In this document: piece by piece, positions 1 through 64,000 of the stretch
How the letters are laid out: each line of letters opens with the position of its first letter
How positions within the stretch are numbered: position 1 is the first letter of the stretch
Origin: a virus
Direction: 5' to 3' (one strand)
IMG/VR virus record: IMGVR_UViG_3300026484_000351
Coordinates: 1-64,000 of that record
Length of the DNA: 64,000 nt
Notes under the pieces: generated by a model
What the model was told of the DNA's origin: nothing
The model's input: the letters and a program-made list of their open reading frames with translations, nothing else
Database searches by the model: none
Translations under genes and position numbers: made by a program

Positions 1-2
1 TA

Positions 3-182
3 ATTAAAGAATGGCTTTACAAAGATGGTGAACGGGCTGCCCGTTTAGAGTATGAGGTGTTGCAAGATAGCATAGAATATCAAGTACACAATCATAAAAT
101 ATCAGGTATTATACCTTCTGGTGGAGGCAGTTCTGAACTAAGAACTATTAATCTATTAGAAACTATAGAAAAATTAAGATAA
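3..182 (+). CDS. 3' end of an ORF entering the window, possibly a GIY-YIG/T5orf172-like endonuclease C-terminus
   Basis: Open frame IKEWLYKDGERAARLEYEVL...GGGSSELRT...EKLR* from position 3; pattern resembles the A..LE....G.TE tail of phage GIY-YIG-like nucleases. Confidence 0.35.
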   Translation: MKEWLYKDGERAARLEYEVLQDSIEYQVHNHKISGIIPSGGGSSELRTINLLETIEKLR

Positions 183-214
183 ATAAGTGTATAATACAAT
201 ATAAAGGAATAGAT

Positions 215-1426
215 ATGAATAAAAATATACCAATAGTAAGAATTTCCAAAAAAGGAGAATTTATTAAAGAATGGCCTTCAGTAAGCCAGGCGATTAGAAA
301 GACAGGTCTTAAAAGTATCGGTGCAGCTTTACAAAGAGTAGACACTTTTTTTGTGGATGGTTCGATGTGGCTATATAAAGACGAATATAAAGATATTGAA
401 GATATTACTATATTTGTTAAGCATTACAAAATGTTAAGATATATAGATAAACGGACTTTTATGAATATAAGACAATATAATAAAGAAGGAGTATTGTTAA
501 ACACTTTCGATACTTTAGAAGAAGCAGTATCAGAAACTGGCTCTAAACAAATCAAGTCAGCCCTTAAAGGATTACAGAAAACTGCTAACGGTTTTGTATG
601 GAAAAGTGATATAGTGACAGACATATACAGAGAAAACATTAGAAACATTCATAATATGGATTTAGATGTTAAAAAAGCTTTTATAGACAAATTTGGAAGT
701 ATAGAAGGTTATTACAGTGCTAAGAAAATTTATGAGAACACTAATTCTTTTGCCCCAAACGGAAATATCTTCGAAACTGAAGCAGGAAAAGAATGGGATG
801 ACAAAGTTCATTTTATTATGAGATGGACTACAGGTAATCACATTAAAAATGCATTCAAGGCTATGAAAATAGATATAACTGACGATAATGTTTCTCAAAA
901 CCTTAAAGAAGGTAATATAGGTACTTATCAGAGAATCGCTAAAGTTTGGTGTGGAGATGGAACTCATGATGATAGAGAACTTGGCTCGGGTAGATGGAGT
1001 GTTAAGCCTAGATTGGCATCTTTTCCTAATACCGGAAATAAGACTATTCCAATTACTAAAAGAGTTGATATCATTAGTAATTGTTCACATCACAATATAG
1101 TATTTTCGACTCTACAGAGGGAAGACAGTTATGCTGTAATTAGTTACATACCTGATGAAGAAGTACTTGGTATTTCTAAGTTACAGAGAATAACTGATTG
1201 GGTGTCACAACGATATTGGCTTCAAGAAGATTTAACCAAAAAGTTATTCGATGAGGTAGCTCTTGTAGCTAAAACAGAATCTGTTTTAGTTGCTTTAATA
1301 AATGTTACTCACGGTTGTGAATCTTTTAGAGGAGCAAAAGCAAACGATGGAGCTTTTACAAGTATGCATTATGGAGGAAAGTTTGAAGATGCGGATATTA
1401 GAAATAGTGTACTAAATAACGCTTAA
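215..1426 (+). CDS. folE: GTP cyclohydrolase I with N-terminal NUMOD1-like repeats
   Basis: C-terminal CSHH, GISKLQRI, LQEDLT and HGCESFRG motifs of FolE; N-terminal ~130 aa has two NUMOD1-like units (KGEFIKEWPSVSQA; QYNKEGVLLNTFDTLEEA...KTANGFVW). Confidence 0.9.
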   Translation: MNKNIPIVRISKKGEFIKEWPSVSQAIRKTGLKSIGAALQRVDTFFVDGSMWLYKDEYKDIEDITIFVKHYKMLRYIDKRTFMNIRQYNKEGVLLNTFDTLEEAVSETGSKQIKSALKGLQKTANGFVWKSDIVTDIYRENIRNIHNMDLDVKKAFIDKFGSIEGYYSAKKIYENTNSFAPNGNIFETEAGKEWDDKVHFIMRWTTGNHIKNAFKAMKIDITDDNVSQNLKEGNIGTYQRIAKVWCGDGTHDDRELGSGRWSVKPRLASFPNTGNKTIPITKRVDIISNCSHHNIVFSTLQREDSYAVISYIPDEEVLGISKLQRITDWVSQRYWLQEDLTKKLFDEVALVAKTESVLVALINVTHGCESFRGAKANDGAFTSMHYGGKFEDADIRNSVLNNA

Positions 1427-1431
1427 ATAAG

Positions 1432-1458
1432 TTTAGGGATGGAGAATCCATCCCTAAA
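1432..1458 (+). terminator. Hairpin/terminator after folE
   Basis: Perfect 12-bp stem TTTAGGGATGGA-gaa-TCCATCCCTAAA. Confidence 0.7.
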
Positions 1459-1559
1459 AGTTGTTATATAACGATTTTATATAATTCTTTGTTATAGTAA
1501 AATTTAATGAGATTTTAGGTAAAATACTATATAATAGTATAAATAAGAAAAGGAGATAA

Positions 1560-2222
1560 ATGAAATATATTATAGATAAAAGCTTTAGCTTTTGTTATGG
1601 ACACAGAGTTCATAACCAGCGTTTAAATACAAAGTTTACAGAATCTGGAAATGCTTGTTTGGCATGTAGACATTTACACGGACACGAAGGTTTGGTTAAG
1701 GTTTTCTTAGAAGAAGATACAGATAGTACAAATGTTGCTGATACTGGAATGGTAACAGATTTTAAACACCTTGGTTGGTTTAAAAATTTCTTAGATGATA
1801 CTTTAGACCATAAATTTATTATGGATTTAGAAGATCCATTGCTATATAATGAACTTGTTCATTATTCACATTCTTTTGCATCAGAAGAAGATTATCAAAA
1901 GTCTACTATAGAATTAGTAAGTAAACAAGTTGCAACAGACGGAACAGTAAAAGGGGTAAGGAAAGACAAATTAGTTGCCCATAAAGAAGGTTTCTATACT
2001 TTAGATTTAAATCGTTTAATTAATGATGGAACACCACACGAAAATGCTAACTTTGAGAAATACGAAGGGATAGTTTTAGTAGATTTTGTTCCTACTTCTG
2101 AAAATTTAACAGCTTGGTTAGTTTCAGTAGTACAAGATAAAATGAAAAATTTATCTGGGGTAAGAGTAAAAGCAGTAGAATATTGGGAAACACCAAAAAG
2201 CCATTGTAGAGTAGAGGCATAA
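1560..2222 (+). CDS. queD: 6-carboxy-5,6,7,8-tetrahydropterin synthase
   Basis: YGHRV, CRHLHGH, GMVTDF, LDHKF, PTSENL and WETPKS motifs. Confidence 0.92.
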   Translation: MKYIIDKSFSFCYGHRVHNQRLNTKFTESGNACLACRHLHGHEGLVKVFLEEDTDSTNVADTGMVTDFKHLGWFKNFLDDTLDHKFIMDLEDPLLYNELVHYSHSFASEEDYQKSTIELVSKQVATDGTVKGVRKDKLVAHKEGFYTLDLNRLINDGTPHENANFEKYEGIVLVDFVPTSENLTAWLVSVVQDKMKNLSGVRVKAVEYWETPKSHCRVEA

Positions 2223-2381
2223 ATGAAAGAATGTGCCAACTGCTACTTTGGTGAGAAATGTAATGTAAAAGAAGGATATACGCATTGTAGAATATATGAT
2301 GCTTCTTTTACTGATGATTCCAGATGTACTAAATACGAAAAGGAAGATAATGTACACAAAAAACAGCAAACTTTATTTTGA
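2223..2381 (+). CDS. Small Cys-rich protein (52 aa, not in ORF track)
   Basis: MKECANCYFGEKC...HCRIY...RCTKY; starts immediately after the queD stop. Confidence 0.55.
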   Translation: MKECANCYFGEKCNVKEGYTHCRIYDASFTDDSRCTKYEKEDNVHKKQQTLF

Positions 2382-2802
2382 GCCTATTGACTTTGAAAAA
2401 GCAGTGGAAGATTTAGAAACAAAAATTCAACTTCATACCAATGTACACTTAGTAACTTTATACAGGGGTGGATTGCCTCTTGGAGTAAGAATGAGTAATC
2501 AGTTGAATCTTCCACTTAGTATATTGGATTATCAGAGATTGGATGGAGATTCTAAAGAAGTTGCAATGATGAAAGACGCAGGAATTAAAACAACAGATGT
2601 AATATATTTGGTAGATGATATAGCAGATGAAGGAATTACAATTACTGAAGCCATAAAGTTCTTACAAAGTGAATATCCAGAAACAGAAATAGTAATCTAT
2701 ACTATATTTGGCAATAGTGGTAAACATCCTAGAGAATGGCAGTACACTTTTAAACATAGTGCCGAGTGGATATGTTTTGGACCTTGGGAGGGCTATAATT
2801 AG
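2350..2802 (+). CDS. Type I phosphoribosyltransferase (xanthine/guanine PRT-like)
   Basis: YRGGLP and PRPP-binding loop LVDDIADEGIT; start at 2350 after an AGGA RBS. Confidence 0.85.
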   Translation: MYTKNSKLYFEPIDFEKAVEDLETKIQLHTNVHLVTLYRGGLPLGVRMSNQLNLPLSILDYQRLDGDSKEVAMMKDAGIKTTDVIYLVDDIADEGITITEAIKFLQSEYPETEIVIYTIFGNSGKHPREWQYTFKHSAEWICFGPWEGYN

Positions 2803-3047
2803 TGGCAATATTAGGAGGAATACTTTTAATTTGTGCTGCCCTTTTAATGTTTAAGGGAAAAATATATGAAGCAAGTATGCTCTATATTGCTGCAGATATT
2901 GCTTGGATTTACTTAGCTTGGTTATCAAGTAATATGATAGGTGCGGCACTTGTACTTATAGGTGGAATACTTAACTTTGGGGTATTTTTAAAAATGCATA
3001 AAGGAATGTTCGTTAAAGATTTAAAGAAAAATAATTCTTATAAATAG
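2802..3047 (+). CDS. Small membrane protein
   Basis: About three hydrophobic helices in 81 aa. Confidence 0.6.
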   Translation: MAILGGILLICAALLMFKGKIYEASMLYIAADIAWIYLAWLSSNMIGAALVLIGGILNFGVFLKMHKGMFVKDLKKNNSYK

Positions 3048-3064
3048 TTTAAAAGGAGTTATTA

Positions 3065-3412
3065 ATGTTTTTAAACGAGCAATTTCAACCTCTTAATGAA
3101 GATTTAAAGTTTGAAGCTTTATCTCAATTAAGAGAAATACAATCCAATCTTGTAGGAATCTCCTTCCTACCAGTTATAGCAATCATGAAACCTGAGAATC
3201 CTTTAAAGAAAGAGGTTTTAGAATTTCAAGATGGGCTAGACGAACTTACAATGAAAATTCAAAACTTTATATCAAGCGCAAAAAATGACATAACTTACGA
3301 TTCTGAAGAAGGTGAAGAACCAGAAGCTGAAGAGCCAGAAGCTGAAGAGCCTACAAGTGACGAAAAAGAAGTAGAAGATTCATCAGAACCTAAAGATAAA
3401 GGAGACAAGTAA
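3065..3412 (+). CDS. Acidic late protein
   Basis: TATAAATA at 3039-3046, AGGAG RBS, EEPEA repeats in the acidic tail. Confidence 0.6.
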   Translation: MFLNEQFQPLNEDLKFEALSQLREIQSNLVGISFLPVIAIMKPENPLKKEVLEFQDGLDELTMKIQNFISSAKNDITYDSEEGEEPEAEEPEAEEPTSDEKEVEDSSEPKDKGDK

Positions 3413-3879
3413 TGTATGACTTTGGCAACAAATCTAGGGAACAATTTAATACTTTACATATTGATTTACAATTGATCCTTAAAGAAGTTATTAGGATATA
3501 TGATTTTAGTATTCTTGAAGGCATTAGAACAACGGTGAGACAACAGGAGTTATTTAAAAATGGCCGTAGTAAACTTGATGGTATCAATAAAAAGTCTAAA
3601 CATCAGGGCAGAAAAGACAAAGATGGAAATATTGTTTCATTCGCTGTCGACATAATGCCATACAAAAAAAATACAAATGCTTTTGAAGATACCGAAGATG
3701 CAAGAAAAAGATTTTATTTCCTTGCCGGTATAATGTTTTCAGTTACACAAAGATTGTTAAAAAAAGGAAAAATATCTCATAACATAAGGTGGGGTGGTGA
3801 TTGGCAAATGGATATGGTATATAATACTAAATCAGAATTTGTAGATTTACCTCATTTTGAGCTTATAAAAGTTAAATAG
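3412..3879 (+). CDS. M15-family (L-Ala-D-Glu) peptidase endolysin
   Basis: EGIRT..RQ..L, SKH, AVDI, RWGGDW and DLPHFEL motifs. Confidence 0.9.
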   Translation: MYDFGNKSREQFNTLHIDLQLILKEVIRIYDFSILEGIRTTVRQQELFKNGRSKLDGINKKSKHQGRKDKDGNIVSFAVDIMPYKKNTNAFEDTEDARKRFYFLAGIMFSVTQRLLKKGKISHNIRWGGDWQMDMVYNTKSEFVDLPHFELIKVK

Positions 3880-3888
3880 GAGACAAAT

Positions 3889-4443
3889 ATGAAAACATTT
3901 AAAGAAATGGCTCTAAATGAAGCCGCGAAAGAGTTGGATAAATACGCTTTAAGAATAGACGAACAATTAACTTATCTTTATATTAATGATAATGAGTTAC
4001 AAGAAGCACTTGAAATACACAATATGGAAGGAATGGAAGATAAAATTTTATTTGTATTTGGTATTAAACAAGATATGGGATTAAATGTATTTGAGGCTGT
4101 TTATGCTCAGAAGGGATATGGTCCTATTGCTTATAAAACAGCAATGCAAATGATGGGGGAAATGGCCCCTTCTCAGGACAGTAGAATTACTAAATCAGCG
4201 CAAAAAGTTTGGGAAGAATTTTTTAGCGGAAAAGGCTCAAAGGATGTAAATAAAGAATTATTTGGAAGTACAGAAGGTAATTGGCAGAGATATACCTATT
4301 CCCTTAAAAAAGAATTAGACTATGTTACGAATATTAAAAATAATGATAACTTTATTGGTAAAGACCCTTATAACGAAAAAACTAATATGCTTAATGAAGT
4401 AGCAGACGGACTTCTTATTAACAGTATGAGAGCCATATATTAA
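3889..4443 (+). CDS. Putative internal virion protein, GNAT-like
   Basis: N-terminus MKTFKEMALNE resembles the T4 capsid targeting sequence; QKGYGPIAY...SAQKVW resembles a GNAT acetyl-CoA motif. Confidence 0.55.
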   Translation: MKTFKEMALNEAAKELDKYALRIDEQLTYLYINDNELQEALEIHNMEGMEDKILFVFGIKQDMGLNVFEAVYAQKGYGPIAYKTAMQMMGEMAPSQDSRITKSAQKVWEEFFSGKGSKDVNKELFGSTEGNWQRYTYSLKKELDYVTNIKNNDNFIGKDPYNEKTNMLNEVADGLLINSMRAIY

Positions 4444-4607
4444 TATAAATATTCTAAAAGGGAGATGGGTATGGGAACATTTAAAGGATCGATGTAATAA
4501 CTGAAGTTGTGAAAACCGGCACAAAAAATACAGAGTATGCTATTAAAAATAGTGAAGATATATAGGAATTTCTTTTGAAGAAGAAACATATAAAAAGGAG
4601 AAGAAAA

Positions 4608-5078
4608 ATGATAACATTTAGTGAATACTTAGTAACAGAAGCAGAAGAGGATAATACTTTTTATGCAAGATCCAATATAGGCAATACAGAAGTACTATAT
4701 CAAGTAGCAATGAGAGCAAAAAGTGCAACTGATTTAGAAAAGGGAATGAAAAAGATGTTCAGTAAATTTCCTGATAGAGAGAAAATTGATTTGAAAAAAG
4801 TTAATTGGAAAAGTATATATACTGAATTAAATGAGGTAGCTCAAGGTACAAGTATACTAATCGAAGGATTTAAAACTAAAGAATACGATGAAATGATGGA
4901 CGGTCTAGATACTGATAAATTTACTAGTGCAATGTATGATTGGTTTCAAGATAATTATCCTGATGCACCAATATATGGTGGAGATGCAACTCCAGATGAA
5001 TTTATTGATTTATTAGACCAAGAAAACGATGGTAAAATGATTAAGAAATTCTATAAAGACATGAAGAAATTTTTATAA
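4608..5078 (+). CDS. Putative internal virion protein
   Basis: Start at 4608 after AAGGAG; N-terminus MITFSEYLVTE is CTS-like. Confidence 0.55.
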   Translation: MITFSEYLVTEAEEDNTFYARSNIGNTEVLYQVAMRAKSATDLEKGMKKMFSKFPDREKIDLKKVNWKSIYTELNEVAQGTSILIEGFKTKEYDEMMDGLDTDKFTSAMYDWFQDNYPDAPIYGGDATPDEFIDLLDQENDGKMIKKFYKDMKKFL

Positions 5079-5084
5079 GAATTG

Positions 5085-5122
5085 CATAAGTCCTTTATAA
5101 ATAAACTTAAAGGATACTTATG
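5085..5122 (+). promoter_or_regulatory. T4-type late promoter inside an RBS/AUG-sequestering hairpin for terL
   Basis: TATAAATA at 5096-5103; CATAAGTCCTTTA pairs with TAAAGGA(ta)CTTATG, covering the SD and start codon. Confidence 0.75.
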
Positions 5123-6142
5123 ACAGGTATATTTGATGAGTTAAAAAAAGCAAATAACAACTTAGAAATAGATGATTTGACTAAGGATAAACTTCTTAGT
5201 CAAATTGACACCCCAAAAAATCAAGAAGGCTTCTACTTAGACGCCTTTGAAAATGTAATTTCATTCAACGGAATTAGGCAATTAAAAAAACCCCACACAA
5301 AATTAAAACTTAACAAATATCAACAACAAGAAATTCTAGCATGTCATAATGACTATTTTTATTTTAGAAGAAATTATTGCAAAATTTTAACTAAATCTGG
5401 TATTGGGAGACCCGAACCAAGAGGTTATCAAAAACGGCTTGAAAATGATCTTGTACAAGGTGATGATGTTATAGCATTCTTCCCAAGGCAAAGCGGGAAA
5501 ACAGTTACCATTGCAACATATTTATTATGGCGAGCACTTACTTCTGAAAATATTAATATCGGAATAGCAGCAAATGTTATGTCACTAGCAACAGAAGTCC
5601 TAGATAAAATCAAGAAAATATATATTGAAATGCCTATTTGGTTACAACCTGGATTAATGAGTTGGAATAAAAGAAGTATAGAACTTGATAACGGTTGTAA
5701 AATCATGACAGCTGCAAGTAATTCAGATGCTTTTAGAGGGTACTCATTATCTATAATGTATGTCGATGAAACGGCCTTTATTAGAAACAATCTTTTTGAA
5801 GAATTTATGGATTCAGTTATGCCTGCTATGTCTGCTATTCAGGATAGCCAGGCTATTTTTTCGAGCACTGCTTCGGGTTTGAATCACTTCTACTGGATGG
5901 TAGAAGGCGCGAGAAAAAAAGAAAACGGTTATAATCTTTGTGAAGCAAAATGGCAAGAAGTCCCTCGTTTTCACAAAGATGGTAGACCAAAAACTCCAGA
6001 AGAATTTAAATCAGAACAAGTAGCAAAGAATGGACAGACTCATTTCGAACAAAATTTCGGTAATTGTGTGGGATATGATACACTTATAGATATAGAAAAT
6101 TTAGGAAGTATAAAAATAGGAGATTTATATAATTTGTTGTAA
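5120..6142 (+). CDS. terL: Terminase large subunit N-terminal (ATPase) part plus 25-aa N-intein
   Basis: PRQSGKT Walker A, YVDETAFI Walker B, SSTASG motif III as in T4 gp17; ends QNFGN|CVGYDTLIDIENLGSIKIGDLYNLL*. Confidence 0.95.
   Translation: MTGIFDELKKANNNLEIDDLTKDKLLSQIDTPKNQEGFYLDAFENVISFNGIRQLKKPHTKLKLNKYQQQEILACHNDYFYFRRNYCKILTKSGIGRPEPRGYQKRLENDLVQGDDVIAFFPRQSGKTVTIATYLLWRALTSENINIGIAANVMSLATEVLDKIKKIYIEMPIWLQPGLMSWNKRSIELDNGCKIMTAASNSDAFRGYSLSIMYVDETAFIRNNLFEEFMDSVMPAMSAIQDSQAIFSSTASGLNHFYWMVEGARKKENGYNLCEAKWQEVPRFHKDGRPKTPEEFKSEQVAKNGQTHFEQNFGNCVGYDTLIDIENLGSIKIGDLYNLL
6065..6139 (+). other. Atypically short N-intein (25 aa)
   Basis: Block A CVGYDTLI followed by IKIGDLY, then stop. 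Confidence 0.9.
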
Positions 6143-6281
6143 AAATAATTAATATTCTCATTAATTATTTGGATAGGAAAAACATAAGTTATGCTAAATT
6201 TGTAGATATAAAGATGAGAAATGGTAGAATTATAAATATAGATAAACCCAAGTGTTAAATTCCAAAACGGAGAAGAAATAA

Positions 6282-7304
6282 ATGAAGATGTGTGTGGATT
6301 GTTCAAAAGAAATTAAAGCCAAAAATAAATCAAATATTAGATGTTATTCTTGTTCAAACAAAATAAGATACAAAGATAAAGAGCATCTTAAAAATATGAA
6401 AGAATCAATTAGAAAATCAAGAAAAAAAGAACTAAATTATGATGGTGATTTGTATGATTTAGATAAGCTTAAGGATGTTTTAAAAAATTTTGATATAAAT
6501 AAATATACAGGCTCAGGGAAAAACAGAACTTTTTATAAAAATGAACCCAAAATAATGTTTTCTTTAAAAAAGCACTCCAACCACCTTGCTTTGAAATATA
6601 GCTATATAAATAGATGTATTTTATCTGATTATACTTTAGTAACAAAGGGTATAGACTTGTGCATTTGTAGTTGCAAGAAAACTTTAAAATGGGATTATTC
6701 TAAAAAATCATTTCAAAAAGCACCAAAATGTTGTAAATTAGGACCTAACTCTATAGAACGCAAAATTTTAGAACATGGTGAAGAAAAGGGTAAAATTATT
6801 TATGAAGAATTTTGTAAAAAAAATGGGGAAGTTAGGAAGGGTTTTTTAAGTTTAGAATACTTTAAAGAGAAATATGATACCCAAGGCCAAGAAGAGTATG
6901 ATAAATATTGGCAATTTAATTTTTCTAAAAGAAAACAAGTAAATTTTAGTAAAATTAGCCAAGAATTGTTTAATAGCATAATCATAAATAAAAAAATAGA
7001 TAAAAGTTATGTTAGATTTGCAACTTTTAATGATAAAGGTGAAGTGAGAATTAATTTTAATAAAAAAGATAAAGAACTGATTGGTGAGTCAAGAGTTTGT
7101 ATGTATTTAGACTTTGTATATAAAGATAAAGTGATCGAATTTGATGGCGCTTATTGGCATAGAAATTCGGAAGAACATGACAAAATAAGAGATGAAATTC
7201 TTAAAAATAAAGGTTATAAAATTTTAAGGATAAAAGAAAAATATTATAAAAAAGATAAAAATAAGGAAATAGAAAAATGTTCAAACTTCTTGATAAACCC
7301 TTAA
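6282..7304 (+). CDS. Free-standing homing endonuclease (Vsr/DUF559-like PD-(D/E)XK C-terminus, Zn-binding N-terminus)
   Basis: CVDC...CYSC N-terminus; YLDF...VIEFDGAYWH...DKIRD...GYKILRIKE C-terminus; lies between the terL halves; TATAAATA at 6231-6238. Confidence 0.85.
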   Translation: MKMCVDCSKEIKAKNKSNIRCYSCSNKIRYKDKEHLKNMKESIRKSRKKELNYDGDLYDLDKLKDVLKNFDINKYTGSGKNRTFYKNEPKIMFSLKKHSNHLALKYSYINRCILSDYTLVTKGIDLCICSCKKTLKWDYSKKSFQKAPKCCKLGPNSIERKILEHGEEKGKIIYEEFCKKNGEVRKGFLSLEYFKEKYDTQGQEEYDKYWQFNFSKRKQVNFSKISQELFNSIIINKKIDKSYVRFATFNDKGEVRINFNKKDKELIGESRVCMYLDFVYKDKVIEFDGAYWHRNSEEHDKIRDEILKNKGYKILRIKEKYYKKDKNKEIEKCSNFLINP

Positions 7305-7594
7305 AAGTAAAGACACCTAATGGTTATAAAACCTTTACAGGAATACAAAAATATACAAAAAAAACTTATTTGTTAATCACTACTATAGGTGAAATAGAAA
7401 CAGCAGAGCTTCATAGATTTGTAGTAGATGGTAAAGAAATCTTTGCAAAAGATTTAAAGGTTGATGACAGTTTACAAACTGAAACAGGTCACACAAAAAT
7501 AAAAAAAATAATTAAAGGTCCCGTCAAAGATGTTTATGATTTAACTAATGTGGATGGAGAGATATATTATACTAATGGAATATTAAGTCATAAT
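7277..7594 (+). other. C-intein (106 aa)
   Basis: Block B-like ETAELHRF, block F VYDL, block G SHN with Thr+1. Confidence 0.9.
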
Positions 7595-8458
7595 ACATTT
7601 TTAGGTTCTTCAGCTACTCTTGTATCGGGAACAGCACTTAAAAATATCACCCCTATGAAAGACGAAGATATAATTTTCAATTCATTATTTGACGGACTTA
7701 AAGTTTATCAAGAAGTAAAAGAAGGCCATAATTATATTTTAACTTCAGACCCTAAACAGGCTGGGATAGATAGTATAGGATTGCATGTTATTGATGTAAC
7801 AAATATTCCTTTTGTGCAAGTAGCATCTGCTAAACTAGATGAAAGTTTTTTAGTTATTCCTAATAGAGTATATGATTTAGGACATTATTATAATGATGCT
7901 TATGTTGTTCAAGAAAATAATATTGAAGCTAATCTTATTAATACTTTGCATGATCAACTGGAATATGAAGGTGAAATTTTTAGAGAAAGGAAAACTTCAG
8001 GTAAAGGTTTTAAGAATATTTGGGGCATCAGAACAACCACAAAAACTAAAAAAATGATGACTTCTTTTCTTAAAAAATTTGTTGAAGATGGTCTTTTAGA
8101 AATAAACGACAAAGCTACACTTGATGAGATGTTTAACTTTATAGAAAAGAAAAATGGAACTTATAGTGCAGAAGAAGGCTATAAAGATGACTTGGTTATG
8201 AGTTTAATGCTTGTGTTTGCACCATTTTTTGATATTAAAAATTGGGATAACTTCAAAGGGTTTAGTTCATTACTTGAGAAACGAGCTGGACAACAAGAAA
8301 AAGAAGAAAAAGAAACTGCTGAGTTTTTAGACTTAGGATTTGCACCTGATGATAATACAACTGTTTCTCCTTTTACTGAGGGTGCATGGGATGAAAATGA
8401 CTTCGGTACGGATGCAATGGAAATGTATCAACAAGATATGGACGATAGAGGTTGGTAA
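7277..8458 (+). CDS. terL: 106-aa C-intein plus terminase large subunit nuclease part
   Basis: Starts MFKLLDKPLKVKTPNG...VYDL...YYTNGILSHN|TFLGSS; then gp17-type nuclease motifs (DP, ENN, TTKTK, DDLVMSL). Confidence 0.95.
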   Translation: MFKLLDKPLKVKTPNGYKTFTGIQKYTKKTYLLITTIGEIETAELHRFVVDGKEIFAKDLKVDDSLQTETGHTKIKKIIKGPVKDVYDLTNVDGEIYYTNGILSHNTFLGSSATLVSGTALKNITPMKDEDIIFNSLFDGLKVYQEVKEGHNYILTSDPKQAGIDSIGLHVIDVTNIPFVQVASAKLDESFLVIPNRVYDLGHYYNDAYVVQENNIEANLINTLHDQLEYEGEIFRERKTSGKGFKNIWGIRTTTKTKKMMTSFLKKFVEDGLLEINDKATLDEMFNFIEKKNGTYSAEEGYKDDLVMSLMLVFAPFFDIKNWDNFKGFSSLLEKRAGQQEKEEKETAEFLDLGFAPDDNTTVSPFTEGAWDENDFGTDAMEMYQQDMDDRGW

Positions 8459-8487
8459 TTTATAAATATTAATAAACGGGGGACAAA

Positions 8488-9225
8488 ATGAATCTTAATC
8501 TTGGAGACAACAGTCACAATAGTGAATATGAATTATTTAGAAGTACTTCCGAAGAACTCATATCAATGTATGGAGTCCCGATAAAATATTTAATAACCGA
8601 AAAAATAAATCAGGATAAAATCTTTGGAGAGCATAGCCATATCAAAATAGATAATGAGGCTATCCACCAACTATATGCTATGCCATCCGCAACAGATATG
8701 TGGGAAGGAGATAGTAATTTATTTAGTAAATTTGGTTTACAAAATTTGGATACTATGAGCATTTTTATTTCTAGAACAGATATGGAAAAAATTCATCCTG
8801 AGATAACTAACAGAGAAGGAAAAGCTACAGTTAATAACCTGCCTAATGGAAATTTAGTTACTTTTGAAAATAATAAAATCATGGAAGTTACTAATTTCGA
8901 ATTGTCAAGCACTGAAACTGGTAATAATAATGTTTTTACTTCAGATAGAGATAAAAATGTTTATAAATTAACTCTTAAATCTTATTTCTACAATTCGGAT
9001 GACACTTCAAAAGCAGATGAAATAACCGATAGCGCAAAATTTGAATATGAAGATTTTGGTAACTTAGATGCTATTTTTAGAGATGACGAAGAGCAAAAAG
9101 AAGAAGTATTAACAAGGTCAGAAACGCCAGTTATGGAAGATGAAGTTATTTATCCTGCTGAAGAACGAGTAAAACCAGTTAGAAGAACAGTAGACGAAAA
9201 TAATCCATTTGGCGATTTCGGATAG
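8488..9225 (+). CDS. Neck/head-completion protein, T4 gp14-like
   Basis: ELISMYG..IKY, DKIFGE and FSKFGL motifs; TATAAATA at 8461-8468. Confidence 0.8.
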   Translation: MNLNLGDNSHNSEYELFRSTSEELISMYGVPIKYLITEKINQDKIFGEHSHIKIDNEAIHQLYAMPSATDMWEGDSNLFSKFGLQNLDTMSIFISRTDMEKIHPEITNREGKATVNNLPNGNLVTFENNKIMEVTNFELSSTETGNNNVFTSDRDKNVYKLTLKSYFYNSDDTSKADEITDSAKFEYEDFGNLDAIFRDDEEQKEEVLTRSETPVMEDEVIYPAEERVKPVRRTVDENNPFGDFG

Positions 9226-9235
9226 GAGAACAAAT

Positions 9236-9766
9236 ATGAAAACATTTCAAGAAATGGCAGTACAAGAAGATTTTAAATATACTGGCAAACTCAAGCCTTA
9301 CCAAGTACTTTTATTTACGGCATATACAGAATTTCTACAAGATTATTTTGAGACAAATATTACTCTTAAAATTTCTTTTAGAAAACCTAAGAAGGATTAC
9401 TTCGGTGATGTAGACTTAAACAAGCTTAAAAAGAAAAATTATACAATAACTATGGAAAATACTCCTTATGGGATACTAGGTAGAATAGGGCACGAGTTTA
9501 CTCATATATCACAATACCTTAAAGGAGAATTAAATACTTCAGATAATAAAAAATTTATTACTTGGAAAGGTGAGGATTATATCTCAATAGAAGATTATAA
9601 CAACATTAAAGATATGCCAACCTATAAAGCGCTTCCTTGGGAAACTGAAGCATATAGCAATCAGGAAAAAATACCAGTGTTATTTAAGAAATCGAAGTCC
9701 CTTAAAAATATCTTAGGGCAAAATACTACTTTAGATTTTGGTGTAGAAAACGACCTATGGTTTTAA
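9236..9766 (+). CDS. Putative internal virion zinc metalloprotease
   Basis: MKTFQEMAVQE CTS-like start after AGGAG; HEFTH..Q and PWE.EA zincin motifs. Confidence 0.7.
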   Translation: MKTFQEMAVQEDFKYTGKLKPYQVLLFTAYTEFLQDYFETNITLKISFRKPKKDYFGDVDLNKLKKKNYTITMENTPYGILGRIGHEFTHISQYLKGELNTSDNKKFITWKGEDYISIEDYNNIKDMPTYKALPWETEAYSNQEKIPVLFKKSKSLKNILGQNTTLDFGVENDLWF

Positions 9767-9811
9767 TTAAGTAAAAAAAGTGTATTATGTAGAAAACAAA
9801 GGATAAGAATA

Positions 9812-10231
9812 ATGAAAAATAAAGAGATAGGCGTTACGCCTACTGGAGTTTCTTTTAGCGATGCATCTCAAGAAAAACAATTAGCTGATTTACTTAAAAT
9901 GAAAGCAGAAGAAAAACTAAAGTTATCAAAAACAGTTGGCCTAAGAGTGCTTAGTAAATCTAAATTTTATTATAGTAGTACTGGTGACCTTAGAGAACAT
10001 ATTGCAAGTTATAAAGGTTATGCAATAATGATAAAACAAGAAAAAATTTCTGAAGACTATAATGAAAAAGAAGTCTTAATGTTTCCTTCTTTAATTTCTT
10101 TAATTGACCTCAAAAAATTAAAGAAAGTAAATGGAAACATAGTTAGAAAATTACAACCAAAAACCATCCACGAGTATGAGAAAATTGCTTTAATATATGG
10201 AGTGCTCACTAAAATAGACGAGGGTTTATAA
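9812..10231 (+). CDS. Hypothetical protein
   Basis: ORF with AAGGA RBS. Confidence 0.55.
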   Translation: MKNKEIGVTPTGVSFSDASQEKQLADLLKMKAEEKLKLSKTVGLRVLSKSKFYYSSTGDLREHIASYKGYAIMIKQEKISEDYNEKEVLMFPSLISLIDLKKLKKVNGNIVRKLQPKTIHEYEKIALIYGVLTKIDEGL

Positions 10232-10548
10232 AATGACTCCTTTGTCCATTAGTATAGTTTCTAAACCCCAAGATTATAAGATAAAAAAGCAGCATAAATA
10301 TGCATTATCTTTTTTTAAATTTGGAGTAATTATAGAGAAAAATGATGAAACTATAATCCAAGGTGAATTATATGACATTTCTAATGACAAAAGTTATTTA
10401 GGGAAAGTACAAAAGAGTTATGCCGATATTTATGACTTACAATTAAAATGGCCATTCTTAAAAACTAGATTTTCCTTACAGAAACTCTTTCCTATTTAAC
10501 TTTGGCTTAAGATTAATATGTTATAATATTATATAAAAGGGATATAAT

Positions 10549-11241
10549 ATGAAAACACAAAAAGAATTATTACAAGAACTCAAAAAAACACAATCAATAG
10601 CAAGAAGCTTACAAATAAACTTAGATAAAGCAGTTGAAAAGGCTAAATATTGGGAAGATAAAGCTTCCCAACAAAATGAATGTATTGTGTCTCAAAGCAA
10701 AAGATATGAAAAATTAGAACAAACTATTAAGGAAAATACACAACCAATTGATACTGTAGTTAGGATTACTGAATTAGAAGCTGTTTTACAAGCAGAAAGA
10801 ACAAGAAACAAAGAACTTGATAAAATGCTTGAAAATTATGAAGATAATTTTAGTAGTATGTCATACAAAATTAAATCTTTAGAAAAAGATATTAAAGATT
10901 TAACAAATACTTGCGATTCACAAACTAAAGATTTAAAAATAGCACAGGCAAATGAAAGTTTATTTTTAAGGGAAATAGCAAAATATTCCCAAGCTAGAAA
11001 AGATTTTAAGGAAAAGTCTAGAAAACATAGTAGAGAAAAAAGAACTTGTAACCCAAGACCTCAGAAAACAAAGTCTTTAAGAGATATTAATCCAAATCCA
11101 AGAGGATTATGTTTTGACGAAATGGTGACAAAAGAACAACAAGATAGAGAAAGTTATCAAGAGAAAGAAGTTTTTAAAGCTATTAAATCAATTAAAATAA
11201 CTTTTGATAAAATTGGCAACTATATGCCTAAAAGGGGTTAA
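10549..11241 (+). CDS. Coiled-coil protein
   Basis: Heptad-rich sequence; early promoter at 10517. Confidence 0.6.
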   Translation: MKTQKELLQELKKTQSIARSLQINLDKAVEKAKYWEDKASQQNECIVSQSKRYEKLEQTIKENTQPIDTVVRITELEAVLQAERTRNKELDKMLENYEDNFSSMSYKIKSLEKDIKDLTNTCDSQTKDLKIAQANESLFLREIAKYSQARKDFKEKSRKHSREKRTCNPRPQKTKSLRDINPNPRGLCFDEMVTKEQQDRESYQEKEVFKAIKSIKITFDKIGNYMPKRG

Positions 11242-11606
11242 AATAAGACTCTATTACTAAAATTAGAAGAACACAAGTCAGAAGGAAGAGACCTAGATTA
11301 TTTATGGGTATATGAAACAGATATAATGGCACAGTATCAAATTATTTCAATTTACACAAGTAGAATTGAAACTGATAGGTTTACTATTAGTAAGGAGATT
11401 AACTTTAACACACCCAAATTTTCAAGAATTACTAAAAAGTAATAATCTATTGAATAAAAGAGATAACGAAATTAAACAGAAAGAAACGGATAATGATAAG
11501 TTTATTAATACTTAAGATAAGTTACAGAATGTGGAAGAGACTCAGAATAAGTAAGATTCAAAAAAGTACAACAGTTAAAGAAAATTAAACTATAGAAGAG
11601 GATTAT

Positions 11607-12716
11607 ATGTTAGAACTTAATGAAACTGCCTCTATATTAAATATAGATAAAGATGGGAAAATTGTTTTTTCAAAAGGAGATATTTTGAAAAATATCTCAG
11701 ATGCTGGTGAAAACTTTATTGAAATTGGTAAAGTAAAATCGAATATAGGCACAATAACCAAAAAGAATAGCGATTATACTTTAGAAGTCCCTAAAAATTT
11801 TAATGGAACTATTGAATTATTGATGAAGGCAACAGATGGGTATATTGAAGTGCCAAAAAAAGCTCTAATTACAGTTCAACTAGAAAATAATAATCCCAAA
11901 ATTACTTTTATTAATCCTAGTTTTTTGGAAGATGAAGGAGTTATTGTTAATTTAAATATTCTTGATGTTGAGAGTACAACTGTTGAAGTTTTTCAAAGTT
12001 CAAATAACGGAAACTGTATAATAAACACAGATAGAAATTTAGAATATACACCAGTAAAAGATTATAATGGGGCACAAGAAATTACGATTAAAATTTCTGA
12101 TGGTAATTCAACCACATATAAAACAGTTGAAATAGAAGTATCTCCCGTAAAAGATAAACCTAGTATTAAAATCTTACAAGAGATAACAATAGATAAAGAC
12201 TCAGAAGAAATTATAAGTTTTGATATGCAAAATATTAACGATGATATTATAAATTTTGAAGTTTACACACCAAATAAGGGAATAATAATTGTAGATGGGT
12301 CTCAAGTAACATATATTCCTAATGAAAATTATAATGGAACAGATGTCTTAACTATTAAATATACAGATGGGATAGCACAGAAAACAAGCACCGTTAATAT
12401 TAATGTTCAAAGTGTAGATAATAAATCTTATATTAATGTGGTAAACGGAGTGCATATGGTAGAAGACAAAGTACAAGAAGTATTAATAACGGTCGGGAAT
12501 TTTGAAGGTTTAAGTATTTTTAGTGCAGAGGCGGATAATGGAGTTTGTATTGTGGATGAGAGTGGGAACATTGTTTATTCACCAAATGTAGTTTACAATG
12601 GAACAGAAACAATAGTAATTTCTGCAACAGACGCAGATAGTGTAACAGTTTCTAAAAATGTAAATGTACAGATAGATAAAATGATAGATAAACGAAACCC
12701 ATACAGAAATGGTTGA
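11607..12716 (+). CDS. Tandem Ig-like/cadherin-like domain protein
   Basis: Repeated YTP..(D/N)YNG.....(S/T)DG.......V.I.V units. Confidence 0.8.
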   Translation: MLELNETASILNIDKDGKIVFSKGDILKNISDAGENFIEIGKVKSNIGTITKKNSDYTLEVPKNFNGTIELLMKATDGYIEVPKKALITVQLENNNPKITFINPSFLEDEGVIVNLNILDVESTTVEVFQSSNNGNCIINTDRNLEYTPVKDYNGAQEITIKISDGNSTTYKTVEIEVSPVKDKPSIKILQEITIDKDSEEIISFDMQNINDDIINFEVYTPNKGIIIVDGSQVTYIPNENYNGTDVLTIKYTDGIAQKTSTVNINVQSVDNKSYINVVNGVHMVEDKVQEVLITVGNFEGLSIFSAEADNGVCIVDESGNIVYSPNVVYNGTETIVISATDADSVTVSKNVNVQIDKMIDKRNPYRNG

Positions 12717-13619
12717 ACATACAGAAGAGGTAGTAAGTTGATACATCTTATAAAAAACTATATTGAATTTAACCGAATCTGAATTATAAATTACTAAATT
12801 AGCAGAAATAAATACTAAGAAGACAACAACAATATGAGCCGGACAAAGTTATGTTCCTTCAATAATTACTTAAGTAAAATAGCAAAAAAGGAGTTAATAT
12901 GTTTAAATACCTATTTGGTGTAGAATATGTCACTAGGAGTAATAAGAAACTGGTTGTTTTTAAAAACTGGTTTAAAAAAGGTTATACTGTTAAAGTAAAG
13001 ATTTGGAACTTTTTATATCAAGAATACGAATTTTTTGATGTAAATCAATTTAGTAGCCTAGAATTAGTTGATGATTATATAAAAAGGAATTAAAGGGTAA
13101 AACATGACATCTAAAAAAGAAACTATATATAGTATTAATAAATTAATTAAACAATATCAAAAGCGTTCACAAAATGTTCAAGAACAGTCATCAAAAATGA
13201 CTCAAGAAAAAGATATAGTTTTAACTGAAGGGTTTTTGCAAATAGAAATATTACAAAATGAGGAAATGCTTATAGAAGAGTTCATTTCTGATTTGAAAGA
13301 CTTGCTTGAAGATATACAAGATGAAAATTAATGAGTTCACAAAAGAATTAATTAAGGAATATCATTTACCCATGATGAGGGCAAAAATGCTTTTTGAAGG
13401 TTGTAAAAATTATGATGAAGCATTAAGAGTTCTTGCATTAACAGAAGAAAATTGGAGTTGGAGTATATTGGATTATAGAGATTCAGAAGAATTAAAAAAT
13501 CTTAGAAAAATTTTTCAAGAGGAAGAAAAACTTGTTTATATTCATTGGGGTTTATGGAACCAAGACAGAGGCATACCAGATTATGAAATTTGGAAAAGAA
13601 GATATTTAAAAGGAAAATA

Positions 13620-14081
13620 ATGAATAAAACATATTCAAAAAATAAAAAGGCATATCACGATTATGAAATGTTGGAAAGTTATGAAGCAGGTTTAAAATTA
13701 TCAGGTGCTCAAGTCAAATCTGTAAGGGCAAGTACAGTAAACTTATTAGGTTCTTATGCTTCAGTTGAAGATGGAAGTAAAATAATTCTTAAGCAATGTC
13801 ACATATCAAAACCAGACCATTTGGGATATATGGCTAAAGGATTTGATGAAACTGCCCATATTTCATTATTACTTAGTAAAAAAGAGATTAAAGAAATACT
13901 TAAAATGGTCCAGAATCCTGGAATCAGTTTGATAGTAACTTCCATTTATCAAAGAGAAAATACAAAGAAAATTAAATGTAAACTTAATATCGCCAAAGGT
14001 AAAAGAGATTATGACAAACGAGAGTCTTTAAAAAGAAAAGCTCAAGATATGGATGCTAAAAGAGCAATGAAAAATTATTAA
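13620..14081 (+). CDS. smpB: SsrA-binding protein SmpB
   Basis: NKKAYHDY, EAGLKLSG..VKSVR, LLLSKKEI and AKGKRDYDKRE motifs; start at MNKTYSKN. Confidence 0.92.
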   Translation: MNKTYSKNKKAYHDYEMLESYEAGLKLSGAQVKSVRASTVNLLGSYASVEDGSKIILKQCHISKPDHLGYMAKGFDETAHISLLLSKKEIKEILKMVQNPGISLIVTSIYQRENTKKIKCKLNIAKGKRDYDKRESLKRKAQDMDAKRAMKNY

Positions 14082-14722
14082 TTTTATTTTAAAGTTGTTA
14101 TGTTATAATTATATTAATAAAAAAAGAAATGAAAAATCTTCTTTAAATAAATTAATTACACAGAGACTTCAAAGAATCATTATGAAATTAGAATAGACAC
14201 AGCAAATAGCACTTATTGGTTCCAAAAAGGACAATCAAGTGAAGAAAACTTCTAACAGAAAAAGGAAAATTAACAATGCAGATGGCAATAATATCTTTAA
14301 TAATGAGGTAATTAAATTGTTGTCTAAAAGAACCTTAAACAAAAAAGAAAGGAACAAATATGAAAATCTATAGAAAAACTTACAGAAGTTGTACTACTTC
14401 AGAATCAGTGGAAATATCAGATGGACAAGAAGAACTTTATGAAAAGGGCAAAATTTCATTAGAGGATTTATTTAGTAATAAAGAAAAAGAATTATTAAAC
14501 AAAAATAAAAATCCTGAAATTGAATATGAAAATAGGGAATATAGCCGAGAAGTTGAATATGAATTATCCTGGAATTAAGTGAACTCATTACATAACTACT
14601 TTAAAAGATACTTTTAGTCATTTAAAAATGATGAATTAATTGATAATGCTTATGATAACAAAGAGGAAGTTAAAAAGCCAATGAGGAACATAATAAATCA
14701 TCTTGGCATTAGACTTTAAAAA

Positions 14723-15310
14723 TTGAAATATAGGAGAAATTTAATGAGCTTAATTTTAAAAGAAAATTGGAAAAGGTTTAAAAAAATTATAATTGAACCT
14801 ACACTTAGGGACAAGAATAATAAATATTATCACAATAAAACCGTTTATATGAGAAAGTTACAAAGTAAATTATTTTTAATTGCAATATTAGCAATCGGTT
14901 GTTTTATGCCTAGTATTTATTTTGTGCCTTCTGTAATGGTAATAACTATTACTTGGCTTATAGGAAGATATTATGATACTAAATTTGATGAGGGATTTAT
15001 CAATCCTTTAAACGAAACTCATAGAGCTTTGTTAAAAAGATACAATAAAATGGCAGTGGATAATGCTGATAATAACCTCGAGGCATCTCAAGAAGTTATT
15101 AATTTAACAAATACAGCTTTAAAACATTATGAAAATTGGCCTGTAGATAAAACTTCGAGATGGATAGGGTATGCACAAGGTATGTTAATTCAGAATAAAT
15201 TTACAACAGTAGATAAAGAACGGGATTTCAGTCGACCTTTATTTCATAGAAGTTATAATGAATTAGGTTATGATAAACCAAGATCAGTGAGTATTTATCA
15301 AGAAAACTAA
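14723..15310 (+). CDS. Membrane protein with conserved phage domain (DK..RWIGY.QG)
   Basis: Hydrophobic segment plus KTSRWIGYAQGML...ERDFSRP. Confidence 0.55.
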   Translation: MKYRRNLMSLILKENWKRFKKIIIEPTLRDKNNKYYHNKTVYMRKLQSKLFLIAILAIGCFMPSIYFVPSVMVITITWLIGRYYDTKFDEGFINPLNETHRALLKRYNKMAVDNADNNLEASQEVINLTNTALKHYENWPVDKTSRWIGYAQGMLIQNKFTTVDKERDFSRPLFHRSYNELGYDKPRSVSIYQEN

Positions 15311-15364
15311 AGAATTAACTAAAAAATAGTATAATAACTATATAACTGCAAAGGAAATGATAGA

Positions 15365-16111
15365 ATGCAAAGAGATAAAAAAGACAATAACGAAGAGAGA
15401 AAGAACAATAATGAAGAGAAGAAATTAAGTTCAACAAAACATACACTTTTTAAGAAAAAAATACATAGTTCTGAAAAAGCAAATAAAAAAGGTTTATTTA
15501 AAAGAGTGCCCGGATATACACAATATAGGTTTTTTGTAAATGATTTTGAGGAATTTGAAAAAGGACTTCATGACATTTATAACGAACTTTGGAACGCAGG
15601 GGGGAGTGATAAATTAGAATTGAGAATTAACTCAAATGGTGGAATGGTTAATGAAGGGGCTCAATTCTACTCAATAATCAAAAATAAATTTAATGGAAGA
15701 ACTACAACTATTCTCGATAATAAAGGTTACTCAATGGGAGCACTTGCTTTTTGTATGGGTGATAAAAGAATAGTAACAGAAAGAGCAGATTTAATGTTTC
15801 ACGATTATTCAGTAGGTGTTCTCGGAAAAGGTGGAGAAATTCAGGCAAGAACTGAGCATACACAAGTATTCATAAGAAAATTCTTTAAAGAGATTATTAA
15901 AGACCAAGGTTTTTTAACTAAAAAAGAATATGAAAACATGCTTATTGGACAGGATTTTTGGATGAATGCAGAAGAAATGTGTAAAAGAGGTATTGCAACT
16001 CATGTGCTTATGAATGGCAAAGAGATTAAAGCAAAAAAATATTTAAAACTATTACAAAAAGGAAACTCAAATGAAAAAAGTAAAAACGATAACAGCAAAA
16101 AAAGCAAATAA
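15365..16111 (+). CDS. ClpP-family serine protease
   Basis: INSNGG, GYSMG (catalytic Ser), MFHD (His) and DFWMNAEE motifs. Confidence 0.85.
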   Translation: MQRDKKDNNEERKNNNEEKKLSSTKHTLFKKKIHSSEKANKKGLFKRVPGYTQYRFFVNDFEEFEKGLHDIYNELWNAGGSDKLELRINSNGGMVNEGAQFYSIIKNKFNGRTTTILDNKGYSMGALAFCMGDKRIVTERADLMFHDYSVGVLGKGGEIQARTEHTQVFIRKFFKEIIKDQGFLTKKEYENMLIGQDFWMNAEEMCKRGIATHVLMNGKEIKAKKYLKLLQKGNSNEKSKNDNSKKSK

Positions 16112-16247
16112 GTTAATTAAACAATACACAGCAGAGATAATGGATACAGGTAATTCAGATAAAATTGATAAGATAGAACGAAAAATTGCTATTCTTGAGA
16201 ACTTTATCAATTTTCAAAAAGAACTATTTAGTTCTGATTGGTAGAAG

Positions 16248-17084
16248 ATGTTGAATACAACTAAATATAAAGGCCTTGTTTCGCAGGGCTTTGATTATCA
16301 TCACGGCTATATAAAAATAGAGAAAACATATAATAGTAATATGGAAGGCTTTACAGGTTTATCACTGGATTATGGATATACTATGAAGAAATTCTTTTAC
16401 GATATGCAATATATAAAAGATTTTACAGAAGAATTTGATAATGAAATCTTAAATAAAATCATAAATTTGAAGAAACGAGACTTATGTTTAGATCTTGAGA
16501 AAAAATGGACTAATATTGGAAAAGAAAGTGTTTTTAATACCGATTTAGGTGTAGCAAAATTATATGAAGAACCTCTTAAAGAATATTTAGATGATACTTC
16601 ATTTATAACATTTAGTAAGGAATATTATTTAAAAGAGGGTTTTAGTTTTTCAAATATCAACAAAGACCAGGATATGAGTAAACAACCATCTAATAAGAGA
16701 TATTTTAAATCACTCTACGATACTCATAAAAAAGATTCACTGCTTATAGCTTTAGAAGAAGCTATTGGAGCTAATGAAGAAACTTTAAGTAAGGCACCAA
16801 ACTTACAAGGTATTTATTATGTTAATTCAAGTAATAAAAATAAACCCCAAATTTATAGACTTGAAATGGAAACAACTTTATTTCAAATGAGATATCTTCA
16901 GAGGGAATGTGAGATAAGTAATATCTATTTTCAATTCGATGGGATGCTATTGCAGCATACCAACAGTGAATACAATGGATGGAATATCACTTATTCAACG
17001 ATAACAGAAAACTTTTTTCAAGAAGGGATTTGGTTTATACCTTATATAGGCGATCCCTCTGAATTAATAAAAATAGGAGATTAA
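16248..17084 (+). CDS. Hypothetical protein
   Basis: 278-aa ORF abutting the NADAR gene. Confidence 0.6.
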   Translation: MLNTTKYKGLVSQGFDYHHGYIKIEKTYNSNMEGFTGLSLDYGYTMKKFFYDMQYIKDFTEEFDNEILNKIINLKKRDLCLDLEKKWTNIGKESVFNTDLGVAKLYEEPLKEYLDDTSFITFSKEYYLKEGFSFSNINKDQDMSKQPSNKRYFKSLYDTHKKDSLLIALEEAIGANEETLSKAPNLQGIYYVNSSNKNKPQIYRLEMETTLFQMRYLQRECEISNIYFQFDGMLLQHTNSEYNGWNITYSTITENFFQEGIWFIPYIGDPSELIKIGD

Positions 17085-17594
17085 ATGGCACTTATGAATA
17101 AAAGACAAACACCAGGGAGAATAACAGAAACGCATGTTTTCTTCTGGAGTAGCATTTATAGTCAATGGTACACTACACCAAAACAGTTTATAGAAGATGG
17201 AATTACATATACAAATGCAGAAAAATATATGATGGTTAAGAAGGCGAAAGTATTTGGTGCAACAGATATTTTAGAACAAATGCTTGAAACAGATAACCCA
17301 AGAGTTATTAAACAACTTGGTAGAAAAATTCCAAATTTCACTGATGCAGTTTGGGACCAACATAAAATGGATATTGTCACTCAAGGGAATGTACTTAAAT
17401 TTGGTCAGAATCCAGATTTACTAGAAATTTTAAAAGAACACAAAGATAAAATTATTGTTGAAGCATCACCGCAAGACCCTATTTGGGGTATTGGAATGCA
17501 CTGGGATAATGATTTGATCCTTGATTCTAAAAACTGGAAAGGCCAAAATTTACTTGGCGAATGTATAATGAGAGCAAGAACTATACTTATTTAA
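17085..17594 (+). CDS. NADAR (YbiA-like) hydrolase
   Basis: SQWY, AEKYMM..KA, LKFGQN, EASPQDPIWGIG and GQNLLG motifs. Confidence 0.92.
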   Translation: MALMNKRQTPGRITETHVFFWSSIYSQWYTTPKQFIEDGITYTNAEKYMMVKKAKVFGATDILEQMLETDNPRVIKQLGRKIPNFTDAVWDQHKMDIVTQGNVLKFGQNPDLLEILKEHKDKIIVEASPQDPIWGIGMHWDNDLILDSKNWKGQNLLGECIMRARTILI

Positions 17595-17655
17595 GTTGTT
17601 TAATATTATCTTAAGGCTATTATGTTATAATTGTATAAACAAAAAGGAATAGAGT

Positions 17656-18135
17656 ATGGCAGATAGCACTAATAAAAAAATTTTTCACGGCGGGTGTACG
17701 CCTTGCTACTCACAAGATATTTATGGTATTACAAGATGTAAAGGGTGTCAATGTTATGAATCAGATTGGAGCAAACCAAATTTGTTAATGCAAGAAAGTG
17801 AATATAAAAAAATAATGCTAAAACACAATGAAAATTTTCAAAAATCCAGTACGCCAAGAACTTTTAATGAACTGGTTTCTCCAATTTCAGGCTTTAAACT
17901 GAAGAAAACTGTAGACAGAAAAAAAATGCTAAAACAGGTTTATTTGGATATTGAAAATGATTTTTCAGAAGGTACAAAAGCAAATCATATTCACGAGTTT
18001 TTTAGGGAAATGTTGGCGGTTATTCCAAAGGAATTCCTAGAACATAATTTCCCAACTATACATTTTAAAGATGCTTTAAAAGAAAAAATGGGAGAAGAGT
18101 TTAAAGAAGAAAAACCAGGAAAAAGATATATTTAA
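17656..18135 (+). CDS. Cys-rich hypothetical protein with KRYI C-terminus
   Basis: CTPC...CKGCQC; ends GKRYI. Confidence 0.6.
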   Translation: MADSTNKKIFHGGCTPCYSQDIYGITRCKGCQCYESDWSKPNLLMQESEYKKIMLKHNENFQKSSTPRTFNELVSPISGFKLKKTVDRKKMLKQVYLDIENDFSEGTKANHIHEFFREMLAVIPKEFLEHNFPTIHFKDALKEKMGEEFKEEKPGKRYI

Positions 18136-18158
18136 GGAAGTTTAAAGGAAAAGAAAGA

Positions 18159-18449
18159 ATGAAAATAGTAGATATAAATGGAATAGAATATTTGGGATAT
18201 GTTAGTTTAACTACACAGCCAAAAACATCTTATTTCTTACAAGTGAAAAGTTTAATACCTGAAATGACAGCATTCAAAGAAACTCTAAGAAATAGGGGCG
18301 AGGGAATAAGTTACTCAAATCATATTAGTTATTTTAATGTTAATGGCAGACCGAGAGGAACAATTTCTGTTAATAGTTTATTTGAAACGAGAGAATTAAT
18401 TGAATTCTCTGAACAATATGAGGTTAAATTTCCGGAGTACACATTATAA
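18159..18449 (+). CDS. PE-tail family protein
   Basis: Ends KFPEYTL. Confidence 0.65.
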   Translation: MKIVDINGIEYLGYVSLTTQPKTSYFLQVKSLIPEMTAFKETLRNRGEGISYSNHISYFNVNGRPRGTISVNSLFETRELIEFSEQYEVKFPEYTL

Positions 18450-18475
18450 GTTCAAGAGAAGGTACGGCAACATCA

Positions 18476-18835
18476 ATGAAACCAATGAAACCAACAGTAA
18501 AACCGGAGCTAGCACTTGTACAAGAAGACAGTAGCGAAGCAAACATAGTGACAGTTCTATTGTCATCTATTATTGTGATTTTATTAACAGTGATTCTAAA
18601 CACAAATTATTCCGGGCACAAAACACAAAATAAAATGGTTTATCAACAAAAGCAAGTTACCAAAGTTATTGTAAAAGAAAGGGAACCACTTATAAATTTA
18701 AGCAATAATGAGAAAGCAGCATTATTTTTAATTATTCCAAGTGGTGTTATTCTTTATTTTATATTTACAGGAATTGGTGCAGGTGCAAGAGCAGGTAAAC
18801 AAAAAATTGATAGCTTCGGCAGAAAATATATTTAA
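18476..18835 (+). CDS. Two-TM membrane protein with RKYI C-terminus
   Basis: Two hydrophobic helices; ends GRKYI. Confidence 0.6.
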   Translation: MKPMKPTVKPELALVQEDSSEANIVTVLLSSIIVILLTVILNTNYSGHKTQNKMVYQQKQVTKVIVKEREPLINLSNNEKAALFLIIPSGVILYFIFTGIGAGARAGKQKIDSFGRKYI

Positions 18836-19917
18836 GGAAATTAAAATGGCTTTAACAATAGATGAAATGAAGAGAAACGAAAGTAAAATGTTTTACGATA
18901 TGTATCCAAGAATGGGTTTATGTCAAGATTATTCTTTAGATGGTATTACTAAAAAAGAACTATTTGAAGGGGTATCCGAATTAGATATTAGAAATAACAC
19001 AAAGTTTGTTCAAGCACCTTGTTGGCATGTAGAAGGAATAAAATTCAATGAGGAAATCACTGCAGAGCAAATTACATTTGCAGCTAGAATGACAATGGCA
19101 CAAATGCAATGTGATAGTATTGAAATGGATGAAGAATCTTTAAATTCATTAAAAGCAAAATATTATGGAAATTCTATCAAAAAATAGTAAATTTAATCTC
19201 TTCTTAAAGTTAATATGTTATAATTATTGTAGAATTTAACAAAAAGACATAAAATGAATAATTACTTACATCAAATTACAAAGTCAGCAACACCAGAGGT
19301 TGGAACACCAGCAACATTTTTATCTTATACAGATAGAAATCCAGGAGTAGTTACTAAAATTAATTCACCTAAAAATATAGAAATCGCTTATGTAGAAACT
19401 AAAACCTTACCAAACCCAAATACAAAAGATGGTTCTTATGAAATGGGAGAAGTTCGACAATACAAATATACCGTTGATTTAACAAGACAGGTTCAGTTTA
19501 TACTTTAAGAAAAAAGGTAACTGGCAAATGAAAGGCTGTGCTTTAAATAGTGGATGTGGTAAAGTTATAACAAACAAAATATAAAAGGTTAAAAAATGAA
19601 GATTATCTTAATTCTATTAATTACTTTAAGTCTTTATGCTGAGACTTTTAAGGAATATAAGGACACTGTAGGTAAAGATATAGTTGCGTTTGATAAAAAA
19701 TACGGTGCTGTTCTTTATATTAAAATAATCCAGAAGCATATTATATATTTCATAAAGTAAATGGGAAGTTTTTAGTAAAAATTATTATGGTAGATAATTA
19801 CTCTAAACTCGATTTAATAACGATGACTTATCTTGATTATAAACTAAAACTTGAAAAACAACTAGAAACAAGATTAAGAGTGTTTAATTTAATACAAAAA
19901 ATAAAGAAGGAGAAAAA

Positions 19918-20775
19918 ATGGCAAAGGAAAACAGTAGGGTAGAGTCATTGGGTACTAGAATGAAGGAATATGAAGCGCAGTCAGAAGTTAGAATTAATCC
20001 TAAAGATCATATAATAATTCGTATTGATGGTCACAAATTTTCTAAATATACTAAAGGAATGCAAAAACCATTTGATAAAATATTTAGTAAAGCAATGGAA
20101 CTTACTACAATTGATGTTCATAATGAATTTAGTGCTGTTATTTCTTATACACAAAGTGATGAAATCACATTAGTTTTACCAAGTCTTATGAATGCTGATA
20201 AACATAAAGGTCAAAATAAACCAAAATGGGAACATACTTCAGGTGGTAGAACACAAAAACTAGCATCATTAGTATCAGGTTTTACCACAATGAGTTTTAA
20301 TAAACATTTTCATTGTGAAGTAAATAACTATCAAGACGAAAAAGGTATTGACCCTGATTATCTTTGGAAAATGAGAAGTAAAGAATATAAAGCTTGGTTT
20401 GATTGTAGGGTATTTGGTGTGCCATCGGATGAAGAAGCATTTAATGCAGTAATGTGGAGAATTCGAGACTGCACTAAAAATTCAAGAAGCATGTTTGCAC
20501 AGACTTATTGTAGCCATAAAGAATTACAAAATAAAACAGCCTTAGAACAGGTGCAATTTTGTAAAGAAAAAACCGGAAAAGATTGGGAGTTAATTGAAGA
20601 CCGTTATAAGTATGGAGTTTTAGTAAAGAAAGAAAAATACTTAAAACCTGTTTTTGGAGGTTCTATGGATTATACTCAAAATGAATTTGTAGAAAGAAGT
20701 AGAGTTGTAACATATAGTGAAAAATTAACTTTTAGCGATAAAGCAGTTCAAAAAATTATGAGAAAATATTTGTAA
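19918..20775 (+). CDS. thg1: tRNA(His) guanylyltransferase / Thg1-like 3'-5' polymerase
   Basis: RIDGHKF, YTQSDEI, FDCRVF and WR..DC..NS motifs. Confidence 0.92.
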   Translation: MAKENSRVESLGTRMKEYEAQSEVRINPKDHIIIRIDGHKFSKYTKGMQKPFDKIFSKAMELTTIDVHNEFSAVISYTQSDEITLVLPSLMNADKHKGQNKPKWEHTSGGRTQKLASLVSGFTTMSFNKHFHCEVNNYQDEKGIDPDYLWKMRSKEYKAWFDCRVFGVPSDEEAFNAVMWRIRDCTKNSRSMFAQTYCSHKELQNKTALEQVQFCKEKTGKDWELIEDRYKYGVLVKKEKYLKPVFGGSMDYTQNEFVERSRVVTYSEKLTFSDKAVQKIMRKYL

Positions 20776-20789
20776 AAAGAGGAATTTAA

Positions 20790-21188
20790 ATGGTATTCAA
20801 AAAACAAAAAGAATGGTTTAGTTTACAGCAATGCATTGATAATCCAGATAAATTATATATTTTTGGTGATAATACATTTAGAAAAGGCACTTGTGGACAA
20901 GCGCAGATTAGACATTGTGATAATTCCTATGGAATTTGTACAAAATGGGCACCCAATACAACCGATGGTGCTTATTTTTCCGATACCATTAACTGTTTAG
21001 AAATAGTTGAAAAAGATATTTTGACTTTAATTAAATTATCTAAAGAGGGAAAATATAAGGAAATTATTTTTCCTTTGGAAGGAATAGGTTCAGGTTTATC
21101 CAAAATGCCTCAAAAATGTCCTTTGCTTTATAGAAAAATGAATAGATTATTTAAAAAGTACTTTGATATATCTTACAATAATTTATAA
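20790..21188 (+). CDS. Conserved phage protein (FGDN..R.G..GQA family)
   Basis: YIFGDN...GQAQIR...GI.TK..P...GIGSGL. Confidence 0.6.
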   Translation: MVFKKQKEWFSLQQCIDNPDKLYIFGDNTFRKGTCGQAQIRHCDNSYGICTKWAPNTTDGAYFSDTINCLEIVEKDILTLIKLSKEGKYKEIIFPLEGIGSGLSKMPQKCPLLYRKMNRLFKKYFDISYNNL

Positions 21189-21201
21189 ATAAACTTAAAG
21201 G

Positions 21202-21993
21202 ATGTTAATGGAAGATTCTAATGTAGTTTTAAAACTAACGGGAATAATTAATGAACTAACTAACATTATTGCTGATTTAACCAAACTAAGAAAATTGCCC
21301 ACAGAAGTAGATTTTGAAAAAATAAATACAACTGAAAAAATAGTTGAAGTTATTAAAGAAGAACCAGTAGAAGTAGTAAAAGAAATACCAGTAGAAGTAA
21401 TAAAAGAAGTAGAAAAAATAGTTGAAGTTGAAGTAGTAAAAGAAATACCAGTAGAAGTAATAAAAGAAGTAGAAAAAATAGTTGAAGTTGAAGTAGTAAA
21501 AGAAATACCAGTAGAAGTAATAAAAGAAGTAGAAAAAATAGTTGAAGTTGAAGTAATAAAAGAAATACCAGTAGAAGTAATAAAAGAAGTAGAAAAAATA
21601 GTTGAAGTTGAAGTAATAAAAGAAATACCAGTAGAAGTAATAAAAGAAGTAGAAAAAATAGTTGAAGTTGAAGTAATAAAAGAAATACCAGTAGAAAAAA
21701 TAGTTACTAATAAACCATATTCTGAGATTGAGGAAATGAAGATAAAAGCGCCTAGTGGTCCGGCACCGCACAAATTCCCGAAACACCTTTACTATAAGGA
21801 AATAGAATTAAGTCAATATCAGGGTGAGTTGTTATATAAACCAAGATATATTCTTCAACCCAATCAAAAGGCGTACGGAATTCAGGATGAATGGAATGTA
21901 ATTGTAACATTTAAAGAAGACAAATATATTACAGAGCATCCTCAGGAACATTTTAATAATCACATTTTAACAAGGAAACATAATGGCAATTGA
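21202..21993 (+). CDS. Late protein with Val/Glu/Lys-rich (articulin/alveolin-like) repeats
   Basis: EIPVEVIKEVEKIVEVEV(V/I)K x~5; TATAAATA at 21184-21191. Confidence 0.7.
   Translation: MLMEDSNVVLKLTGIINELTNIIADLTKLRKLPTEVDFEKINTTEKIVEVIKEEPVEVVKEIPVEVIKEVEKIVEVEVVKEIPVEVIKEVEKIVEVEVVKEIPVEVIKEVEKIVEVEVIKEIPVEVIKEVEKIVEVEVIKEIPVEVIKEVEKIVEVEVIKEIPVEKIVTNKPYSEIEEMKIKAPSGPAPHKFPKHLYYKEIELSQYQGELLYKPRYILQPNQKAYGIQDEWNVIVTFKEDKYITEHPQEHFNNHILTRKHNGN
21364..21704 (+). repeat. 60-bp tandem repeat, ~5.5 copies
   Basis: Successive 60-nt lines 21361-21700 are near identical. Confidence 0.95.
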
Positions 21994-22210
21994 TATGAAA
22001 GATTCAATAAAAATTTTACAAAAAATAAGAGAAGCATTAAATAAAAAGACAAATACTACACTTCAAGTAAACGGAAATAATAAGGCAGGGATAAGTTTTG
22101 AACGATTTCATCAGAATAATACTATTTCACCAGATGAAATGTTTGGAGACCAATTATACGGTCATCCATTAATTAAAGAAATGCTTGATGTAAAGAAATA
22201 AAGAAAAGGA

Positions 22211-22711
22211 ATGGCAAAAGAACAAAGTTATGGAATATGCCCATATACAATTATATTAGGAAACTTTTTTGTTTTATTAAATAAAACATCTGAGGAAAGC
22301 TATTATAACTTCTTTAAAGGTAAAATCGAAGAAGGAGAAACTACTGAGCAATGTGCTCAAAGAGAATTTTTTGAGGAAACAGGAGTTAAAGTAGATTCTA
22401 AAGATTTTGAAGATTATTTCTTTCAAAAATCCTCTAGAAAAGATGTAGGTATTTTTCTTGTTGATTGGGCAAGATATCAACAATTTCCTTTTTATTTTCA
22501 AGAAAAAGAAATCTGGAGTGCGACTTGGGTTAGATTAAAATCTATTGAGGTTTCTAAAAATCAACAAGAAATTATTAATTCTATTGAATTATTGTTTAAA
22601 CCACGGTTTCAGCAGTTAAGGAATATTTGTTTTCCAACAGCTAATATAAATAACATAAATGAACTTACCAAAAATGATAGAACTAATAAGTTTTCTTCGG
22701 TTAAAAAGTAA
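22211..22711 (+). CDS. Nudix hydrolase
   Basis: KGKIEEGETTEQCAQREFFEETG Nudix box. Confidence 0.9.
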   Translation: MAKEQSYGICPYTIILGNFFVLLNKTSEESYYNFFKGKIEEGETTEQCAQREFFEETGVKVDSKDFEDYFFQKSSRKDVGIFLVDWARYQQFPFYFQEKEIWSATWVRLKSIEVSKNQQEIINSIELLFKPRFQQLRNICFPTANINNINELTKNDRTNKFSSVKK

Positions 22712-22842
22712 CAAATGAAGAATAATGTCTTTAAGGGCTCTTATCATTCATATTAGTGACAACGATTATGAGTTCAACAACGGATATGTGCAAATTTATC
22801 TAACCCAGATTGTCAATTTAGTAAAATTTTAAAGGAGTAAAT

Positions 22843-23001
22843 ATGATATATTTAATAGTTCTGAGTTTTCTGGTCTTGAAAATAATGAGTTTAGTTATTA
22901 TACACAATAAAGTTAAGAAAAACAATAAAGTTAAGAAAAACAATAAAGTTAAGAAAAACAATAAAGTTAAGAAAAACAATAAAGTTAAGAAATATATTTA
23001 A
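22843..23001 (+). CDS. Small TM peptide with (N)NKVKK x5 and KKYI C-terminus (52 aa, not in ORF track)
   Basis: AAGGAG RBS; MIYLIVLSFLVLKIMSLVIIHNKVKK(NNKVKK)4YI*. Confidence 0.6.
   Translation: MIYLIVLSFLVLKIMSLVIIHNKVKKNNKVKKNNKVKKNNKVKKNNKVKKYI
22904..22992 (+). repeat. 18-bp tandem repeat ACAATAAAGTTAAGAAAA, ~5 copies
   Basis: Four exact copies plus 17 nt. Confidence 0.95.
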
Positions 23002-23057
23002 TGTTGTTTTAAGAATAATATGTTATAATTATATATATTAAAATAAGGAAGTCACAA

Positions 23058-24107
23058 ATGACAACGGAAATAGTAGAAACATCAATAATTGAAACAGATA
23101 AAGCAACAAGATCTCAAAGTTCAGTAGCAGAGTTAGAAGTTGAATTCAGTGCATTTATTAAAGAAATGGAAGTTGCAAATAATTCAGTTTCAAGTAAAAT
23201 GCAAATGGACGAGTTAAATGAAATTAGTGATGAAGTTATTAAAGCAAAACAATATTTAACTTCTTTTGCGTCAGGTGAAAAGAAGACAGTTAGAGAACAA
23301 GCATATAGTCAATTAAAAGGTTTACCATTAATCGGAAACTGGGCCGGCAAAAAAGTAGTAGAAGTACAAGTGCAAGCAATGAAAGACGGTGGAGTTAAAG
23401 AAGTATTAAATAGCATTTTTGAATCTTTTGAAGTTAAGAAAAAACGATTAGTTGAATTGACTGTTATGGCAGAAGGAATGAGGAATAATTTAATCCATCA
23501 GGAAAAACAATTGGAAAAATATATTCAAAAATTGGATGAAATTATTGAAAATCCCCCAAGTATAGCTGATAAAATGAGAGCTTTAGATATGAGTATTATT
23601 GCAAATAGCCAACAACATATTACTAAAGATATGGTATATAATAATTTAGCTTTTATTATAGAACTTCTTGAAAACTTAATGATTAAGATTAGTAAAACAT
23701 TGCCAACCCTTAAAAATACTTTAAGTAACTCGTTAAATATTGTTGGTTCAATTAATAGTATTAAAGACGCAGTAGAAATGATGAATACATTAGAAAGTTT
23801 AACAAATGAAATATCTCAATCAAGTACTAACAACATTCAAGGTTTAATTGTTAATGTTACGGAATCATTAAGTGACGGGACTGATATTGAATTTTATAAA
23901 GATTCCCAAAAAAGAAATGAAGAATTTAACAAGACGCTTATAGATGCTAGAGTTAGACATATTGAATCAACAGTATCGAATTATGAAACTCTTAAAACAA
24001 TGCAAATAGATGCGAGTTCTCAGCTAGAACATAGAAGAAATGCTGAAATGAAAGCCCTAGGGATGACAGTAGATTCACTAAAAAAGGATACACAAATAGT
24101 TATATAA
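23058..24107 (+). CDS. Helical coiled-coil protein (possibly TelA-like)
   Basis: All-helical composition; early promoter at 23019; family call tentative. Confidence 0.45.
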   Translation: MTTEIVETSIIETDKATRSQSSVAELEVEFSAFIKEMEVANNSVSSKMQMDELNEISDEVIKAKQYLTSFASGEKKTVREQAYSQLKGLPLIGNWAGKKVVEVQVQAMKDGGVKEVLNSIFESFEVKKKRLVELTVMAEGMRNNLIHQEKQLEKYIQKLDEIIENPPSIADKMRALDMSIIANSQQHITKDMVYNNLAFIIELLENLMIKISKTLPTLKNTLSNSLNIVGSINSIKDAVEMMNTLESLTNEISQSSTNNIQGLIVNVTESLSDGTDIEFYKDSQKRNEEFNKTLIDARVRHIESTVSNYETLKTMQIDASSQLEHRRNAEMKALGMTVDSLKKDTQIVI

Positions 24108-24342
24108 GAGGGTTTAAACATTAAAACCCTCACTTCTCTAAGACTAAGCGAGATTGAGAAATCTAAACTTTTAATGAATAGTACACTTAGTTGTAACTTT
24201 TATAAAATCAACAACAAAAACTTCTTTAAATAGATTAAATCCAAATAATATTTGAAGTTATGAAAAGTTGCTATTTGTTAATAAGTTTAAACTTATTTTA
24301 ATGTTTAAAGTGTTATAATATAAAAAATAAATAAGGAAAATA

Positions 24343-24897
24343 ATGAAAAATTTTTATACAGCAGTTGAGTTAGGAAAGTTATCAGATGAAGAGTTAATTA
24401 AATTAACTTCTTTTGAAGGTGCCGGAGAAACATTTTTTTATTCTAATATTCAAGTAGTGGGAGAAGATAATAGTGAATTTTGTTTTAAACTTAAAAATGG
24501 TGAAGAAATCTTCACCAAAAATGTCAACTTAATTAGAGAGATTAAACACGGTAAAGCAAGATATGATTTACTTGCAAAATCATTAGAGAATATGAATACT
24601 GAAAAAGATTCACACAAATCATTTCAAAATGAAATGAAACAAATGTTAAAAGATGAATTACAACATATAAATAAACAAGTTGAAACAAATAAAACAAATT
24701 TTGACTTAGGAATCCAAAGTAATAGTAAGAAGATAAATGAAGCACTTACAAGCATGGAAACAATGATTGAAAAAGCTGCAACTTCTTGGGATAATAAGAT
24801 AGATACTCTAAAGAAAGTAGATACAAGAAGATTGGATAAAATGATGTTACAAATGGAAACAATTACTAAAGCGTTTGGCCAATTACTAGAAGATTAA
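24343..24897 (+). CDS. Hypothetical protein with coiled-coil C-terminus
   Basis: Promoter variant at 24311 and RBS. Confidence 0.6.
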   Translation: MKNFYTAVELGKLSDEELIKLTSFEGAGETFFYSNIQVVGEDNSEFCFKLKNGEEIFTKNVNLIREIKHGKARYDLLAKSLENMNTEKDSHKSFQNEMKQMLKDELQHINKQVETNKTNFDLGIQSNSKKINEALTSMETMIEKAATSWDNKIDTLKKVDTRRLDKMMLQMETITKAFGQLLED

Positions 24898-24907
24898 AAG
24901 GATTAAA

Positions 24908-25768
24908 ATGTTAAGAAAATTCGGAAAATTGTTTGGGAGGTCTACAACTTACAAGATGAAACAAGAATTTTTCAAAATTCTTGAGCTTGAAGAAAAAAGA
25001 TTAAAAATAGTTAAAGAATATGGTAATAATCTACCACAAGATATAGCAGTTACCCAAAGAGATATTTTAAGAAATAACCTTTTAACATTGGCAAAGGTTG
25101 TTGACTCAGAAGGAGGATTTGAAAATCCTCTGGAGAAAATGCTTAAACAAGAATACTTCAACATTCAAGGTACTAAGCCACAAGTCCATATAATTGATTT
25201 TGATGAATATAAGTATAATGATAACTTTTCTCGTAAAGAATTTTCGTTAAATGGAAAAGACGGAGTTACAACTTGTGAAAGAATAGATACTGGAATTTTT
25301 GCCGGGATTATTACTGATATGCTTAAATTTGAAGAAAAATTTATAAATCTTAGAGGCCCAAAAATAAAACAGCCCATCAAAAACAAATTAAAGTATTTGG
25401 CAGAACAGAAAATAGTTAAAAAAGTCCAAGAATTCGCAAATATGTTTAAAGGAAATGAACAATTGGTTAAAGAATATATTTTTAGTGGTCTAAAAGGAGA
25501 AGATGGCTACTGGGATGATTTTGACGAGTTTAAATTGAGATTAAACTTTATGGGGTTACTATACTATAAACTGGGCAACCCAGTTTGGGACGGAGGGAAA
25601 TATAATAAAGTTTCATCAGAAGATTTCGAAATAGGGACTAAAAAACTGGTTTATATTTTTTCAGGAAAATATCTAGAACTCAAAAAATTATTAAGTAACA
25701 TAAATATTAAGAATATGGATTTTATTATTTGTGAAAATCAAATGAAATATGAGTGGGAGGGCAAATGA
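24908..25768 (+). CDS. Hypothetical protein
   Basis: 286-aa ORF with RBS. Confidence 0.6.
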   Translation: MLRKFGKLFGRSTTYKMKQEFFKILELEEKRLKIVKEYGNNLPQDIAVTQRDILRNNLLTLAKVVDSEGGFENPLEKMLKQEYFNIQGTKPQVHIIDFDEYKYNDNFSRKEFSLNGKDGVTTCERIDTGIFAGIITDMLKFEEKFINLRGPKIKQPIKNKLKYLAEQKIVKKVQEFANMFKGNEQLVKEYIFSGLKGEDGYWDDFDEFKLRLNFMGLLYYKLGNPVWDGGKYNKVSSEDFEIGTKKLVYIFSGKYLELKKLLSNINIKNMDFIICENQMKYEWEGK

Positions 25769-26358
25769 CTAAAAAAGAAGTTTTTCAAACTTTTTTGAAG
25801 AATTACAATATGTTTATTGATTTTAATGGTAGTGACTACACTCTATTTACTAAAGATAACACTATTGTAACGGTGGCCAACACACCAGACGAGCTTCTAC
25901 AGTACATTATGGGTTATAATAACTGTTATGGAGAGATGCTTGAACAGATTTCTAAACTTGAACAAGCAACTGAAGCCTTGCATAAACAGAATAATCTCAA
26001 TATAGAAAACTATGAGAATATTATACTGGGCATGGGAGGAGAACAAATCGAAGATGTAAGCACCGAATAGTAATGAAACTGTAAAAGGTGAAAACATTTA
26101 CGATTTTAATATTGTTTTAAAGTTATTATGTTATAATATACTATAATAAAGGATAATATAATGATAGCATTAATATTAAAAGATATTAACGGAAGAACTT
26201 TAACTTTGGAAAATACAATTAGAATGATTAATGAAGAAGTTTATGGTGGAATATCAGAGGTAAGATTAAACCAAAATAATAAACACAGTTTTGAAATAAG
26301 AGCATTTGGAAATTTCAAATGCTCTGTATGCTCAAGATATTAGAATAGGAGTTTTAAA

Positions 26359-27336
26359 ATGAATATTTTTCAAAAATTATTAGTTAAAATACTACCAGAT
26401 AATATATTAAATAAAAATACAGTCGAGATTAATTCATCTGTAATGTACACTAAAATTGCATTTGATGCTAGTGTTATGAATAATAAAAATCTTGGTATAG
26501 GCATGTATGATATGAGTAATAATGTAAGATTGCGTAAAGGTGGGAAACTTCACAAACAATGTTCAACATTAGGCGAAGCAGAAGCACTTAAATTTACTCT
26601 AAAATATGCAAATGAAAAAGGATTTAAAAACCTTGCATTGTTTACTGATAGTCAAAATTTATCAAGACACGAATTAGGTCAATATACAAAAGATTACAAT
26701 TTTAATAGAGTTGTCTTAACTTGGATACCAAGAGAATTAAATACAGAAGCTGATAAAATGAGTAAAGAAGGACAAAAACTTAATAAAAAAGTGATTTTTG
26801 AAACACCTAATCTAATATATCCTAAAGCGGCAAATGATACAACAGTTAAGATAAGTAAACAATCTTTATCTACTATTAAATCTAGAACAGGATTAAGAAT
26901 TGTTTCAAAAGGAAATACCAAATCAACAAATCAAAAAAGTATTAAAAGTATGTTTAAAGATTATTCTTATAATCAAAAAGCATTATTTATTTCAAGATTG
27001 GCTGTAACAGAACCAGAAAAAGAATTCGGTAGAATGCTTATTCAGGCAACACCTGGAATTTATAATTTTCAACCAAGTAATAAAATGGCACCTTTAATAA
27101 GAATGGCTAAGACAATTATAGAACATAATGAGATGCCGGCTTATATTAAAAAAAGATTCAATAAATTTAAAATGGACAATAATCAAAAAATGGTTATTCA
27201 CAACTCAACAAGTTTTAGAAAAGAATATGAAAGTAGGAAGTTACAAGCACTTAAAAAAGTGAATTATATAGCAAAAAAAGAACCAGTAATGAGAACATCA
27301 GATATGATGGAACTTGTGGCTGCTATAACTGCTTAA
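26359..27336 (+). CDS. RNase HI-domain protein with basic C-terminal extension
   Basis: FDAS, EAEAL, FTDSQ and WIPRELNTEADKMS catalytic pattern. Confidence 0.85.
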   Translation: MNIFQKLLVKILPDNILNKNTVEINSSVMYTKIAFDASVMNNKNLGIGMYDMSNNVRLRKGGKLHKQCSTLGEAEALKFTLKYANEKGFKNLALFTDSQNLSRHELGQYTKDYNFNRVVLTWIPRELNTEADKMSKEGQKLNKKVIFETPNLIYPKAANDTTVKISKQSLSTIKSRTGLRIVSKGNTKSTNQKSIKSMFKDYSYNQKALFISRLAVTEPEKEFGRMLIQATPGIYNFQPSNKMAPLIRMAKTIIEHNEMPAYIKKRFNKFKMDNNQKMVIHNSTSFRKEYESRKLQALKKVNYIAKKEPVMRTSDMMELVAAITA

Positions 27337-28295
27337 ATTTTTTCTTTTAAATATATTTCTTGTTCTTTTAAAGTTGGGAAATAAAGTTCAGCATACCATC
27401 CCACTTTATGAAAATTACCAAATCTTTTTAAAGTGGCTATTGAAGATTTAGAATTACCTAATGGTTTTTCAAAACTAGACTTGGGCAAAGAAGAACTAAG
27501 TTCATTAAGATCACAATAAGGCATAATTTTAATAGAACTATTGGTGTATAATTTAAACCATTTTCCTTTTTTTAATTTAGTAGATAATATCTTTTTTCTA
27601 TGATTAATTCCTACTTCTTTCTTCCACTCTTCAGAGTTTAAAGTTTCTTTAATTTTTCTTGCTTGTTCTTTACCTATAGTATTTTTCCACTCTTCAGAGT
27701 TTTTGGTGTAAGACATCTTATCTTTCATCTTCTTACCTGTGGTATTTTCCCACTCTATGGAATTTTTGGTTTCTTTAATTTTTCTTGCTTGTTCTTTACC
27801 TATAGTATTTTTCCACTCTTCAGAGTTTTTAATTTCCTTGTGTTTTTCTGATTGAATTTTTCCCTTAGTATTTCTCCACTCTTTTGAATTAAGTAATTTG
27901 CTATGATTTTCACTTCTTTCTTCCATTTTTTTCTGAAATTCTTCAGCTGGTATTAAATCATTTTCACTTATTCTACCATTTTTAATATCTTTATTATTCA
28001 TTGCACAAAATGCACTTAATTGACTATAATTATCTATTGCTTCAGTAAATAAATAATGAGCATAATAATGGTCAGAATATAATAAATGAGTTCCGTTCCA
28101 CGGATTTTCTTTAAGATTACTATATTTTGGGAAACAAGAGTTTGCTTGAGGCAAAATATGATGATATGAAGTTTTACCTTTTATTTTTTCTTGTTGATTA
28201 TTTGTTATACAAAATTGTATATACTGTTTTAATTTTTCTTGTGATTTTATTTCTAAAGTTGAGTTTAAGAACTCTTGTAATATTTTAGTTTTCAT
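27333..28295 (-). CDS. HNH homing endonuclease with repeated DNA-binding arm
   Basis: YHHILP...N...L...DHYYAHYL; five NS.EW...GK repeats; TATAAATA on the minus strand at 28354-28361. Confidence 0.85.
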   Translation of the reverse strand: MKTKILQEFLNSTLEIKSQEKLKQYIQFCITNNQQEKIKGKTSYHHILPQANSCFPKYSNLKENPWNGTHLLYSDHYYAHYLFTEAIDNYSQLSAFCAMNNKDIKNGRISENDLIPAEEFQKKMEERSENHSKLLNSKEWRNTKGKIQSEKHKEIKNSEEWKNTIGKEQARKIKETKNSIEWENTTGKKMKDKMSYTKNSEEWKNTIGKEQARKIKETLNSEEWKKEVGINHRKKILSTKLKKGKWFKLYTNSSIKIMPYCDLNELSSSLPKSSFEKPLGNSKSSIATLKRFGNFHKVGWYAELYFPTLKEQEIYLKEKI

Positions 28296-28444
28296 TTGTT
28301 TATCCTATAATTTATTGATAAACGAACTTGCAGGTTACTTGTTTATCTATTATTATTTATAAAAGTATATATACTATCTTCAATCCAGTAACCTGCAAGA
28401 AACAAATATTAGATAGCATATATACTTTTACTTTAATATTATAC

Positions 28445-28597
28445 TTAATCTTTACTTAATTTATCCTGCATTAGTTCTATTTCAGATTTTAATCTAACAA
28501 TTTCTTTTTCATCAGTGAGTTCTTCTAATTTCTTGATTTTCTGATTAATAATTTCTTGATTAATCTGTTCAAATATGTATTCTCTAAAAGTTTTCAT
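28445..28597 (-). CDS. Small putative internal virion protein (50 aa, not in ORF track)
   Basis: MKTFREYIFEQ..., AAGGAG RBS, minus-strand TATAAATA at 28643-28650. Confidence 0.7.
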   Translation of the reverse strand: MKTFREYIFEQINQEIINQKIKKLEELTDEKEIVRLKSEIELMQDKLSKD

Positions 28598-28665
28598 ATT
28601 TCTTCTCCTTTAAGGTGTTTTTAATAAACATTATGTTATAATTATTTATATTTAAAAGGAAAGAA

Positions 28666-29748
28666 ATGAAAGAAATGAAAGAAACTAAAGAATACAAAAA
28701 AATTAAAGAGTTCGAACAAAGAACTGGTGCGTCTGTAATTTATATTACAGTGACTGGTTCAAAATTATATGGAACAGATAATGAATTAAGTGATACTGAC
28801 TATAAATTCCTCTTTATTCCCTCAAAAGAATCAGTTTTATTGAAACGGGATATAGATAGCATCAATTTGGGCAACCAATCTAAAGATAAAAATACTTCAG
28901 AGGATGTAGATATTCAAGGGCACAGTTTATATGCCTTTTTTGACCAATTAGCAAAATCTGAGACAGGGGCAATTGATGTTCTTTTTAGCATGTTTAAAGA
29001 AGATACAATAATGATGCAGGATAAAGCAATTATTGATAAAATTAGGAAAGAATACAAAGTTTTTCTTAACAAAAATATGAAAAGTTTTATCGGTTATGCT
29101 CTAAGTCAAACCAAAAGATTTGGAATTAAGGGTGCAAGATATGATGAATTAGATAAGTTTGTAAAATTACTTGAACAGTTTAAAAAAGATGAAGATATAG
29201 TAAATGTACAAGATAAATTAGGAAAAAGTTTTGATGCTTTTAGGATCATCCTAAAAGCGGGCAACTATAAATATATCAAATTTGTTATGGCACCAGGTTC
29301 AAGAGTTAAAGGTGGGGCAGCAGACGACGTTGAATATATTTCGGTACTTGGAAAATTATTTTCTGCTACTGTAACTTTTGAATATTTTATGACAAGAGTC
29401 GGGACTTTGTATAACCAATTTGGCAACAGAACCAAAACAGTTGCTGAGACAGAATCTAAAACAGATTTTAAAGCTCTGAGTCATAGCTTAAGAATTGCAG
29501 ATGAAGTGAAAGAATTACTCGAAACAGAATTTATTAAATTTCCTTTAAAAAATGCAGCTTATATTCGTGAAATTAAAGAAGGAAAGCATGAAACACAAAA
29601 AGTAATTGATGAAATTTCAGATGTCCTTGATAAAGTTGATATTTTATTACTTAGCAGTAAACTTCCAGAAGAAACAGACAGAGAAAAATTAAACAAATTT
29701 CTTTTAACGGTTCTTACTTATAAATGGAATAAAAGAAGGAATTCCTAA
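28666..29748 (+). CDS. Pol-beta-superfamily nucleotidyltransferase
   Basis: TGSKLYGT...SDTD; GYA..Q...G.KG.R; DFKALSHSLR. Confidence 0.85.
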   Translation: MKEMKETKEYKKIKEFEQRTGASVIYITVTGSKLYGTDNELSDTDYKFLFIPSKESVLLKRDIDSINLGNQSKDKNTSEDVDIQGHSLYAFFDQLAKSETGAIDVLFSMFKEDTIMMQDKAIIDKIRKEYKVFLNKNMKSFIGYALSQTKRFGIKGARYDELDKFVKLLEQFKKDEDIVNVQDKLGKSFDAFRIILKAGNYKYIKFVMAPGSRVKGGAADDVEYISVLGKLFSATVTFEYFMTRVGTLYNQFGNRTKTVAETESKTDFKALSHSLRIADEVKELLETEFIKFPLKNAAYIREIKEGKHETQKVIDEISDVLDKVDILLLSSKLPEETDREKLNKFLLTVLTYKWNKRRNS

Positions 29749-30275
29749 TGGATGTTGAACTAAGTAAAATTATGGATGCTGTGGATTTAACAGAAACAGT
29801 ACTTATAGAAGGAATTAAGGATTTGCCAATTATTCAAAATGGGATGATTTTTACTCAAGACCCCAACGGACACATAGCGACCCCTATTAGAGATATTACA
29901 GGTTATAAGTTTACTATGCAGATTGACTTTAATGACTTTTTTATTGATGGCAAAAATGTAAAAGTTAGAAAAAGATATACCGGTTTCGAATTTACTTGCG
30001 GGTCCGAAGAGATATCAGATTATCATAAAGATTATAACAAGTTTTTGAAAGAATTCCAAAAAAATATTAAGTGTACTTTAAGAATAGAGTTTAAGGCATA
30101 TATCAGGAAAACCACTGTTTCGGATACTAAAACTTTCTATAATATATCTTTTGCTACTTACGCCGTTGAAGAAATTCATTTATTGCAAAAGGATTTCCTG
30201 GATATATGTAGAAGAGAAATTATAAATAAAATTACACAGAGTACATCAAACACAAAAGAAAGGAAAGAGATATGA
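29748..30275 (+). CDS. Hypothetical protein
   Basis: Coupled stop/start with the upstream gene. Confidence 0.55.
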   Translation: MDVELSKIMDAVDLTETVLIEGIKDLPIIQNGMIFTQDPNGHIATPIRDITGYKFTMQIDFNDFFIDGKNVKVRKRYTGFEFTCGSEEISDYHKDYNKFLKEFQKNIKCTLRIEFKAYIRKTTVSDTKTFYNISFATYAVEEIHLLQKDFLDICRREIINKITQSTSNTKERKEI

Positions 30276-30831
30276 AAATTAGTTTAAGGAGTTTAAAAAC
30301 GATTGAACTTGGATTAGAAATAGTTTGTGGTATTTTGATACTTGGAATGAGTTATGAATTATTGGCACCGTCAGTATTAATAGGCATTATATTAACACTT
30401 GGGGGAATATTTACAAGCATAAGTTATTTAAATAGCAAGGATAAAGAGGGGATTAGTGAAACGATTTAAAAAATGGACACGATTATAGCCGCATTTAGTC
30501 TTTTTATAAGGTCAATTAGATTAATTTATAGTTATTTAATTACAATAACATTTATTGCTTTTTAATCTTCTTGCGTGGTAATTATATAGATTGTTCATGC
30601 GATGTCGCAATTCAACTTATTTGGATTAAATCCAGAGAATAATCTTGAAGAATAATATCACAAGAGTTCTTAAATTCTAACTTTCTATTTATAAAGATTT
30701 AAATAGTAGGAACCTTATAGATAGTATGCAGAGCAATATAATCCCTCTGAGAAAGAGATAATTTTATACTTTGAAAAATTAAGTATTATTTAGTTATAAT
30801 AGTATGATAAACATAAAGATAAAGGAAGTAA

Positions 30832-31743
30832 ATGGAAGAAAATGTCATTGCAATAGATCTTGGGTACAGCTCAAGCAAGGTTGCATATAAAGATAAAATA
30901 GCGAAATTTCCAACAGCAATTAGTTTTGCTACGGATATTGGTGCCGCTTATGGGGAGGAGAATATTTATGAATTTGAAGGTGACAAGTACCATGTCGGTA
31001 AAGAGGCAGTAGATTCTGAAGCTTTTACAACCTCTGAGTATAAATTCCTTTTAAAATTTGCGCCACTTTTAATATTTCATATTTTAAGTAAGTTTGAAAA
31101 AGCAGATTTAGACGAACCAATTATTGTTAAAACAGGTTTAGCTATTGTTGATTGGGGCAAAAAAGACGAGTTTATAGAAAGAATTTCAAATATTAAAGTG
31201 AATGATAAGACAATTGAAATAATTCCGCAATTAATCCCTCAAGGTGCAGGTTGTGCGGTCGACTGGACTCACTATAACAATAATGACGAGTTTCCGGATA
31301 AGCTAACAGTTATTGATATAGGAAATAATACTATTAACCTTGTGCATTTTGAGCACGGAAAACCTCAAAGAAAAAATATGAAAAGTTATCCTGGGCATGG
31401 TGTTTCTAGTATTATTAAACCTTTTACAAGTTTTATGGAAAATAAATTTGCTGTAACATTTTCAGAACAAGAGTCTACCCAGACTTTCGATAAAGGCGAA
31501 TTTAGGTATAACGGAGAATTACAAGATGAAGTAACAGAAAAGATTACTGAATTAAAATCTCAATTTGTTAAAAAAATATTTCAGAGTGTTTTAGTAAATG
31601 ACAAAAAATTGCTTGCAATGTCAGATGTAGTTCTTATCGCTGGTGGTGGTGCATATTTACTTCAAGATATTCCTTTTCCACCAAATGTAGAGTTTGTAGA
31701 AGCACCAATGGAATTTTCAAATTGTAGAGGTTATTTACTATAA
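30832..31743 (+). CDS. ParM/StbA-like actin ATPase
   Basis: IAIDLGYSSSK, PQG.G, VIDIGNNT, IAGGGA and N..G motifs. Confidence 0.9.
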   Translation: MEENVIAIDLGYSSSKVAYKDKIAKFPTAISFATDIGAAYGEENIYEFEGDKYHVGKEAVDSEAFTTSEYKFLLKFAPLLIFHILSKFEKADLDEPIIVKTGLAIVDWGKKDEFIERISNIKVNDKTIEIIPQLIPQGAGCAVDWTHYNNNDEFPDKLTVIDIGNNTINLVHFEHGKPQRKNMKSYPGHGVSSIIKPFTSFMENKFAVTFSEQESTQTFDKGEFRYNGELQDEVTEKITELKSQFVKKIFQSVLVNDKKLLAMSDVVLIAGGGAYLLQDIPFPPNVEFVEAPMEFSNCRGYLL

Positions 31744-31877
31744 TCCATAATTTTATAAGTAATTAAAAAGTAATCTAGAGATGTTATCAAGTAGTTAAAC
31801 TTGAGTAAGAATGAAAAAATGTAGTATTTCAAAAAAAGAAATGCTAGGTTATATTTAGATAATATAAAGGAAATAAA

Positions 31878-32240
31878 ATGAAAGAAATATGGGCAAAGAT
31901 AATGTTTTTTTTAGAAGGATGCAACTTTTTAGAAGAGATTAAAACGAAAAATGAAAACGATTATAGAAGAAAACAAGAAGCAATAGATAAACTTTATAAA
32001 AAAGATTCCAAAGTTTATACTATGGAAGTATCAGATGATTTTGTAAAAGATACCAGCATAATAAATTCTATTGTTAAAGCAAAAGAAAATATTAAGAAAG
32101 CAAAAGTTAAAAAAGTAGTCAAACCTAAAAGACACTGGTATAATGACACACATTCTCAAAAATTGGTTATTGAGGGTGAAGAAGCCAAGTTACCAAAAAC
32201 TTGGAAAAAAGGGCGTTTGCCTAAAGTTAAAAAGGATTAA
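31878..32240 (+). CDS. Hypothetical protein with HEG-like C-terminal motif
   Basis: RHWYND...WKKGRL tail. Confidence 0.5.
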   Translation: MKEIWAKIMFFLEGCNFLEEIKTKNENDYRRKQEAIDKLYKKDSKVYTMEVSDDFVKDTSIINSIVKAKENIKKAKVKKVVKPKRHWYNDTHSQKLVIEGEEAKLPKTWKKGRLPKVKKD

Positions 32241-32686
32241 AATGAAAAGTATAAGAAACTTAAAAGAAAATATTGAAGATAAAATGTATAATTTAATGAG
32301 GATTCAAAAAAGAATAGCGAAAAAATGTTATATTGGCAGAGAGTTATCGGTTATAGATACAGATGAAATTATAAATTCTTTATATGTAATAAACATAACA
32401 AACAATAAAAAAATAAGAAAATATCTTAAAAAAGGAAAAATACCAAAAGGCATAAAGTTAGGAAGTTTTAAAACAACTTTGAAAATTGAGTACACATACA
32501 TTATAGAACTTATGTTAAGATTGAATACTGATATATATGGTGTTCAAGATATACTAGATAGTTATAAAGTATTTATATCAACAATTGAATCAGCCAAACA
32601 CCCAGGAAAAGCAGGTTCAACAATAGAAAATGTTAGTTTGTTAATAGATTCCGAAAGATTACAAACAATAAGTAAGATAAAATAGC

Positions 32687-32995
32687 ATGGCTGAAGCACA
32701 AAACTTAAGCATCAATCTTGATGCTAATTCGATTAATATACTTAAAAAAGTTGATGCTATCCATAGGGATAGTTTAATTAATGTAGGATTAGCACTCGTT
32801 TCAAAAACGGGTTACTATAAAACACTTACAGGAATAGCAGACTCCACTAATGAAAAATTGGATGAGGTCACATCACTTGAAGTTCTTGATGAAGATGGAG
32901 ATAAACCAGTTTCTAAAAAGGCAAGTAAAAAGGCAAAAGCTCAAGAAGCAGAAGCACCGGCTAAAAAACCAGCATCAAGTTGGGATGCTTTTTAA
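32687..32995 (+). CDS. Small protein with possible ribbon-helix-helix N-terminus
   Basis: NLSINLDANSINILKK...RDSLIN; disordered tail ending SSWDAF. Confidence 0.45.
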   Translation: MAEAQNLSINLDANSINILKKVDAIHRDSLINVGLALVSKTGYYKTLTGIADSTNEKLDEVTSLEVLDEDGDKPVSKKASKKAKAQEAEAPAKKPASSWDAF

Positions 32996-34333
32996 AAAAC
33001 TCTAGATTTTATCTTTCTTTAAGGTTATTATGTTATAATTATACTATTTAAAAAGAAGGATAGAAAATGTCAGAATTAATAAAAACAACAACACCAGAAT
33101 TACAAGAATTAGAAAAAGATTATAAAGAAACAATGAGTAGTCCTTGGGATATGTATAATAATTTATCTTGGAATGAGGTAATTTGTACATTTAATAAAAA
33201 AGGTTACGAAGTAGCAAAAGAATTAATTAGAAGAAGTGATATAACTGCTTATAGAAGAGAAGAAGCTGCCTGTGGGTGTATATAATGGAAATAACAAAAA
33301 GCTTTATAGCACTTATGAATATTAGGAACAAAGTTGTTAATGCTGGCATTTTGAATAGAAATTTATCAGACGGCGGAATTGAATGTATGGTTGAAGATTA
33401 TGGATATACTTATACTAAAAATTATTTGAAAGGACTTTTATGATATTATATTTACCAGGTGTAGAAAATATAGAAACGAATACCTTTGGTGAATATTTAT
33501 GGCAAGTTGATAGTACAGATATTGTTGAAATAAAATGTACAGATAGACTTAGACAAGGTCCACCTAAAATTGTAAATGGATATTTTGGTGATGATGATGG
33601 ATATAGAACTGGTTGGAATATTGATATAATGCACTATATTATGGAAGTATATACTTCAAAAGGCAAAAAAGAAATATATTTTAATGAACCATTTGCGAGA
33701 AGCCAAGCAATTAATGAAATAGCAGACCGCATGCAAAATAAAAATTTAAATGATAAAAATAATGATTTTTATTTAAAAAATAAAAAAAATTAGCTGAGGC
33801 TTTTTAAAAAGGAATATAATGGAAAATTTAGGAGAAGATTTAAGAGATTATTTTTATGATGAAAATAATGTAGATTTACAAGTTGAAACTGATGAAGATG
33901 AAATTACTGTTTATTTGGATTTACCAAGTACAGACAATTATGATAATCATATAACTGAAATAGAAAGATTTTTTAAATTTAGTGAATATGATGTTGAAGA
34001 TTATGAAATTGACGGAGATTATGAAGGTATAATCACTGTAACATATATAGGAGAATAAAATGATAATTGATTATTTAATTATGGGATTTATTCTTATATT
34101 GGGAACTTTATTTGTTGGTTTTTTGCTTGGACTTAAAAAACCAATTGATTCAGATAAGTATTTTCAAGCAATGTTTACAGGATATGAAGAATCAAAATTA
34201 AGATGGCTTTGGAAAACTTTAATATTTGGTGTTGAATATATTGTGGGTGTTCTTATATTATTCATTATCAATACTACTTTTTATCCTGCAGATTTAATTA
34301 GAACAATTATTAAATATTTATTCGTTAGTTCAA

Positions 34334-34618
34334 ATGACACAGAATCAAAAACGCCAAAAGCTAATTAGTTTAATTTTTGGTGGTAAAAATCTTCTCAACC
34401 AAAGTCAAATTGATATTTTAGTTCAAGAAATTACAGTCAATAAAAGCAAAGATTACTCGGATAAAATTTATTTGACTTATAATGATTTGGCAGAACAATT
34501 TAAATATTTTGGGCCTGAAATAAGTTTATCAAGAATGAAAAAAAGACAACACCTCGTTCTTAATTATGAAACACTTATTAAAAATGTTGAGACAAAGTTG
34601 CCGGAATTTTTTATTTAA
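34334..34618 (+). CDS. PE-tail family protein
   Basis: Ends KLPEFFI. Confidence 0.65.
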   Translation: MTQNQKRQKLISLIFGGKNLLNQSQIDILVQEITVNKSKDYSDKIYLTYNDLAEQFKYFGPEISLSRMKKRQHLVLNYETLIKNVETKLPEFFI

Positions 34619-34827
34619 AGAAGAATAGACTTTTCACACAATGAAAATGTTTAAACAGCAAATGTGGTACAAAAATTAGATTAAATTACGAGAAAAACTT
34701 ATAAGTTAAACTGACTTAGAAATGTATTAGAAACAAGAATAAAAAAGAGAACCAGAATATGTCTTAAGTAAAAAAGATAGATATATTGAAACTAAAAATT
34801 AAAGATACAATATAAAAGGAAAGAAAA

Positions 34828-35262
34828 ATGTCACTTTTAGAAGATATTAAGAAAGCACAATTACAAGCAAGAAAAGAAAAAGATAAATTTAGAGCAGGCG
34901 TATTGACTTGTTTATACGGTGAAGTAAGTATTATAGGCAAAAATGAGGGTAATAGAGAAACTACTGACGAAGAATGTATTAGGATTGTTACCAAATTTAA
35001 AAAAGGTGTTGAAGAAAACATTAGATTAAAAAGAGATTCTGGGTGTAATGCAAGAGACCTTGCTAAATTTTTTCAAGAAATAGAATTTTATAATACTTTT
35101 CTTCCACAGCAAATGACTAAAGATGAATTAACAGAATACATTAAAAAAACTATTGCACTTGGTGCTAATAATATTGGAGCGGTAATGAAAGTTATGAAAG
35201 CTGAAATTAATGGATTATATGATGGGAAAATGGCTTCAGAGTTAATCAAAAAGTTACTATAA
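34828..35262 (+). CDS. GatB/YqeY domain protein
   Basis: L..DIK.A..ARKEKD, FLPQQM and IGAVMK...G.YDGK motifs. Confidence 0.88.
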   Translation: MSLLEDIKKAQLQARKEKDKFRAGVLTCLYGEVSIIGKNEGNRETTDEECIRIVTKFKKGVEENIRLKRDSGCNARDLAKFFQEIEFYNTFLPQQMTKDELTEYIKKTIALGANNIGAVMKVMKAEINGLYDGKMASELIKKLL

Positions 35263-35302
35263 ATTTAAGTAAGATTACTATATAATAAATAAAAGGAAAT
35301 TA

Positions 35303-36166
35303 ATGGAAACAGTTTACGGAATAGATTACACAAAACCAGAAGTTATGTTACTTCAAGAAACAGGATTGGGTGTACCTGAAATGGCCGCAAGGACTTGTTA
35401 TGACTCTTTTAATGCATCAGAAAATGAATGTATACCGAGATTAAATAATGCCATTAAAGCTCAGGATCTGACAGCGGCAACTCATTATTTAACCGAAGTT
35501 AATAATATTGAACACTCAGAATTACTTGATACTTTAGCTTGGACTCACTTCCATCACAGCATACTAGAACATACAAATTTATCATTTTTAATTAAAGGCA
35601 CTTCTAGAGGGGTTCTTCAGGAGCATGCTAGACACAGAATCCAAAATATATCTGTAAGAAGTACAAGATACACAATGAGCGGAATTATTAATGCATTTGC
35701 TGCAACAGTTAAAGAATCTTCAGGAAAAAATGCTTTTATTAGTTTGGTTTTGCCAATGAATATGTTTGTGACTTCGGATGATAGTTATAACAGAATAGAA
35801 ATTGGTGGAATATTTGACAAATTGATGTATCAATATAGATTACTTGGTAGAGAAAAATTTATGGAGATAGCAGTAGCAAAATCTAGTTTAGATTATGTTA
35901 ATAGTACAGAGCCTTATGCAATTAAATTTCAATTACTTCAAGATGGTAAGAAAAAAAGAAATGTTGGAGATGCGCTTAAGCACATCGTCACGGATAACTG
36001 GAAGGTTGATATGATTGTTACCATGAACCTAAGAGGATTAAAAAATTATTTCAATTTAAGAGATAGTGGAGCAGCATTTTTTCAAATAAGATGGTTAGCA
36101 AAAGCAATGAAAGAAGTTACACCTTCAAAGTATTTGGATCTGATAGTAAGAAACAAAGGTAAATAA
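35303..36166 (+). CDS. thyX: Flavin-dependent thymidylate synthase
   Basis: AARTCY, HHSILEH, SRGVLQEHARHR...SVRSTRY, MNLRGL..Y..LR and AFFQIR motifs. Confidence 0.93.
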   Translation: METVYGIDYTKPEVMLLQETGLGVPEMAARTCYDSFNASENECIPRLNNAIKAQDLTAATHYLTEVNNIEHSELLDTLAWTHFHHSILEHTNLSFLIKGTSRGVLQEHARHRIQNISVRSTRYTMSGIINAFAATVKESSGKNAFISLVLPMNMFVTSDDSYNRIEIGGIFDKLMYQYRLLGREKFMEIAVAKSSLDYVNSTEPYAIKFQLLQDGKKKRNVGDALKHIVTDNWKVDMIVTMNLRGLKNYFNLRDSGAAFFQIRWLAKAMKEVTPSKYLDLIVRNKGK

Positions 36167-36382
36167 TGTAAGATAATAAAATCGTCTGTTAAAAAGTGAA
36201 TGAAAGTGTTGTGTAGATGCAAACATCAAATAACAATAGGTAACATCCAAGCAATAAAGATGATTTCTATTATGGATTTTTTGGGATATGTTTGTCATAT
36301 AAATGGCAAAAATAGGGTAATTTTCACAGACAGAAAACATAGTTTTTGTGAAGAATCTGAAAGAAAAGATAAAAGGGAAAAT

Positions 36383-37079
36383 AATGAAATATAAAACATT
36401 TGAAAGTTTGTTAAATACTTGTAAAAAATTATATGAAGATGGTAGCAAAAAAGATGAACAATTAACTAAAGCATTTGGTGGTGATACTACTATATTACAA
36501 GACTGGTGGGATAATTCAATAGTAGATATTCTTAATTCAATATCAAATGAATTTGGATTAGACACAGAAAATGATAATACAATCGATTGGTTATTCTGGG
36601 ATAGTATGTGCGGATATGATATGAACAATAGATATTTAAGTTTTAATGTAGATGGAATTGAATATGTTGGCTCTCCCAAAAATGTTTACTTAGATTTGAA
36701 TAATATGTTAGATGAAAGATTAGGGATAACAAAAGTAAATAGTGAACCGAAAAAATACGAAATTGATAAAGATTATAAAGAAGAAAAAATTGAAACTCAT
36801 TTTATACAGACAAAAGAAATAAAAGATGTTTTAAACGGTGAAACTGTTAAAGAAACCCCAAGAGAAAGAATTATTAGATATTTTATATCGGCCGGGATAG
36901 AAGTATTACAAAAAATAACAGATTTTCCTAAAGAGACTGTCTTAAGTGCTGAGATAAATGTAGATAATTTGTATGACGAAATTAAAGAGTTAGGTTACGA
37001 TAAACAACTTTTTAGAATTAATCTTTTAGATGTAAAGACTTTAAATAACAAATATAATATAGATTATATAAAGCTTTAA
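36383..37079 (+). CDS. Hypothetical protein
   Basis: ORF track 36348-37079; likely start at MKYKTF (approximate). Confidence 0.55.
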
Positions 37080-37080
37080 A

Positions 37081-37461
37081 ATGATAATAGAAAAGAAAGA
37101 AGTTAAAACAGTATGTGATTGCTGTTTAAAAGAATTAACAGATATTGATATATGGGCAAATAACGAAAGTTTTCGAGAACTGTACTTAAAACGAACACAA
37201 GATAATATTGATTTATGCTATACTTGTGCTGGTAAAATATTTTATAGAGAAGTTCAACAAAAAGTTCCAACTGAAAAAATGCGGGAATGGATAAAAAGTC
37301 TTAGAAAAGTGGAAGGCTCAAACTTAGTTGAAAGTGCTGGTGAAACGGGAAATAGGGAGAATGACAATTGTTCAAAGGAAATATTAGTTAAATCTAGTCC
37401 AAACAGTTCAAGTAATTCATTAAAGTCAATTGATGACCCGAAAAGTATAAAGGATTTATAA
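37081..37461 (+). CDS. Zn-finger hypothetical protein
   Basis: CDCC...DLCYTC. Confidence 0.55.
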   Translation: MIIEKKEVKTVCDCCLKELTDIDIWANNESFRELYLKRTQDNIDLCYTCAGKIFYREVQQKVPTEKMREWIKSLRKVEGSNLVESAGETGNRENDNCSKEILVKSSPNSSSNSLKSIDDPKSIKDL

Positions 37462-37934
37462 TGGGGATAGAAATAGAAAGAAAATTTTTAGTTAAAATGA
37501 AAAAAGGGCCAATGATAAGTAATAGAAAATATGAAATAACTCAAGGTTACATTTTAAATTTACCTGAAAAAGTTATAAGAATTAGAATATTTGATAATAG
37601 TACAGCTTATATAACTATTAAAGGTAAAAATGAAAATATGACAAGACCAGAATATGAGTATAATATTCCCTGCGCAGAGGGTGCAGAACTTATAAAAGTA
37701 ATGTGTACAGATATTATCACTAAAACGAGATATATATGCAATGTGAAAAATAGTAAATGGGAAGTTGATTTTTTCCACGGAGATAATGAAGGTTTAATTG
37801 TCGCAGAAATTGAGTTAAAAGATGAAGATGATCCTATAGATTACCCAGAGTGGATAGGAAAAGAAGTAACTGGCAAGAAGAAATATTATAACAATAATTT
37901 AATTAAAAATCCTTATAAAGATTGGAGTAAATAA
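37461..37934 (+). CDS. CYTH-domain triphosphatase
   Basis: EIERKFLV, QGY, RIR, KTRY, WEVD and AEIEL motifs. Confidence 0.92.
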   Translation: MGIEIERKFLVKMKKGPMISNRKYEITQGYILNLPEKVIRIRIFDNSTAYITIKGKNENMTRPEYEYNIPCAEGAELIKVMCTDIITKTRYICNVKNSKWEVDFFHGDNEGLIVAEIELKDEDDPIDYPEWIGKEVTGKKKYYNNNLIKNPYKDWSK

Positions 37935-38176
37935 TGGAAGTTTATGCAGATAAACTAGGCATTCCACTAAATGTCGGAGATAGAGTTATAATAGCCAGTG
38001 GTGAAACACAAGATTCTTCTATTTATTTAGGAACAGTTAGTGAATTATCTGTATCAAGATATGGTTCAAAACAAGTTAAAGTAAAAAAAGATGGTGGTTC
38101 AATAAATAAAAGAGAACCTGAAGATGTTTTAAGTTTAGTTATTTATGGGAATAATTGTCCCGAAGTTTTTATATAG
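37934..38176 (+). CDS. PE-tail family protein (SH3/KOW-like)
   Basis: LNVGDRVII; ends NCPEVFI. Confidence 0.65.
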   Translation: MEVYADKLGIPLNVGDRVIIASGETQDSSIYLGTVSELSVSRYGSKQVKVKKDGGSINKREPEDVLSLVIYGNNCPEVFI

Positions 38177-38184
38177 GAGATAAT

Positions 38185-38526
38185 ATGGCAGATATTTTAA
38201 GTCAAGATGAAATTAATGCTCTTTTAGATATTCCTGATGAAAACTCAGGTGAACCAGATTTTGGTTCACCTGAGTTTAAAAAATTATCAGATGCTTTTAA
38301 CAAAGCATTTCACAAAGTATTTAAGAGAACAGATTTTTATAGAGAAAAAGTGGAACAGAGTGGTTATATTCCTAGAATCCGGGGAACAAATCCTAAAGAT
38401 ATGATGGACAGTTTAAAGTGCGAAGAAGAATATTTTCAGAGTACATTAAAGAATTATAAAAAATTTAAAGAATTTCACAAGAAATTTAAGAAGATAGCAG
38501 ATGAACAACCTGAAATTTTTATTTAG
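38185..38526 (+). CDS. PE-tail protein with FliM N-terminal CheY-binding peptide mimic
   Basis: AGGAG RBS; starts MADILSQDEINALL; ends EQPEIFI. Confidence 0.8.
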   Translation: MADILSQDEINALLDIPDENSGEPDFGSPEFKKLSDAFNKAFHKVFKRTDFYREKVEQSGYIPRIRGTNPKDMMDSLKCEEEYFQSTLKNYKKFKEFHKKFKKIADEQPEIFI

Positions 38527-39191
38527 GAAAATAACCACAAGATATTTATAACTATATAAAAGAGACATTTAAAATAAAAACTAGAGATTTGTATCTAAAA
38601 GTTAGTAATTTAATATTAAATTAAGATTAATATGTTATAATTATATAAACAAAAAAAGGATATAATATGGCATTTAGTTACAAAGATTTAATGAGAAGCA
38701 TCAAAGCAACACAAGCAAACATTGATGAGATTCAAGAACAAATTAGTTTATGTGATAGTGAATACGAATTGGCTCAATTAACAGCAGAGTTAGACCATTA
38801 TGAAACTCAATTAAAGGTAACTGAAGATTATATTGATCGAATAGTGGCTAGAGGAAGATATTAGTGTTTCTCTTCCACTTGAAATTACCTAAATTGAGAA
38901 AATCGGTTATAATCGGAAAAACATGGATAAGGTTTTTTGAAACCTTAAAAGAAGAACAAATATATCAGAACTGAAGTAATATTATCGGTAGAACTATTTA
39001 ATAGAAGATTATTCAAGAGATATACCACACAGCATTACGAGGAGATTTATACAAAAATAATGTTACTTAAACTTTTGTATTAGCACAAGATGCTAAAGTT
39101 GTAATTGAGTGTGTATTGGTTAGAGGAACAAATGAAAATTTGCAACTTTAATAAGCAATTCGATTAATACTCCAAAATAGAAAGGAAAAAT

Positions 39192-39464
39192 ATGTCTAAA
39201 AACTCATGGGTAGTAATTATTGGTGGAGGTTTAATAGGGTTAGGTTTGGGTGTAATGGGAATAACTTTTAATATGCCATTATGGTGGTTTTTAAATTTAC
39301 CATTAATTATGTTATTAAATCAGTTTAGCGGAGAAATAGGTGACTTTTTCTCAGATTGGTACAACGATATCATAAAAGGTGAGGTAGTAAATATAATTAT
39401 TCCCAGAGAAGAGATTAAAGAAAAGCGAAAAGAACAAGCAAAATCTAAGAAAAAATATATTTAA
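39192..39464 (+). CDS. Membrane protein with KKYI C-terminus
   Basis: Two TM helices; ends KKKYI. Confidence 0.6.
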   Translation: MSKNSWVVIIGGGLIGLGLGVMGITFNMPLWWFLNLPLIMLLNQFSGEIGDFFSDWYNDIIKGEVVNIIIPREEIKEKRKEQAKSKKKYI

Positions 39465-39482
39465 CAGAAAAGGAAAGAAAGA

Positions 39483-40775
39483 ATGAACATAACACAAGTA
39501 TTACCTATAATGGCGGCAAGTAAAAAGACGGGCGATGTTGTACTAATGAGAGGACTGCATGGAATAGGTAAAAGCGCTATAACAGTACAATATGCAGATC
39601 AGTATAATCTTGGTCTAGAGATATTAATATTATCTCTAATGGAACAAGGCGATTTAATCGGAATACCAAACATTACTAATAATACAACTACTTGGGCAGC
39701 ACCTGACTGGTTAAATAATTTAAGAGATAAAGCATGGCCTAAAAGATTTAATTTTGAAGATTTAGAATTTAAAGATAAAAATTTTGAAGAAGAAGTCAAC
39801 AAACATTCAAAAAATGCAATACTTAGAGAAAATTTAAATAAATTATATAACGAGTTTTATAATGTTAATTTAATTGAGCCTGTTTTAACAAAACAGGATA
39901 ATGTTTCTTGTAGATTGTCTAAAGAAACTGTATTATTTGTTGATGAATATTCAAGAGCTGGTGCAGACATACATAACAGCACAATGCAATTAATATTAGA
40001 CAAAAGACTTCATAATCATGTATTGCCTTATGTTAATGGTGTACAAACACAGATAATTGCTGCAGATAATCCCGCTGACGGTGATTACCATGTAACTGAA
40101 TTAGACCCAGCCAAATTAGATAGATTTTTAATTATTGATGTAGAAGTTGATGCAAAAGCGTGGTTGGCTTGGGCAAGAGAAAATGAGGTTAATTCTATTG
40201 TAAGAGATTTTATTATGAATAACCTAACAAAAATCCATTATGTTCCGGAAGACCAAAGTCAAACAGGAGCAACACCGAGGTCTTGGACTATGCTAGGAAA
40301 ATTTGTAAACCTTTTTGAAACTATTCCTGAAGAAAGTATTTTTCCAATTATTAGAGGTAAAGTGGGTAGCTCATTAGGAGCACAATTCTATACATATTAC
40401 AATGATTATAATAAAAATGTAAGTATTGAAGACATTCAAAAGATTATAGACCAAGAATTCTTTAAACAAGGCGATAATATTGACTTAGAGAAAATTGGAA
40501 AAGTTGTTAAGGAACTAACAAAAGAAATGGAAGGCGTAACTAAAATGGAGTATGCAGAAGAATTATTTTCGGCCATTAAAACTGAAATTAACGATGCTAA
40601 AGGGGTTGAAAATGTAATCCATGTTCTTGGCTTTTTATACTCACTTGATTTGGAAATCCTAACTTCATTACTTAAAGAATGGAAAAACAATGAAAAAGAA
40701 GCATTTTATGGATTAATGAAACTTGATCCTAAGAAGGCACTTGCCTTAAAAATTAAAAGTAAAGTTCAAAAATAA
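39483..40775 (+). CDS. MoxR-like AAA+ ATPase
   Basis: GLHGIGKS, LFVDEYSRA, AADNP, LDPAKLDRF and TPRSW motifs. Confidence 0.9.
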   Translation: MNITQVLPIMAASKKTGDVVLMRGLHGIGKSAITVQYADQYNLGLEILILSLMEQGDLIGIPNITNNTTTWAAPDWLNNLRDKAWPKRFNFEDLEFKDKNFEEEVNKHSKNAILRENLNKLYNEFYNVNLIEPVLTKQDNVSCRLSKETVLFVDEYSRAGADIHNSTMQLILDKRLHNHVLPYVNGVQTQIIAADNPADGDYHVTELDPAKLDRFLIIDVEVDAKAWLAWARENEVNSIVRDFIMNNLTKIHYVPEDQSQTGATPRSWTMLGKFVNLFETIPEESIFPIIRGKVGSSLGAQFYTYYNDYNKNVSIEDIQKIIDQEFFKQGDNIDLEKIGKVVKELTKEMEGVTKMEYAEELFSAIKTEINDAKGVENVIHVLGFLYSLDLEILTSLLKEWKNNEKEAFYGLMKLDPKKALALKIKSKVQK

Positions 40776-41023
40776 TGAATAAAATACTTTTAAATGATGT
40801 TTTAAAAGTTAAAAATGATTTTTGGGAGGGAAGGAACCCAGAAATTATAGGTTTAGTATCAGAAGTTCATACCGATTCTAAAGTATATTTTATGAATTTT
40901 ATAAATGGTATAGATGCACTCCCAACTGTTTCTAATGGGTTTTATATTAAAGAAAATGATATAATTGAAAATTTTGGAAATATCAAAGTTTTTAAAGATA
41001 AGTATCCAGAATATTTTTTATAA
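40775..41023 (+). CDS. PE-tail family protein
   Basis: Coupled to the MoxR gene; ends KYPEYFL. Confidence 0.7.
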   Translation: MNKILLNDVLKVKNDFWEGRNPEIIGLVSEVHTDSKVYFMNFINGIDALPTVSNGFYIKENDIIENFGNIKVFKDKYPEYFL

Positions 41024-41364
41024 TTTTTCTTATGAGCATAAGTTAGATAGTTATGGAAAAATAAATAATAAAAATATGTTGGTCGATTATGGCAACTAAA
41101 ACAAGTCCGGGTATAGGTGATTTTCTACTACACTCAAGTAAATCTGGTAGAAATATGATAGTTGAGATTATGGAAATTTTTATAACGGATTCTTGTAGTG
41201 TTATAATAGCAAAGAAATATAAATTTATATAAAGAATATAAATCTATATAATAGTATAAAAAGTTATACTATCCTTATTTACTGCTTCTAAGTAACTTCT
41301 ATAGAACAATTTCTATAGTGGTATAAGAACTCCACAGTCATTAATTTTTTATACTGGTTAGGTA

Positions 41365-42543
41365 CTATTCTATCCTAGCCAGTCTTAATGCTTCATTTAG
41401 TATGTTTATAGAAGCATTTATATCTCTATCTTCTTCAAAACTGCATTCAGAACATGAGTATATTCGCTCTTCGAGCGATAAACTCTCTTTTACTGAACCA
41501 CATCTTGAACAGGTTTTAGAGGAAGGATAATAAGTATCTATTCTAGATATACTAACTTGGTTTTCGTTAGCTTTATACTCTATTTTAGATACTAAATCAC
41601 TCCATGCTATATTAGATATAGCTTTAGACAATCTTCTATTTTTAATCATATTTTTTACTTGAAGACTTTCTAAACCTATAAAATCATATAGATTGATTAG
41701 TTTTTTGGATACCTGATGATTTATAGTGTTTCTTGAATTCTTTATTTTATTATGCACCCTAGCTACTTTTAATCTAGCTTTATTTCTATTTTTGCTTCCT
41801 TTCTTCTTTTTACTTAGTTTTCTTTGTTCTAATTTAAGTTTTCTTTGGTACTTATATGTTAATTTATGATTTTCTATAGTATATCCATCAGAACATATTA
41901 TCATATCTTTAAGACCTAAATCTATACCTACTTTCTTATTGGTTTTCTTTCTATTATTCTTTACTTCTATCTTATGTGTTATGGTTATTCAGTACTTATC
42001 TAGGTTATCTTTTTCTATAGTAAAACCTGTTATTTTACCTATATTATGGTTTGTTTTATGTTTCTTAAATTTTATTTTATGGTCTTCTTTAGTATAAGAT
42101 GACTTATTGCTTTTATTTAATTGTATATGGTTATCTTCTATTTTAACTCTAGAACCAGCCTTCATACCTATAGTCTTTTTAGATGTCTTTTTACTCTTAA
42201 ATTTAGGATATCCTCTATCTGGTTGTTTTATAAATTCCTTCATACCAAGATATAAATTAGATAAACTAGATTGTATAAAATCATTAGGTAATTTATTAAT
42301 AAAAGAATATTCTTCTTTTAATTTAGTACTAAAACCTACTATACCAGTTTGATTAGGTATCTTAGGTCTCACTTGACCTTTATTTTTGCCTTTTTCTATA
42401 GTGTACACACCAAAATAATTATCTTGTATCTTACCTAAAACATTATTATAGGTAAATCTATAGAGGTTAAATTGTTTATCTAATAATGCTTTTTGTTTAG
42501 CATTAGGATATAGTCTATATTTGTTTGTTCTTACTAATTCCAT
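41365..42543 (-). pseudogene. tnpB: TnpB with an in-frame TGA (392 codons)
   Basis: YRLYPN HTH, GIDLG, IGLESL, CSRC/CSEC and DRDINASINI; single TGA at 41989-41991 in DKY*ITI, and the frame continues. Confidence 0.9.
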
Positions 42544-42576
42544 ATTTAACCCCTTTATATTTATTTATACAATTAT

Positions 42577-43176
42577 TTATATAATATTATTTTTAAGATT
42601 TTCTTGTACAGATTTTAACATCTTTCTTCTATTACTATACATTTTCATACTAAAATGATGTATTATAGATATTAAATCCTGTGTTAATTCAGTTTGAAAA
42701 TCTTCTTCTTTGGTAAAATTTATATATACTATATCTGTTCCATAACTACTAAACCATTTTTCTATATAATTATAGCCAAATCTAGTAAGTCTATCTTTAT
42801 AAGAAATATATATAGTATCTATATTACCATTTTGTACTTCTTTAATAAGAGCATTAAAACCCTTCCTATCTTCATTCATTCCAGAAGCTATATCTTTATA
42901 TACCTTATCTACTATAATACCTTTAGAAGCAATAAATTCCCTTAATATTTTTTCTTGCTTTTCTAAGTCTTCTTTTTGTTTAGTATTACTTACTCTACAA
43001 TATATAACTTGATTTTTATCTTTGGGTTTTGTGAGCATTAAACTATCTATATCATATAAGAAATTCCTACTATTTAATTCTTTGTATTTAACCTTTCCTT
43101 GTCTTCTATAATTATTTAAAGTTTGACTTGTAATGCCCAAAATCTCTTTTATTTTCTTAGCGTTTATATAACTCAT
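42577..43176 (-). CDS. tnpA: IS607 serine transposase
   Basis: N-terminal MerR-like HTH, YCRVSN...Q, DIASG and DRLTRFG motifs. Confidence 0.93.
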   Translation of the reverse strand: MSYINAKKIKEILGITSQTLNNYRRQGKVKYKELNSRNFLYDIDSLMLTKPKDKNQVIYCRVSNTKQKEDLEKQEKILREFIASKGIIVDKVYKDIASGMNEDRKGFNALIKEVQNGNIDTIYISYKDRLTRFGYNYIEKWFSSYGTDIVYINFTKEEDFQTELTQDLISIIHHFSMKMYSNRRKMLKSVQENLKNNII

Positions 43177-43390
43177 TTATTTCCTTTTATATTTATTTAT
43201 ATATTAAGTAATTTTATTATATAATTTATTATAGATAGAAAGTTATTAATTATAGGTGCAAAATAATGTTTATTATTGGAGAAAAAGGTCCGGCACCTCT
43301 TAAAGGTACTATTGCTTATGTTACTAATTATGATTTATGGATAAATTGCAATTTAGAAGAAATCCCTAGTAAATATCCGGAGGTATATAT

Positions 43391-43870
43391 TTGAAAATAA
43401 ATGAATTAAAAATAACTCACACCAATGGAGATTTATATTCCGGATATACGATTGAACTTAACAATATTACTAAATATTTTGAACACAATGAGAAATTTCA
43501 AGAAGCAGGAATGTTCACAACTAGAAAAATGAAACAACTTTTAGAGGACCCAGAATTCCTAGACTTTGTAATAAGTAATTACAAGTCTTCAGAACCAGTT
43601 GTTGATTTTGATTCTCTAATAGTAGAAAAGGGAGTATCAAAATCAATGCAGGTGCTATTTTATCGTTCTAGAATAGCAATGAATTATTTTGGAGTGATAA
43701 CCGAAATGTTAATGAAACTCCGAAATCGAAAAACGATTTTAATTAAACTAGAAGACCCCTTAAAAAACTTTAATATAGAAACAATCGTAAAACTACAAAA
43801 TAAAGAAGAAATGAAGGAGTTTTTTGATTATCAATATATTGAAAACAAATACCCGGAGATGTATATATGA
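43391..43870 (+). CDS. PE-tail family protein
   Basis: Ends KYPEMYI. Confidence 0.7.
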   Translation: MKINELKITHTNGDLYSGYTIELNNITKYFEHNEKFQEAGMFTTRKMKQLLEDPEFLDFVISNYKSSEPVVDFDSLIVEKGVSKSMQVLFYRSRIAMNYFGVITEMLMKLRNRKTILIKLEDPLKNFNIETIVKLQNKEEMKEFFDYQYIENKYPEMYI

Positions 43871-44133
43871 AAAAAAGAGAAGTATTAAAAGGTGATTATG
43901 TTTTAATAAAAGACCGTAATGATATTCAGCATGTTGTAAGAGTAGATGCTGTTGTAAAAATAGATACGATAAAACCTTCAAAAAAAGTCCAAGCGTATGC
44001 AAGTACTATTATTAAAAGTATAGATAAAAGTAATCTTAATACCACCACATTTTATGATAAAGATGTACAACTAATATTAGGAGCTATAAATGCTCGAACA
44101 CTAGAAACAGAATATCCTGAGATATTTCTATGA
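43867..44133 (+). CDS. PE-tail family protein
   Basis: KGDYVLI; ends EYPEIFL. Confidence 0.7.
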   Translation: MKKREVLKGDYVLIKDRNDIQHVVRVDAVVKIDTIKPSKKVQAYASTIIKSIDKSNLNTTTFYDKDVQLILGAINARTLETEYPEIFL

Positions 44134-44399
44134 TTGGTAAATTTGTATTAATAAAAACAGATAATATTATTGAAAAAGGTTCGAAGCACTCAGAAGATCA
44201 ACCTTGTTATTTTGTGGTAAATATAATAGAAAAGAGTAAAATTGGCAGAGATTGGAAATCAAAAGTTCTTTGGTTTTATGATGTTGCATATAATGAATTA
44301 CATTTTTTTAAAAAAGATATATTGTTTGAATTTGAAAAAGAACCATCTTGGAGAGAGATGGAAAACATGGAAGGAACACATCCAGAGTACTGGTTATAA
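44130..44399 (+). CDS. PE-tail family protein
   Basis: Ends THPEYWL. Confidence 0.7.
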   Translation: MIGKFVLIKTDNIIEKGSKHSEDQPCYFVVNIIEKSKIGRDWKSKVLWFYDVAYNELHFFKKDILFEFEKEPSWREMENMEGTHPEYWL

Positions 44400-44421
44400 A
44401 GGATTAAAAATAGTTTATGCA

Positions 44422-44742
44422 ATGGTAGATGACCAACTGAATATTTTAAAAATATATTCAGAAAAGGGTTTAGATGACATTAGAAAATTAAGAACTATCC
44501 ATGTAAGTAAATTTGAAAAATTAAAATTTAATGGAAATTATGGAAGTTCAACTGTTTTTCCGTTTTATGATATTAATGAGGCAAAAATAGTTACTGCTAT
44601 TAAACAGGTTCAGGGATTAAAGGAACAAGCAATTAATTATGAGAATAACGACTGGAAAATTAATGAAAATTTCAAAAGTATAGATAAAACTCAAGAGTGG
44701 TTGAAAAAGAAGGAAAAAATTTATCCAGAGTACTTCGTTTAA
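44422..44742 (+). CDS. PE-tail family protein (start uncertain)
   Basis: Ends IYPEYFV; the track start at 44242 overlaps the previous gene. Confidence 0.6.
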   Translation: MVDDQLNILKIYSEKGLDDIRKLRTIHVSKFEKLKFNGNYGSSTVFPFYDINEAKIVTAIKQVQGLKEQAINYENNDWKINENFKSIDKTQEWLKKKEKIYPEYFV

Positions 44743-45022
44743 TCTTATTTTAATATTTATTATGTTATAATTATTATAGAAAAACACATAAAGGTTATAT
44801 AATGACAAAAGCGATAAACAACTACAGAATAAGTATTAATTCAAATGACAGATTAACTGGAGAGTTTACAGGTGGAAAAGAATATTTTGAAACTGAAGCA
44901 GAAGCAGTGATAGTTTTTAATAAATTTGTTTTATAAGAATTAGCACCAAATAATAACTTTCTATTTATAGAGAAATATATAAAAATGAAATTTTAGCAAG
45001 TTTTGATACAACAGGAATATAA

Positions 45023-45643
45023 ATGATACATAATTTTTTAATAGAGTCTTTGAATGATATTGAAGGTATTAATAAAATACAGCATAAACTACAAGATACT
45101 TTGTTAAGACCAGCAAAAATCCCTAAGGGAACAGCGGCATTATATTTTAGTGCAAGTGAACTTTCTCGAATAGTTACTAAATTTTTAGATATTAAAAAGA
45201 AGTTTATTGAATTAGATTTATTTAAAGATGAGTTTGATAGATGTAATTATTTTAAAGTTTCTGAATTAGATACACTTACTTTAATAGAACATAATTTGAT
45301 GCTTTGGGATTTAAATTATGAAAGTTTATTTGCCACTTTAAAGTATGAAATAAACGATTTAACAGAAAGAATAAAAAGAGCACCATTAAATTGGTATAAT
45401 AAGCATGCTTATTTAATAAATAATGAGACTTATATTGACAAAAAATATTTTAGTATTTACAGAATAGTTGATAAAAATTGGGATACTTTAACAATCACCT
45501 TAGAATGTTGTAAGTATAGTACCCATTCGAAAAGTCTTTCAATAGATATAGTTAAAATTAAATGTGATAGTATTAGAGATATATATCAAGAACAGTTTTT
45601 AAGTGAAGAAATAGGGAAGATTTACCCCGAATGGTTTTTATAA
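45023..45643 (+). CDS. PE-tail family protein
   Basis: Ends IYPEWFL. Confidence 0.7.
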   Translation: MIHNFLIESLNDIEGINKIQHKLQDTLLRPAKIPKGTAALYFSASELSRIVTKFLDIKKKFIELDLFKDEFDRCNYFKVSELDTLTLIEHNLMLWDLNYESLFATLKYEINDLTERIKRAPLNWYNKHAYLINNETYIDKKYFSIYRIVDKNWDTLTITLECCKYSTHSKSLSIDIVKIKCDSIRDIYQEQFLSEEIGKIYPEWFL

Positions 45644-45652
45644 GGAGAAATA

Positions 45653-46996
45653 GTGGAAAAAGCAACAGTAGAGAAATTATATAACGAGCAGGATAGGGAA
45701 TGTATAGATTCCACCTTTGCTAATATGTTTTCTAGTCCAGCATACAGAGAAGATTATGTTTTTTATGCTCATATATTGGCGCAATGTAAAGTAATTATGA
45801 CAAGCGATGTTGATTTAGCAGGAGTAAATTTTACAATTAACAAGTATAACCTTTTTATTAATCCAGAAAGATTTCTTGAATTACCCCTTTTGGAAAGAAT
45901 GTCAGTACTTAAACACGAATCGCTTCATATTCTTTATGGGCATATTTCAAGAAAGGGAGACAGAAACCATAAATTATTCAATAACTCTTCAGATGTTGCA
46001 ATTAACCAGCTTATCACGAGAGAACATTTACCTGAAGGCTGTCTTTACCCTGATACTCTTGAAAAGGCTCTAAAGGAACAAGGTTATAAAATAAAAGTAC
46101 CTGAAATGCTTTCAGCAGAACATTATTATGATTTACTTCCTTCAGAAATAAAAGATAATGCCGAGAATGGACAATGTAATAGTGGAGAAGGAAATCCTCA
46201 AAATTGTGAAAAATGTGGTGGAGCTGGTAAAGAAGAAGACGGAAAACCTTGTAAACATTGTAATGGAACGGGTAAAGAATTCTACAAAGGTTTATTTAAA
46301 GATAATCCACTTGATGACCATAGCAAATGGAATGAGTCAGAAGGAGAATCTGACTTACAACAGGACATCACAAAAAGAATGATTGATAAAAGTATTGAAA
46401 AATCAAGAGGAAACACGCCTTCTCATTTAGAGTATTTTATGGAATTATGGGGGAAAAAAGCACAAATTAGTTGGAAAAAAGTTCTTAGAAATATCGCAAG
46501 TAATAAAAAAGCAAATAAAGTAACAACTATTATGAGAAAATCAAGACGGTTCCCAAATAGACTTGAAATTAGAGGCCATAAGAAAGACAAAATCTTTGAT
46601 ATTGTAGTTATATTAGATGTTTCGGGGAGTATGTCAGATAAAGAAATTATTACTGGACTGGCAGAAATTCGTGAAGTAGCAAAACTTACGGCAAGTACTG
46701 TTAAAATTATTCAAGTTGATACAGAAGTGCATGCAGTAGAGGATTTTACGCCAGGCAAATTTAATAGAAGTGCAGGTGGTGGAACAGAAATGCTACCAGG
46801 ATTTAGATACATTAAGGAGAATAAGGTATCGCATGATGCTATTATTTTAATTACAGATGGATGGATAGAGGATATTTCATACTGGGCAAAAGAAGGTGTA
46901 GCACCAAAATGTCCTTTAATGATTCTTAGCACTGAAGCAGATATTGATGTTTCAGGATACAGAAATTATAGATTTTTCAAACTAGATCAAGCGTAG
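45653..46996 (+). CDS. Metallopeptidase-VWA protein (DUF2201-like), MoxR partner, with DnaJ-like Zn finger
   Basis: HESLH, N...D.AIN, CEKCGGAG...CKHCNGTG, DDHSKW, MIDAS DVSGSM, GGGT and ITDG motifs. Confidence 0.88.
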   Translation: MEKATVEKLYNEQDRECIDSTFANMFSSPAYREDYVFYAHILAQCKVIMTSDVDLAGVNFTINKYNLFINPERFLELPLLERMSVLKHESLHILYGHISRKGDRNHKLFNNSSDVAINQLITREHLPEGCLYPDTLEKALKEQGYKIKVPEMLSAEHYYDLLPSEIKDNAENGQCNSGEGNPQNCEKCGGAGKEEDGKPCKHCNGTGKEFYKGLFKDNPLDDHSKWNESEGESDLQQDITKRMIDKSIEKSRGNTPSHLEYFMELWGKKAQISWKKVLRNIASNKKANKVTTIMRKSRRFPNRLEIRGHKKDKIFDIVVILDVSGSMSDKEIITGLAEIREVAKLTASTVKIIQVDTEVHAVEDFTPGKFNRSAGGGTEMLPGFRYIKENKVSHDAIILITDGWIEDISYWAKEGVAPKCPLMILSTEADIDVSGYRNYRFFKLDQA

Positions 46997-47006
46997 GAAA
47001 AACATT

Positions 47007-47270
47007 ATGAATTATTATGAAAATGCTAATATGCAATTTGAAAAAAGAGAACCAATTAGATATTATTTTGATGGTAAAGATCTCAAAGGAATTTATAATA
47101 TAGATTCTGGAAAAAATCTAAAAAAATCTATTTTAAAAAGAAAATTCAAGATAGGCTCATTAAAAAGTGTTGATATAGCCGAATATAGAGAACTAGGATT
47201 ATTTCATAGTTATCATAAAAGTATTTCAAAAGAAAAGGCAGAAAAATTATATCCAGAATTTTTTATATAA
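47007..47270 (+). CDS. PE-tail family protein
   Basis: Ends LYPEFFI. Confidence 0.7.
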   Translation: MNYYENANMQFEKREPIRYYFDGKDLKGIYNIDSGKNLKKSILKRKFKIGSLKSVDIAEYRELGLFHSYHKSISKEKAEKLYPEFFI

Positions 47271-47279
47271 GGAAAAAAT

Positions 47280-47561
47280 ATGAGTTTAAAGAATATTAAA
47301 GTATTTAATCAAAATGAATATATTGGTAAAATTATCAAACTTCAAATGAAAGGTACTAACAATATAGGTTTTTATGAAGTTGTTAAATTTAACAGTTATA
47401 TATCTTGTAGATTAATTTATACTATTGAGAAAGGAACAATAAGAAAACAATTTAAAACTAATAGATGTGTCTTATTTGACATTAAAGATTTTTTTAATAG
47501 TGAATTCTTAAATTGTAAACCAGAGGAATTTGAAATTAAATACCCTGAATATTTTATATAG
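47280..47561 (+). CDS. PE-tail family protein
   Basis: Ends KYPEYFI. Confidence 0.7.
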   Translation: MSLKNIKVFNQNEYIGKIIKLQMKGTNNIGFYEVVKFNSYISCRLIYTIEKGTIRKQFKTNRCVLFDIKDFFNSEFLNCKPEEFEIKYPEYFI

Positions 47562-47569
47562 GAGAGAAA

Positions 47570-47785
47570 ATGAATGAATTAGATAAATATTTTAATAAAA
47601 AAATGTCATTCAAAGACATATTTACTAAAGATGGAAGTGGTTCTTTTAGTGAAGATTTTGATGTCCGTACTATAAAGGACAGAAAAATGGAAAATATAAA
47701 AAATTATATCAAAGAACATTATGATATGAGTTTGGATGAATTAGATGAATTTATAATGAAATATGAACCTGAAAGGACTGTATAA
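47570..47785 (+). CDS. Divergent PE-tail protein
   Basis: Ends KYEPERTV. Confidence 0.55.
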   Translation: MNELDKYFNKKMSFKDIFTKDGSGSFSEDFDVRTIKDRKMENIKNYIKEHYDMSLDELDEFIMKYEPERTV

Positions 47786-48228
47786 TGGGTAAAATCTTAT
47801 ACGCAATTAAACCAATAGGTGTCACAAAGGGGTTTGGGCGAGTATATAACAAACAGTTATATATTGGTAAGTATGAAGTTATTAATGGTACTGACATTAA
47901 ATTAGTAGAAGTGCAGGACTTTAATAAAAATATAATTAAAAGACATTCATTTCCAGCGTCACTAAAATATGGCTCATACAATGGAATACAAACAGAAGAT
48001 GTTGGTAGTGAAAATATCTATTCTGGAATGCCCAACACCAATTCGGTAATATTATTTGTAACATTAGTCGAAGCCAAATTACAAAAATTAATAGATATAA
48101 AATATATTAAGATATATTTTGAAAAGGAACTAAGAAAACTTCAAGAAAGAGCAGAAAATAATCTACCTAAAAATATTGAAGAAATTTTTGAGGAATATAG
48201 TGGTAAATACCCGGAATATTTAATATGA
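47785..48228 (+). CDS. PE-tail family protein
   Basis: Ends KYPEYLI. Confidence 0.7.
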   Translation: MGKILYAIKPIGVTKGFGRVYNKQLYIGKYEVINGTDIKLVEVQDFNKNIIKRHSFPASLKYGSYNGIQTEDVGSENIYSGMPNTNSVILFVTLVEAKLQKLIDIKYIKIYFEKELRKLQERAENNLPKNIEEIFEEYSGKYPEYLI

Positions 48229-48788
48229 TTAATTCAGGTGAGCATTTTGAAAATTATATTAGTCACAAAGATATTAAAATTTATTTTGATAACAATAAAG
48301 ATAAAACCCAAATGAAATTATTTACCTCTTATTATGGATATATAACTGTTAATGGCAGAAAAACATCCCTTCAAGAAGATTATAAAGTTGAACCAGTTGA
48401 AATTGTATTATCTGTAGAAAATAAAGAACTTTGTGACCCGTTCAGAAATATGGATAATCTTATGAATGGATTAGATGAAAAACATAATACAGGTTTAAGC
48501 TCAGATAGTTTTAAAAACCCCGAGTTGACAGAATGGCAACCTTTACCCAAAGATACATTAACCTATTTTGATTGGCATGTAACTTTAACAACTCAAAATT
48601 CAGATATAGAAATTGATAAAGGAATTATAGAAAGACTTAAATTTTTTCATACAATGGAACAGGCAGAAATGAATTATATTAAAATGATGGAATATAAATT
48701 TAAAGAATTAGGAATATTTGAAGCATTTGATAAATATAATGAATTATATAATTCATTAAGTAATAAATATCCTGAAGAATTTATATAA
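48225..48788 (+). CDS. PE-tail family protein
   Basis: Ends KYPEEFI. Confidence 0.7.
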   Translation: MINSGEHFENYISHKDIKIYFDNNKDKTQMKLFTSYYGYITVNGRKTSLQEDYKVEPVEIVLSVENKELCDPFRNMDNLMNGLDEKHNTGLSSDSFKNPELTEWQPLPKDTLTYFDWHVTLTTQNSDIEIDKGIIERLKFFHTMEQAEMNYIKMMEYKFKELGIFEAFDKYNELYNSLSNKYPEEFI

Positions 48789-48828
48789 AAATGAACAATT
48801 ACTTAAAAAACTTTATTTAAGGAACTAT

Positions 48829-49026
48829 ATGAATACAGAAATAATTATTGAACCTTTAAATTTTCAAAGCAATTATTTTATTTGTGAAGTAAGATATAAA
48901 GTTGGTAAAAGTATAGTCGTTGCCGAAGGAATTGTAATGCTTACATTAAAAGACTTAACTAAAACAGTTCCTTTGCATTGTACTTTAAAGAACTTTGAGG
49001 AAGAGCATCCAGAGTTTTTCTTATAA
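48829..49026 (+). CDS. PE-tail family protein
   Basis: Ends EHPEFFL. Confidence 0.65.
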   Translation: MNTEIIIEPLNFQSNYFICEVRYKVGKSIVVAEGIVMLTLKDLTKTVPLHCTLKNFEEEHPEFFL

Positions 49027-49241
49027 CTGGATACAATTATCAGAGAATAAGTGGCATTTTTGAAGATAGAGAAATATATTATAATGTAGAAATTCTTAGG
49101 GAAGAGAATGGATGCAATATTTGAAAATCAATTTGAATCCTAAAACTCTATAATTAAATTAATGAAAAGGGCTGTCCGGAATGTTCTATCTAAAGTTATT
49201 TTAAGGTTATTGTGTTATAATTATATTTACAAAGGACAAAA

Positions 49242-49811
49242 ATGAAACAATATTTTGTAGACATAGACGAAACTTTAATTTTTACTAAAGCTAAAATACA
49301 TATTATTAAAAACAATAAAATTATTAGAAAGTTATCTAATCGAGAATATAATGCATATTCTCTACAGCAAGGCGAGAGTTATGACTTTGTAGAATTTACT
49401 TCTACAAAAATTTTCACTGAGACTTCTCAACCCAATCTAACAATGATAAAAGTCCTTGAAAAAATTAGCAAGGAAACTAAAAATATAGCTTTACTTACAG
49501 CGAGAAGAGATTTTGATGATAAAAAATCTCTTCTTAAGTACCTTAGGACTCATAAGATAAATGTAGGGCATTATAGGGATGGTCAAATTCATATAATCAG
49601 ATCAGGCAATATTACTAATAAACGCACTAACACTGCACAAGCGAAGATTAAAATGATAGACAACATAGTTAAGAAAAACCCTAAAATAACTGAAATTGTT
49701 ATATATGATGACTGTATTAAGAATCTTAACGCCGTTAAACAATATGCTTTAGAAAAAGGTTTGAAGTCTTCAACTTTCAAAGTAAAAGAGGGAAACATAA
49801 ATTTGGTTTAA
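49242..49811 (+). CDS. HAD-superfamily phosphatase
   Basis: DIDETL, LTAR, K and YDD...NL motifs. Confidence 0.85.
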   Translation: MKQYFVDIDETLIFTKAKIHIIKNNKIIRKLSNREYNAYSLQQGESYDFVEFTSTKIFTETSQPNLTMIKVLEKISKETKNIALLTARRDFDDKKSLLKYLRTHKINVGHYRDGQIHIIRSGNITNKRTNTAQAKIKMIDNIVKKNPKITEIVIYDDCIKNLNAVKQYALEKGLKSSTFKVKEGNINLV

Positions 49812-49978
49812 AGTTAATATGTTGCATTTATACAAAAGGGAAAAAATGGAAAAGACAACACCGGTATCTTTAAATCAAGAGACAAACAAAGTGTTTAATG
49901 AAACAATAGAAAATAATTTAGATACAAGAAGCAATTCTTCTAAAACTTTATAATAGAAAAAATGAAAAGGAAGTATTA

Positions 49979-50305
49979 ATGGAAACATTTACATCATCAA
50001 CGGTATTTACTTTATCACTAAGTAATCCTTTAATGGTATTAGGTATGGTAGCAGTATTATGGTCAAAATCATTTAGGAATTTTGTAGAAAATTGGGGATT
50101 CTTATTTATGATTTTGTGTTGGTATTTTTATGGAATTATAGGATGGTTATTGCTTTGGATATTTTATGAATTAGTAGTTTTTATGCATAACAATACTAAA
50201 GCAAAAACTAAAAAAGTTAAGAAAAAGACAAAAGATACTAATGACCAGTTTTTTGATGATTTGAAAAACAAGAAAAGAAAACAAGAAGCAAAAAAATATA
50301 TTTAA
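49979..50305 (+). CDS. Membrane protein with KKYI C-terminus
   Basis: Hydrophobic N-half; ends AKKYI. Confidence 0.6.
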   Translation: METFTSSTVFTLSLSNPLMVLGMVAVLWSKSFRNFVENWGFLFMILCWYFYGIIGWLLLWIFYELVVFMHNNTKAKTKKVKKKTKDTNDQFFDDLKNKKRKQEAKKYI

Positions 50306-50580
50306 GGAAATAGAATGAGTAAAATAATTAAAGGTTTAAGAATAAACCAAGTACCTTCGAAAAATTATATTAATAAAGATGAATATACAAAAGAGTTTAA
50401 TAATGATATAATTCCTGAATATGAATTTTTATATTTGGAAAATGGGAAATTATATAGTGAATGCTTTGCATTAGAATATGGAGAATGTAGTTCGGGATAT
50501 TGTGGCGCAGAATGGATTAAAAAAGGAAATAAAAAACAAGTATCAAGTTTAGGAACATTGCATTATATACTAAAGGAAAA

Positions 50581-50961
50581 TTGGAAATAGATCATTTTAT
50601 TACAAGTAATTATGATGGTAATGATTATTTCATTATTTATGAAAATGACTGTCGATGGTATCCAAATGCCAATATTCAGATAAAATTTGATAATTGGATA
50701 GATACAAAACGAGGCAAAGACAAAAAACAAATTTATATATTTAAGGGACCGAGTGCAATAGGAAAGTCTTATATAGCAAATTCAACTAATTTGGAGGTTT
50801 TTGAAACAGATGGACGACCGTTAAATGAATTAAATATTTCTTTTGATATTATAGTTGTAGGAAACAAACACGGATATACAACAAGAAATATTATATCTGA
50901 GTTTAAGGAGGATAATTTAAAAAATATAGAGTTTATATTAGTTGGATTCAAGAAAATCTAG
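50581..50961 (+). CDS. Small P-loop protein
   Basis: IFKGPSAIGKS. Confidence 0.5.
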   Translation: MEIDHFITSNYDGNDYFIIYENDCRWYPNANIQIKFDNWIDTKRGKDKKQIYIFKGPSAIGKSYIANSTNLEVFETDGRPLNELNISFDIIVVGNKHGYTTRNIISEFKEDNLKNIEFILVGFKKI

Positions 50962-51013
50962 ATTACTAGGTTATTAAGTTAAACAAAGTTATAATATATT
51001 ATAAAGGAATATA

Positions 51014-51439
51014 ATGGTAAGAGAAAAATTAAATCAAGTACCATATTTTAAAAATGTTGAAGAAAGCGACAGCATTTTTGGATTAGTATTTGGTAAAGGC
51101 AAAGTAGCAAATGTATGGGAAAATAGTCATTATACATTTGAAATTGAATTTGAAAATGGATTTACTGTTCCATATACATCAGATGGAATTCCTGGATGGA
51201 GCGGAAAATTGGATTATCAAACAGTGTTTTATTCAGAAGATATAGATTTAACAGATGTTGATTTTAGTCCAAGTGAAGAAGTTCTTAATGTTAAGAAAAT
51301 TATTAAATTAAGAGATAAGGGAAAACTGGATGCTAGGTGTCCTAGTGGAGTTTGGATAAATATTAAACAATGTCCTAATTATATTATAGAAGAATATCTT
51401 GAAAATAACAAATTACATTTATTTAGAAAAGCAAGGTAA
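51014..51439 (+). CDS. Conserved hypothetical protein
   Basis: Own promoter and AAGGA RBS. Confidence 0.6.
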   Translation: MVREKLNQVPYFKNVEESDSIFGLVFGKGKVANVWENSHYTFEIEFENGFTVPYTSDGIPGWSGKLDYQTVFYSEDIDLTDVDFSPSEEVLNVKKIIKLRDKGKLDARCPSGVWINIKQCPNYIIEEYLENNKLHLFRKAR

Positions 51440-52404
51440 TTTAACTTTGTTTTAAGGAAATTATGTTATAATATATTATATAAAAAGAAGGATTACAATA
51501 TGTTGGAACATTATTTTAATATAGTAGAACTTACATTTGAAGAAGTGAAATTAAGAATTAAACAATTATATAAAGATAGAAAATTTTATGGTGAAACTCC
51601 TCAAGAATATCTTAAGGCAGTTGTTTATGAAACTAAAATTAAGGATACTATAATTGTAATGAAAATGGACGGTTTTACAAAAGAAGATAAAGAAAATTTT
51701 TATTGGGACGATTGGAAAGAGATTCAACTAAATGTTTTTAAATGGTTGAATCCCAATACAGGTAATATATTTATAATTGATGGAAGTGAAATAAAATAAT
51801 GGGTACTGCTATTCAAGTTCAAGAAATTATGGAAATAATGAATGAAAGACTTAACAATTTTGAAGTTAATGTTTTTTTCAATAGAGGAAAAGAATACGCA
51901 AGTTGTTATTTAGCAGACTTTAGTGATTATGAAAAAGATCAAGTTCCAGGTGTCCCACCAGCAGGAAGAACACTTAAACAACATAACCTTATTTTAAGTT
52001 TAAACAAAAAAGGAAGGAAATATTGAATAGTTTATTAAAACCGGTAAATATGATTATGTTACATCCAGTATCAATTTTTATTAATATTATGGGTGTTATA
52101 GCATCTGTTTCAGTATTTCCAATATGGGTGAATTTAATATTAATTCTATTAATACTTCCAAATTTTGTAGAACAATACAATAAATTAAGTAGGGTTAGAT
52201 AAGAATAATATTTATTATCTAGTATCCAGAGAAGAATTCAAAAACAATTCTAATTTATTTGGAATAAGCACAAGTCACAAAAATCCAAATAATAAAGGAA
52301 AGGTTACGGTAGTTATTGATGGTGAATATTATCAAATAACCAAAGAAGAATTTGATAATAATAAAACATTATATCAAGGAATACAGAAGGGAAGGAAGGT
52401 AAAT

Positions 52405-53076
52405 ATGGAAAAAAGAAATGCTAATTCAAAAAAATATAATATATTAAAAAATGGCATAATAATTGAAAATAATATTTATGCCAAGGATGTAAGAAAAATA
52501 TCTCAAGCGTTAATTAAAACATCTAAAGAATTACCATTAGGAAATTCTAAAATTAATCTTATAGCGTTAGACATTGATGATTGCATTCTTCCTAGTAATC
52601 AAAATTATTTTGGGAAAACAACAGACGCTTTAGAAATTTTTGAAATCAATCTTAAAAGACTTGTAATGATTTTAGAAAAATACAATTTAAAATTATTTAT
52701 GACATCTAGTTGGTATCATTTATATGAAATTGAAGCAGTTTCAAAAGGTAATTTAAAACCAAAAGACTCTACTTTAAAACAATTTCAGTATGATAAAGAA
52801 ATTAAAAGTGCTCATAATCTAATGGTAAAATATATTGAAAAATATTTTATTGGTATGAGTTCTGGAGATAGGAGCCAAGATATTATAAATCTTTTACAAA
52901 ATGAAAAATATGATAAAATTATTGTTATGGATGATTGGGACTTACAAAAAGAATGTAATTTATCAGACAGAGCATTGTATATTCCAATGTACGGTTATAT
53001 AGATGGAAATGTTGGATTTATGATACACAAACTAATAACAGAAAATAAGAAAGTGGCAAGAAGAAGTTATTACTAA
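52405..53076 (+). CDS. HAD-domain protein fused to a homing-endonuclease remnant
   Basis: ALDIDDCI, MTSSW, R...I and VMDD motifs; N-terminal ...KELPLGNSK resembles ...EKPLGNSK of the HNH at 27333. Confidence 0.75.
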   Translation: MEKRNANSKKYNILKNGIIIENNIYAKDVRKISQALIKTSKELPLGNSKINLIALDIDDCILPSNQNYFGKTTDALEIFEINLKRLVMILEKYNLKLFMTSSWYHLYEIEAVSKGNLKPKDSTLKQFQYDKEIKSAHNLMVKYIEKYFIGMSSGDRSQDIINLLQNEKYDKIIVMDDWDLQKECNLSDRALYIPMYGYIDGNVGFMIHKLITENKKVARRSYY

Positions 53077-53255
53077 TGAAACAGCGAAATTTTACAAGAT
53101 AAAGCAGAAGTTTTAATATTTGTTATTGAGGACTATGAGGTTAGTAAATAACCAAGTGAAAATATTAAATGCCGGGAGTGAAAGCATTTGTTGAGAATGT
53201 TAGAGAAAATGTATTCCCATAACCATCTGTTGTGGAGATGTAAAAAGGAAATATA

Positions 53256-53648
53256 ATGGATTTTTGGTTAGAAATACTTGGATTAGTAGGATTTGCAATA
53301 GGATATAGCGTTCCTTTTACTTGGGCTATAATTGCTTTAGTTTGTTTTATACTTATGTTATTTAGGATTAAAGATGAAATGGCAAAAGCAATAATCGCCG
53401 AATTAGGCAAGTATTTGTTTATAGGTATAGCACTCGGAAATGGTTGGACTTATTATCAGACAGAACCAGAATTAGTCTTAACTAATTCTGGTACGGCTCA
53501 AGAGCACCCAAAACATTACAAAGTTATTGATGGTGTTGTTTATGTTAAAGCAACAGATATTTCAGAAACAGTAGAAATTAAAAAAATAGAAAAGAGCACT
53601 TGGGAAAATTTAAAAACTTGGAAACCATTTGCAAAAGAAGGAGAATAA
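53256..53648 (+). CDS. Membrane protein
   Basis: Hydrophobic N-half. Confidence 0.6.
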   Translation: MDFWLEILGLVGFAIGYSVPFTWAIIALVCFILMLFRIKDEMAKAIIAELGKYLFIGIALGNGWTYYQTEPELVLTNSGTAQEHPKHYKVIDGVVYVKATDISETVEIKKIEKSTWENLKTWKPFAKEGE

Positions 53649-53947
53649 GATGGATAAAATCTCAACTAGAAGAAAGATCTGTACAACTATAATTTTAAAA
53701 TTAGATAGCAGCGAAATAGGAACTTTGCCAGGTGTAAAAACATTAGATAATTATTACTGCAATTAAGGATTGAGTTCAAGGATGTGGTGTTCTCAGACCA
53801 CGGAAGAATTTGTGAGGTTAAGGATAAAGATTTTAAAGACTAATTTTTATAACAGAAATTCTCACTAATTAGCAAAAACGAGCAGTTAAATATAGATAGA
53901 ACGCTTAATAGGATATTATTTAGAAAAAATTAATTAAGGAAAAAGAA

Positions 53948-54625
53948 ATGAACAAGGATATATTAGATAGAATAGATGAAAATACTTGGATAATTTCAGA
54001 TACGCATATAGGTCACGGTAAAGAGGGAACGGGTATTTTGTCCTTTGAACCTGGTAGATTAACTCAAATGAGGGTTGATGGATATAAAGCAAATGAGCAT
54101 GATAAATGGGTAATTGACAATTGGAATGCTAAAGTAAAGCCAGGAGAAACTGTTCTGCATTTAGGAGATTTTAGTTTTAAGGCGGTTGCTGATAACATCC
54201 AAAAATTAAATGGAAACATTATCTTAATTCTCGGGAATCACGACGGGAAAGGAACAGAACAAAAATATCAAGGAGTTGAAGCAATTAAAGGTTTTTACTT
54301 TGAAGATGAAGTAGGGTTATTAAATAAAATTTATAATCCAATTCCGAATGATAGAATGCTATCAGGATTAATTAAAGAGATTAATGGCGAAAAATTATTA
54401 TTTTGTCATTATGAAATTCATACTACTGATCCTTGGGATTATCAAAACAAAAGAATAGCACCGAGAATAGAGGTCCTTAAAAATATTTTTGAAAATCATA
54501 AATGCAAATATAATATTCATGGACATACACATTCTAGTCCTAGTAGTACTAATTTTTCAAAAAATGTTTCGTTTGAGCAAATAGGATTTGCTCCAATTAG
54601 ATTAGGAGAATTACTTAGCAAATAG
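53948..54625 (+). CDS. Calcineurin-like metallophosphoesterase
   Basis: SDTHIGH, HLGD, GNHD, CHY and HGHTH motifs. Confidence 0.92.
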   Translation: MNKDILDRIDENTWIISDTHIGHGKEGTGILSFEPGRLTQMRVDGYKANEHDKWVIDNWNAKVKPGETVLHLGDFSFKAVADNIQKLNGNIILILGNHDGKGTEQKYQGVEAIKGFYFEDEVGLLNKIYNPIPNDRMLSGLIKEINGEKLLFCHYEIHTTDPWDYQNKRIAPRIEVLKNIFENHKCKYNIHGHTHSSPSSTNFSKNVSFEQIGFAPIRLGELLSK

Positions 54626-54673
54626 TTAAGTAATTTTTTAGTATAATAATTAATATAATATAAAAGGAAGAAA

Positions 54674-55180
54674 ATGAAAGACTTATTAACTTTTGAAGTA
54701 AAAGAAGTAATGAGAGAAAATGCACATTCTCTAGTGGAAACGTTAATACTGGAGGAAGTACCATTTAGGATAGTACTTTGGAATAACGACAATTGGGATT
54801 CTCCATTACCCAAGAAAATAATGGAAACATTTCCTAAACAATTAGTTTTAGATATTAAAGAAATGGCACTAAGAACTTCCTACTTAAATGAATCAACAGG
54901 TGAAATAATTCTAAGTACAGCTTTTGAAAGTAGAGAATACAGTAAAATTTTACACTATGATGAAATAATTGCTGTTTTAGACCTTAAAGGGCAACCATAT
55001 CTATTAAACAATTTTCCTCAAGATACTGTTAAAGACATTAAAACCCTTTTTAGAGAACCTGCAAGTAAAAAAGAATGGATAGAAATAGCAACTAGCGGCG
55101 GGATAACTGCAGAAGCTGCAGAGAGAAGTATTAGTGCTTTTATTAAACATAACCCTAATCTTAGCTATTTGGACAAATAA
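54674..55180 (+). CDS. SspB-like (ClpXP adaptor fold) protein
   Basis: PLP..I...FP..LVL.I......I.L...F......L.Y.EI.AV.D pattern recalls SspB-fold proteins; recognised by eye only. Confidence 0.5.
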   Translation: MKDLLTFEVKEVMRENAHSLVETLILEEVPFRIVLWNNDNWDSPLPKKIMETFPKQLVLDIKEMALRTSYLNESTGEIILSTAFESREYSKILHYDEIIAVLDLKGQPYLLNNFPQDTVKDIKTLFREPASKKEWIEIATSGGITAEAAERSISAFIKHNPNLSYLDK

Positions 55181-55534
55181 TAGGAACTTTCGGTTAAGCA
55201 CCAGATTTAGTTGACATTTTAAATATAGTAAATGAATCAAATTTTACATTAGGTAAAGAACTAGAAACTGTTATCCTTTGAAACTACCTAAAATAACAGA
55301 ACTAAACAAAGAAGAAATATAAGTGTTCTTTTACACTCTTGTAATGTAAAAACTTAAGAAAGTAATCTTAGTGAAATACTAATTTAATATAATATTAAAG
55401 TTAATATGTTATAATTATATAAGTAAATAGATTTGATACAAATAATAAGATCGAAACATTTTTCTTATGTTTGTTAAAAATCATATTTAGAGCGGTAGTA
55501 AGTTACCGATATACAAAGACAATAAAGGAAAAGA

Positions 55535-56419
55535 ATGAAAATTAAATTTTTAGGAAGTGGCTCTGCATTTACATTAGCAGAAGAAAATTATCAAAGTAAT
55601 ATTTTAATTAGTAAAAATATTGAGAATTTTAAAGTATCTGAACAATGTATAAATGGTGGGCCGACTATTTTAGAAGATAGAAAACAAACAAAAAGACTCC
55701 TTTATGATGCAGGGAGCTCAATAGCAGAAGCACTAAATGCTTATGATTTAAAACCCCAGGACTTGGATTCAATTTATATTTCTCATTTACACGACGATCA
55801 TGCTGGTGGTATTGAATATATTGGCTTCAAAACTTATTTCGAAGTACATCAGTTTGGAGAAACAGTATTTGGATCTATGAAACCTAAATTAATTGGACAT
55901 TCTGATATTCTTAGAGAAGGTTGGGACACTTGCTGGAAAGGCGGACTTCAGTCAATTCAAGGTCAAACAAATTCTTTAGAAACATATTTTGATACAAATT
56001 ATATGCCGAATAATGGCACTTTTGATTTTTATGGTGCAACAATGATGCCTATTCAAACAGTGCATGCGGTTGATAGCCGAAGAATAGTGCCAAGTTATGG
56101 TTTAATGTTTATTGAAAATAATACAAAAGTTTTTATCACTGGAGATACACAATTTGCGCTAAATTTAATGATTACATATTATATTCAAAGTGATATTATA
56201 TTCCATGATTGTGAATTAATATTTGAAGAAAAAGATGGATATAAAAATGGAGTTCATGCTCAATATTGGCAGTTAAATACTCTAAGTAAAGATATTAAGA
56301 AAAAGATGTGGTTATACCATTATTCTCTTAATGGTAGAACTTATGAAGAATGCGAGGATAGAGTTATAACTGATGGTTTTGCAGGTTTAGTAAAAAGAGG
56401 ACAGGAGTTTGAAATATAA
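55535..56419 (+). CDS. Metallo-beta-lactamase-fold hydrolase (RNase Z/phosphodiesterase-like)
   Basis: FLGSGSAF, DAG, SHLHDDHAGG, TGDT, HDC, VHA and LYHY motifs. Confidence 0.9.
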   Translation: MKIKFLGSGSAFTLAEENYQSNILISKNIENFKVSEQCINGGPTILEDRKQTKRLLYDAGSSIAEALNAYDLKPQDLDSIYISHLHDDHAGGIEYIGFKTYFEVHQFGETVFGSMKPKLIGHSDILREGWDTCWKGGLQSIQGQTNSLETYFDTNYMPNNGTFDFYGATMMPIQTVHAVDSRRIVPSYGLMFIENNTKVFITGDTQFALNLMITYYIQSDIIFHDCELIFEEKDGYKNGVHAQYWQLNTLSKDIKKKMWLYHYSLNGRTYEECEDRVITDGFAGLVKRGQEFEI

Positions 56420-56937
56420 GATAACTAAAGGAAAAAGTTAAAAAATATTTACAAATAAGTTGATAAAAATTATCCAGAAATACTAATATAATCTCACTTT
56501 TTAATCTTGTTTTAAGATTAATATGTTATAATATATTATAACAAAGGATTAAAATGTCAGATTTTATTATAGATATAACTAATTATATATCAAGTTTAGA
56601 GGATATTAGTTCTGAAAATGCACAAAATATTGTGTTTAATATAAGTGAACCAGAAATAAAAAATATATTAAATATAAAGGTTTTAGAAAATGTTTAATAA
56701 ATCACAAGATAAAAGAAACTTAGTGATTGCATTAGCAAAGTTTAATAGGATGTATGCACAAGTTACAGTTCAAGAACGAACAACAGATGAGCTTGAAACA
56801 GTTGCTAATTATGGCAAAAATATGTTAAAATTATTTTTTGATTTCTTTAAGAATGAAGACGAAATATTAAGTAAGGTTAAGACTTTACAAAAAGCATTAC
56901 AAACAAGAAAAAATAAAGGCCAAGAAGGAATTAAATA

Positions 56938-57123
56938 ATGAAAGTAGCAAATACTACAACTTTAGGAACGGAAACAAATCCAAATATATCTATGAGTTAT
57001 GGAGAAATAGCGAAAGAATTAGGTATTACAGTTAAAGAAGTTAAAGACGCAGAAGCAAGTGCTTTTAAAAAAATAAGACACCCAAAAATTGGGAAAGCTT
57101 TTAAACAATACTTAGGTTTATAA
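56938..57123 (+). CDS. Stand-alone sigma70 region 4-like protein
   Basis: MSYGEIAKELGIT...EASAFKKIRHPKIG resembles the RpoD C-terminus. Confidence 0.8.
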   Translation: MKVANTTTLGTETNPNISMSYGEIAKELGITVKEVKDAEASAFKKIRHPKIGKAFKQYLGL

Positions 57124-57376
57124 ACAGCTGTAAAGGAGAGAAAATGAAAAAAGGCAATATGGTCATTTATATAGATATTTCTAATAACACTTTAGAAAAT
57201 GGAAAAGAATATAAAATTAATAAAGTGCTTAAAGACGGGGCACTTCAAGTTGAAATTGTTACTGGTTTTGCGGGATTAACTTCTGATAGATTTAAATTAG
57301 TAAAATAGTAATTTTATTATTTTAACTTTGTTTTAAGATTATTATGTTATAATTAAGTATACAAAAAGGATATAAA

Positions 57377-58336
57377 ATGTTTATCAGAACACAATTAATG
57401 AACCAATTTAAAAATGAAGTATTTAAAAGAAAATTACAAGGCAAAGTAAATACATTTATTAATATTTCAGCACAGAACTTAAATGAAACTATATTATATG
57501 CAACAAAAAGTCAATTAATTGAATTAGAAAATGATGAAACTCAATTATGTAAATTATTAGAAGATCTAATTATTACTTTTAAAAATAGAAAAACATCAGT
57601 ACAAAATTTTAATAGTAATATGGGTCGAGATTTAAAAAATACTCAGGTTATTGCAGATACAACAGTTCAGAGAATAATTAAAAATTCAACAGAAGTCACA
57701 AAAGAATTAGCAGGTATCCTAAAAACAATTAGTTCAAATTCAGTTATTGTTGGTGGCTGTGTTAGAGATGCAATTCTTGGAAGAGAAGCAAAAGATATTG
57801 ACTTTGCTACAGATGCTCATTATGATAATGTAGAAAAAGCTGTTTCGTCAAATGGTTTTAAAGTAAAAGAAGCAGGAAAACAATTTTTAGTTATGATTGT
57901 TAGCAAAACAAATACAGAAGGCAAAACAGAAGATTTTGAAATTGCAATGTTTCGTAAAGATGGAAATTATACAGATGGTCGAAGACCAGACAGTGTTGAA
58001 ATTGGTACAATCTATGACGATTCTAGGAGAAGGGATTTCACGATCAATTCCCTTTATTTTAACCTTACTACTCAAGTAGTACAAGACCCAAACGGAACTG
58101 GACTACAAGATTTAAGTGATAAAGTCCTTAGATTTGTTGGAAAAGCAGATGATAGAATCAAAGAAGATAAGTTGCGTGTAATGAGGTTTTATAGATTTTT
58201 AGGAAGATATAAAGACCTTGAAATGACGGCTGATAACAAAAGTCTTAAAGCATGTAGAGCTAATTTTGCAGCAATGCAATCAAGTGTAGCACCTGAAAGA
58301 CTTAAAATGGAAATAGAAAAAATGGTGGGATTTTAA
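57377..58336 (+). CDS. cca: CCA-adding/tRNA nucleotidyltransferase (class II, short)
   Basis: VGGCVRD...DIDFAT, RRDFTINSL and EDKLRVMRFYRF motifs. Confidence 0.88.
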   Translation: MFIRTQLMNQFKNEVFKRKLQGKVNTFINISAQNLNETILYATKSQLIELENDETQLCKLLEDLIITFKNRKTSVQNFNSNMGRDLKNTQVIADTTVQRIIKNSTEVTKELAGILKTISSNSVIVGGCVRDAILGREAKDIDFATDAHYDNVEKAVSSNGFKVKEAGKQFLVMIVSKTNTEGKTEDFEIAMFRKDGNYTDGRRPDSVEIGTIYDDSRRRDFTINSLYFNLTTQVVQDPNGTGLQDLSDKVLRFVGKADDRIKEDKLRVMRFYRFLGRYKDLEMTADNKSLKACRANFAAMQSSVAPERLKMEIEKMVGF

Positions 58337-58337
58337 A

Positions 58338-59039
58338 ATGAATTTAGATACAGCACAAATGGAAACAAGAATATTAGTAAAAATACTTACTACCCCAACA
58401 AGTGATTATAATAGTGTTAAAATTATTAAAGATGAAATTTTAGGATTATATGTTTACGGTTCAAAATTATGGGGAACTAATAATGAAAATTCCGACTCAG
58501 ATTATGCAGTTGTTTTAAGTGATACAGCATCTGTTTGGAAATTTTATGAAAAACAATATGTTCAAAGTGAATCTGAGGATGTTGATATTCATATTATGTC
58601 CGAAAGTTATTATAAAAATTTGGTTATAGAATGTGATGAATTTGGTTTAAGTTTATTTGTACAAGAATATCCTTTAATTAAATATGAAACTGATATTGAA
58701 TACAAAGATCTAAGTTTGCAGAATCTTAGAAAATCATTTAGTTCAAAAGCAAATAATAGTTATGTAAAGGCAAAGAAGAAACTGATAGACGGCGAAATAA
58801 ATATTGCTTATAAAAGTATGTATCACAGCCTAAGAATTTTAGATTTAGGAAAAGATATTGCTACTGCAATAAAAGAAGAAGGAAAGATATATGATTTAAC
58901 AAGTTATGGTGAAAATATCGAATACATAGCAGACTTATTCGAACAGCAATATGAAAATTGGGATTATATTCACAAGATATGCAAACCTTTATTTAATGCT
59001 TATGCAACAGAGTTTAGAAAAATGGCTCCAAAAGCTTAG
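58338..59039 (+). CDS. Pol-beta-superfamily nucleotidyltransferase
   Basis: YGSKLWGT...SDSD; KSMYHSLR. Confidence 0.8.
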   Translation: MNLDTAQMETRILVKILTTPTSDYNSVKIIKDEILGLYVYGSKLWGTNNENSDSDYAVVLSDTASVWKFYEKQYVQSESEDVDIHIMSESYYKNLVIECDEFGLSLFVQEYPLIKYETDIEYKDLSLQNLRKSFSSKANNSYVKAKKKLIDGEINIAYKSMYHSLRILDLGKDIATAIKEEGKIYDLTSYGENIEYIADLFEQQYENWDYIHKICKPLFNAYATEFRKMAPKA

Positions 59040-59049
59040 GGAGGATAGA

Positions 59050-59772
59050 ATGAAAGAAATATTTAATGTTATAATGGGCTTTTTTTACATTATAGGCGAT
59101 TTACTTAAGCAATTAGTCTTAATTATTGTCGGTTCAGTGACAATGTTTTTCACAGAGAATAGAAAAAATAATGCGTTTTTACGAATGTTGGGACAGAATT
59201 GTTTTCTGAATTTATTCGTAACAGGTTTTATATTATTTTGGCTAATAGGGCATATATCTGTAATAGCGGGGTTAGTGGCAGTTATCCTTTGGTTCTTTAT
59301 ATTTACAGAAATAAGAAAATATTTATATTTTAAGTATGTTAATGAGAATGAATATACTGACGAATATGATATATTGGGTCGTTTTTCCTTAGGTGTAACA
59401 TTATTTTTAACAATACTCGTAAGTAATATTAACAGTGCCTATAAATACCAAGAAGTTGGTAGTTACGCATTCAAGAAATCAGATTTTGTTGGAAAGAAAA
59501 CAGAACAATTTACTGTAGAAGAAGAAAGTGGTGAGAGTGTTAAAAAAAGTAGAACTGTTCCTTATTATTATATAAAGAATACAATGGTATTAGACGGACA
59601 AGAGAAAAAGGTATATGTCAAAGGTTGTAAGGATGCAGGCAAATATAAAATACTTGAAGAAACGCTACCAGTAACTTATATACCAGGTGTTAAGTATGCA
59701 TATACAAGTTTTTATGCTGAATGTTCATCTATGTATCAAAAATATAAAAATATTGAAAAGAAGATTAAATAA
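59050..59772 (+). CDS. Multi-pass membrane protein
   Basis: Likely start MKEIF after GAGGA; several TM helices. Confidence 0.6.
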   Translation: MKEIFNVIMGFFYIIGDLLKQLVLIIVGSVTMFFTENRKNNAFLRMLGQNCFLNLFVTGFILFWLIGHISVIAGLVAVILWFFIFTEIRKYLYFKYVNENEYTDEYDILGRFSLGVTLFLTILVSNINSAYKYQEVGSYAFKKSDFVGKKTEQFTVEEESGESVKKSRTVPYYYIKNTMVLDGQEKKVYVKGCKDAGKYKILEETLPVTYIPGVKYAYTSFYAECSSMYQKYKNIEKKIK

Positions 59773-60356
59773 TGAAAGCGTTTTTAGGATTATTTTTAGT
59801 AGTATTTGATTTATTAAAAGGATTGGGGATACCAAATTTAGGAAAGAAAATTAAACATTTTTTTCTTGTTCAATCCTGGTGGAGATTGTTAATTATATTA
59901 ATATCTGCAGGTTGCATAGGGTTTGGTTATAATATATTTGGTGCAGGTATTTTAATTGGTGTTACTATTTGGTATTTAACAGAAAAACAAGAACAATATG
60001 CCAAAAAAAGAGGTAATTGGAATACTGTAGAAAGAAATGACCATTTTATTATTCCCAGTATTTTATCATTAGTTACTATGATAATCATACAAAGTGTTTT
60101 GGTTTATAAAGCGGTTCCTAAATATGAGGTTATTAAAAATATTACTTTAAATGAAAAAACAGTAACAGAAAAATCTTATGTTTATTTAAATGTAAAAGGC
60201 ACATCTGTAAAATTAGACACCGGAAGTAAATGTAAATGGGGTCAGTCAACTGAACTTTATAAGGAAACAAAAGATGTTTTTTGGTTTAACCCAAATATTA
60301 TAGGCAAATATTATTTAAATTGCAATAGACCAATGAAAAAATATACAAAGATTTAG
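59772..60356 (+). CDS. Multi-pass membrane protein
   Basis: TM helices; similar layout to the preceding gene. Confidence 0.6.
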   Translation: MKAFLGLFLVVFDLLKGLGIPNLGKKIKHFFLVQSWWRLLIILISAGCIGFGYNIFGAGILIGVTIWYLTEKQEQYAKKRGNWNTVERNDHFIIPSILSLVTMIIIQSVLVYKAVPKYEVIKNITLNEKTVTEKSYVYLNVKGTSVKLDTGSKCKWGQSTELYKETKDVFWFNPNIIGKYYLNCNRPMKKYTKI

Positions 60357-60570
60357 AAATGATATATAAAGTTAGAAAATTTGATACAGATGAATTGCTT
60401 CTTGAATTTCTTGAGAAAAACATAGGAAAAATAGATATTATTTCAACTCATAATACACCTTTTCAAGAAGACAGAAGATTTGGTGGTAGTTACCGAGACA
60501 TATACACCGAGAGTGTAAGAGTTTCGGTGATATATAAAGAAATTTCAGAAATTAAAAGAAAGGAAATATA

Positions 60571-60933
60571 ATGCAAGAGTTTGGATTTAGCACAATTGAG
60601 GCTTTTCCAGAGCCAAAAGCTAAACTAACAAAAAGGACTATTATTGGATATTCTTCGCCAAAAATGTTTTATACACCAGATGAAATAGAGCAGGACATCC
60701 CAGTTATTAAATTAGCATTTACGAATAACAATGTTATAAAACTGTTTTTAAGGGAGTTTTATAAACCAACTGATATTCAAATTATACAATACTTGTTGAC
60801 TTATAAAAAAGTTATCTTAACAAACTGTGAATATGAGTTTGTGTATGTACAAGAAGGCCAAGAGGAATTATTCCTGGAAATGTATATGGGAATAAAACAC
60901 GAAGAAAAACAAAAATTTAAAAAATATATTTAA
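60571..60933 (+). CDS. Hypothetical protein with KKYI C-terminus
   Basis: Ends KFKKYI. Confidence 0.55.
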   Translation: MQEFGFSTIEAFPEPKAKLTKRTIIGYSSPKMFYTPDEIEQDIPVIKLAFTNNNVIKLFLREFYKPTDIQIIQYLLTYKKVILTNCEYEFVYVQEGQEELFLEMYMGIKHEEKQKFKKYI

Positions 60934-60942
60934 GGAAAAGAA

Positions 60943-61197
60943 ATGACAGCAGAAAATTTTACATATTGGTTACAAGGGTTTATGGAAGTACAAAATCCAG
61001 AAAATCTTAATAAAACGCAAGTTCAGATTATCAAAGACCATTTGGCTTTAGTTATGACTAAAGTTACACCAGATAGATATAAGTCAGAAGAAAATGACAA
61101 TGTAGATGAAATAGGGGAAGAAGCAGGTCAGTATGCAGAAGATTCTTCACTTCAACCTGACATTATTCCTGATTGTTTTCCGGATACAATTTGCTAA
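60943..61197 (+). CDS. Conserved phage protein (F.YWLQGF.E family)
   Basis: FTYWLQGFME...QVQIIKDHL.LV. Confidence 0.6.
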   Translation: MTAENFTYWLQGFMEVQNPENLNKTQVQIIKDHLALVMTKVTPDRYKSEENDNVDEIGEEAGQYAEDSSLQPDIIPDCFPDTIC

Positions 61198-61296
61198 GCA
61201 CGAGGTAAAAACAACAAATGGGAGAGGTGCAGTTTCAGGAATTGCTTAAGAAAAAAACATAATAAAGTAAGATTAAATAATACAAAGGATTAAAAA

Positions 61297-61782
61297 ATGA
61301 CAGAGTCAAGCAGAATAGTAGATTGGAATGAAAAAAGAGGGTTAATCAAAACACCAGAAGATATGGTAATTGAAAACGAAATGAGTTACGTTGTTGAGGA
61401 AGTTATAGAGTCTATGACAGCAATGACATCTAAAGAAGCAAGACCATTTGCAAGAGCAATCTGTTTAGCAATTAGAAATGGTAATATAAAAATATTAGGG
61501 CACTTAATTGATGAAAATGAACTAACAGTTTCTCAAGATGGGAGTGATGAAGTTATTGAACCTACAGGAGAACAAATTGCTGATGCTTGTGGAGATATTA
61601 AAGTATTCGCAACTGGTACAATTAGAAAAGCGGGCTATAACCCAGACATTGTAATGGATGAAGTACAAAGAGAAATAGATTCAAGAATAGGCAGAATCGA
61701 AGATGGTAAATTTATAAAAGACTCTTCACCTGAAGCACAAGCAAATTGGTATAAAGCTGATTTTACAAAAGCAAAAATATAA
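61297..61782 (+). CDS. MazG-like dNTP pyrophosphohydrolase
   Basis: EEVIE...DACGD...G; S...GKFIKD. Confidence 0.7.
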   Translation: MTESSRIVDWNEKRGLIKTPEDMVIENEMSYVVEEVIESMTAMTSKEARPFARAICLAIRNGNIKILGHLIDENELTVSQDGSDEVIEPTGEQIADACGDIKVFATGTIRKAGYNPDIVMDEVQREIDSRIGRIEDGKFIKDSSPEAQANWYKADFTKAKI

Positions 61783-61793
61783 GGATTGTTTAA

Positions 61794-62939
61794 ATGGGAA
61801 TAAAATTTGCAACAATAGGAAATCAAGTAAATGTTTATGACTTAAATGAGGAAACATTTTCTGACTTTTTAAAACCAAGAGTTTACACACTAGAATATAG
61901 CCCAAGTTCAGGATTTTATTTAAGAATTTTTAAAGCAAAATTTGATACTCCAAAGAGGTTATATGGTAGTATTAAAAAAAGAGCAAGGAAGGTAATAGAC
62001 ACTTATAAGTCAAGAGTAAATAGCACGGGAGTTTTACTAACTGGGAATAAAGGTTCAGGTAAAACAATGGTATCAGAATATATTGCAAACCAAATGATAA
62101 ATGATGGCAAAGCAGTTATTTTAATAAATCAAAACTTTAATGGACAAAGTTTTACTAACTTTATTAATATGCTGGGTGAATGTGTTTTGTTTTTTGATGA
62201 GTTCGGAAAAACTTTTGAAACTCAAAATAACCCTAACTCTAATAGAAAAAATAACGACCAAAATGAGTTGCTAACTTTAATGGATGGAACATCTAGCCTT
62301 AAAAGAATGTTTCTTTTAACTGAAAATGAAAAAAGAAATATTAATGAGTACATGATTGATAGACCTAGTAGAATTTATTATCATTTTAAATATAATACAT
62401 TAGAAGAATCTATTGTACATGAATATTGTGATGATTTTAAGATACCTGATGATAAAAAATATGAAATAATTGAGGTTTCAAGACAAATAAGTCAATTTAG
62501 TTTTGATATTCTTAAGTGTATTGTTGATGAATACTTAAGATATGGTGGAACTATTACAAATATTGTTCAAGACTTAAATATCACTTATAAAGAAACAAAA
62601 TTTGAATTAGTTCTTGAGAAATTTATTGAGAAAGAAACTAATAAAGAATTAAAAACAAAAACAAAAACAATTGATTACGAAGATGATAAAACTTTTGAAT
62701 TTAATGTAATATATTATCCACAGCCAAACCAACAAGAGGATCTTTTGCCAGAGTCAGATATGGAAGGGATATTTGACAGAATAGATGAACCAGTAGAAGA
62801 AGGTTGTGATAGCACTTGGTTTAGAAGAGTTAATCTAACTTATAATATGAGAGATAATATGGTATTTGATAATAAACATTATATAGTAATAGGCAGTCTT
62901 CAAGAGAAGACTGTTAAGTTTGACTATAAGTCTTTATAA
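61794..62939 (+). CDS. AAA+ ATPase
   Basis: GNKGSGKT, FFDEFGK, LLTLMDG and RPSRI motifs. Confidence 0.9.
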   Translation: MGIKFATIGNQVNVYDLNEETFSDFLKPRVYTLEYSPSSGFYLRIFKAKFDTPKRLYGSIKKRARKVIDTYKSRVNSTGVLLTGNKGSGKTMVSEYIANQMINDGKAVILINQNFNGQSFTNFINMLGECVLFFDEFGKTFETQNNPNSNRKNNDQNELLTLMDGTSSLKRMFLLTENEKRNINEYMIDRPSRIYYHFKYNTLEESIVHEYCDDFKIPDDKKYEIIEVSRQISQFSFDILKCIVDEYLRYGGTITNIVQDLNITYKETKFELVLEKFIEKETNKELKTKTKTIDYEDDKTFEFNVIYYPQPNQQEDLLPESDMEGIFDRIDEPVEEGCDSTWFRRVNLTYNMRDNMVFDNKHYIVIGSLQEKTVKFDYKSL

Positions 62940-64000
62940 TACGATTACACTCTTTAACCCACAGTTAATCTTATTTTAAGGTTGTTATGTTATAATTATA
63001 TAAACAAAAAGGATAATATAATGAAAAGAGCAACAGCTTGTAAAGTAAAACAATCAAATGGATTTGAATTTGACTATGGCATTAAATTAAAAATTAATAG
63101 ATTTTTTATTACTTGTGTTCATGTTCAACCATCGTGTGGAGTGACTCAGAAAAAGTTAAGAGAAGCTTATATTAATAGTATTAACGCTTTTAATAAGAAA
63201 AATGATGCAATCGATTATATTAACAAAGAGATTGAAATGGGTTATTTAACTACAGAAGGGTTAATAGCTTTATAAAGGAAAGATTTTTTATATAACCGAG
63301 ATAATAAATGGCAACAGAAAATATTGGGTTCAATTAAAATGCAGGAGACTTTTAAAGAAGCCTGTAATGCATCTTTTGATAAGTATAAAATTAATAGACA
63401 GTTAGAGGAGAAAAGGAATGAGTAATACAGATGTTATAAGATTTGAGGCAAAATTTAATTTAAAGTACATGAACGGCAATTATTTGTTAAGCGGTTTCAC
63501 TCATATAAAAGGTATTCAGATGAATGAAAAAGAATTTGATATTGTTATGAGTTCTGGTATAGAACGAATGAATGAAAAAGAGTGGAACGATTTTGTTGAA
63601 GATTATCCAGATTTACAAGAAACTATGAGGAAGTATTAATGAAATATTTAATGATTATAGTTGTTCCTTTTAGGGAACTTTTTAAAAAAATACCTAAACC
63701 TAGAAACTTAGGAAATTTGTTTTTTATGTTTATTTTTCCACCTGCACTTTTGTTGTTTATTGGTTGGATTAGTTTAGCTGTCTTGCAAATTATATTGGCT
63801 ATAACATTTATAGTTATAGTTATAGTTATTTTAGTATTACCCACAATTGGAGACAGTTGGAATAAAGAATTTATAATGATGATAGTTATGTATATTATAT
63901 CAGGAGTTGTTTTTTTAAATTCAGTTCAAATAAAAACTATTTCAGAATCAAAAAATGTTAATTTAACAGAAAATACAATAGAGTATAAAGGCTTTACAAA

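Follow-up and report, generated by a model that had tools for sequence, protein, structure and literature searches.

A short C-terminal ending, P-E-x-x-x-stop, closes 17 plus-strand open reading frames (ORFs) in a 64-kb stretch of viral DNA (positions 1 to 64,000 of IMG/VR record IMGVR_UViG_3300026484_000351; hereafter the window), and, judging from the genomes and contigs compared here, this tail so far occurs only beside one clade of protease-vWA gene, usually together with a gene for a MoxR ATPase. All 17 ORFs that the initial annotation had listed with P at position -5 and E at -4 were recovered at their coordinates, given below, and no minus-strand ORF was found to carry the ending. The 96.8-kb contig contains 18 tailed ORFs, the last of which (85355-85633) lies outside the window. 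Among the 150 plus-strand ORFs of at least 40 aa, PE was found at offset -5 in 17, and in none or one at each other offset from -2 to -30. Shuffling the residues within each ORF (2000 trials) yielded 0.27 PE tails on average and never more than 3, against the 17 observed. The tail must stand exactly at the C-terminus. The motif is real, albeit described too loosely at first: the consensus is tighter and extends upstream to -13, with hydrophobic residues at -13 and -10 and [Y/H/F] at -6, followed by P at -5, E at -4, [Y/L/E] at -3, [F/L/Y/W] at -2, and [I/L/V] at -1 (in short, [YH]PEx[FL][ILV]). The weakest members end in EPERTV (47570-47785) and FPEYTL (18159-18449).

Fifteen of the 17 tagged ORFs, all on the plus strand, lie within 37.9-49.0 kb around the MoxR and metallopeptidase-vWA genes, as the initial annotation had it. 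Upstream of this array are the positional outlier 18159..18449 (96 aa, ending KFPEYTL with an atypical Thr at -2) and 34334..34618 (94 aa, KLPEFFI). The array opens with 37934..38176 (80 aa, CPEVFI), an SH3/Tudor-like beta-barrel, and 38185..38526 (113 aa, QPEIFI), and continues with the MoxR gene (39483..40775, plus strand), the stop of which overlaps the start of the next tagged gene (40775..41023; 82 aa, KYPEYFL). Downstream of the tagged gene split by an insertion (see below) are 43391..43870 (159 aa, KYPEMYI), of which a tagged homologue follows MoxR in contig G001, 43867..44133 (88 aa, EYPEIFL; a weak OB/barrel-like N-terminus), 44130..44399 (89 aa, THPEYWL), 44422..44742 (106 aa, IYPEYFV), and 45023..45643 (206 aa, IYPEWFL), which has a tagged homologue in G001 and directly precedes the vWA gene (45653..46996, plus strand). 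Beyond the latter follow 47007..47270 (87 aa, LYPEFFI), 47280..47561 (93 aa, KYPEYFI), the doubtful member 47570..47785 (71 aa, YEPERTV), 47785..48228 (147 aa, KYPEYLI), 48225..48788 (187 aa, KYPEEFI), and 48829..49026 (65 aa, EHPEFFL).

The window comes from a hydrothermal-vent phage. The tagged gene reported as split by an insertion sequence (IS) consists of a 5' part (41089..41200) and a 3' part ending in KYPEVYI (43243..43394), separated by a minus-strand IS607-type insertion (41201..43242) that encodes a serine recombinase (42577-43176) and a TnpB present as two ORFs (41365-41904 and 41989-42543). In a contig of another vent metagenome, the IS is absent and position 41200 is followed directly by 43243, 2042 bases being missing in between. 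Across this junction, the frame stays open and encodes an 87-aa protein with the KYPEVYI end, confirming that the split gene is a genuine member.

The tail is carried by numerous phage proteins of early type that are unrelated and for the most part small. The 199 tagged proteins collected fell into 164 BLAST clusters, 144 of which were singletons, bearing out the earlier impression of dissimilar bodies behind a common tail. Within a family, the tail persists: orthologues of 47785..48228, including those in phiKT1024 (130375) and G004 (15748), retain it at 48-69% identity, and tagged homologues of the barrel protein 37934..38176 were found in G002, G003, G004, and phiKT1024. In the model of the latter, the only family modelled, the tail (residues 70-80; pLDDT below 50) is predicted to be flexible and exposed on the SH3/Tudor-like barrel. 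The same peptide thus closes unrelated proteins, is fixed at the C-terminus, and, in the one family modelled, lies outside the fold, as is characteristic of a C-terminal short linear motif. The N-terminus of 38185..38526, MADILSQDEINALLDI, matches 13 of the 16 first residues of an Arcobacter FliM, which constitute the CheY-P docking peptide. By its sequence, this protein fits the proposed layout of an N-terminal target binder followed by a C-terminal tag.

The MoxR protein matched Pfam AAA_5 (E 1.4e-7) and phrog_1297 (E 1e-55) and, with an AAA_5-type core and a vWA partner gene in the same array, belongs to the MoxR class of AAA+ ATPases. Its partner matched DUF2201_N (E 5e-18), DUF2201, and phrog_1314. 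The HExxH..H residues of the latter (H88, E89, H92, and H97), comprising the HExxH motif and a third zinc ligand, are invariant in 23 relatives and mark it as a putative zincin-like metallopeptidase. The MIDAS residues D-x-S-x-S...T...D (D322, S324, S326, T378, and D402) are likewise invariant in the 23 relatives. The vWA fold was confirmed in a Rossmann-like AF2 model (pLDDT 80), which VIA aligned with integrin I, C2a/Bb, and CLCA1 domains (Z 11-12; rmsd 2.6-3.2 over 129-149 residues) and for which Foldseek returned the CLCA1 vWA domain as the top match (E 6e-5). Iyer et al. (2021; PMC7824862) noted the phage pair of MoxR and metallopeptidase-vWA and proposed a role in virion assembly, with no mention of the tagged proteins; the pair of phage AR9 is located directly behind an annotated early promoter. 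ClpP, raised in the initial annotation as a tail partner, finds no support here, as the best PHROG matches of the ClpP-like ORF in the window (15365-16111) are head maturation proteases (E 3e-41). SspB (PF04386) was not found at E <=0.1 in G000, G001, or phiKT1024, and a phage-encoded ClpXP/SspB degron system was rejected on these two grounds.

The tail is widespread. It closes about 80 genes in each of the cultured Vibrio phages phiKT1024, Va1, pv27, and phiTY18 and 54 genes in a complete 103-kb phage, and tail arrays are present in dozens of IMG/VR contigs. The tail-bearing phages span G+C contents of 20-45%, and in several unrelated phages as many as a third of the proteins (20-35% of the genes) are tagged. 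We compared 12 genomes (ORFs of at least 50 aa, BLAST-level sensitivity) that span at least four lineages sharing only 2-20 ORFs otherwise. The peptidase-vWA gene was the sole gene common to all 12, no other family being found in all lineages, and MoxR was found in 10; the independent lineages behind this co-occurrence number about four, and it is circular for the several genomes that were located via either of these two genes. A search of the incomplete contigs G033 (85% complete) and G035 (68% complete) yielded no MoxR homologue. In searches that started from the tail, all six contigs that were at least 37% complete (G000, G002, G003, G004, G024, and G025) carried DUF2201_N, although the vWA protein was matched by only 314 of 50,697 phage records (0.6%), 11 of them in this clade. 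Tagged genes in phages lacking the vWA gene, which would have spoken against that hub, were thus not encountered among the tail-rich contigs of at least this completeness. Conversely, starting from the vWA gene, consensus tails were found within 10 kb at 16 of 18 loci with a vWA identity of at least 34%, in contrast to none of six loci with an identity of 32% or less. Whole genomes in the former range contained 3-83 tails each, G035 (32%) contained one, and none was found in the complete genomes of AR9 (29%) and G037 (24%), both of which have a distant pair only. Altogether, the idea of a shared hub is supported by co-occurrence at the level of gene content. The clustering of the tagged genes around the pair holds for the window but not for phiKT1024, in which most of the approximately 80 tagged genes are far from it.

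The initial annotation argued from codon usage that the peptide rather than the DNA is under selection. Indeed, every Pro, Glu, and stop codon (four, two, and three, respectively) is used by the tails in the window, and at the flanking positions amino acids are conserved while codons vary; the sequences thus support selection at the peptide level. Nevertheless, the synonymous choice is skewed to CCR/GAG, particularly where the next start overlaps the stop, so that the tail codons double as a ribosome-binding site. In phiKT1024, tails are purine-rich in 36 of 39 cases of such an overlap and in 25 of 37 elsewhere. Both observations would suit a motif acting in cis on translation, with the nascent peptide or the CCN-GAR nucleotides tuning termination and re-initiation for the next gene in packed arrays. 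We consider this very improbable, since all four Pro codons are used, the tails of G024 contain CCY only (33/33) and hence no Shine-Dalgarno-like sequence, amino acids rather than codons are conserved at the flanking positions, long gaps lie 3' of many tagged genes (e.g., after 41023 and 49026), and the association with the vWA clade would not be accounted for.

We propose, with a confidence just short of even, that the ending serves as a short linear address motif at the C-terminus, for which the most likely reader is the phage's own metallopeptidase-vWA protein in concert with the MoxR AAA+ ATPase. The tail would be captured either in the peptidase cleft or on the MIDAS face of the vWA domain, where the invariant Glu, the free carboxylate, or both would act as metal ligands; MoxR would supply ATP-driven remodelling. 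There is a precedent for a C-terminal carboxylate as such a ligand: the MIDAS Mg of factor B is bound by that of C3b. The invariant HExxH site may then cleave the tagged protein itself, by which early proteins would be turned over or processed in a timed manner, or, in an adaptor mode, a host protein held by the tagged protein; the latter is suggested by the protein with the FliM peptide (38185..38526), which would be aimed at CheY-P. The presence of the pair without tails in AR9 and G037 implies that the ability to read tails would have been gained within one clade. Against the vWA protein as reader, the same pair is accompanied by anything between 1 and 83 tails, G033 and G035 yielded no MoxR homologue, and the tagged genes of phiKT1024 are mostly distant from the pair. 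As tagged genes flank the pair, the two may also move jointly by linkage alone.

The phiKT1024 arrangement and the tail-less pairs of AR9 and G037 would equally suit a conserved host protein as reader, in which case the tail would serve, for instance, as a degron at the C-terminus (recognised by ClpX, Lon, or FtsH) or as a docking peptide of some other universal hub, the early proteins would undergo joint turnover or recruitment, and the pair would travel by linkage and shared descent only. General non-polar C-terminal degrons, hydrophobic at the C-terminus, are known, and the hydrophobic end of the tail resembles them by analogy; furthermore, the range of G+C contents points to probably many hosts. 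We nonetheless regard a host reader as unlikely, because a Pro-Glu that is invariant and keeps its register is more in line with a specific pocket than with a generic degron, a passenger pair should have been lost sometimes whereas every tail-rich contig at least 37% complete carries the vWA clade, and the ClpP-like and SspB results described above offer it no help. Distinctly unlikely, in our judgement, is that another phage-encoded protein, too diverged or small for BLAST clustering, reads the tail, or that the tails bind one another, an amphipathic helix and a hydrophobic tip gathering early proteins into one assembly. The amphipathic pattern (-13, -10, and -6) followed by a hydrophobic tip is consistent with the latter, and G000 being only 37% complete, together with the ORF length and sensitivity of the comparison, leaves room for the former, but no further family is common to all lineages; self-association would explain neither why the chain must end, with a free C-terminus, strictly three residues past the Glu, nor why the tail goes with the vWA clade.

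A reading by the vWA protein and MoxR has parallels. In Rea1-MIDAS with Rsa4/Ytm1, CbbQ-CbbO, NorQ-NorD, and RavA-ViaA, the vWA MIDAS captures an acidic residue of the client peptide and MoxR remodels the captured client (PMC7159879). The phage genes share the same gene pair, the intact MIDAS, and the vWA fold with these systems, none of which is known to have proteome-wide clients marked by one C-terminal peptide, as proposed here. CLCA proteins, in which a self-cleaving zincin metalloprotease precedes the vWA domain, have the same domain order, but are eukaryotic, secreted, and devoid of a MoxR partner and a tagged client set. Peptide-processing modules of the FxSxx-COOH type are linked to bacterial vWA-MoxR ternary systems (Kaur et al. 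2020; PMC7159879, citing Haft and Basu 2011). Such modules likewise combine small fast-diverging proteins bearing a conserved C-terminal peptide with a zincin-like metallopeptidase and a genomic link to vWA-MoxR, and the window has a predicted zincin peptidase and small fast-diverging tagged proteins beside its vWA-MoxR pair. They differ in that the peptidase is here fused to the vWA domain, tens of genes per genome are tagged instead of one precursor, and the context is a phage with no radical-SAM partner seen; the tail, [YH]PEx[FL][ILV], is not of the FxSxx, RxD, or acidic type, which excludes membership by peptide. The PEP-CTERM/PEF-CTERM sorting signals were also rejected, as three residues between P-E and the stop leave no room for a transmembrane helix and a basic cluster. 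The ssrA tag, the SspB XB peptide (ClpX), the bacterial SSB tip, the T4 gp45-clamp-binding C-termini, and the T7 gp2.5/gp4 acidic tails resemble the PE tail in giving unlike proteins one partner through a short C-terminal peptide that requires a free C-terminus and a hydrophobic tip. They differ in sequence and in scale, with 3-15 proteins against 20-35% of phage genes, and the reader of the PE tail is a candidate.

A more ambitious version, which we hold to be doubtful, is that this vWA clade and MoxR constitute a tag-directed protease/remodeller, a viral counterpart of degron-plus-AAA+-protease systems, in which a portable tag addresses up to a third of the proteome and at least some tagged proteins are adaptors delivering host proteins such as phospho-CheY to be cleaved or remodelled. 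We found no published description of the PE tail. The idea is directly testable, since the cultured Vibrio phages carry tagged genes, and the tail might serve as a portable handle to target proteins in infected cells. If the tail is an address for one machine, a six-residue rule would give hundreds of "hypothetical" early proteins a common fate in many marine, vent, and aquaculture-relevant phages, covering 20-35% of the genes in some, and the widespread, uncharacterised phage pair of MoxR and peptidase-vWA would gain its first clients.

The region lies on an IMG/VR viral contig of 96.8 kb (28% G+C, CheckV completeness of 37%) and was present in three hydrothermal-vent metagenomes. No RNA run holding it was found among the listed sequencing runs, and no phage of the collection matched the region by megablast. 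All of the 17 ORFs named in the initial annotation were found and end in P-E-x-x-x-stop (consensus [YH]PEx[FL][ILV]; henceforth the tail), and an 18th tagged ORF (85355-85633) resides on the same contig beyond the window. Pro-Glu stands at offset -5 in 17 of the 150 + strand ORFs and at any other offset between -2 and -30 in 0-1 ORFs each, while no tail was seen on the - strand ORFs of the window. The excess over chance was large: in 2000 residue shuffles the count averaged 0.27 and never exceeded 3, against the 17 observed. The conserved stretch exceeds six residues, with hydrophobic residues at -13 and -10 and Y/H/F at -6, followed by P, E, a variable position, F/L/Y/W, and I/L/V. The genes for ThyX (Thy1; 35303-36166) and a CYTH-domain protein (37461-37934) are located just upstream of the tagged array. 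One tagged gene is split by an IS607-type element (41201-43242), which encodes a serine recombinase and a TnpB split in two ORFs; the interruption was verified by a contig of another vent metagenome that lacks the IS and joins 41200 to 43243. The word depth over the IS was up to ~10 times that of the flanks, and thus copies of the IS exist elsewhere in the community.

The bodies of the tagged proteins are as dissimilar as first described. When the last 14 residues were trimmed off, 199 tagged proteins from seven genomes fell into 164 BLAST clusters, 144 of which were singletons. Neither Pfam nor PHROGs returned an informative family for the tagged proteins of the window and ten larger tagged proteins from relatives. 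Conservation between lineages was seen for a few tagged families, namely a nucleotidyltransferase of ~290 aa, a family of ~140 aa to which 47785-48228 belongs, and a small barrel family with 37934-38176 as a member. The first of them bears Pol-beta-type motifs (GG...DIDVFF; L067:7155-7988, L065:12627-13493, L012:9212-10351, and L075:683-1576), adjoins MoxR in the Vibrio phage phiKT1024 and the phage contigs G003 and G004, and accounts for one of just three tagged proteins of Alteromonas phage AD45-P1. An HMM of this family gave no hit in the contig of the window or in G002, and hhalign showed no relation between the family and the 206-aa tagged protein of the window. The AlphaFold model of the barrel family displays an SH3/Tudor-like barrel (pLDDT 72), of which the last 11 residues are modelled with pLDDT <50, making the tail a floppy appendage in this family.

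Two pattern scans of IMG/VR (YPEYFI-TAA and YPE[L/F]FI-TAA) detected dense tail arrays in many contigs of 20-45% G+C. In the YPEYFI-TAA scan of bacterial genomes, 60 of the 80 loci examined lacked an ORF with the consensus tail at its end, no chromosomal use of the tail was seen among the 80, and the arrays encountered, on small contigs of metagenome bins, are probably of phages. Three tagged genes lie between MoxR and the vWA gene in G001 (58% MoxR identity), and the 191-kb genome of the cultured phage phiKT1024, with 348 annotated features, contains 82 tagged + strand ORFs. The numbers of ORFs ending by the pattern PE...$ were 54 in G002 (complete with terminal repeats; 103.5 kb), 38 in G024 (236 kb), 25 in G004 (56 kb), and 18 in G003 (83 kb). 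G037, G035, G033, and AR9 showed no enrichment of any other C-terminal motif; an apparent 'HQV' tail in G037 turned out to be collagen-like repeats read in the wrong frame.

A BLAST comparison of 12 genomes distinguished at least four lineages: phiKT1024 with G024, G032, and G035; AD45-P1 with G002, G003, G004, and G034; the contig of the window with G001; and G033. Different lineages have only 2-20 ORFs in common, and the peptidase-vWA gene (45653-46996 in the window) is the sole family in all of the 12 genomes. MoxR (39483-40775) was present in 10 of them and not found in the incomplete contigs G033 and G035. The co-occurrence with the pair, proposed as a check in the initial annotation, was recovered, albeit from few independent lineages and with some genomes found via the pair itself. 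In the tail-first searches, which were blind to the hub gene, DUF2201_N was detected in all six contigs with a completeness of at least 37%. The vWA protein matched only 314 of the 50,697 phage records, of which no more than 11 belong to this clade. In the vWA-first search, tails occurred within 10 kb at 16 of 18 loci with a vWA identity of at least 34% and at none of six loci with that of 32% or less; the related loci were recovered with a vWA alignment as the query, and none with the single vWA protein. Among whole genomes with lower identity to the vWA protein of the window or few tails, consensus tails numbered 10 in G032 (41% identity), five in G033 (37%), nine in G034 (35%), three in AD45-P1 (34%), one in G035 (32%), and none in the complete genomes of Bacillus phage AR9 (29%) and G037 (24%). 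Thus, in every genome examined, the tail is found only beside one vWA clade. The converse, that the pair implies the tail, does not hold, since distant pairs work without it. Residues specific to the clade are H40, C45, F60, Y65, R100, P301, Q354, and E363, most of which are shared by G035 and G036 with few or no tails. Among the genes directly flanking the vWA gene or MoxR, 31-38% were tagged versus 9% of all + strand ORFs at the same loci, a modest enrichment over a crude baseline.

HExxH..H and the full MIDAS motif are kept in the vWA protein across 23 relatives. The C-terminal half adopts a vWA fold, scoring Z of 11-12 against the I domains of integrins, complement C2a/Bb, and CLCA1; Rea1-MIDAS was among its Foldseek matches. 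An insertion at residues ~174-210 (46172-46282) with two CxxCxGxG repeats, the DnaJ-type zinc-finger motif, was seen in the protein of the window and in none of the five aligned relatives. ClpP had been considered as a hub, but the ClpP-like ORF at 15365-16111 best matches head maturation protease PHROGs (E 3e-41) and is therefore no stand-alone ClpP. A Pfam search detected nothing SspB-like in the contig of the window, G001, or phiKT1024. In the accepted model, peptide capture is the task of the MIDAS and remodelling of the captured peptide that of MoxR (Kaur et al., PMC7159879). The nearest analogue in print is a zincin peptidase beside vWA-MoxR systems that cleaves small, rapidly evolving proteins with conserved peptides at their C-termini (Kaur et al., PMC7159879). 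For the phage MoxR/peptidase-vWA pair, a role in virion assembly has been proposed (PMC7824862). In AR9, a phage with no PE tails, an annotated early promoter immediately precedes the genes for MoxR and zincin-vWA (L277, 21869-24586), an arrangement more in keeping with an early function than with virion assembly.

Every synonymous codon of Pro (four) and Glu (two) and each of the three stops is in use in the tail, the amino acids next to Pro-Glu are conserved while their codons vary, and the orthologues of 47785-48228 (48-69% identity) retain the tail as KYPEYMI, KFPEYLI, and KYPEYLI. The constraint is thus on the peptide, as initially read, and not on a DNA site. Superimposed on this, the tails of the contig of the window, phiKT1024, and G002 show a skew to CCR for Pro and GAG for Glu, most strongly where the stop overlaps the start of the next gene (36/39 vs. 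25/37 in phiKT1024), implying that the tail codons double as a ribosome-binding site. Even so, that the tail is explained by a cis effect on translation appears improbable to us. In G024 (L166-L177), all 33 consensus tails use CCY (27 CCT and 6 CCC), the opposite of this skew, and CCR accounts for about half of the Pro codons in the bodies of the same genes.

A conserved reader or degron pathway of the host is a more serious alternative, yet we regard it as rather unlikely. Somewhat less weight is given to a phage reader that escaped detection or to tail-to-tail association. We tentatively favor, from the comparative data, the tail being an address read by the peptidase-vWA/MoxR machine. The tagged proteins would then serve either as adaptors or as substrates that undergo timed turnover or processing. 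One concrete candidate for the adaptor mode is 38185-38526, whose product begins MADILSQDEINALLDI, with 13 of its first 16 residues identical to the N-terminus of FliM of an Arcobacter MAG, which begins MAEFLSQDEIDALLDI. The latter is the docking peptide for CheY-P; the N-terminus of the phage protein looks like a mimic of it, and the resemblance hints at a host in Campylobacterota.

Full-text searches, with the motif letters and DUF2201 included, found no published description of the tail. Shared C-terminal tags and vWA-MoxR peptide capture are of already known kinds. The novelty lies in the comparative evidence, which points to a single clade of vWA-peptidases as candidate reader, and among such tags and capture systems the proteome-wide scale of the tail is unusual.

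Follow-up and report, generated by a model that had tools for sequence, protein, structure and literature searches.

A phage protein that joins a FliM-like N-terminal peptide to a C-terminal tail found around a MoxR/VWA-metallopeptidase pair

What would a phage do with a small protein that opens with the peptide by which FliM docks phosphorylated CheY (CheY-P) and closes with a tail shared by otherwise unrelated neighbours? The question is raised by P0001, a 113-residue protein translated from a stop-free frame on the plus strand at 38185-38526 of the window, by which we mean the whole stretch of DNA analysed, namely the initial 64 kb of an IMG/VR virus record of 96.8 kb (28% GC, estimated to be 37% complete). 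P0001 has MADILSQDEINALL at its N-terminus and QPEIFI at its C-terminus. The gene, its immediate surroundings and the parts of its product are laid out as follows:

37934-38176, plus strand: upstream neighbour, a tail-bearing small ORF of 80 aa ending CPEVFI (ORF list, tail pattern)
38175-38179, plus strand: Shine-Dalgarno sequence AGGAG, 5 nt before the ATG at 38185 and overlapping the TAG stop of the upstream gene
38185-38526, plus strand: coding sequence of P0001 (113 aa), with its TAG stop at 38524-38526; the family has about 12 representatives
38185-38250, plus strand: head, residues 1-22, a look-alike of the FliM N-terminus (FliM-N) consisting of MADILSQDEINALL and an acidic linker (hhalign, conservation)
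38257-38286, plus strand: second conserved motif, residues 25-34, D[YF]GSPEF[EK]KL, with G27 and F31 invariant
38392-38505, plus strand: long amphipathic helix, residues 70-107 (AlphaFold2 pLDDT 85-97), predicted to pack on helix 29-42
38506-38523, plus strand: C-terminal tail QPEIFI, with proline at position -5, kept in 10 of the 12 family representatives

The ribosome-binding site ahead of the ATG at 38185 is strong. A longer alternative beginning at TTG 38155 would lie inside or overlap the upstream gene and is supported by no homolog, while all homologs in the family alignment (A1) start with M-A, M-P or M-V at the methionine of ATG 38185; the FliM-like peptide therefore stands at the very N-terminus of P0001. 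A scan for promoters and terminators returned no more sites than shuffled sequences did. AlphaFold2 run on alignment A1 (mean pLDDT 81) gave helix 29-42, a small hairpin and the long, confidently predicted helix 70-107, with a short head helix (residues 7-14) of lower confidence (pLDDT 63-72) standing apart from this helical body. Known folds and families gave little to compare it with: Foldseek of the model against the PDB found nothing at E<=0.001, the best hits of a wide VIA-align search were generic coiled coils (Z 4.2 at most), the ESM Atlas yielded no usable match, Pfam contained no matching family even at E<=10, and PHROGs returned weak matches only, among them phrog_31201 on residues 1-15 (E 0.015). 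We found no catalytic signature in the body of the protein. The second conserved motif contains an internal aromatic-x-x-P-E-F that is reminiscent of the C-terminal tail.

An exhaustive HMMER search of 1.84 billion representative sequences retrieved 13 proteins, 11 of them small relatives of 83-113 aa. The family is thus rare, with about 12 representatives, all metagenomic and each from a cluster of one or two members, and searches of viral contigs with P0001 and with alignment A1 found no relatives. These 12 representatives span 37-86% identity, and their alignment resolves into three conserved elements (head, second motif and tail) on a variable body. Mean pairwise identity is 70% over residues 1-15, 68% over residues 25-34 and 65% over residues 108-113, against 32% for residues 23-107. 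The consensus of the head is MA[DE][IF]L[ST]QxEI[DN]ALL, with M1, L5, Q7, E9 and I10 invariant and L13 and L14 nearly so, and that of the C-terminal end is QPE[IL][FYL][IL]; P0001 itself has every hallmark of the family, namely the FliM-like head, D[YF]GSPEF[EK]KL, the long C-terminal helix and the QPE end. The head is the best conserved segment of this phage-specific family.

Aligned by hhalign with 12 FliM N-termini (A3), the family gives a match restricted to columns 1-22, where identity is 64% (E 6.7e-12, probability 97.5%). The earlier, sequence-only reading of this DNA had placed the likeness within the first ~16 residues; it is indeed confined to the N-terminal peptide, whereas its extent is 22 columns. 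When metagenomes were scanned with the family patterns, 15 of the 17 loci recovered were FliM genes, the complete ones encoding 335-368 aa, and these FliMs start with MADILSQ(E/D)EIDALL or MAEFLSQDEIDALLDIADEDGG, followed by a conserved YDFK(R/K)PNR segment. Among those of the MADILSQ type only the FliM of L014 (28% GC) was compared with the PDB, where its middle domain is ~80% identical to chains 4GC8, 4FQ0 and 5X0Z, which we take to be Helicobacter pylori FliM; a FliM of the MAEFLSQ type also scored best against these chains (172 bits, versus 82 bits against enterobacterial FliM). Starts of the L014 type together with the scores of the MAEFLSQ type therefore uphold the earlier statement that Campylobacterota FliM begins approximately MA(D/E)ILSQEEIDALL. 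With these FliM N-termini P0001 shares L5, S6, Q7, E9, I10, A12, L13 and L14, the extreme N-terminal position and the acidic linker that follows. At position 11 it has N instead of D; one FliM (L018) and a FliM/FliY-like ORF of 369 aa (L013) have EINAL as well, so that D11N is within natural variation.

Beyond the peptide the likeness ends. P0001 differs from FliM in being phage-encoded and in having a helical body and a C-terminal tail of its own, and the FliM middle domain (CheC-like, contacting FliG) is absent from it, as PF02154 is from the whole 96.8-kb record; the C-terminal SpoA/FliN-like domain is also absent from the 113 residues, which have no Pfam match. Translation, Pfam and hhalign thus agree with what had been noticed at the outset, a protein ending in QPEIFI with neither FliM middle nor SpoA domain. 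The CheZ C-terminal peptide and the FliY N-terminus, short peptides as well, also tether CheY-P, using the same face as FliM-N. P0001 is set apart from both by the lack of the CheZ catalytic D-x3-Q and of a CheC/FliY motif: the only candidate, E81-x3-Q85, was rejected since the glutamine is not conserved in the family alignment, and a CheC domain as in FliY/CheC-type phosphatases is absent (no Pfam match, and the model is a helical hairpin, not alpha/beta). An ordinary host-derived FliM, FliY or CheZ fragment, the outcome that had been named as fatal to the idea of a mimic, thus appears very improbable here: the non-FliM body is conserved and carries no such domain or motif. The reading of LSQxEIDALL as the CheY-P docking peptide is borne out by the literature, in which FliM-N binds CheY-P through this sequence, which is disordered in the unbound state (PMC6700473), and phosphorylation gives CheY a ~20-fold higher affinity for FliM-N (PMC7355467). 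The same review lists FliY as a CheY-P docking partner and mentions a co-crystal of H. pylori SpeE with FliM (PMC7355467).

The same head is found on other phage proteins. In a tblastn search of 50,697 cultured phage records with residues 1-26 of P0001 there was one match, at the N-terminus of a hypothetical protein (WGA02281.1, 124 aa) from Campylobacter phage vB_Cj_QDYZ; homologs of this protein are present in 44 Campylobacter phage records, including Fletchervirus (NCTC12673, CP81, CPX, CP8, CP30A, PC5, PC14), Firehammervirus (CP220, CPt10, CP21) and DA10. Members of this family are ~120-128 aa long and start MA[QM]ILSQEEID.LL; in the seven that we aligned (A2), 11 positions of the head are invariant (A2, I4, L5, S6, Q7, E8, E9, I10, D11, L13 and L14) and identity is 85% in the head and 45% in the remainder. 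These Eucampyvirinae proteins (NCTC12673 gp149 AEA86491.1, CP81 ORF072, CP220 gp071 and WGA02281.1) resemble P0001 in being small, in their FliM-like head and in belonging to phages of flagellated hosts, here Campylobacter. However, their bodies are unrelated to that of P0001, as the BLASTP likeness stops at residue 25, and the seven aligned proteins are without a Pro(-5) tail; the VWA-peptidase discussed below is also missing from four complete genomes of Campylobacter phages whose FliM-head proteins are tailless. Campylobacter phages thus use the head with neither tail nor machine, and therefore the head also works without either. The genes lie at positions 301-687 of the retrieved loci for NCTC12673 (L026) and CP81 (L027) and at 301-666 for CP220 (L028), and the CP81 annotation begins two codons late, so that the FliM-like motif is easily overlooked.

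The head is carried by at least two further bodies, on other phage contigs. A ~199-aa ORF (L023:10001-10600) on a phage-like 54-kb vent contig of 27% GC starts MAEFLSQDEINALLDIVEEEE, with a different body and no Pro(-5) tail. A 168-aa ORF (L044:214-720), located ~9 kb upstream of a VWA-peptidase, starts MASILSQSEIDALL / MASILSQSEIDALLDAVDE and ends KPHLGL. Small ORFs with an N-terminal LSQDEIDALL, such as the 130-aa MSDGSLSQDEIDALLAGVES, also occur on viral contigs of 36-52% GC (L117/L133, L124); judging from these, the N-terminal FliM-like head may perhaps not be limited to phages of Campylobacterota.

The host of our phage is probably a flagellated Campylobacterota bacterium of hydrothermal vents, as far as can be judged from its DNA and its surroundings. 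The phage DNA, of 28% GC, is present in three hydrothermal-vent metagenome runs, one of them possibly its source, and vent metagenome contigs of 27-40% GC carry FliMs starting MADILSQ(E/D)EIDALL. No RNA dataset is listed among the sequencing runs that contain the phage DNA. Its T4-like terminase, TerL, shares only ~35% identity with the terminases of T4-like Vibrio phages, no near-identical DNA was found among cultured phages, and there is no tRNA within the 64-kb window.

We consider it rather probable that the head docks CheY-P in the manner of FliM-N and so withholds it from the C-ring, with the consequence that chemotactic switching would fail. In this mechanism P0001 would be a phage accessory protein in which the three conserved pieces are carried by a small helical scaffold. 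The flexible peptide 1-22 would dock CheY-P of the flagellated host on the face used by FliM, competing with the motor and probably also with other partners of that face. With less CheY-P at the C-ring the motor would keep turning in its default direction, giving few reversals and no chemotaxis. The role of the helical body, in which helix 29-42 packs against helix 70-107, is probably limited to presenting the peptide, perhaps in oligomeric form. QPEIFI, the tail, would most likely couple P0001 to a phage MoxR AAA+/VWA-metallopeptidase pair, either for delivery of cargo or for its own removal.

What points to such a partner is the distribution of the tail. In the record, PEx[FYW][ILVMF] at the extreme C-terminus is found in 15 of 263 plus-strand ORFs and in none of 325 minus-strand ORFs, and in all 15-18 small ORFs share the tail. 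The array that they form encloses the two genes of the pair:

34334-49026, plus strand: array containing 14 of the 15 ORFs with the strict PEx[FYW][ILVMF] tail (tail pattern)
39483-40775, plus strand: MoxR-type AAA+ ATPase (AAA_5), within the array (domain search)
45653-46996, plus strand: DUF2201_N metallopeptidase plus VWA-like protein, with HExxH and DxSGS (MIDAS) invariant in 20 homologs

Likeness among the tailed proteins is for the most part limited to the final 12-40 residues; a single pair is weakly similar over the full length (BLASTP E 3e-5). The codons for Pro, Glu, Tyr and stop in the tail vary synonymously, therefore selection acts on the protein, and a motif at the DNA level was rejected on these grounds. 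A T4-type prohead-protease site was also considered and rejected, since the P3 aromatic is not Leu/Ile and P1 varies between E, H and Q. Several other elements lie in or near the array. Upstream, at 34828-37934, a YqeY-like protein, ThyX and a CYTH-domain protein are encoded on the same strand. An IS607-like element is inserted at 41365-43394, with a serine recombinase (42577-43176, minus strand) and a TnpB split into 41365-41904 and 41989-42543 (minus strand), and a tailed gene may have been disrupted, leaving as its 3' remnant the 42-aa ORF at 43266-43394 with its YPEVYI end. The best match of the resolvase among genome contigs has 55% identity and comes from unrelated phyla, which gives no clue to the host.

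The association is not peculiar to this phage. While the single VWA protein as a query matched no viral contig, the alignment of its homologs (A4) retrieved 80 viral loci. In the 33 of these with a VWA-peptidase at least 29% identical, 93 of 1274 plus-strand ORFs end in P[EHQD]x[FLYWIM][ILVF], against 0 of 1110 on the minus strand; in the 47 loci with more distant VWA genes it is 1 of 2063 plus-strand ORFs. The tail comes in dialects by lineage, with PExF[IL] and PELLI in several loci, PHLFL about 13 times in L044 and PQYFI in L049, L057 and L064, and the second FliM head mentioned above (L044:214-720) carries the local variant, PHLGL. P0001 belongs to this class, with its P-[EHQ]-x-hydrophobic-[ILV] end, on the same strand as the DUF2201 VWA-peptidase and within ~10 kb of it, and three members of its family appear to share contigs with VWA-peptidase homologs, judging from equal contig sizes (14063, 14095 and 5891). 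On viral contigs L032-L064 (for example L038:3293-12566, L039, L041, L044 and L049) tailed same-strand small ORFs flank the DUF2201 VWA-metallopeptidase. The tail accompanies the machine, although part of the association could come from common descent of related phages. The design of a target-binding head and a common tail, which the sequence-only reading had put forward for the PE family, holds across many phages, following a subclade of the VWA-metallopeptidase.

Tailed ORFs and DUF2201 VWA-metallopeptidase together look like a conserved phage system that is apparently undescribed; full-text literature searches found no description of DUF2201 function. Known pairs of a MoxR AAA+ ATPase and a VWA protein, such as RavA-ViaA and CbbQ-CbbO, similarly consist of an AAA_5 ATPase and a VWA protein with intact MIDAS, and in such pairs the VWA partner is usually the substrate adaptor. 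The phage pair differs in that its VWA protein also has an HExxH peptidase domain (DUF2201_N) and in the common-tail small ORFs around it. From this arrangement of genes, the MoxR/VWA-peptidase pair is probably the partner of the tail.

What the tail does then bears on what P0001 is. It may be an adaptor for destruction or remodelling, in which the head catches CheY-P and the tail passes the complex to the MoxR/VWA-HExxH peptidase, so that CheY is degraded or unfolded. This possibility, which we consider less likely than not, is favoured by the clustering of the otherwise unrelated tailed ORFs around the two genes, by the persistence of the association in other phages with lineage-specific tails, by the invariance of HExxH and of the MIDAS DxSGS in the homologs, and by the local tail variant on the second FliM head. 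Against it, the head without tail or machine in Campylobacter phages implies that the head works alone, and the E, H or Q found at tail position -4 is hard to reconcile with a single simple metal-ligand model; this variation speaks against that residue making a simple carboxylate-MIDAS contact.

Alternatively, the tail could be a degron or processing signal. P0001 would then be a simple decoy, with the phage peptidase controlling how long it lasts and allowing timed removal of early effectors. The co-occurrence of tail and VWA-peptidase in viral loci, the extreme C-terminal position with proline fixed at -5, as in recognition tags, and the diversity of the bodies of tailed proteins are all consistent with this, and we regard it as rather unlikely. 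More speculatively, P0001 could be one of a library of two-module adaptors, in which heads that mimic host docking peptides are joined to the common Pro(-5) tail and feed captured host proteins to the MoxR/VWA-metallopeptidase for unfolding or cleavage. This would amount to programmable targeted degradation, with tail dialects (PExFI, PHLFL, PQYFI) co-varying with the machine; as a general scheme we would also call it unlikely.

A different kind of doubt concerns the target of the head, which could bind another receiver domain or partner (CheV, the CheA receiver or another response regulator) or localize P0001 to the polar chemosensory or flagellar region. The alpha4-beta5-alpha5 surface is the general output face of receiver domains, and Campylobacterota possess several CheY-like domains. 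However, the first 15 residues of P0001 are identical at 14 of 15 positions to the heads of the FliMs in L015 and L017, from the contig set of 27-40% GC (these two were not themselves compared with the PDB), FliM-N is known for its specificity for CheY-P (PMC6700473, PMC7355467), and the 96.8-kb phage record encodes no receiver domain. We therefore find another target improbable and return to CheY-P as the preferred one.

Could the likeness to FliM instead be a coincidence, SQxEIDALL being a common helix-start motif that is part of the fold of P0001 itself, with no mimicry? The core motif occurs once in the six frames of the whole 96.8-kb record, and the back-translated 10-residue core [LF][ST]Q[DE]EI[DN]ALL is found in only 30 stretches among 2.9 million viral contigs. 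About 16 of these are internal, mostly in lysozyme-like or methylase-like ORFs, and two lie near the N-terminus of likely integrases, identities that were judged by eye; examples of such lysozyme-, DNA-methylase- and integrase-like ORFs are found in L112, L113, L115, L118, L121, L126 and L136. The 10-residue core alone is thus not specific to FliM and is no proof of mimicry. The case for mimicry therefore rests on four further points: the match extends over 22 residues, taking in M-A-D-I-L and the acidic linker; its place is the extreme N-terminus; the head is more conserved than the body; and, among phages sharing a host group, the head recurs N-terminally on three or more other small bodies that are unrelated to one another. 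With these in hand, coincidence appears quite improbable. That the head is an inert remnant of the 5' end of a captured host fliM is very improbable and was already disfavoured, because the 80% nucleotide identity of the first 66 nt of P0001 to one FliM type (53 of 66 nt; 13 of 16 codons identical) could result from AT-rich codon bias, while the head is under purifying selection over ~12 diverged representatives, with an intact ribosome-binding site and a conserved non-FliM body.

The observation from which we started is confirmed, then, and the interpretation given to it, a mimic that captures CheY-P, is partly supported. Full-text literature searches found no description of a phage mimic of FliM-N. 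The docking peptide is known and its use by phages would be new, and the system of tail and machine is the more novel question. Should the head indeed bind CheY-P, then phages that infect flagellated Campylobacterota would disable or redirect the chemotactic control exerted on the motor by mimicry of a short peptide, a strategy that is well known for eukaryotic viruses and, to our knowledge, hardly described for phages. As cultured Campylobacter jejuni phages (NCTC12673, CP81, CP220) encode a hypothetical protein with the same head, the proposal is directly testable. In H. pylori, biofilm initiation is greater in strains that seldom reverse (CCW bias) and is inhibited by high CheY~P (PMC11237671), and by extension from these data a CheY-P decoy could change how infected cells swim as well as how they attach to surfaces, to the possible benefit of the phage. 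The common tail and its conserved link to the MoxR/VWA-peptidase pair, in turn, point to an undescribed phage machine, maybe one with many host targets.
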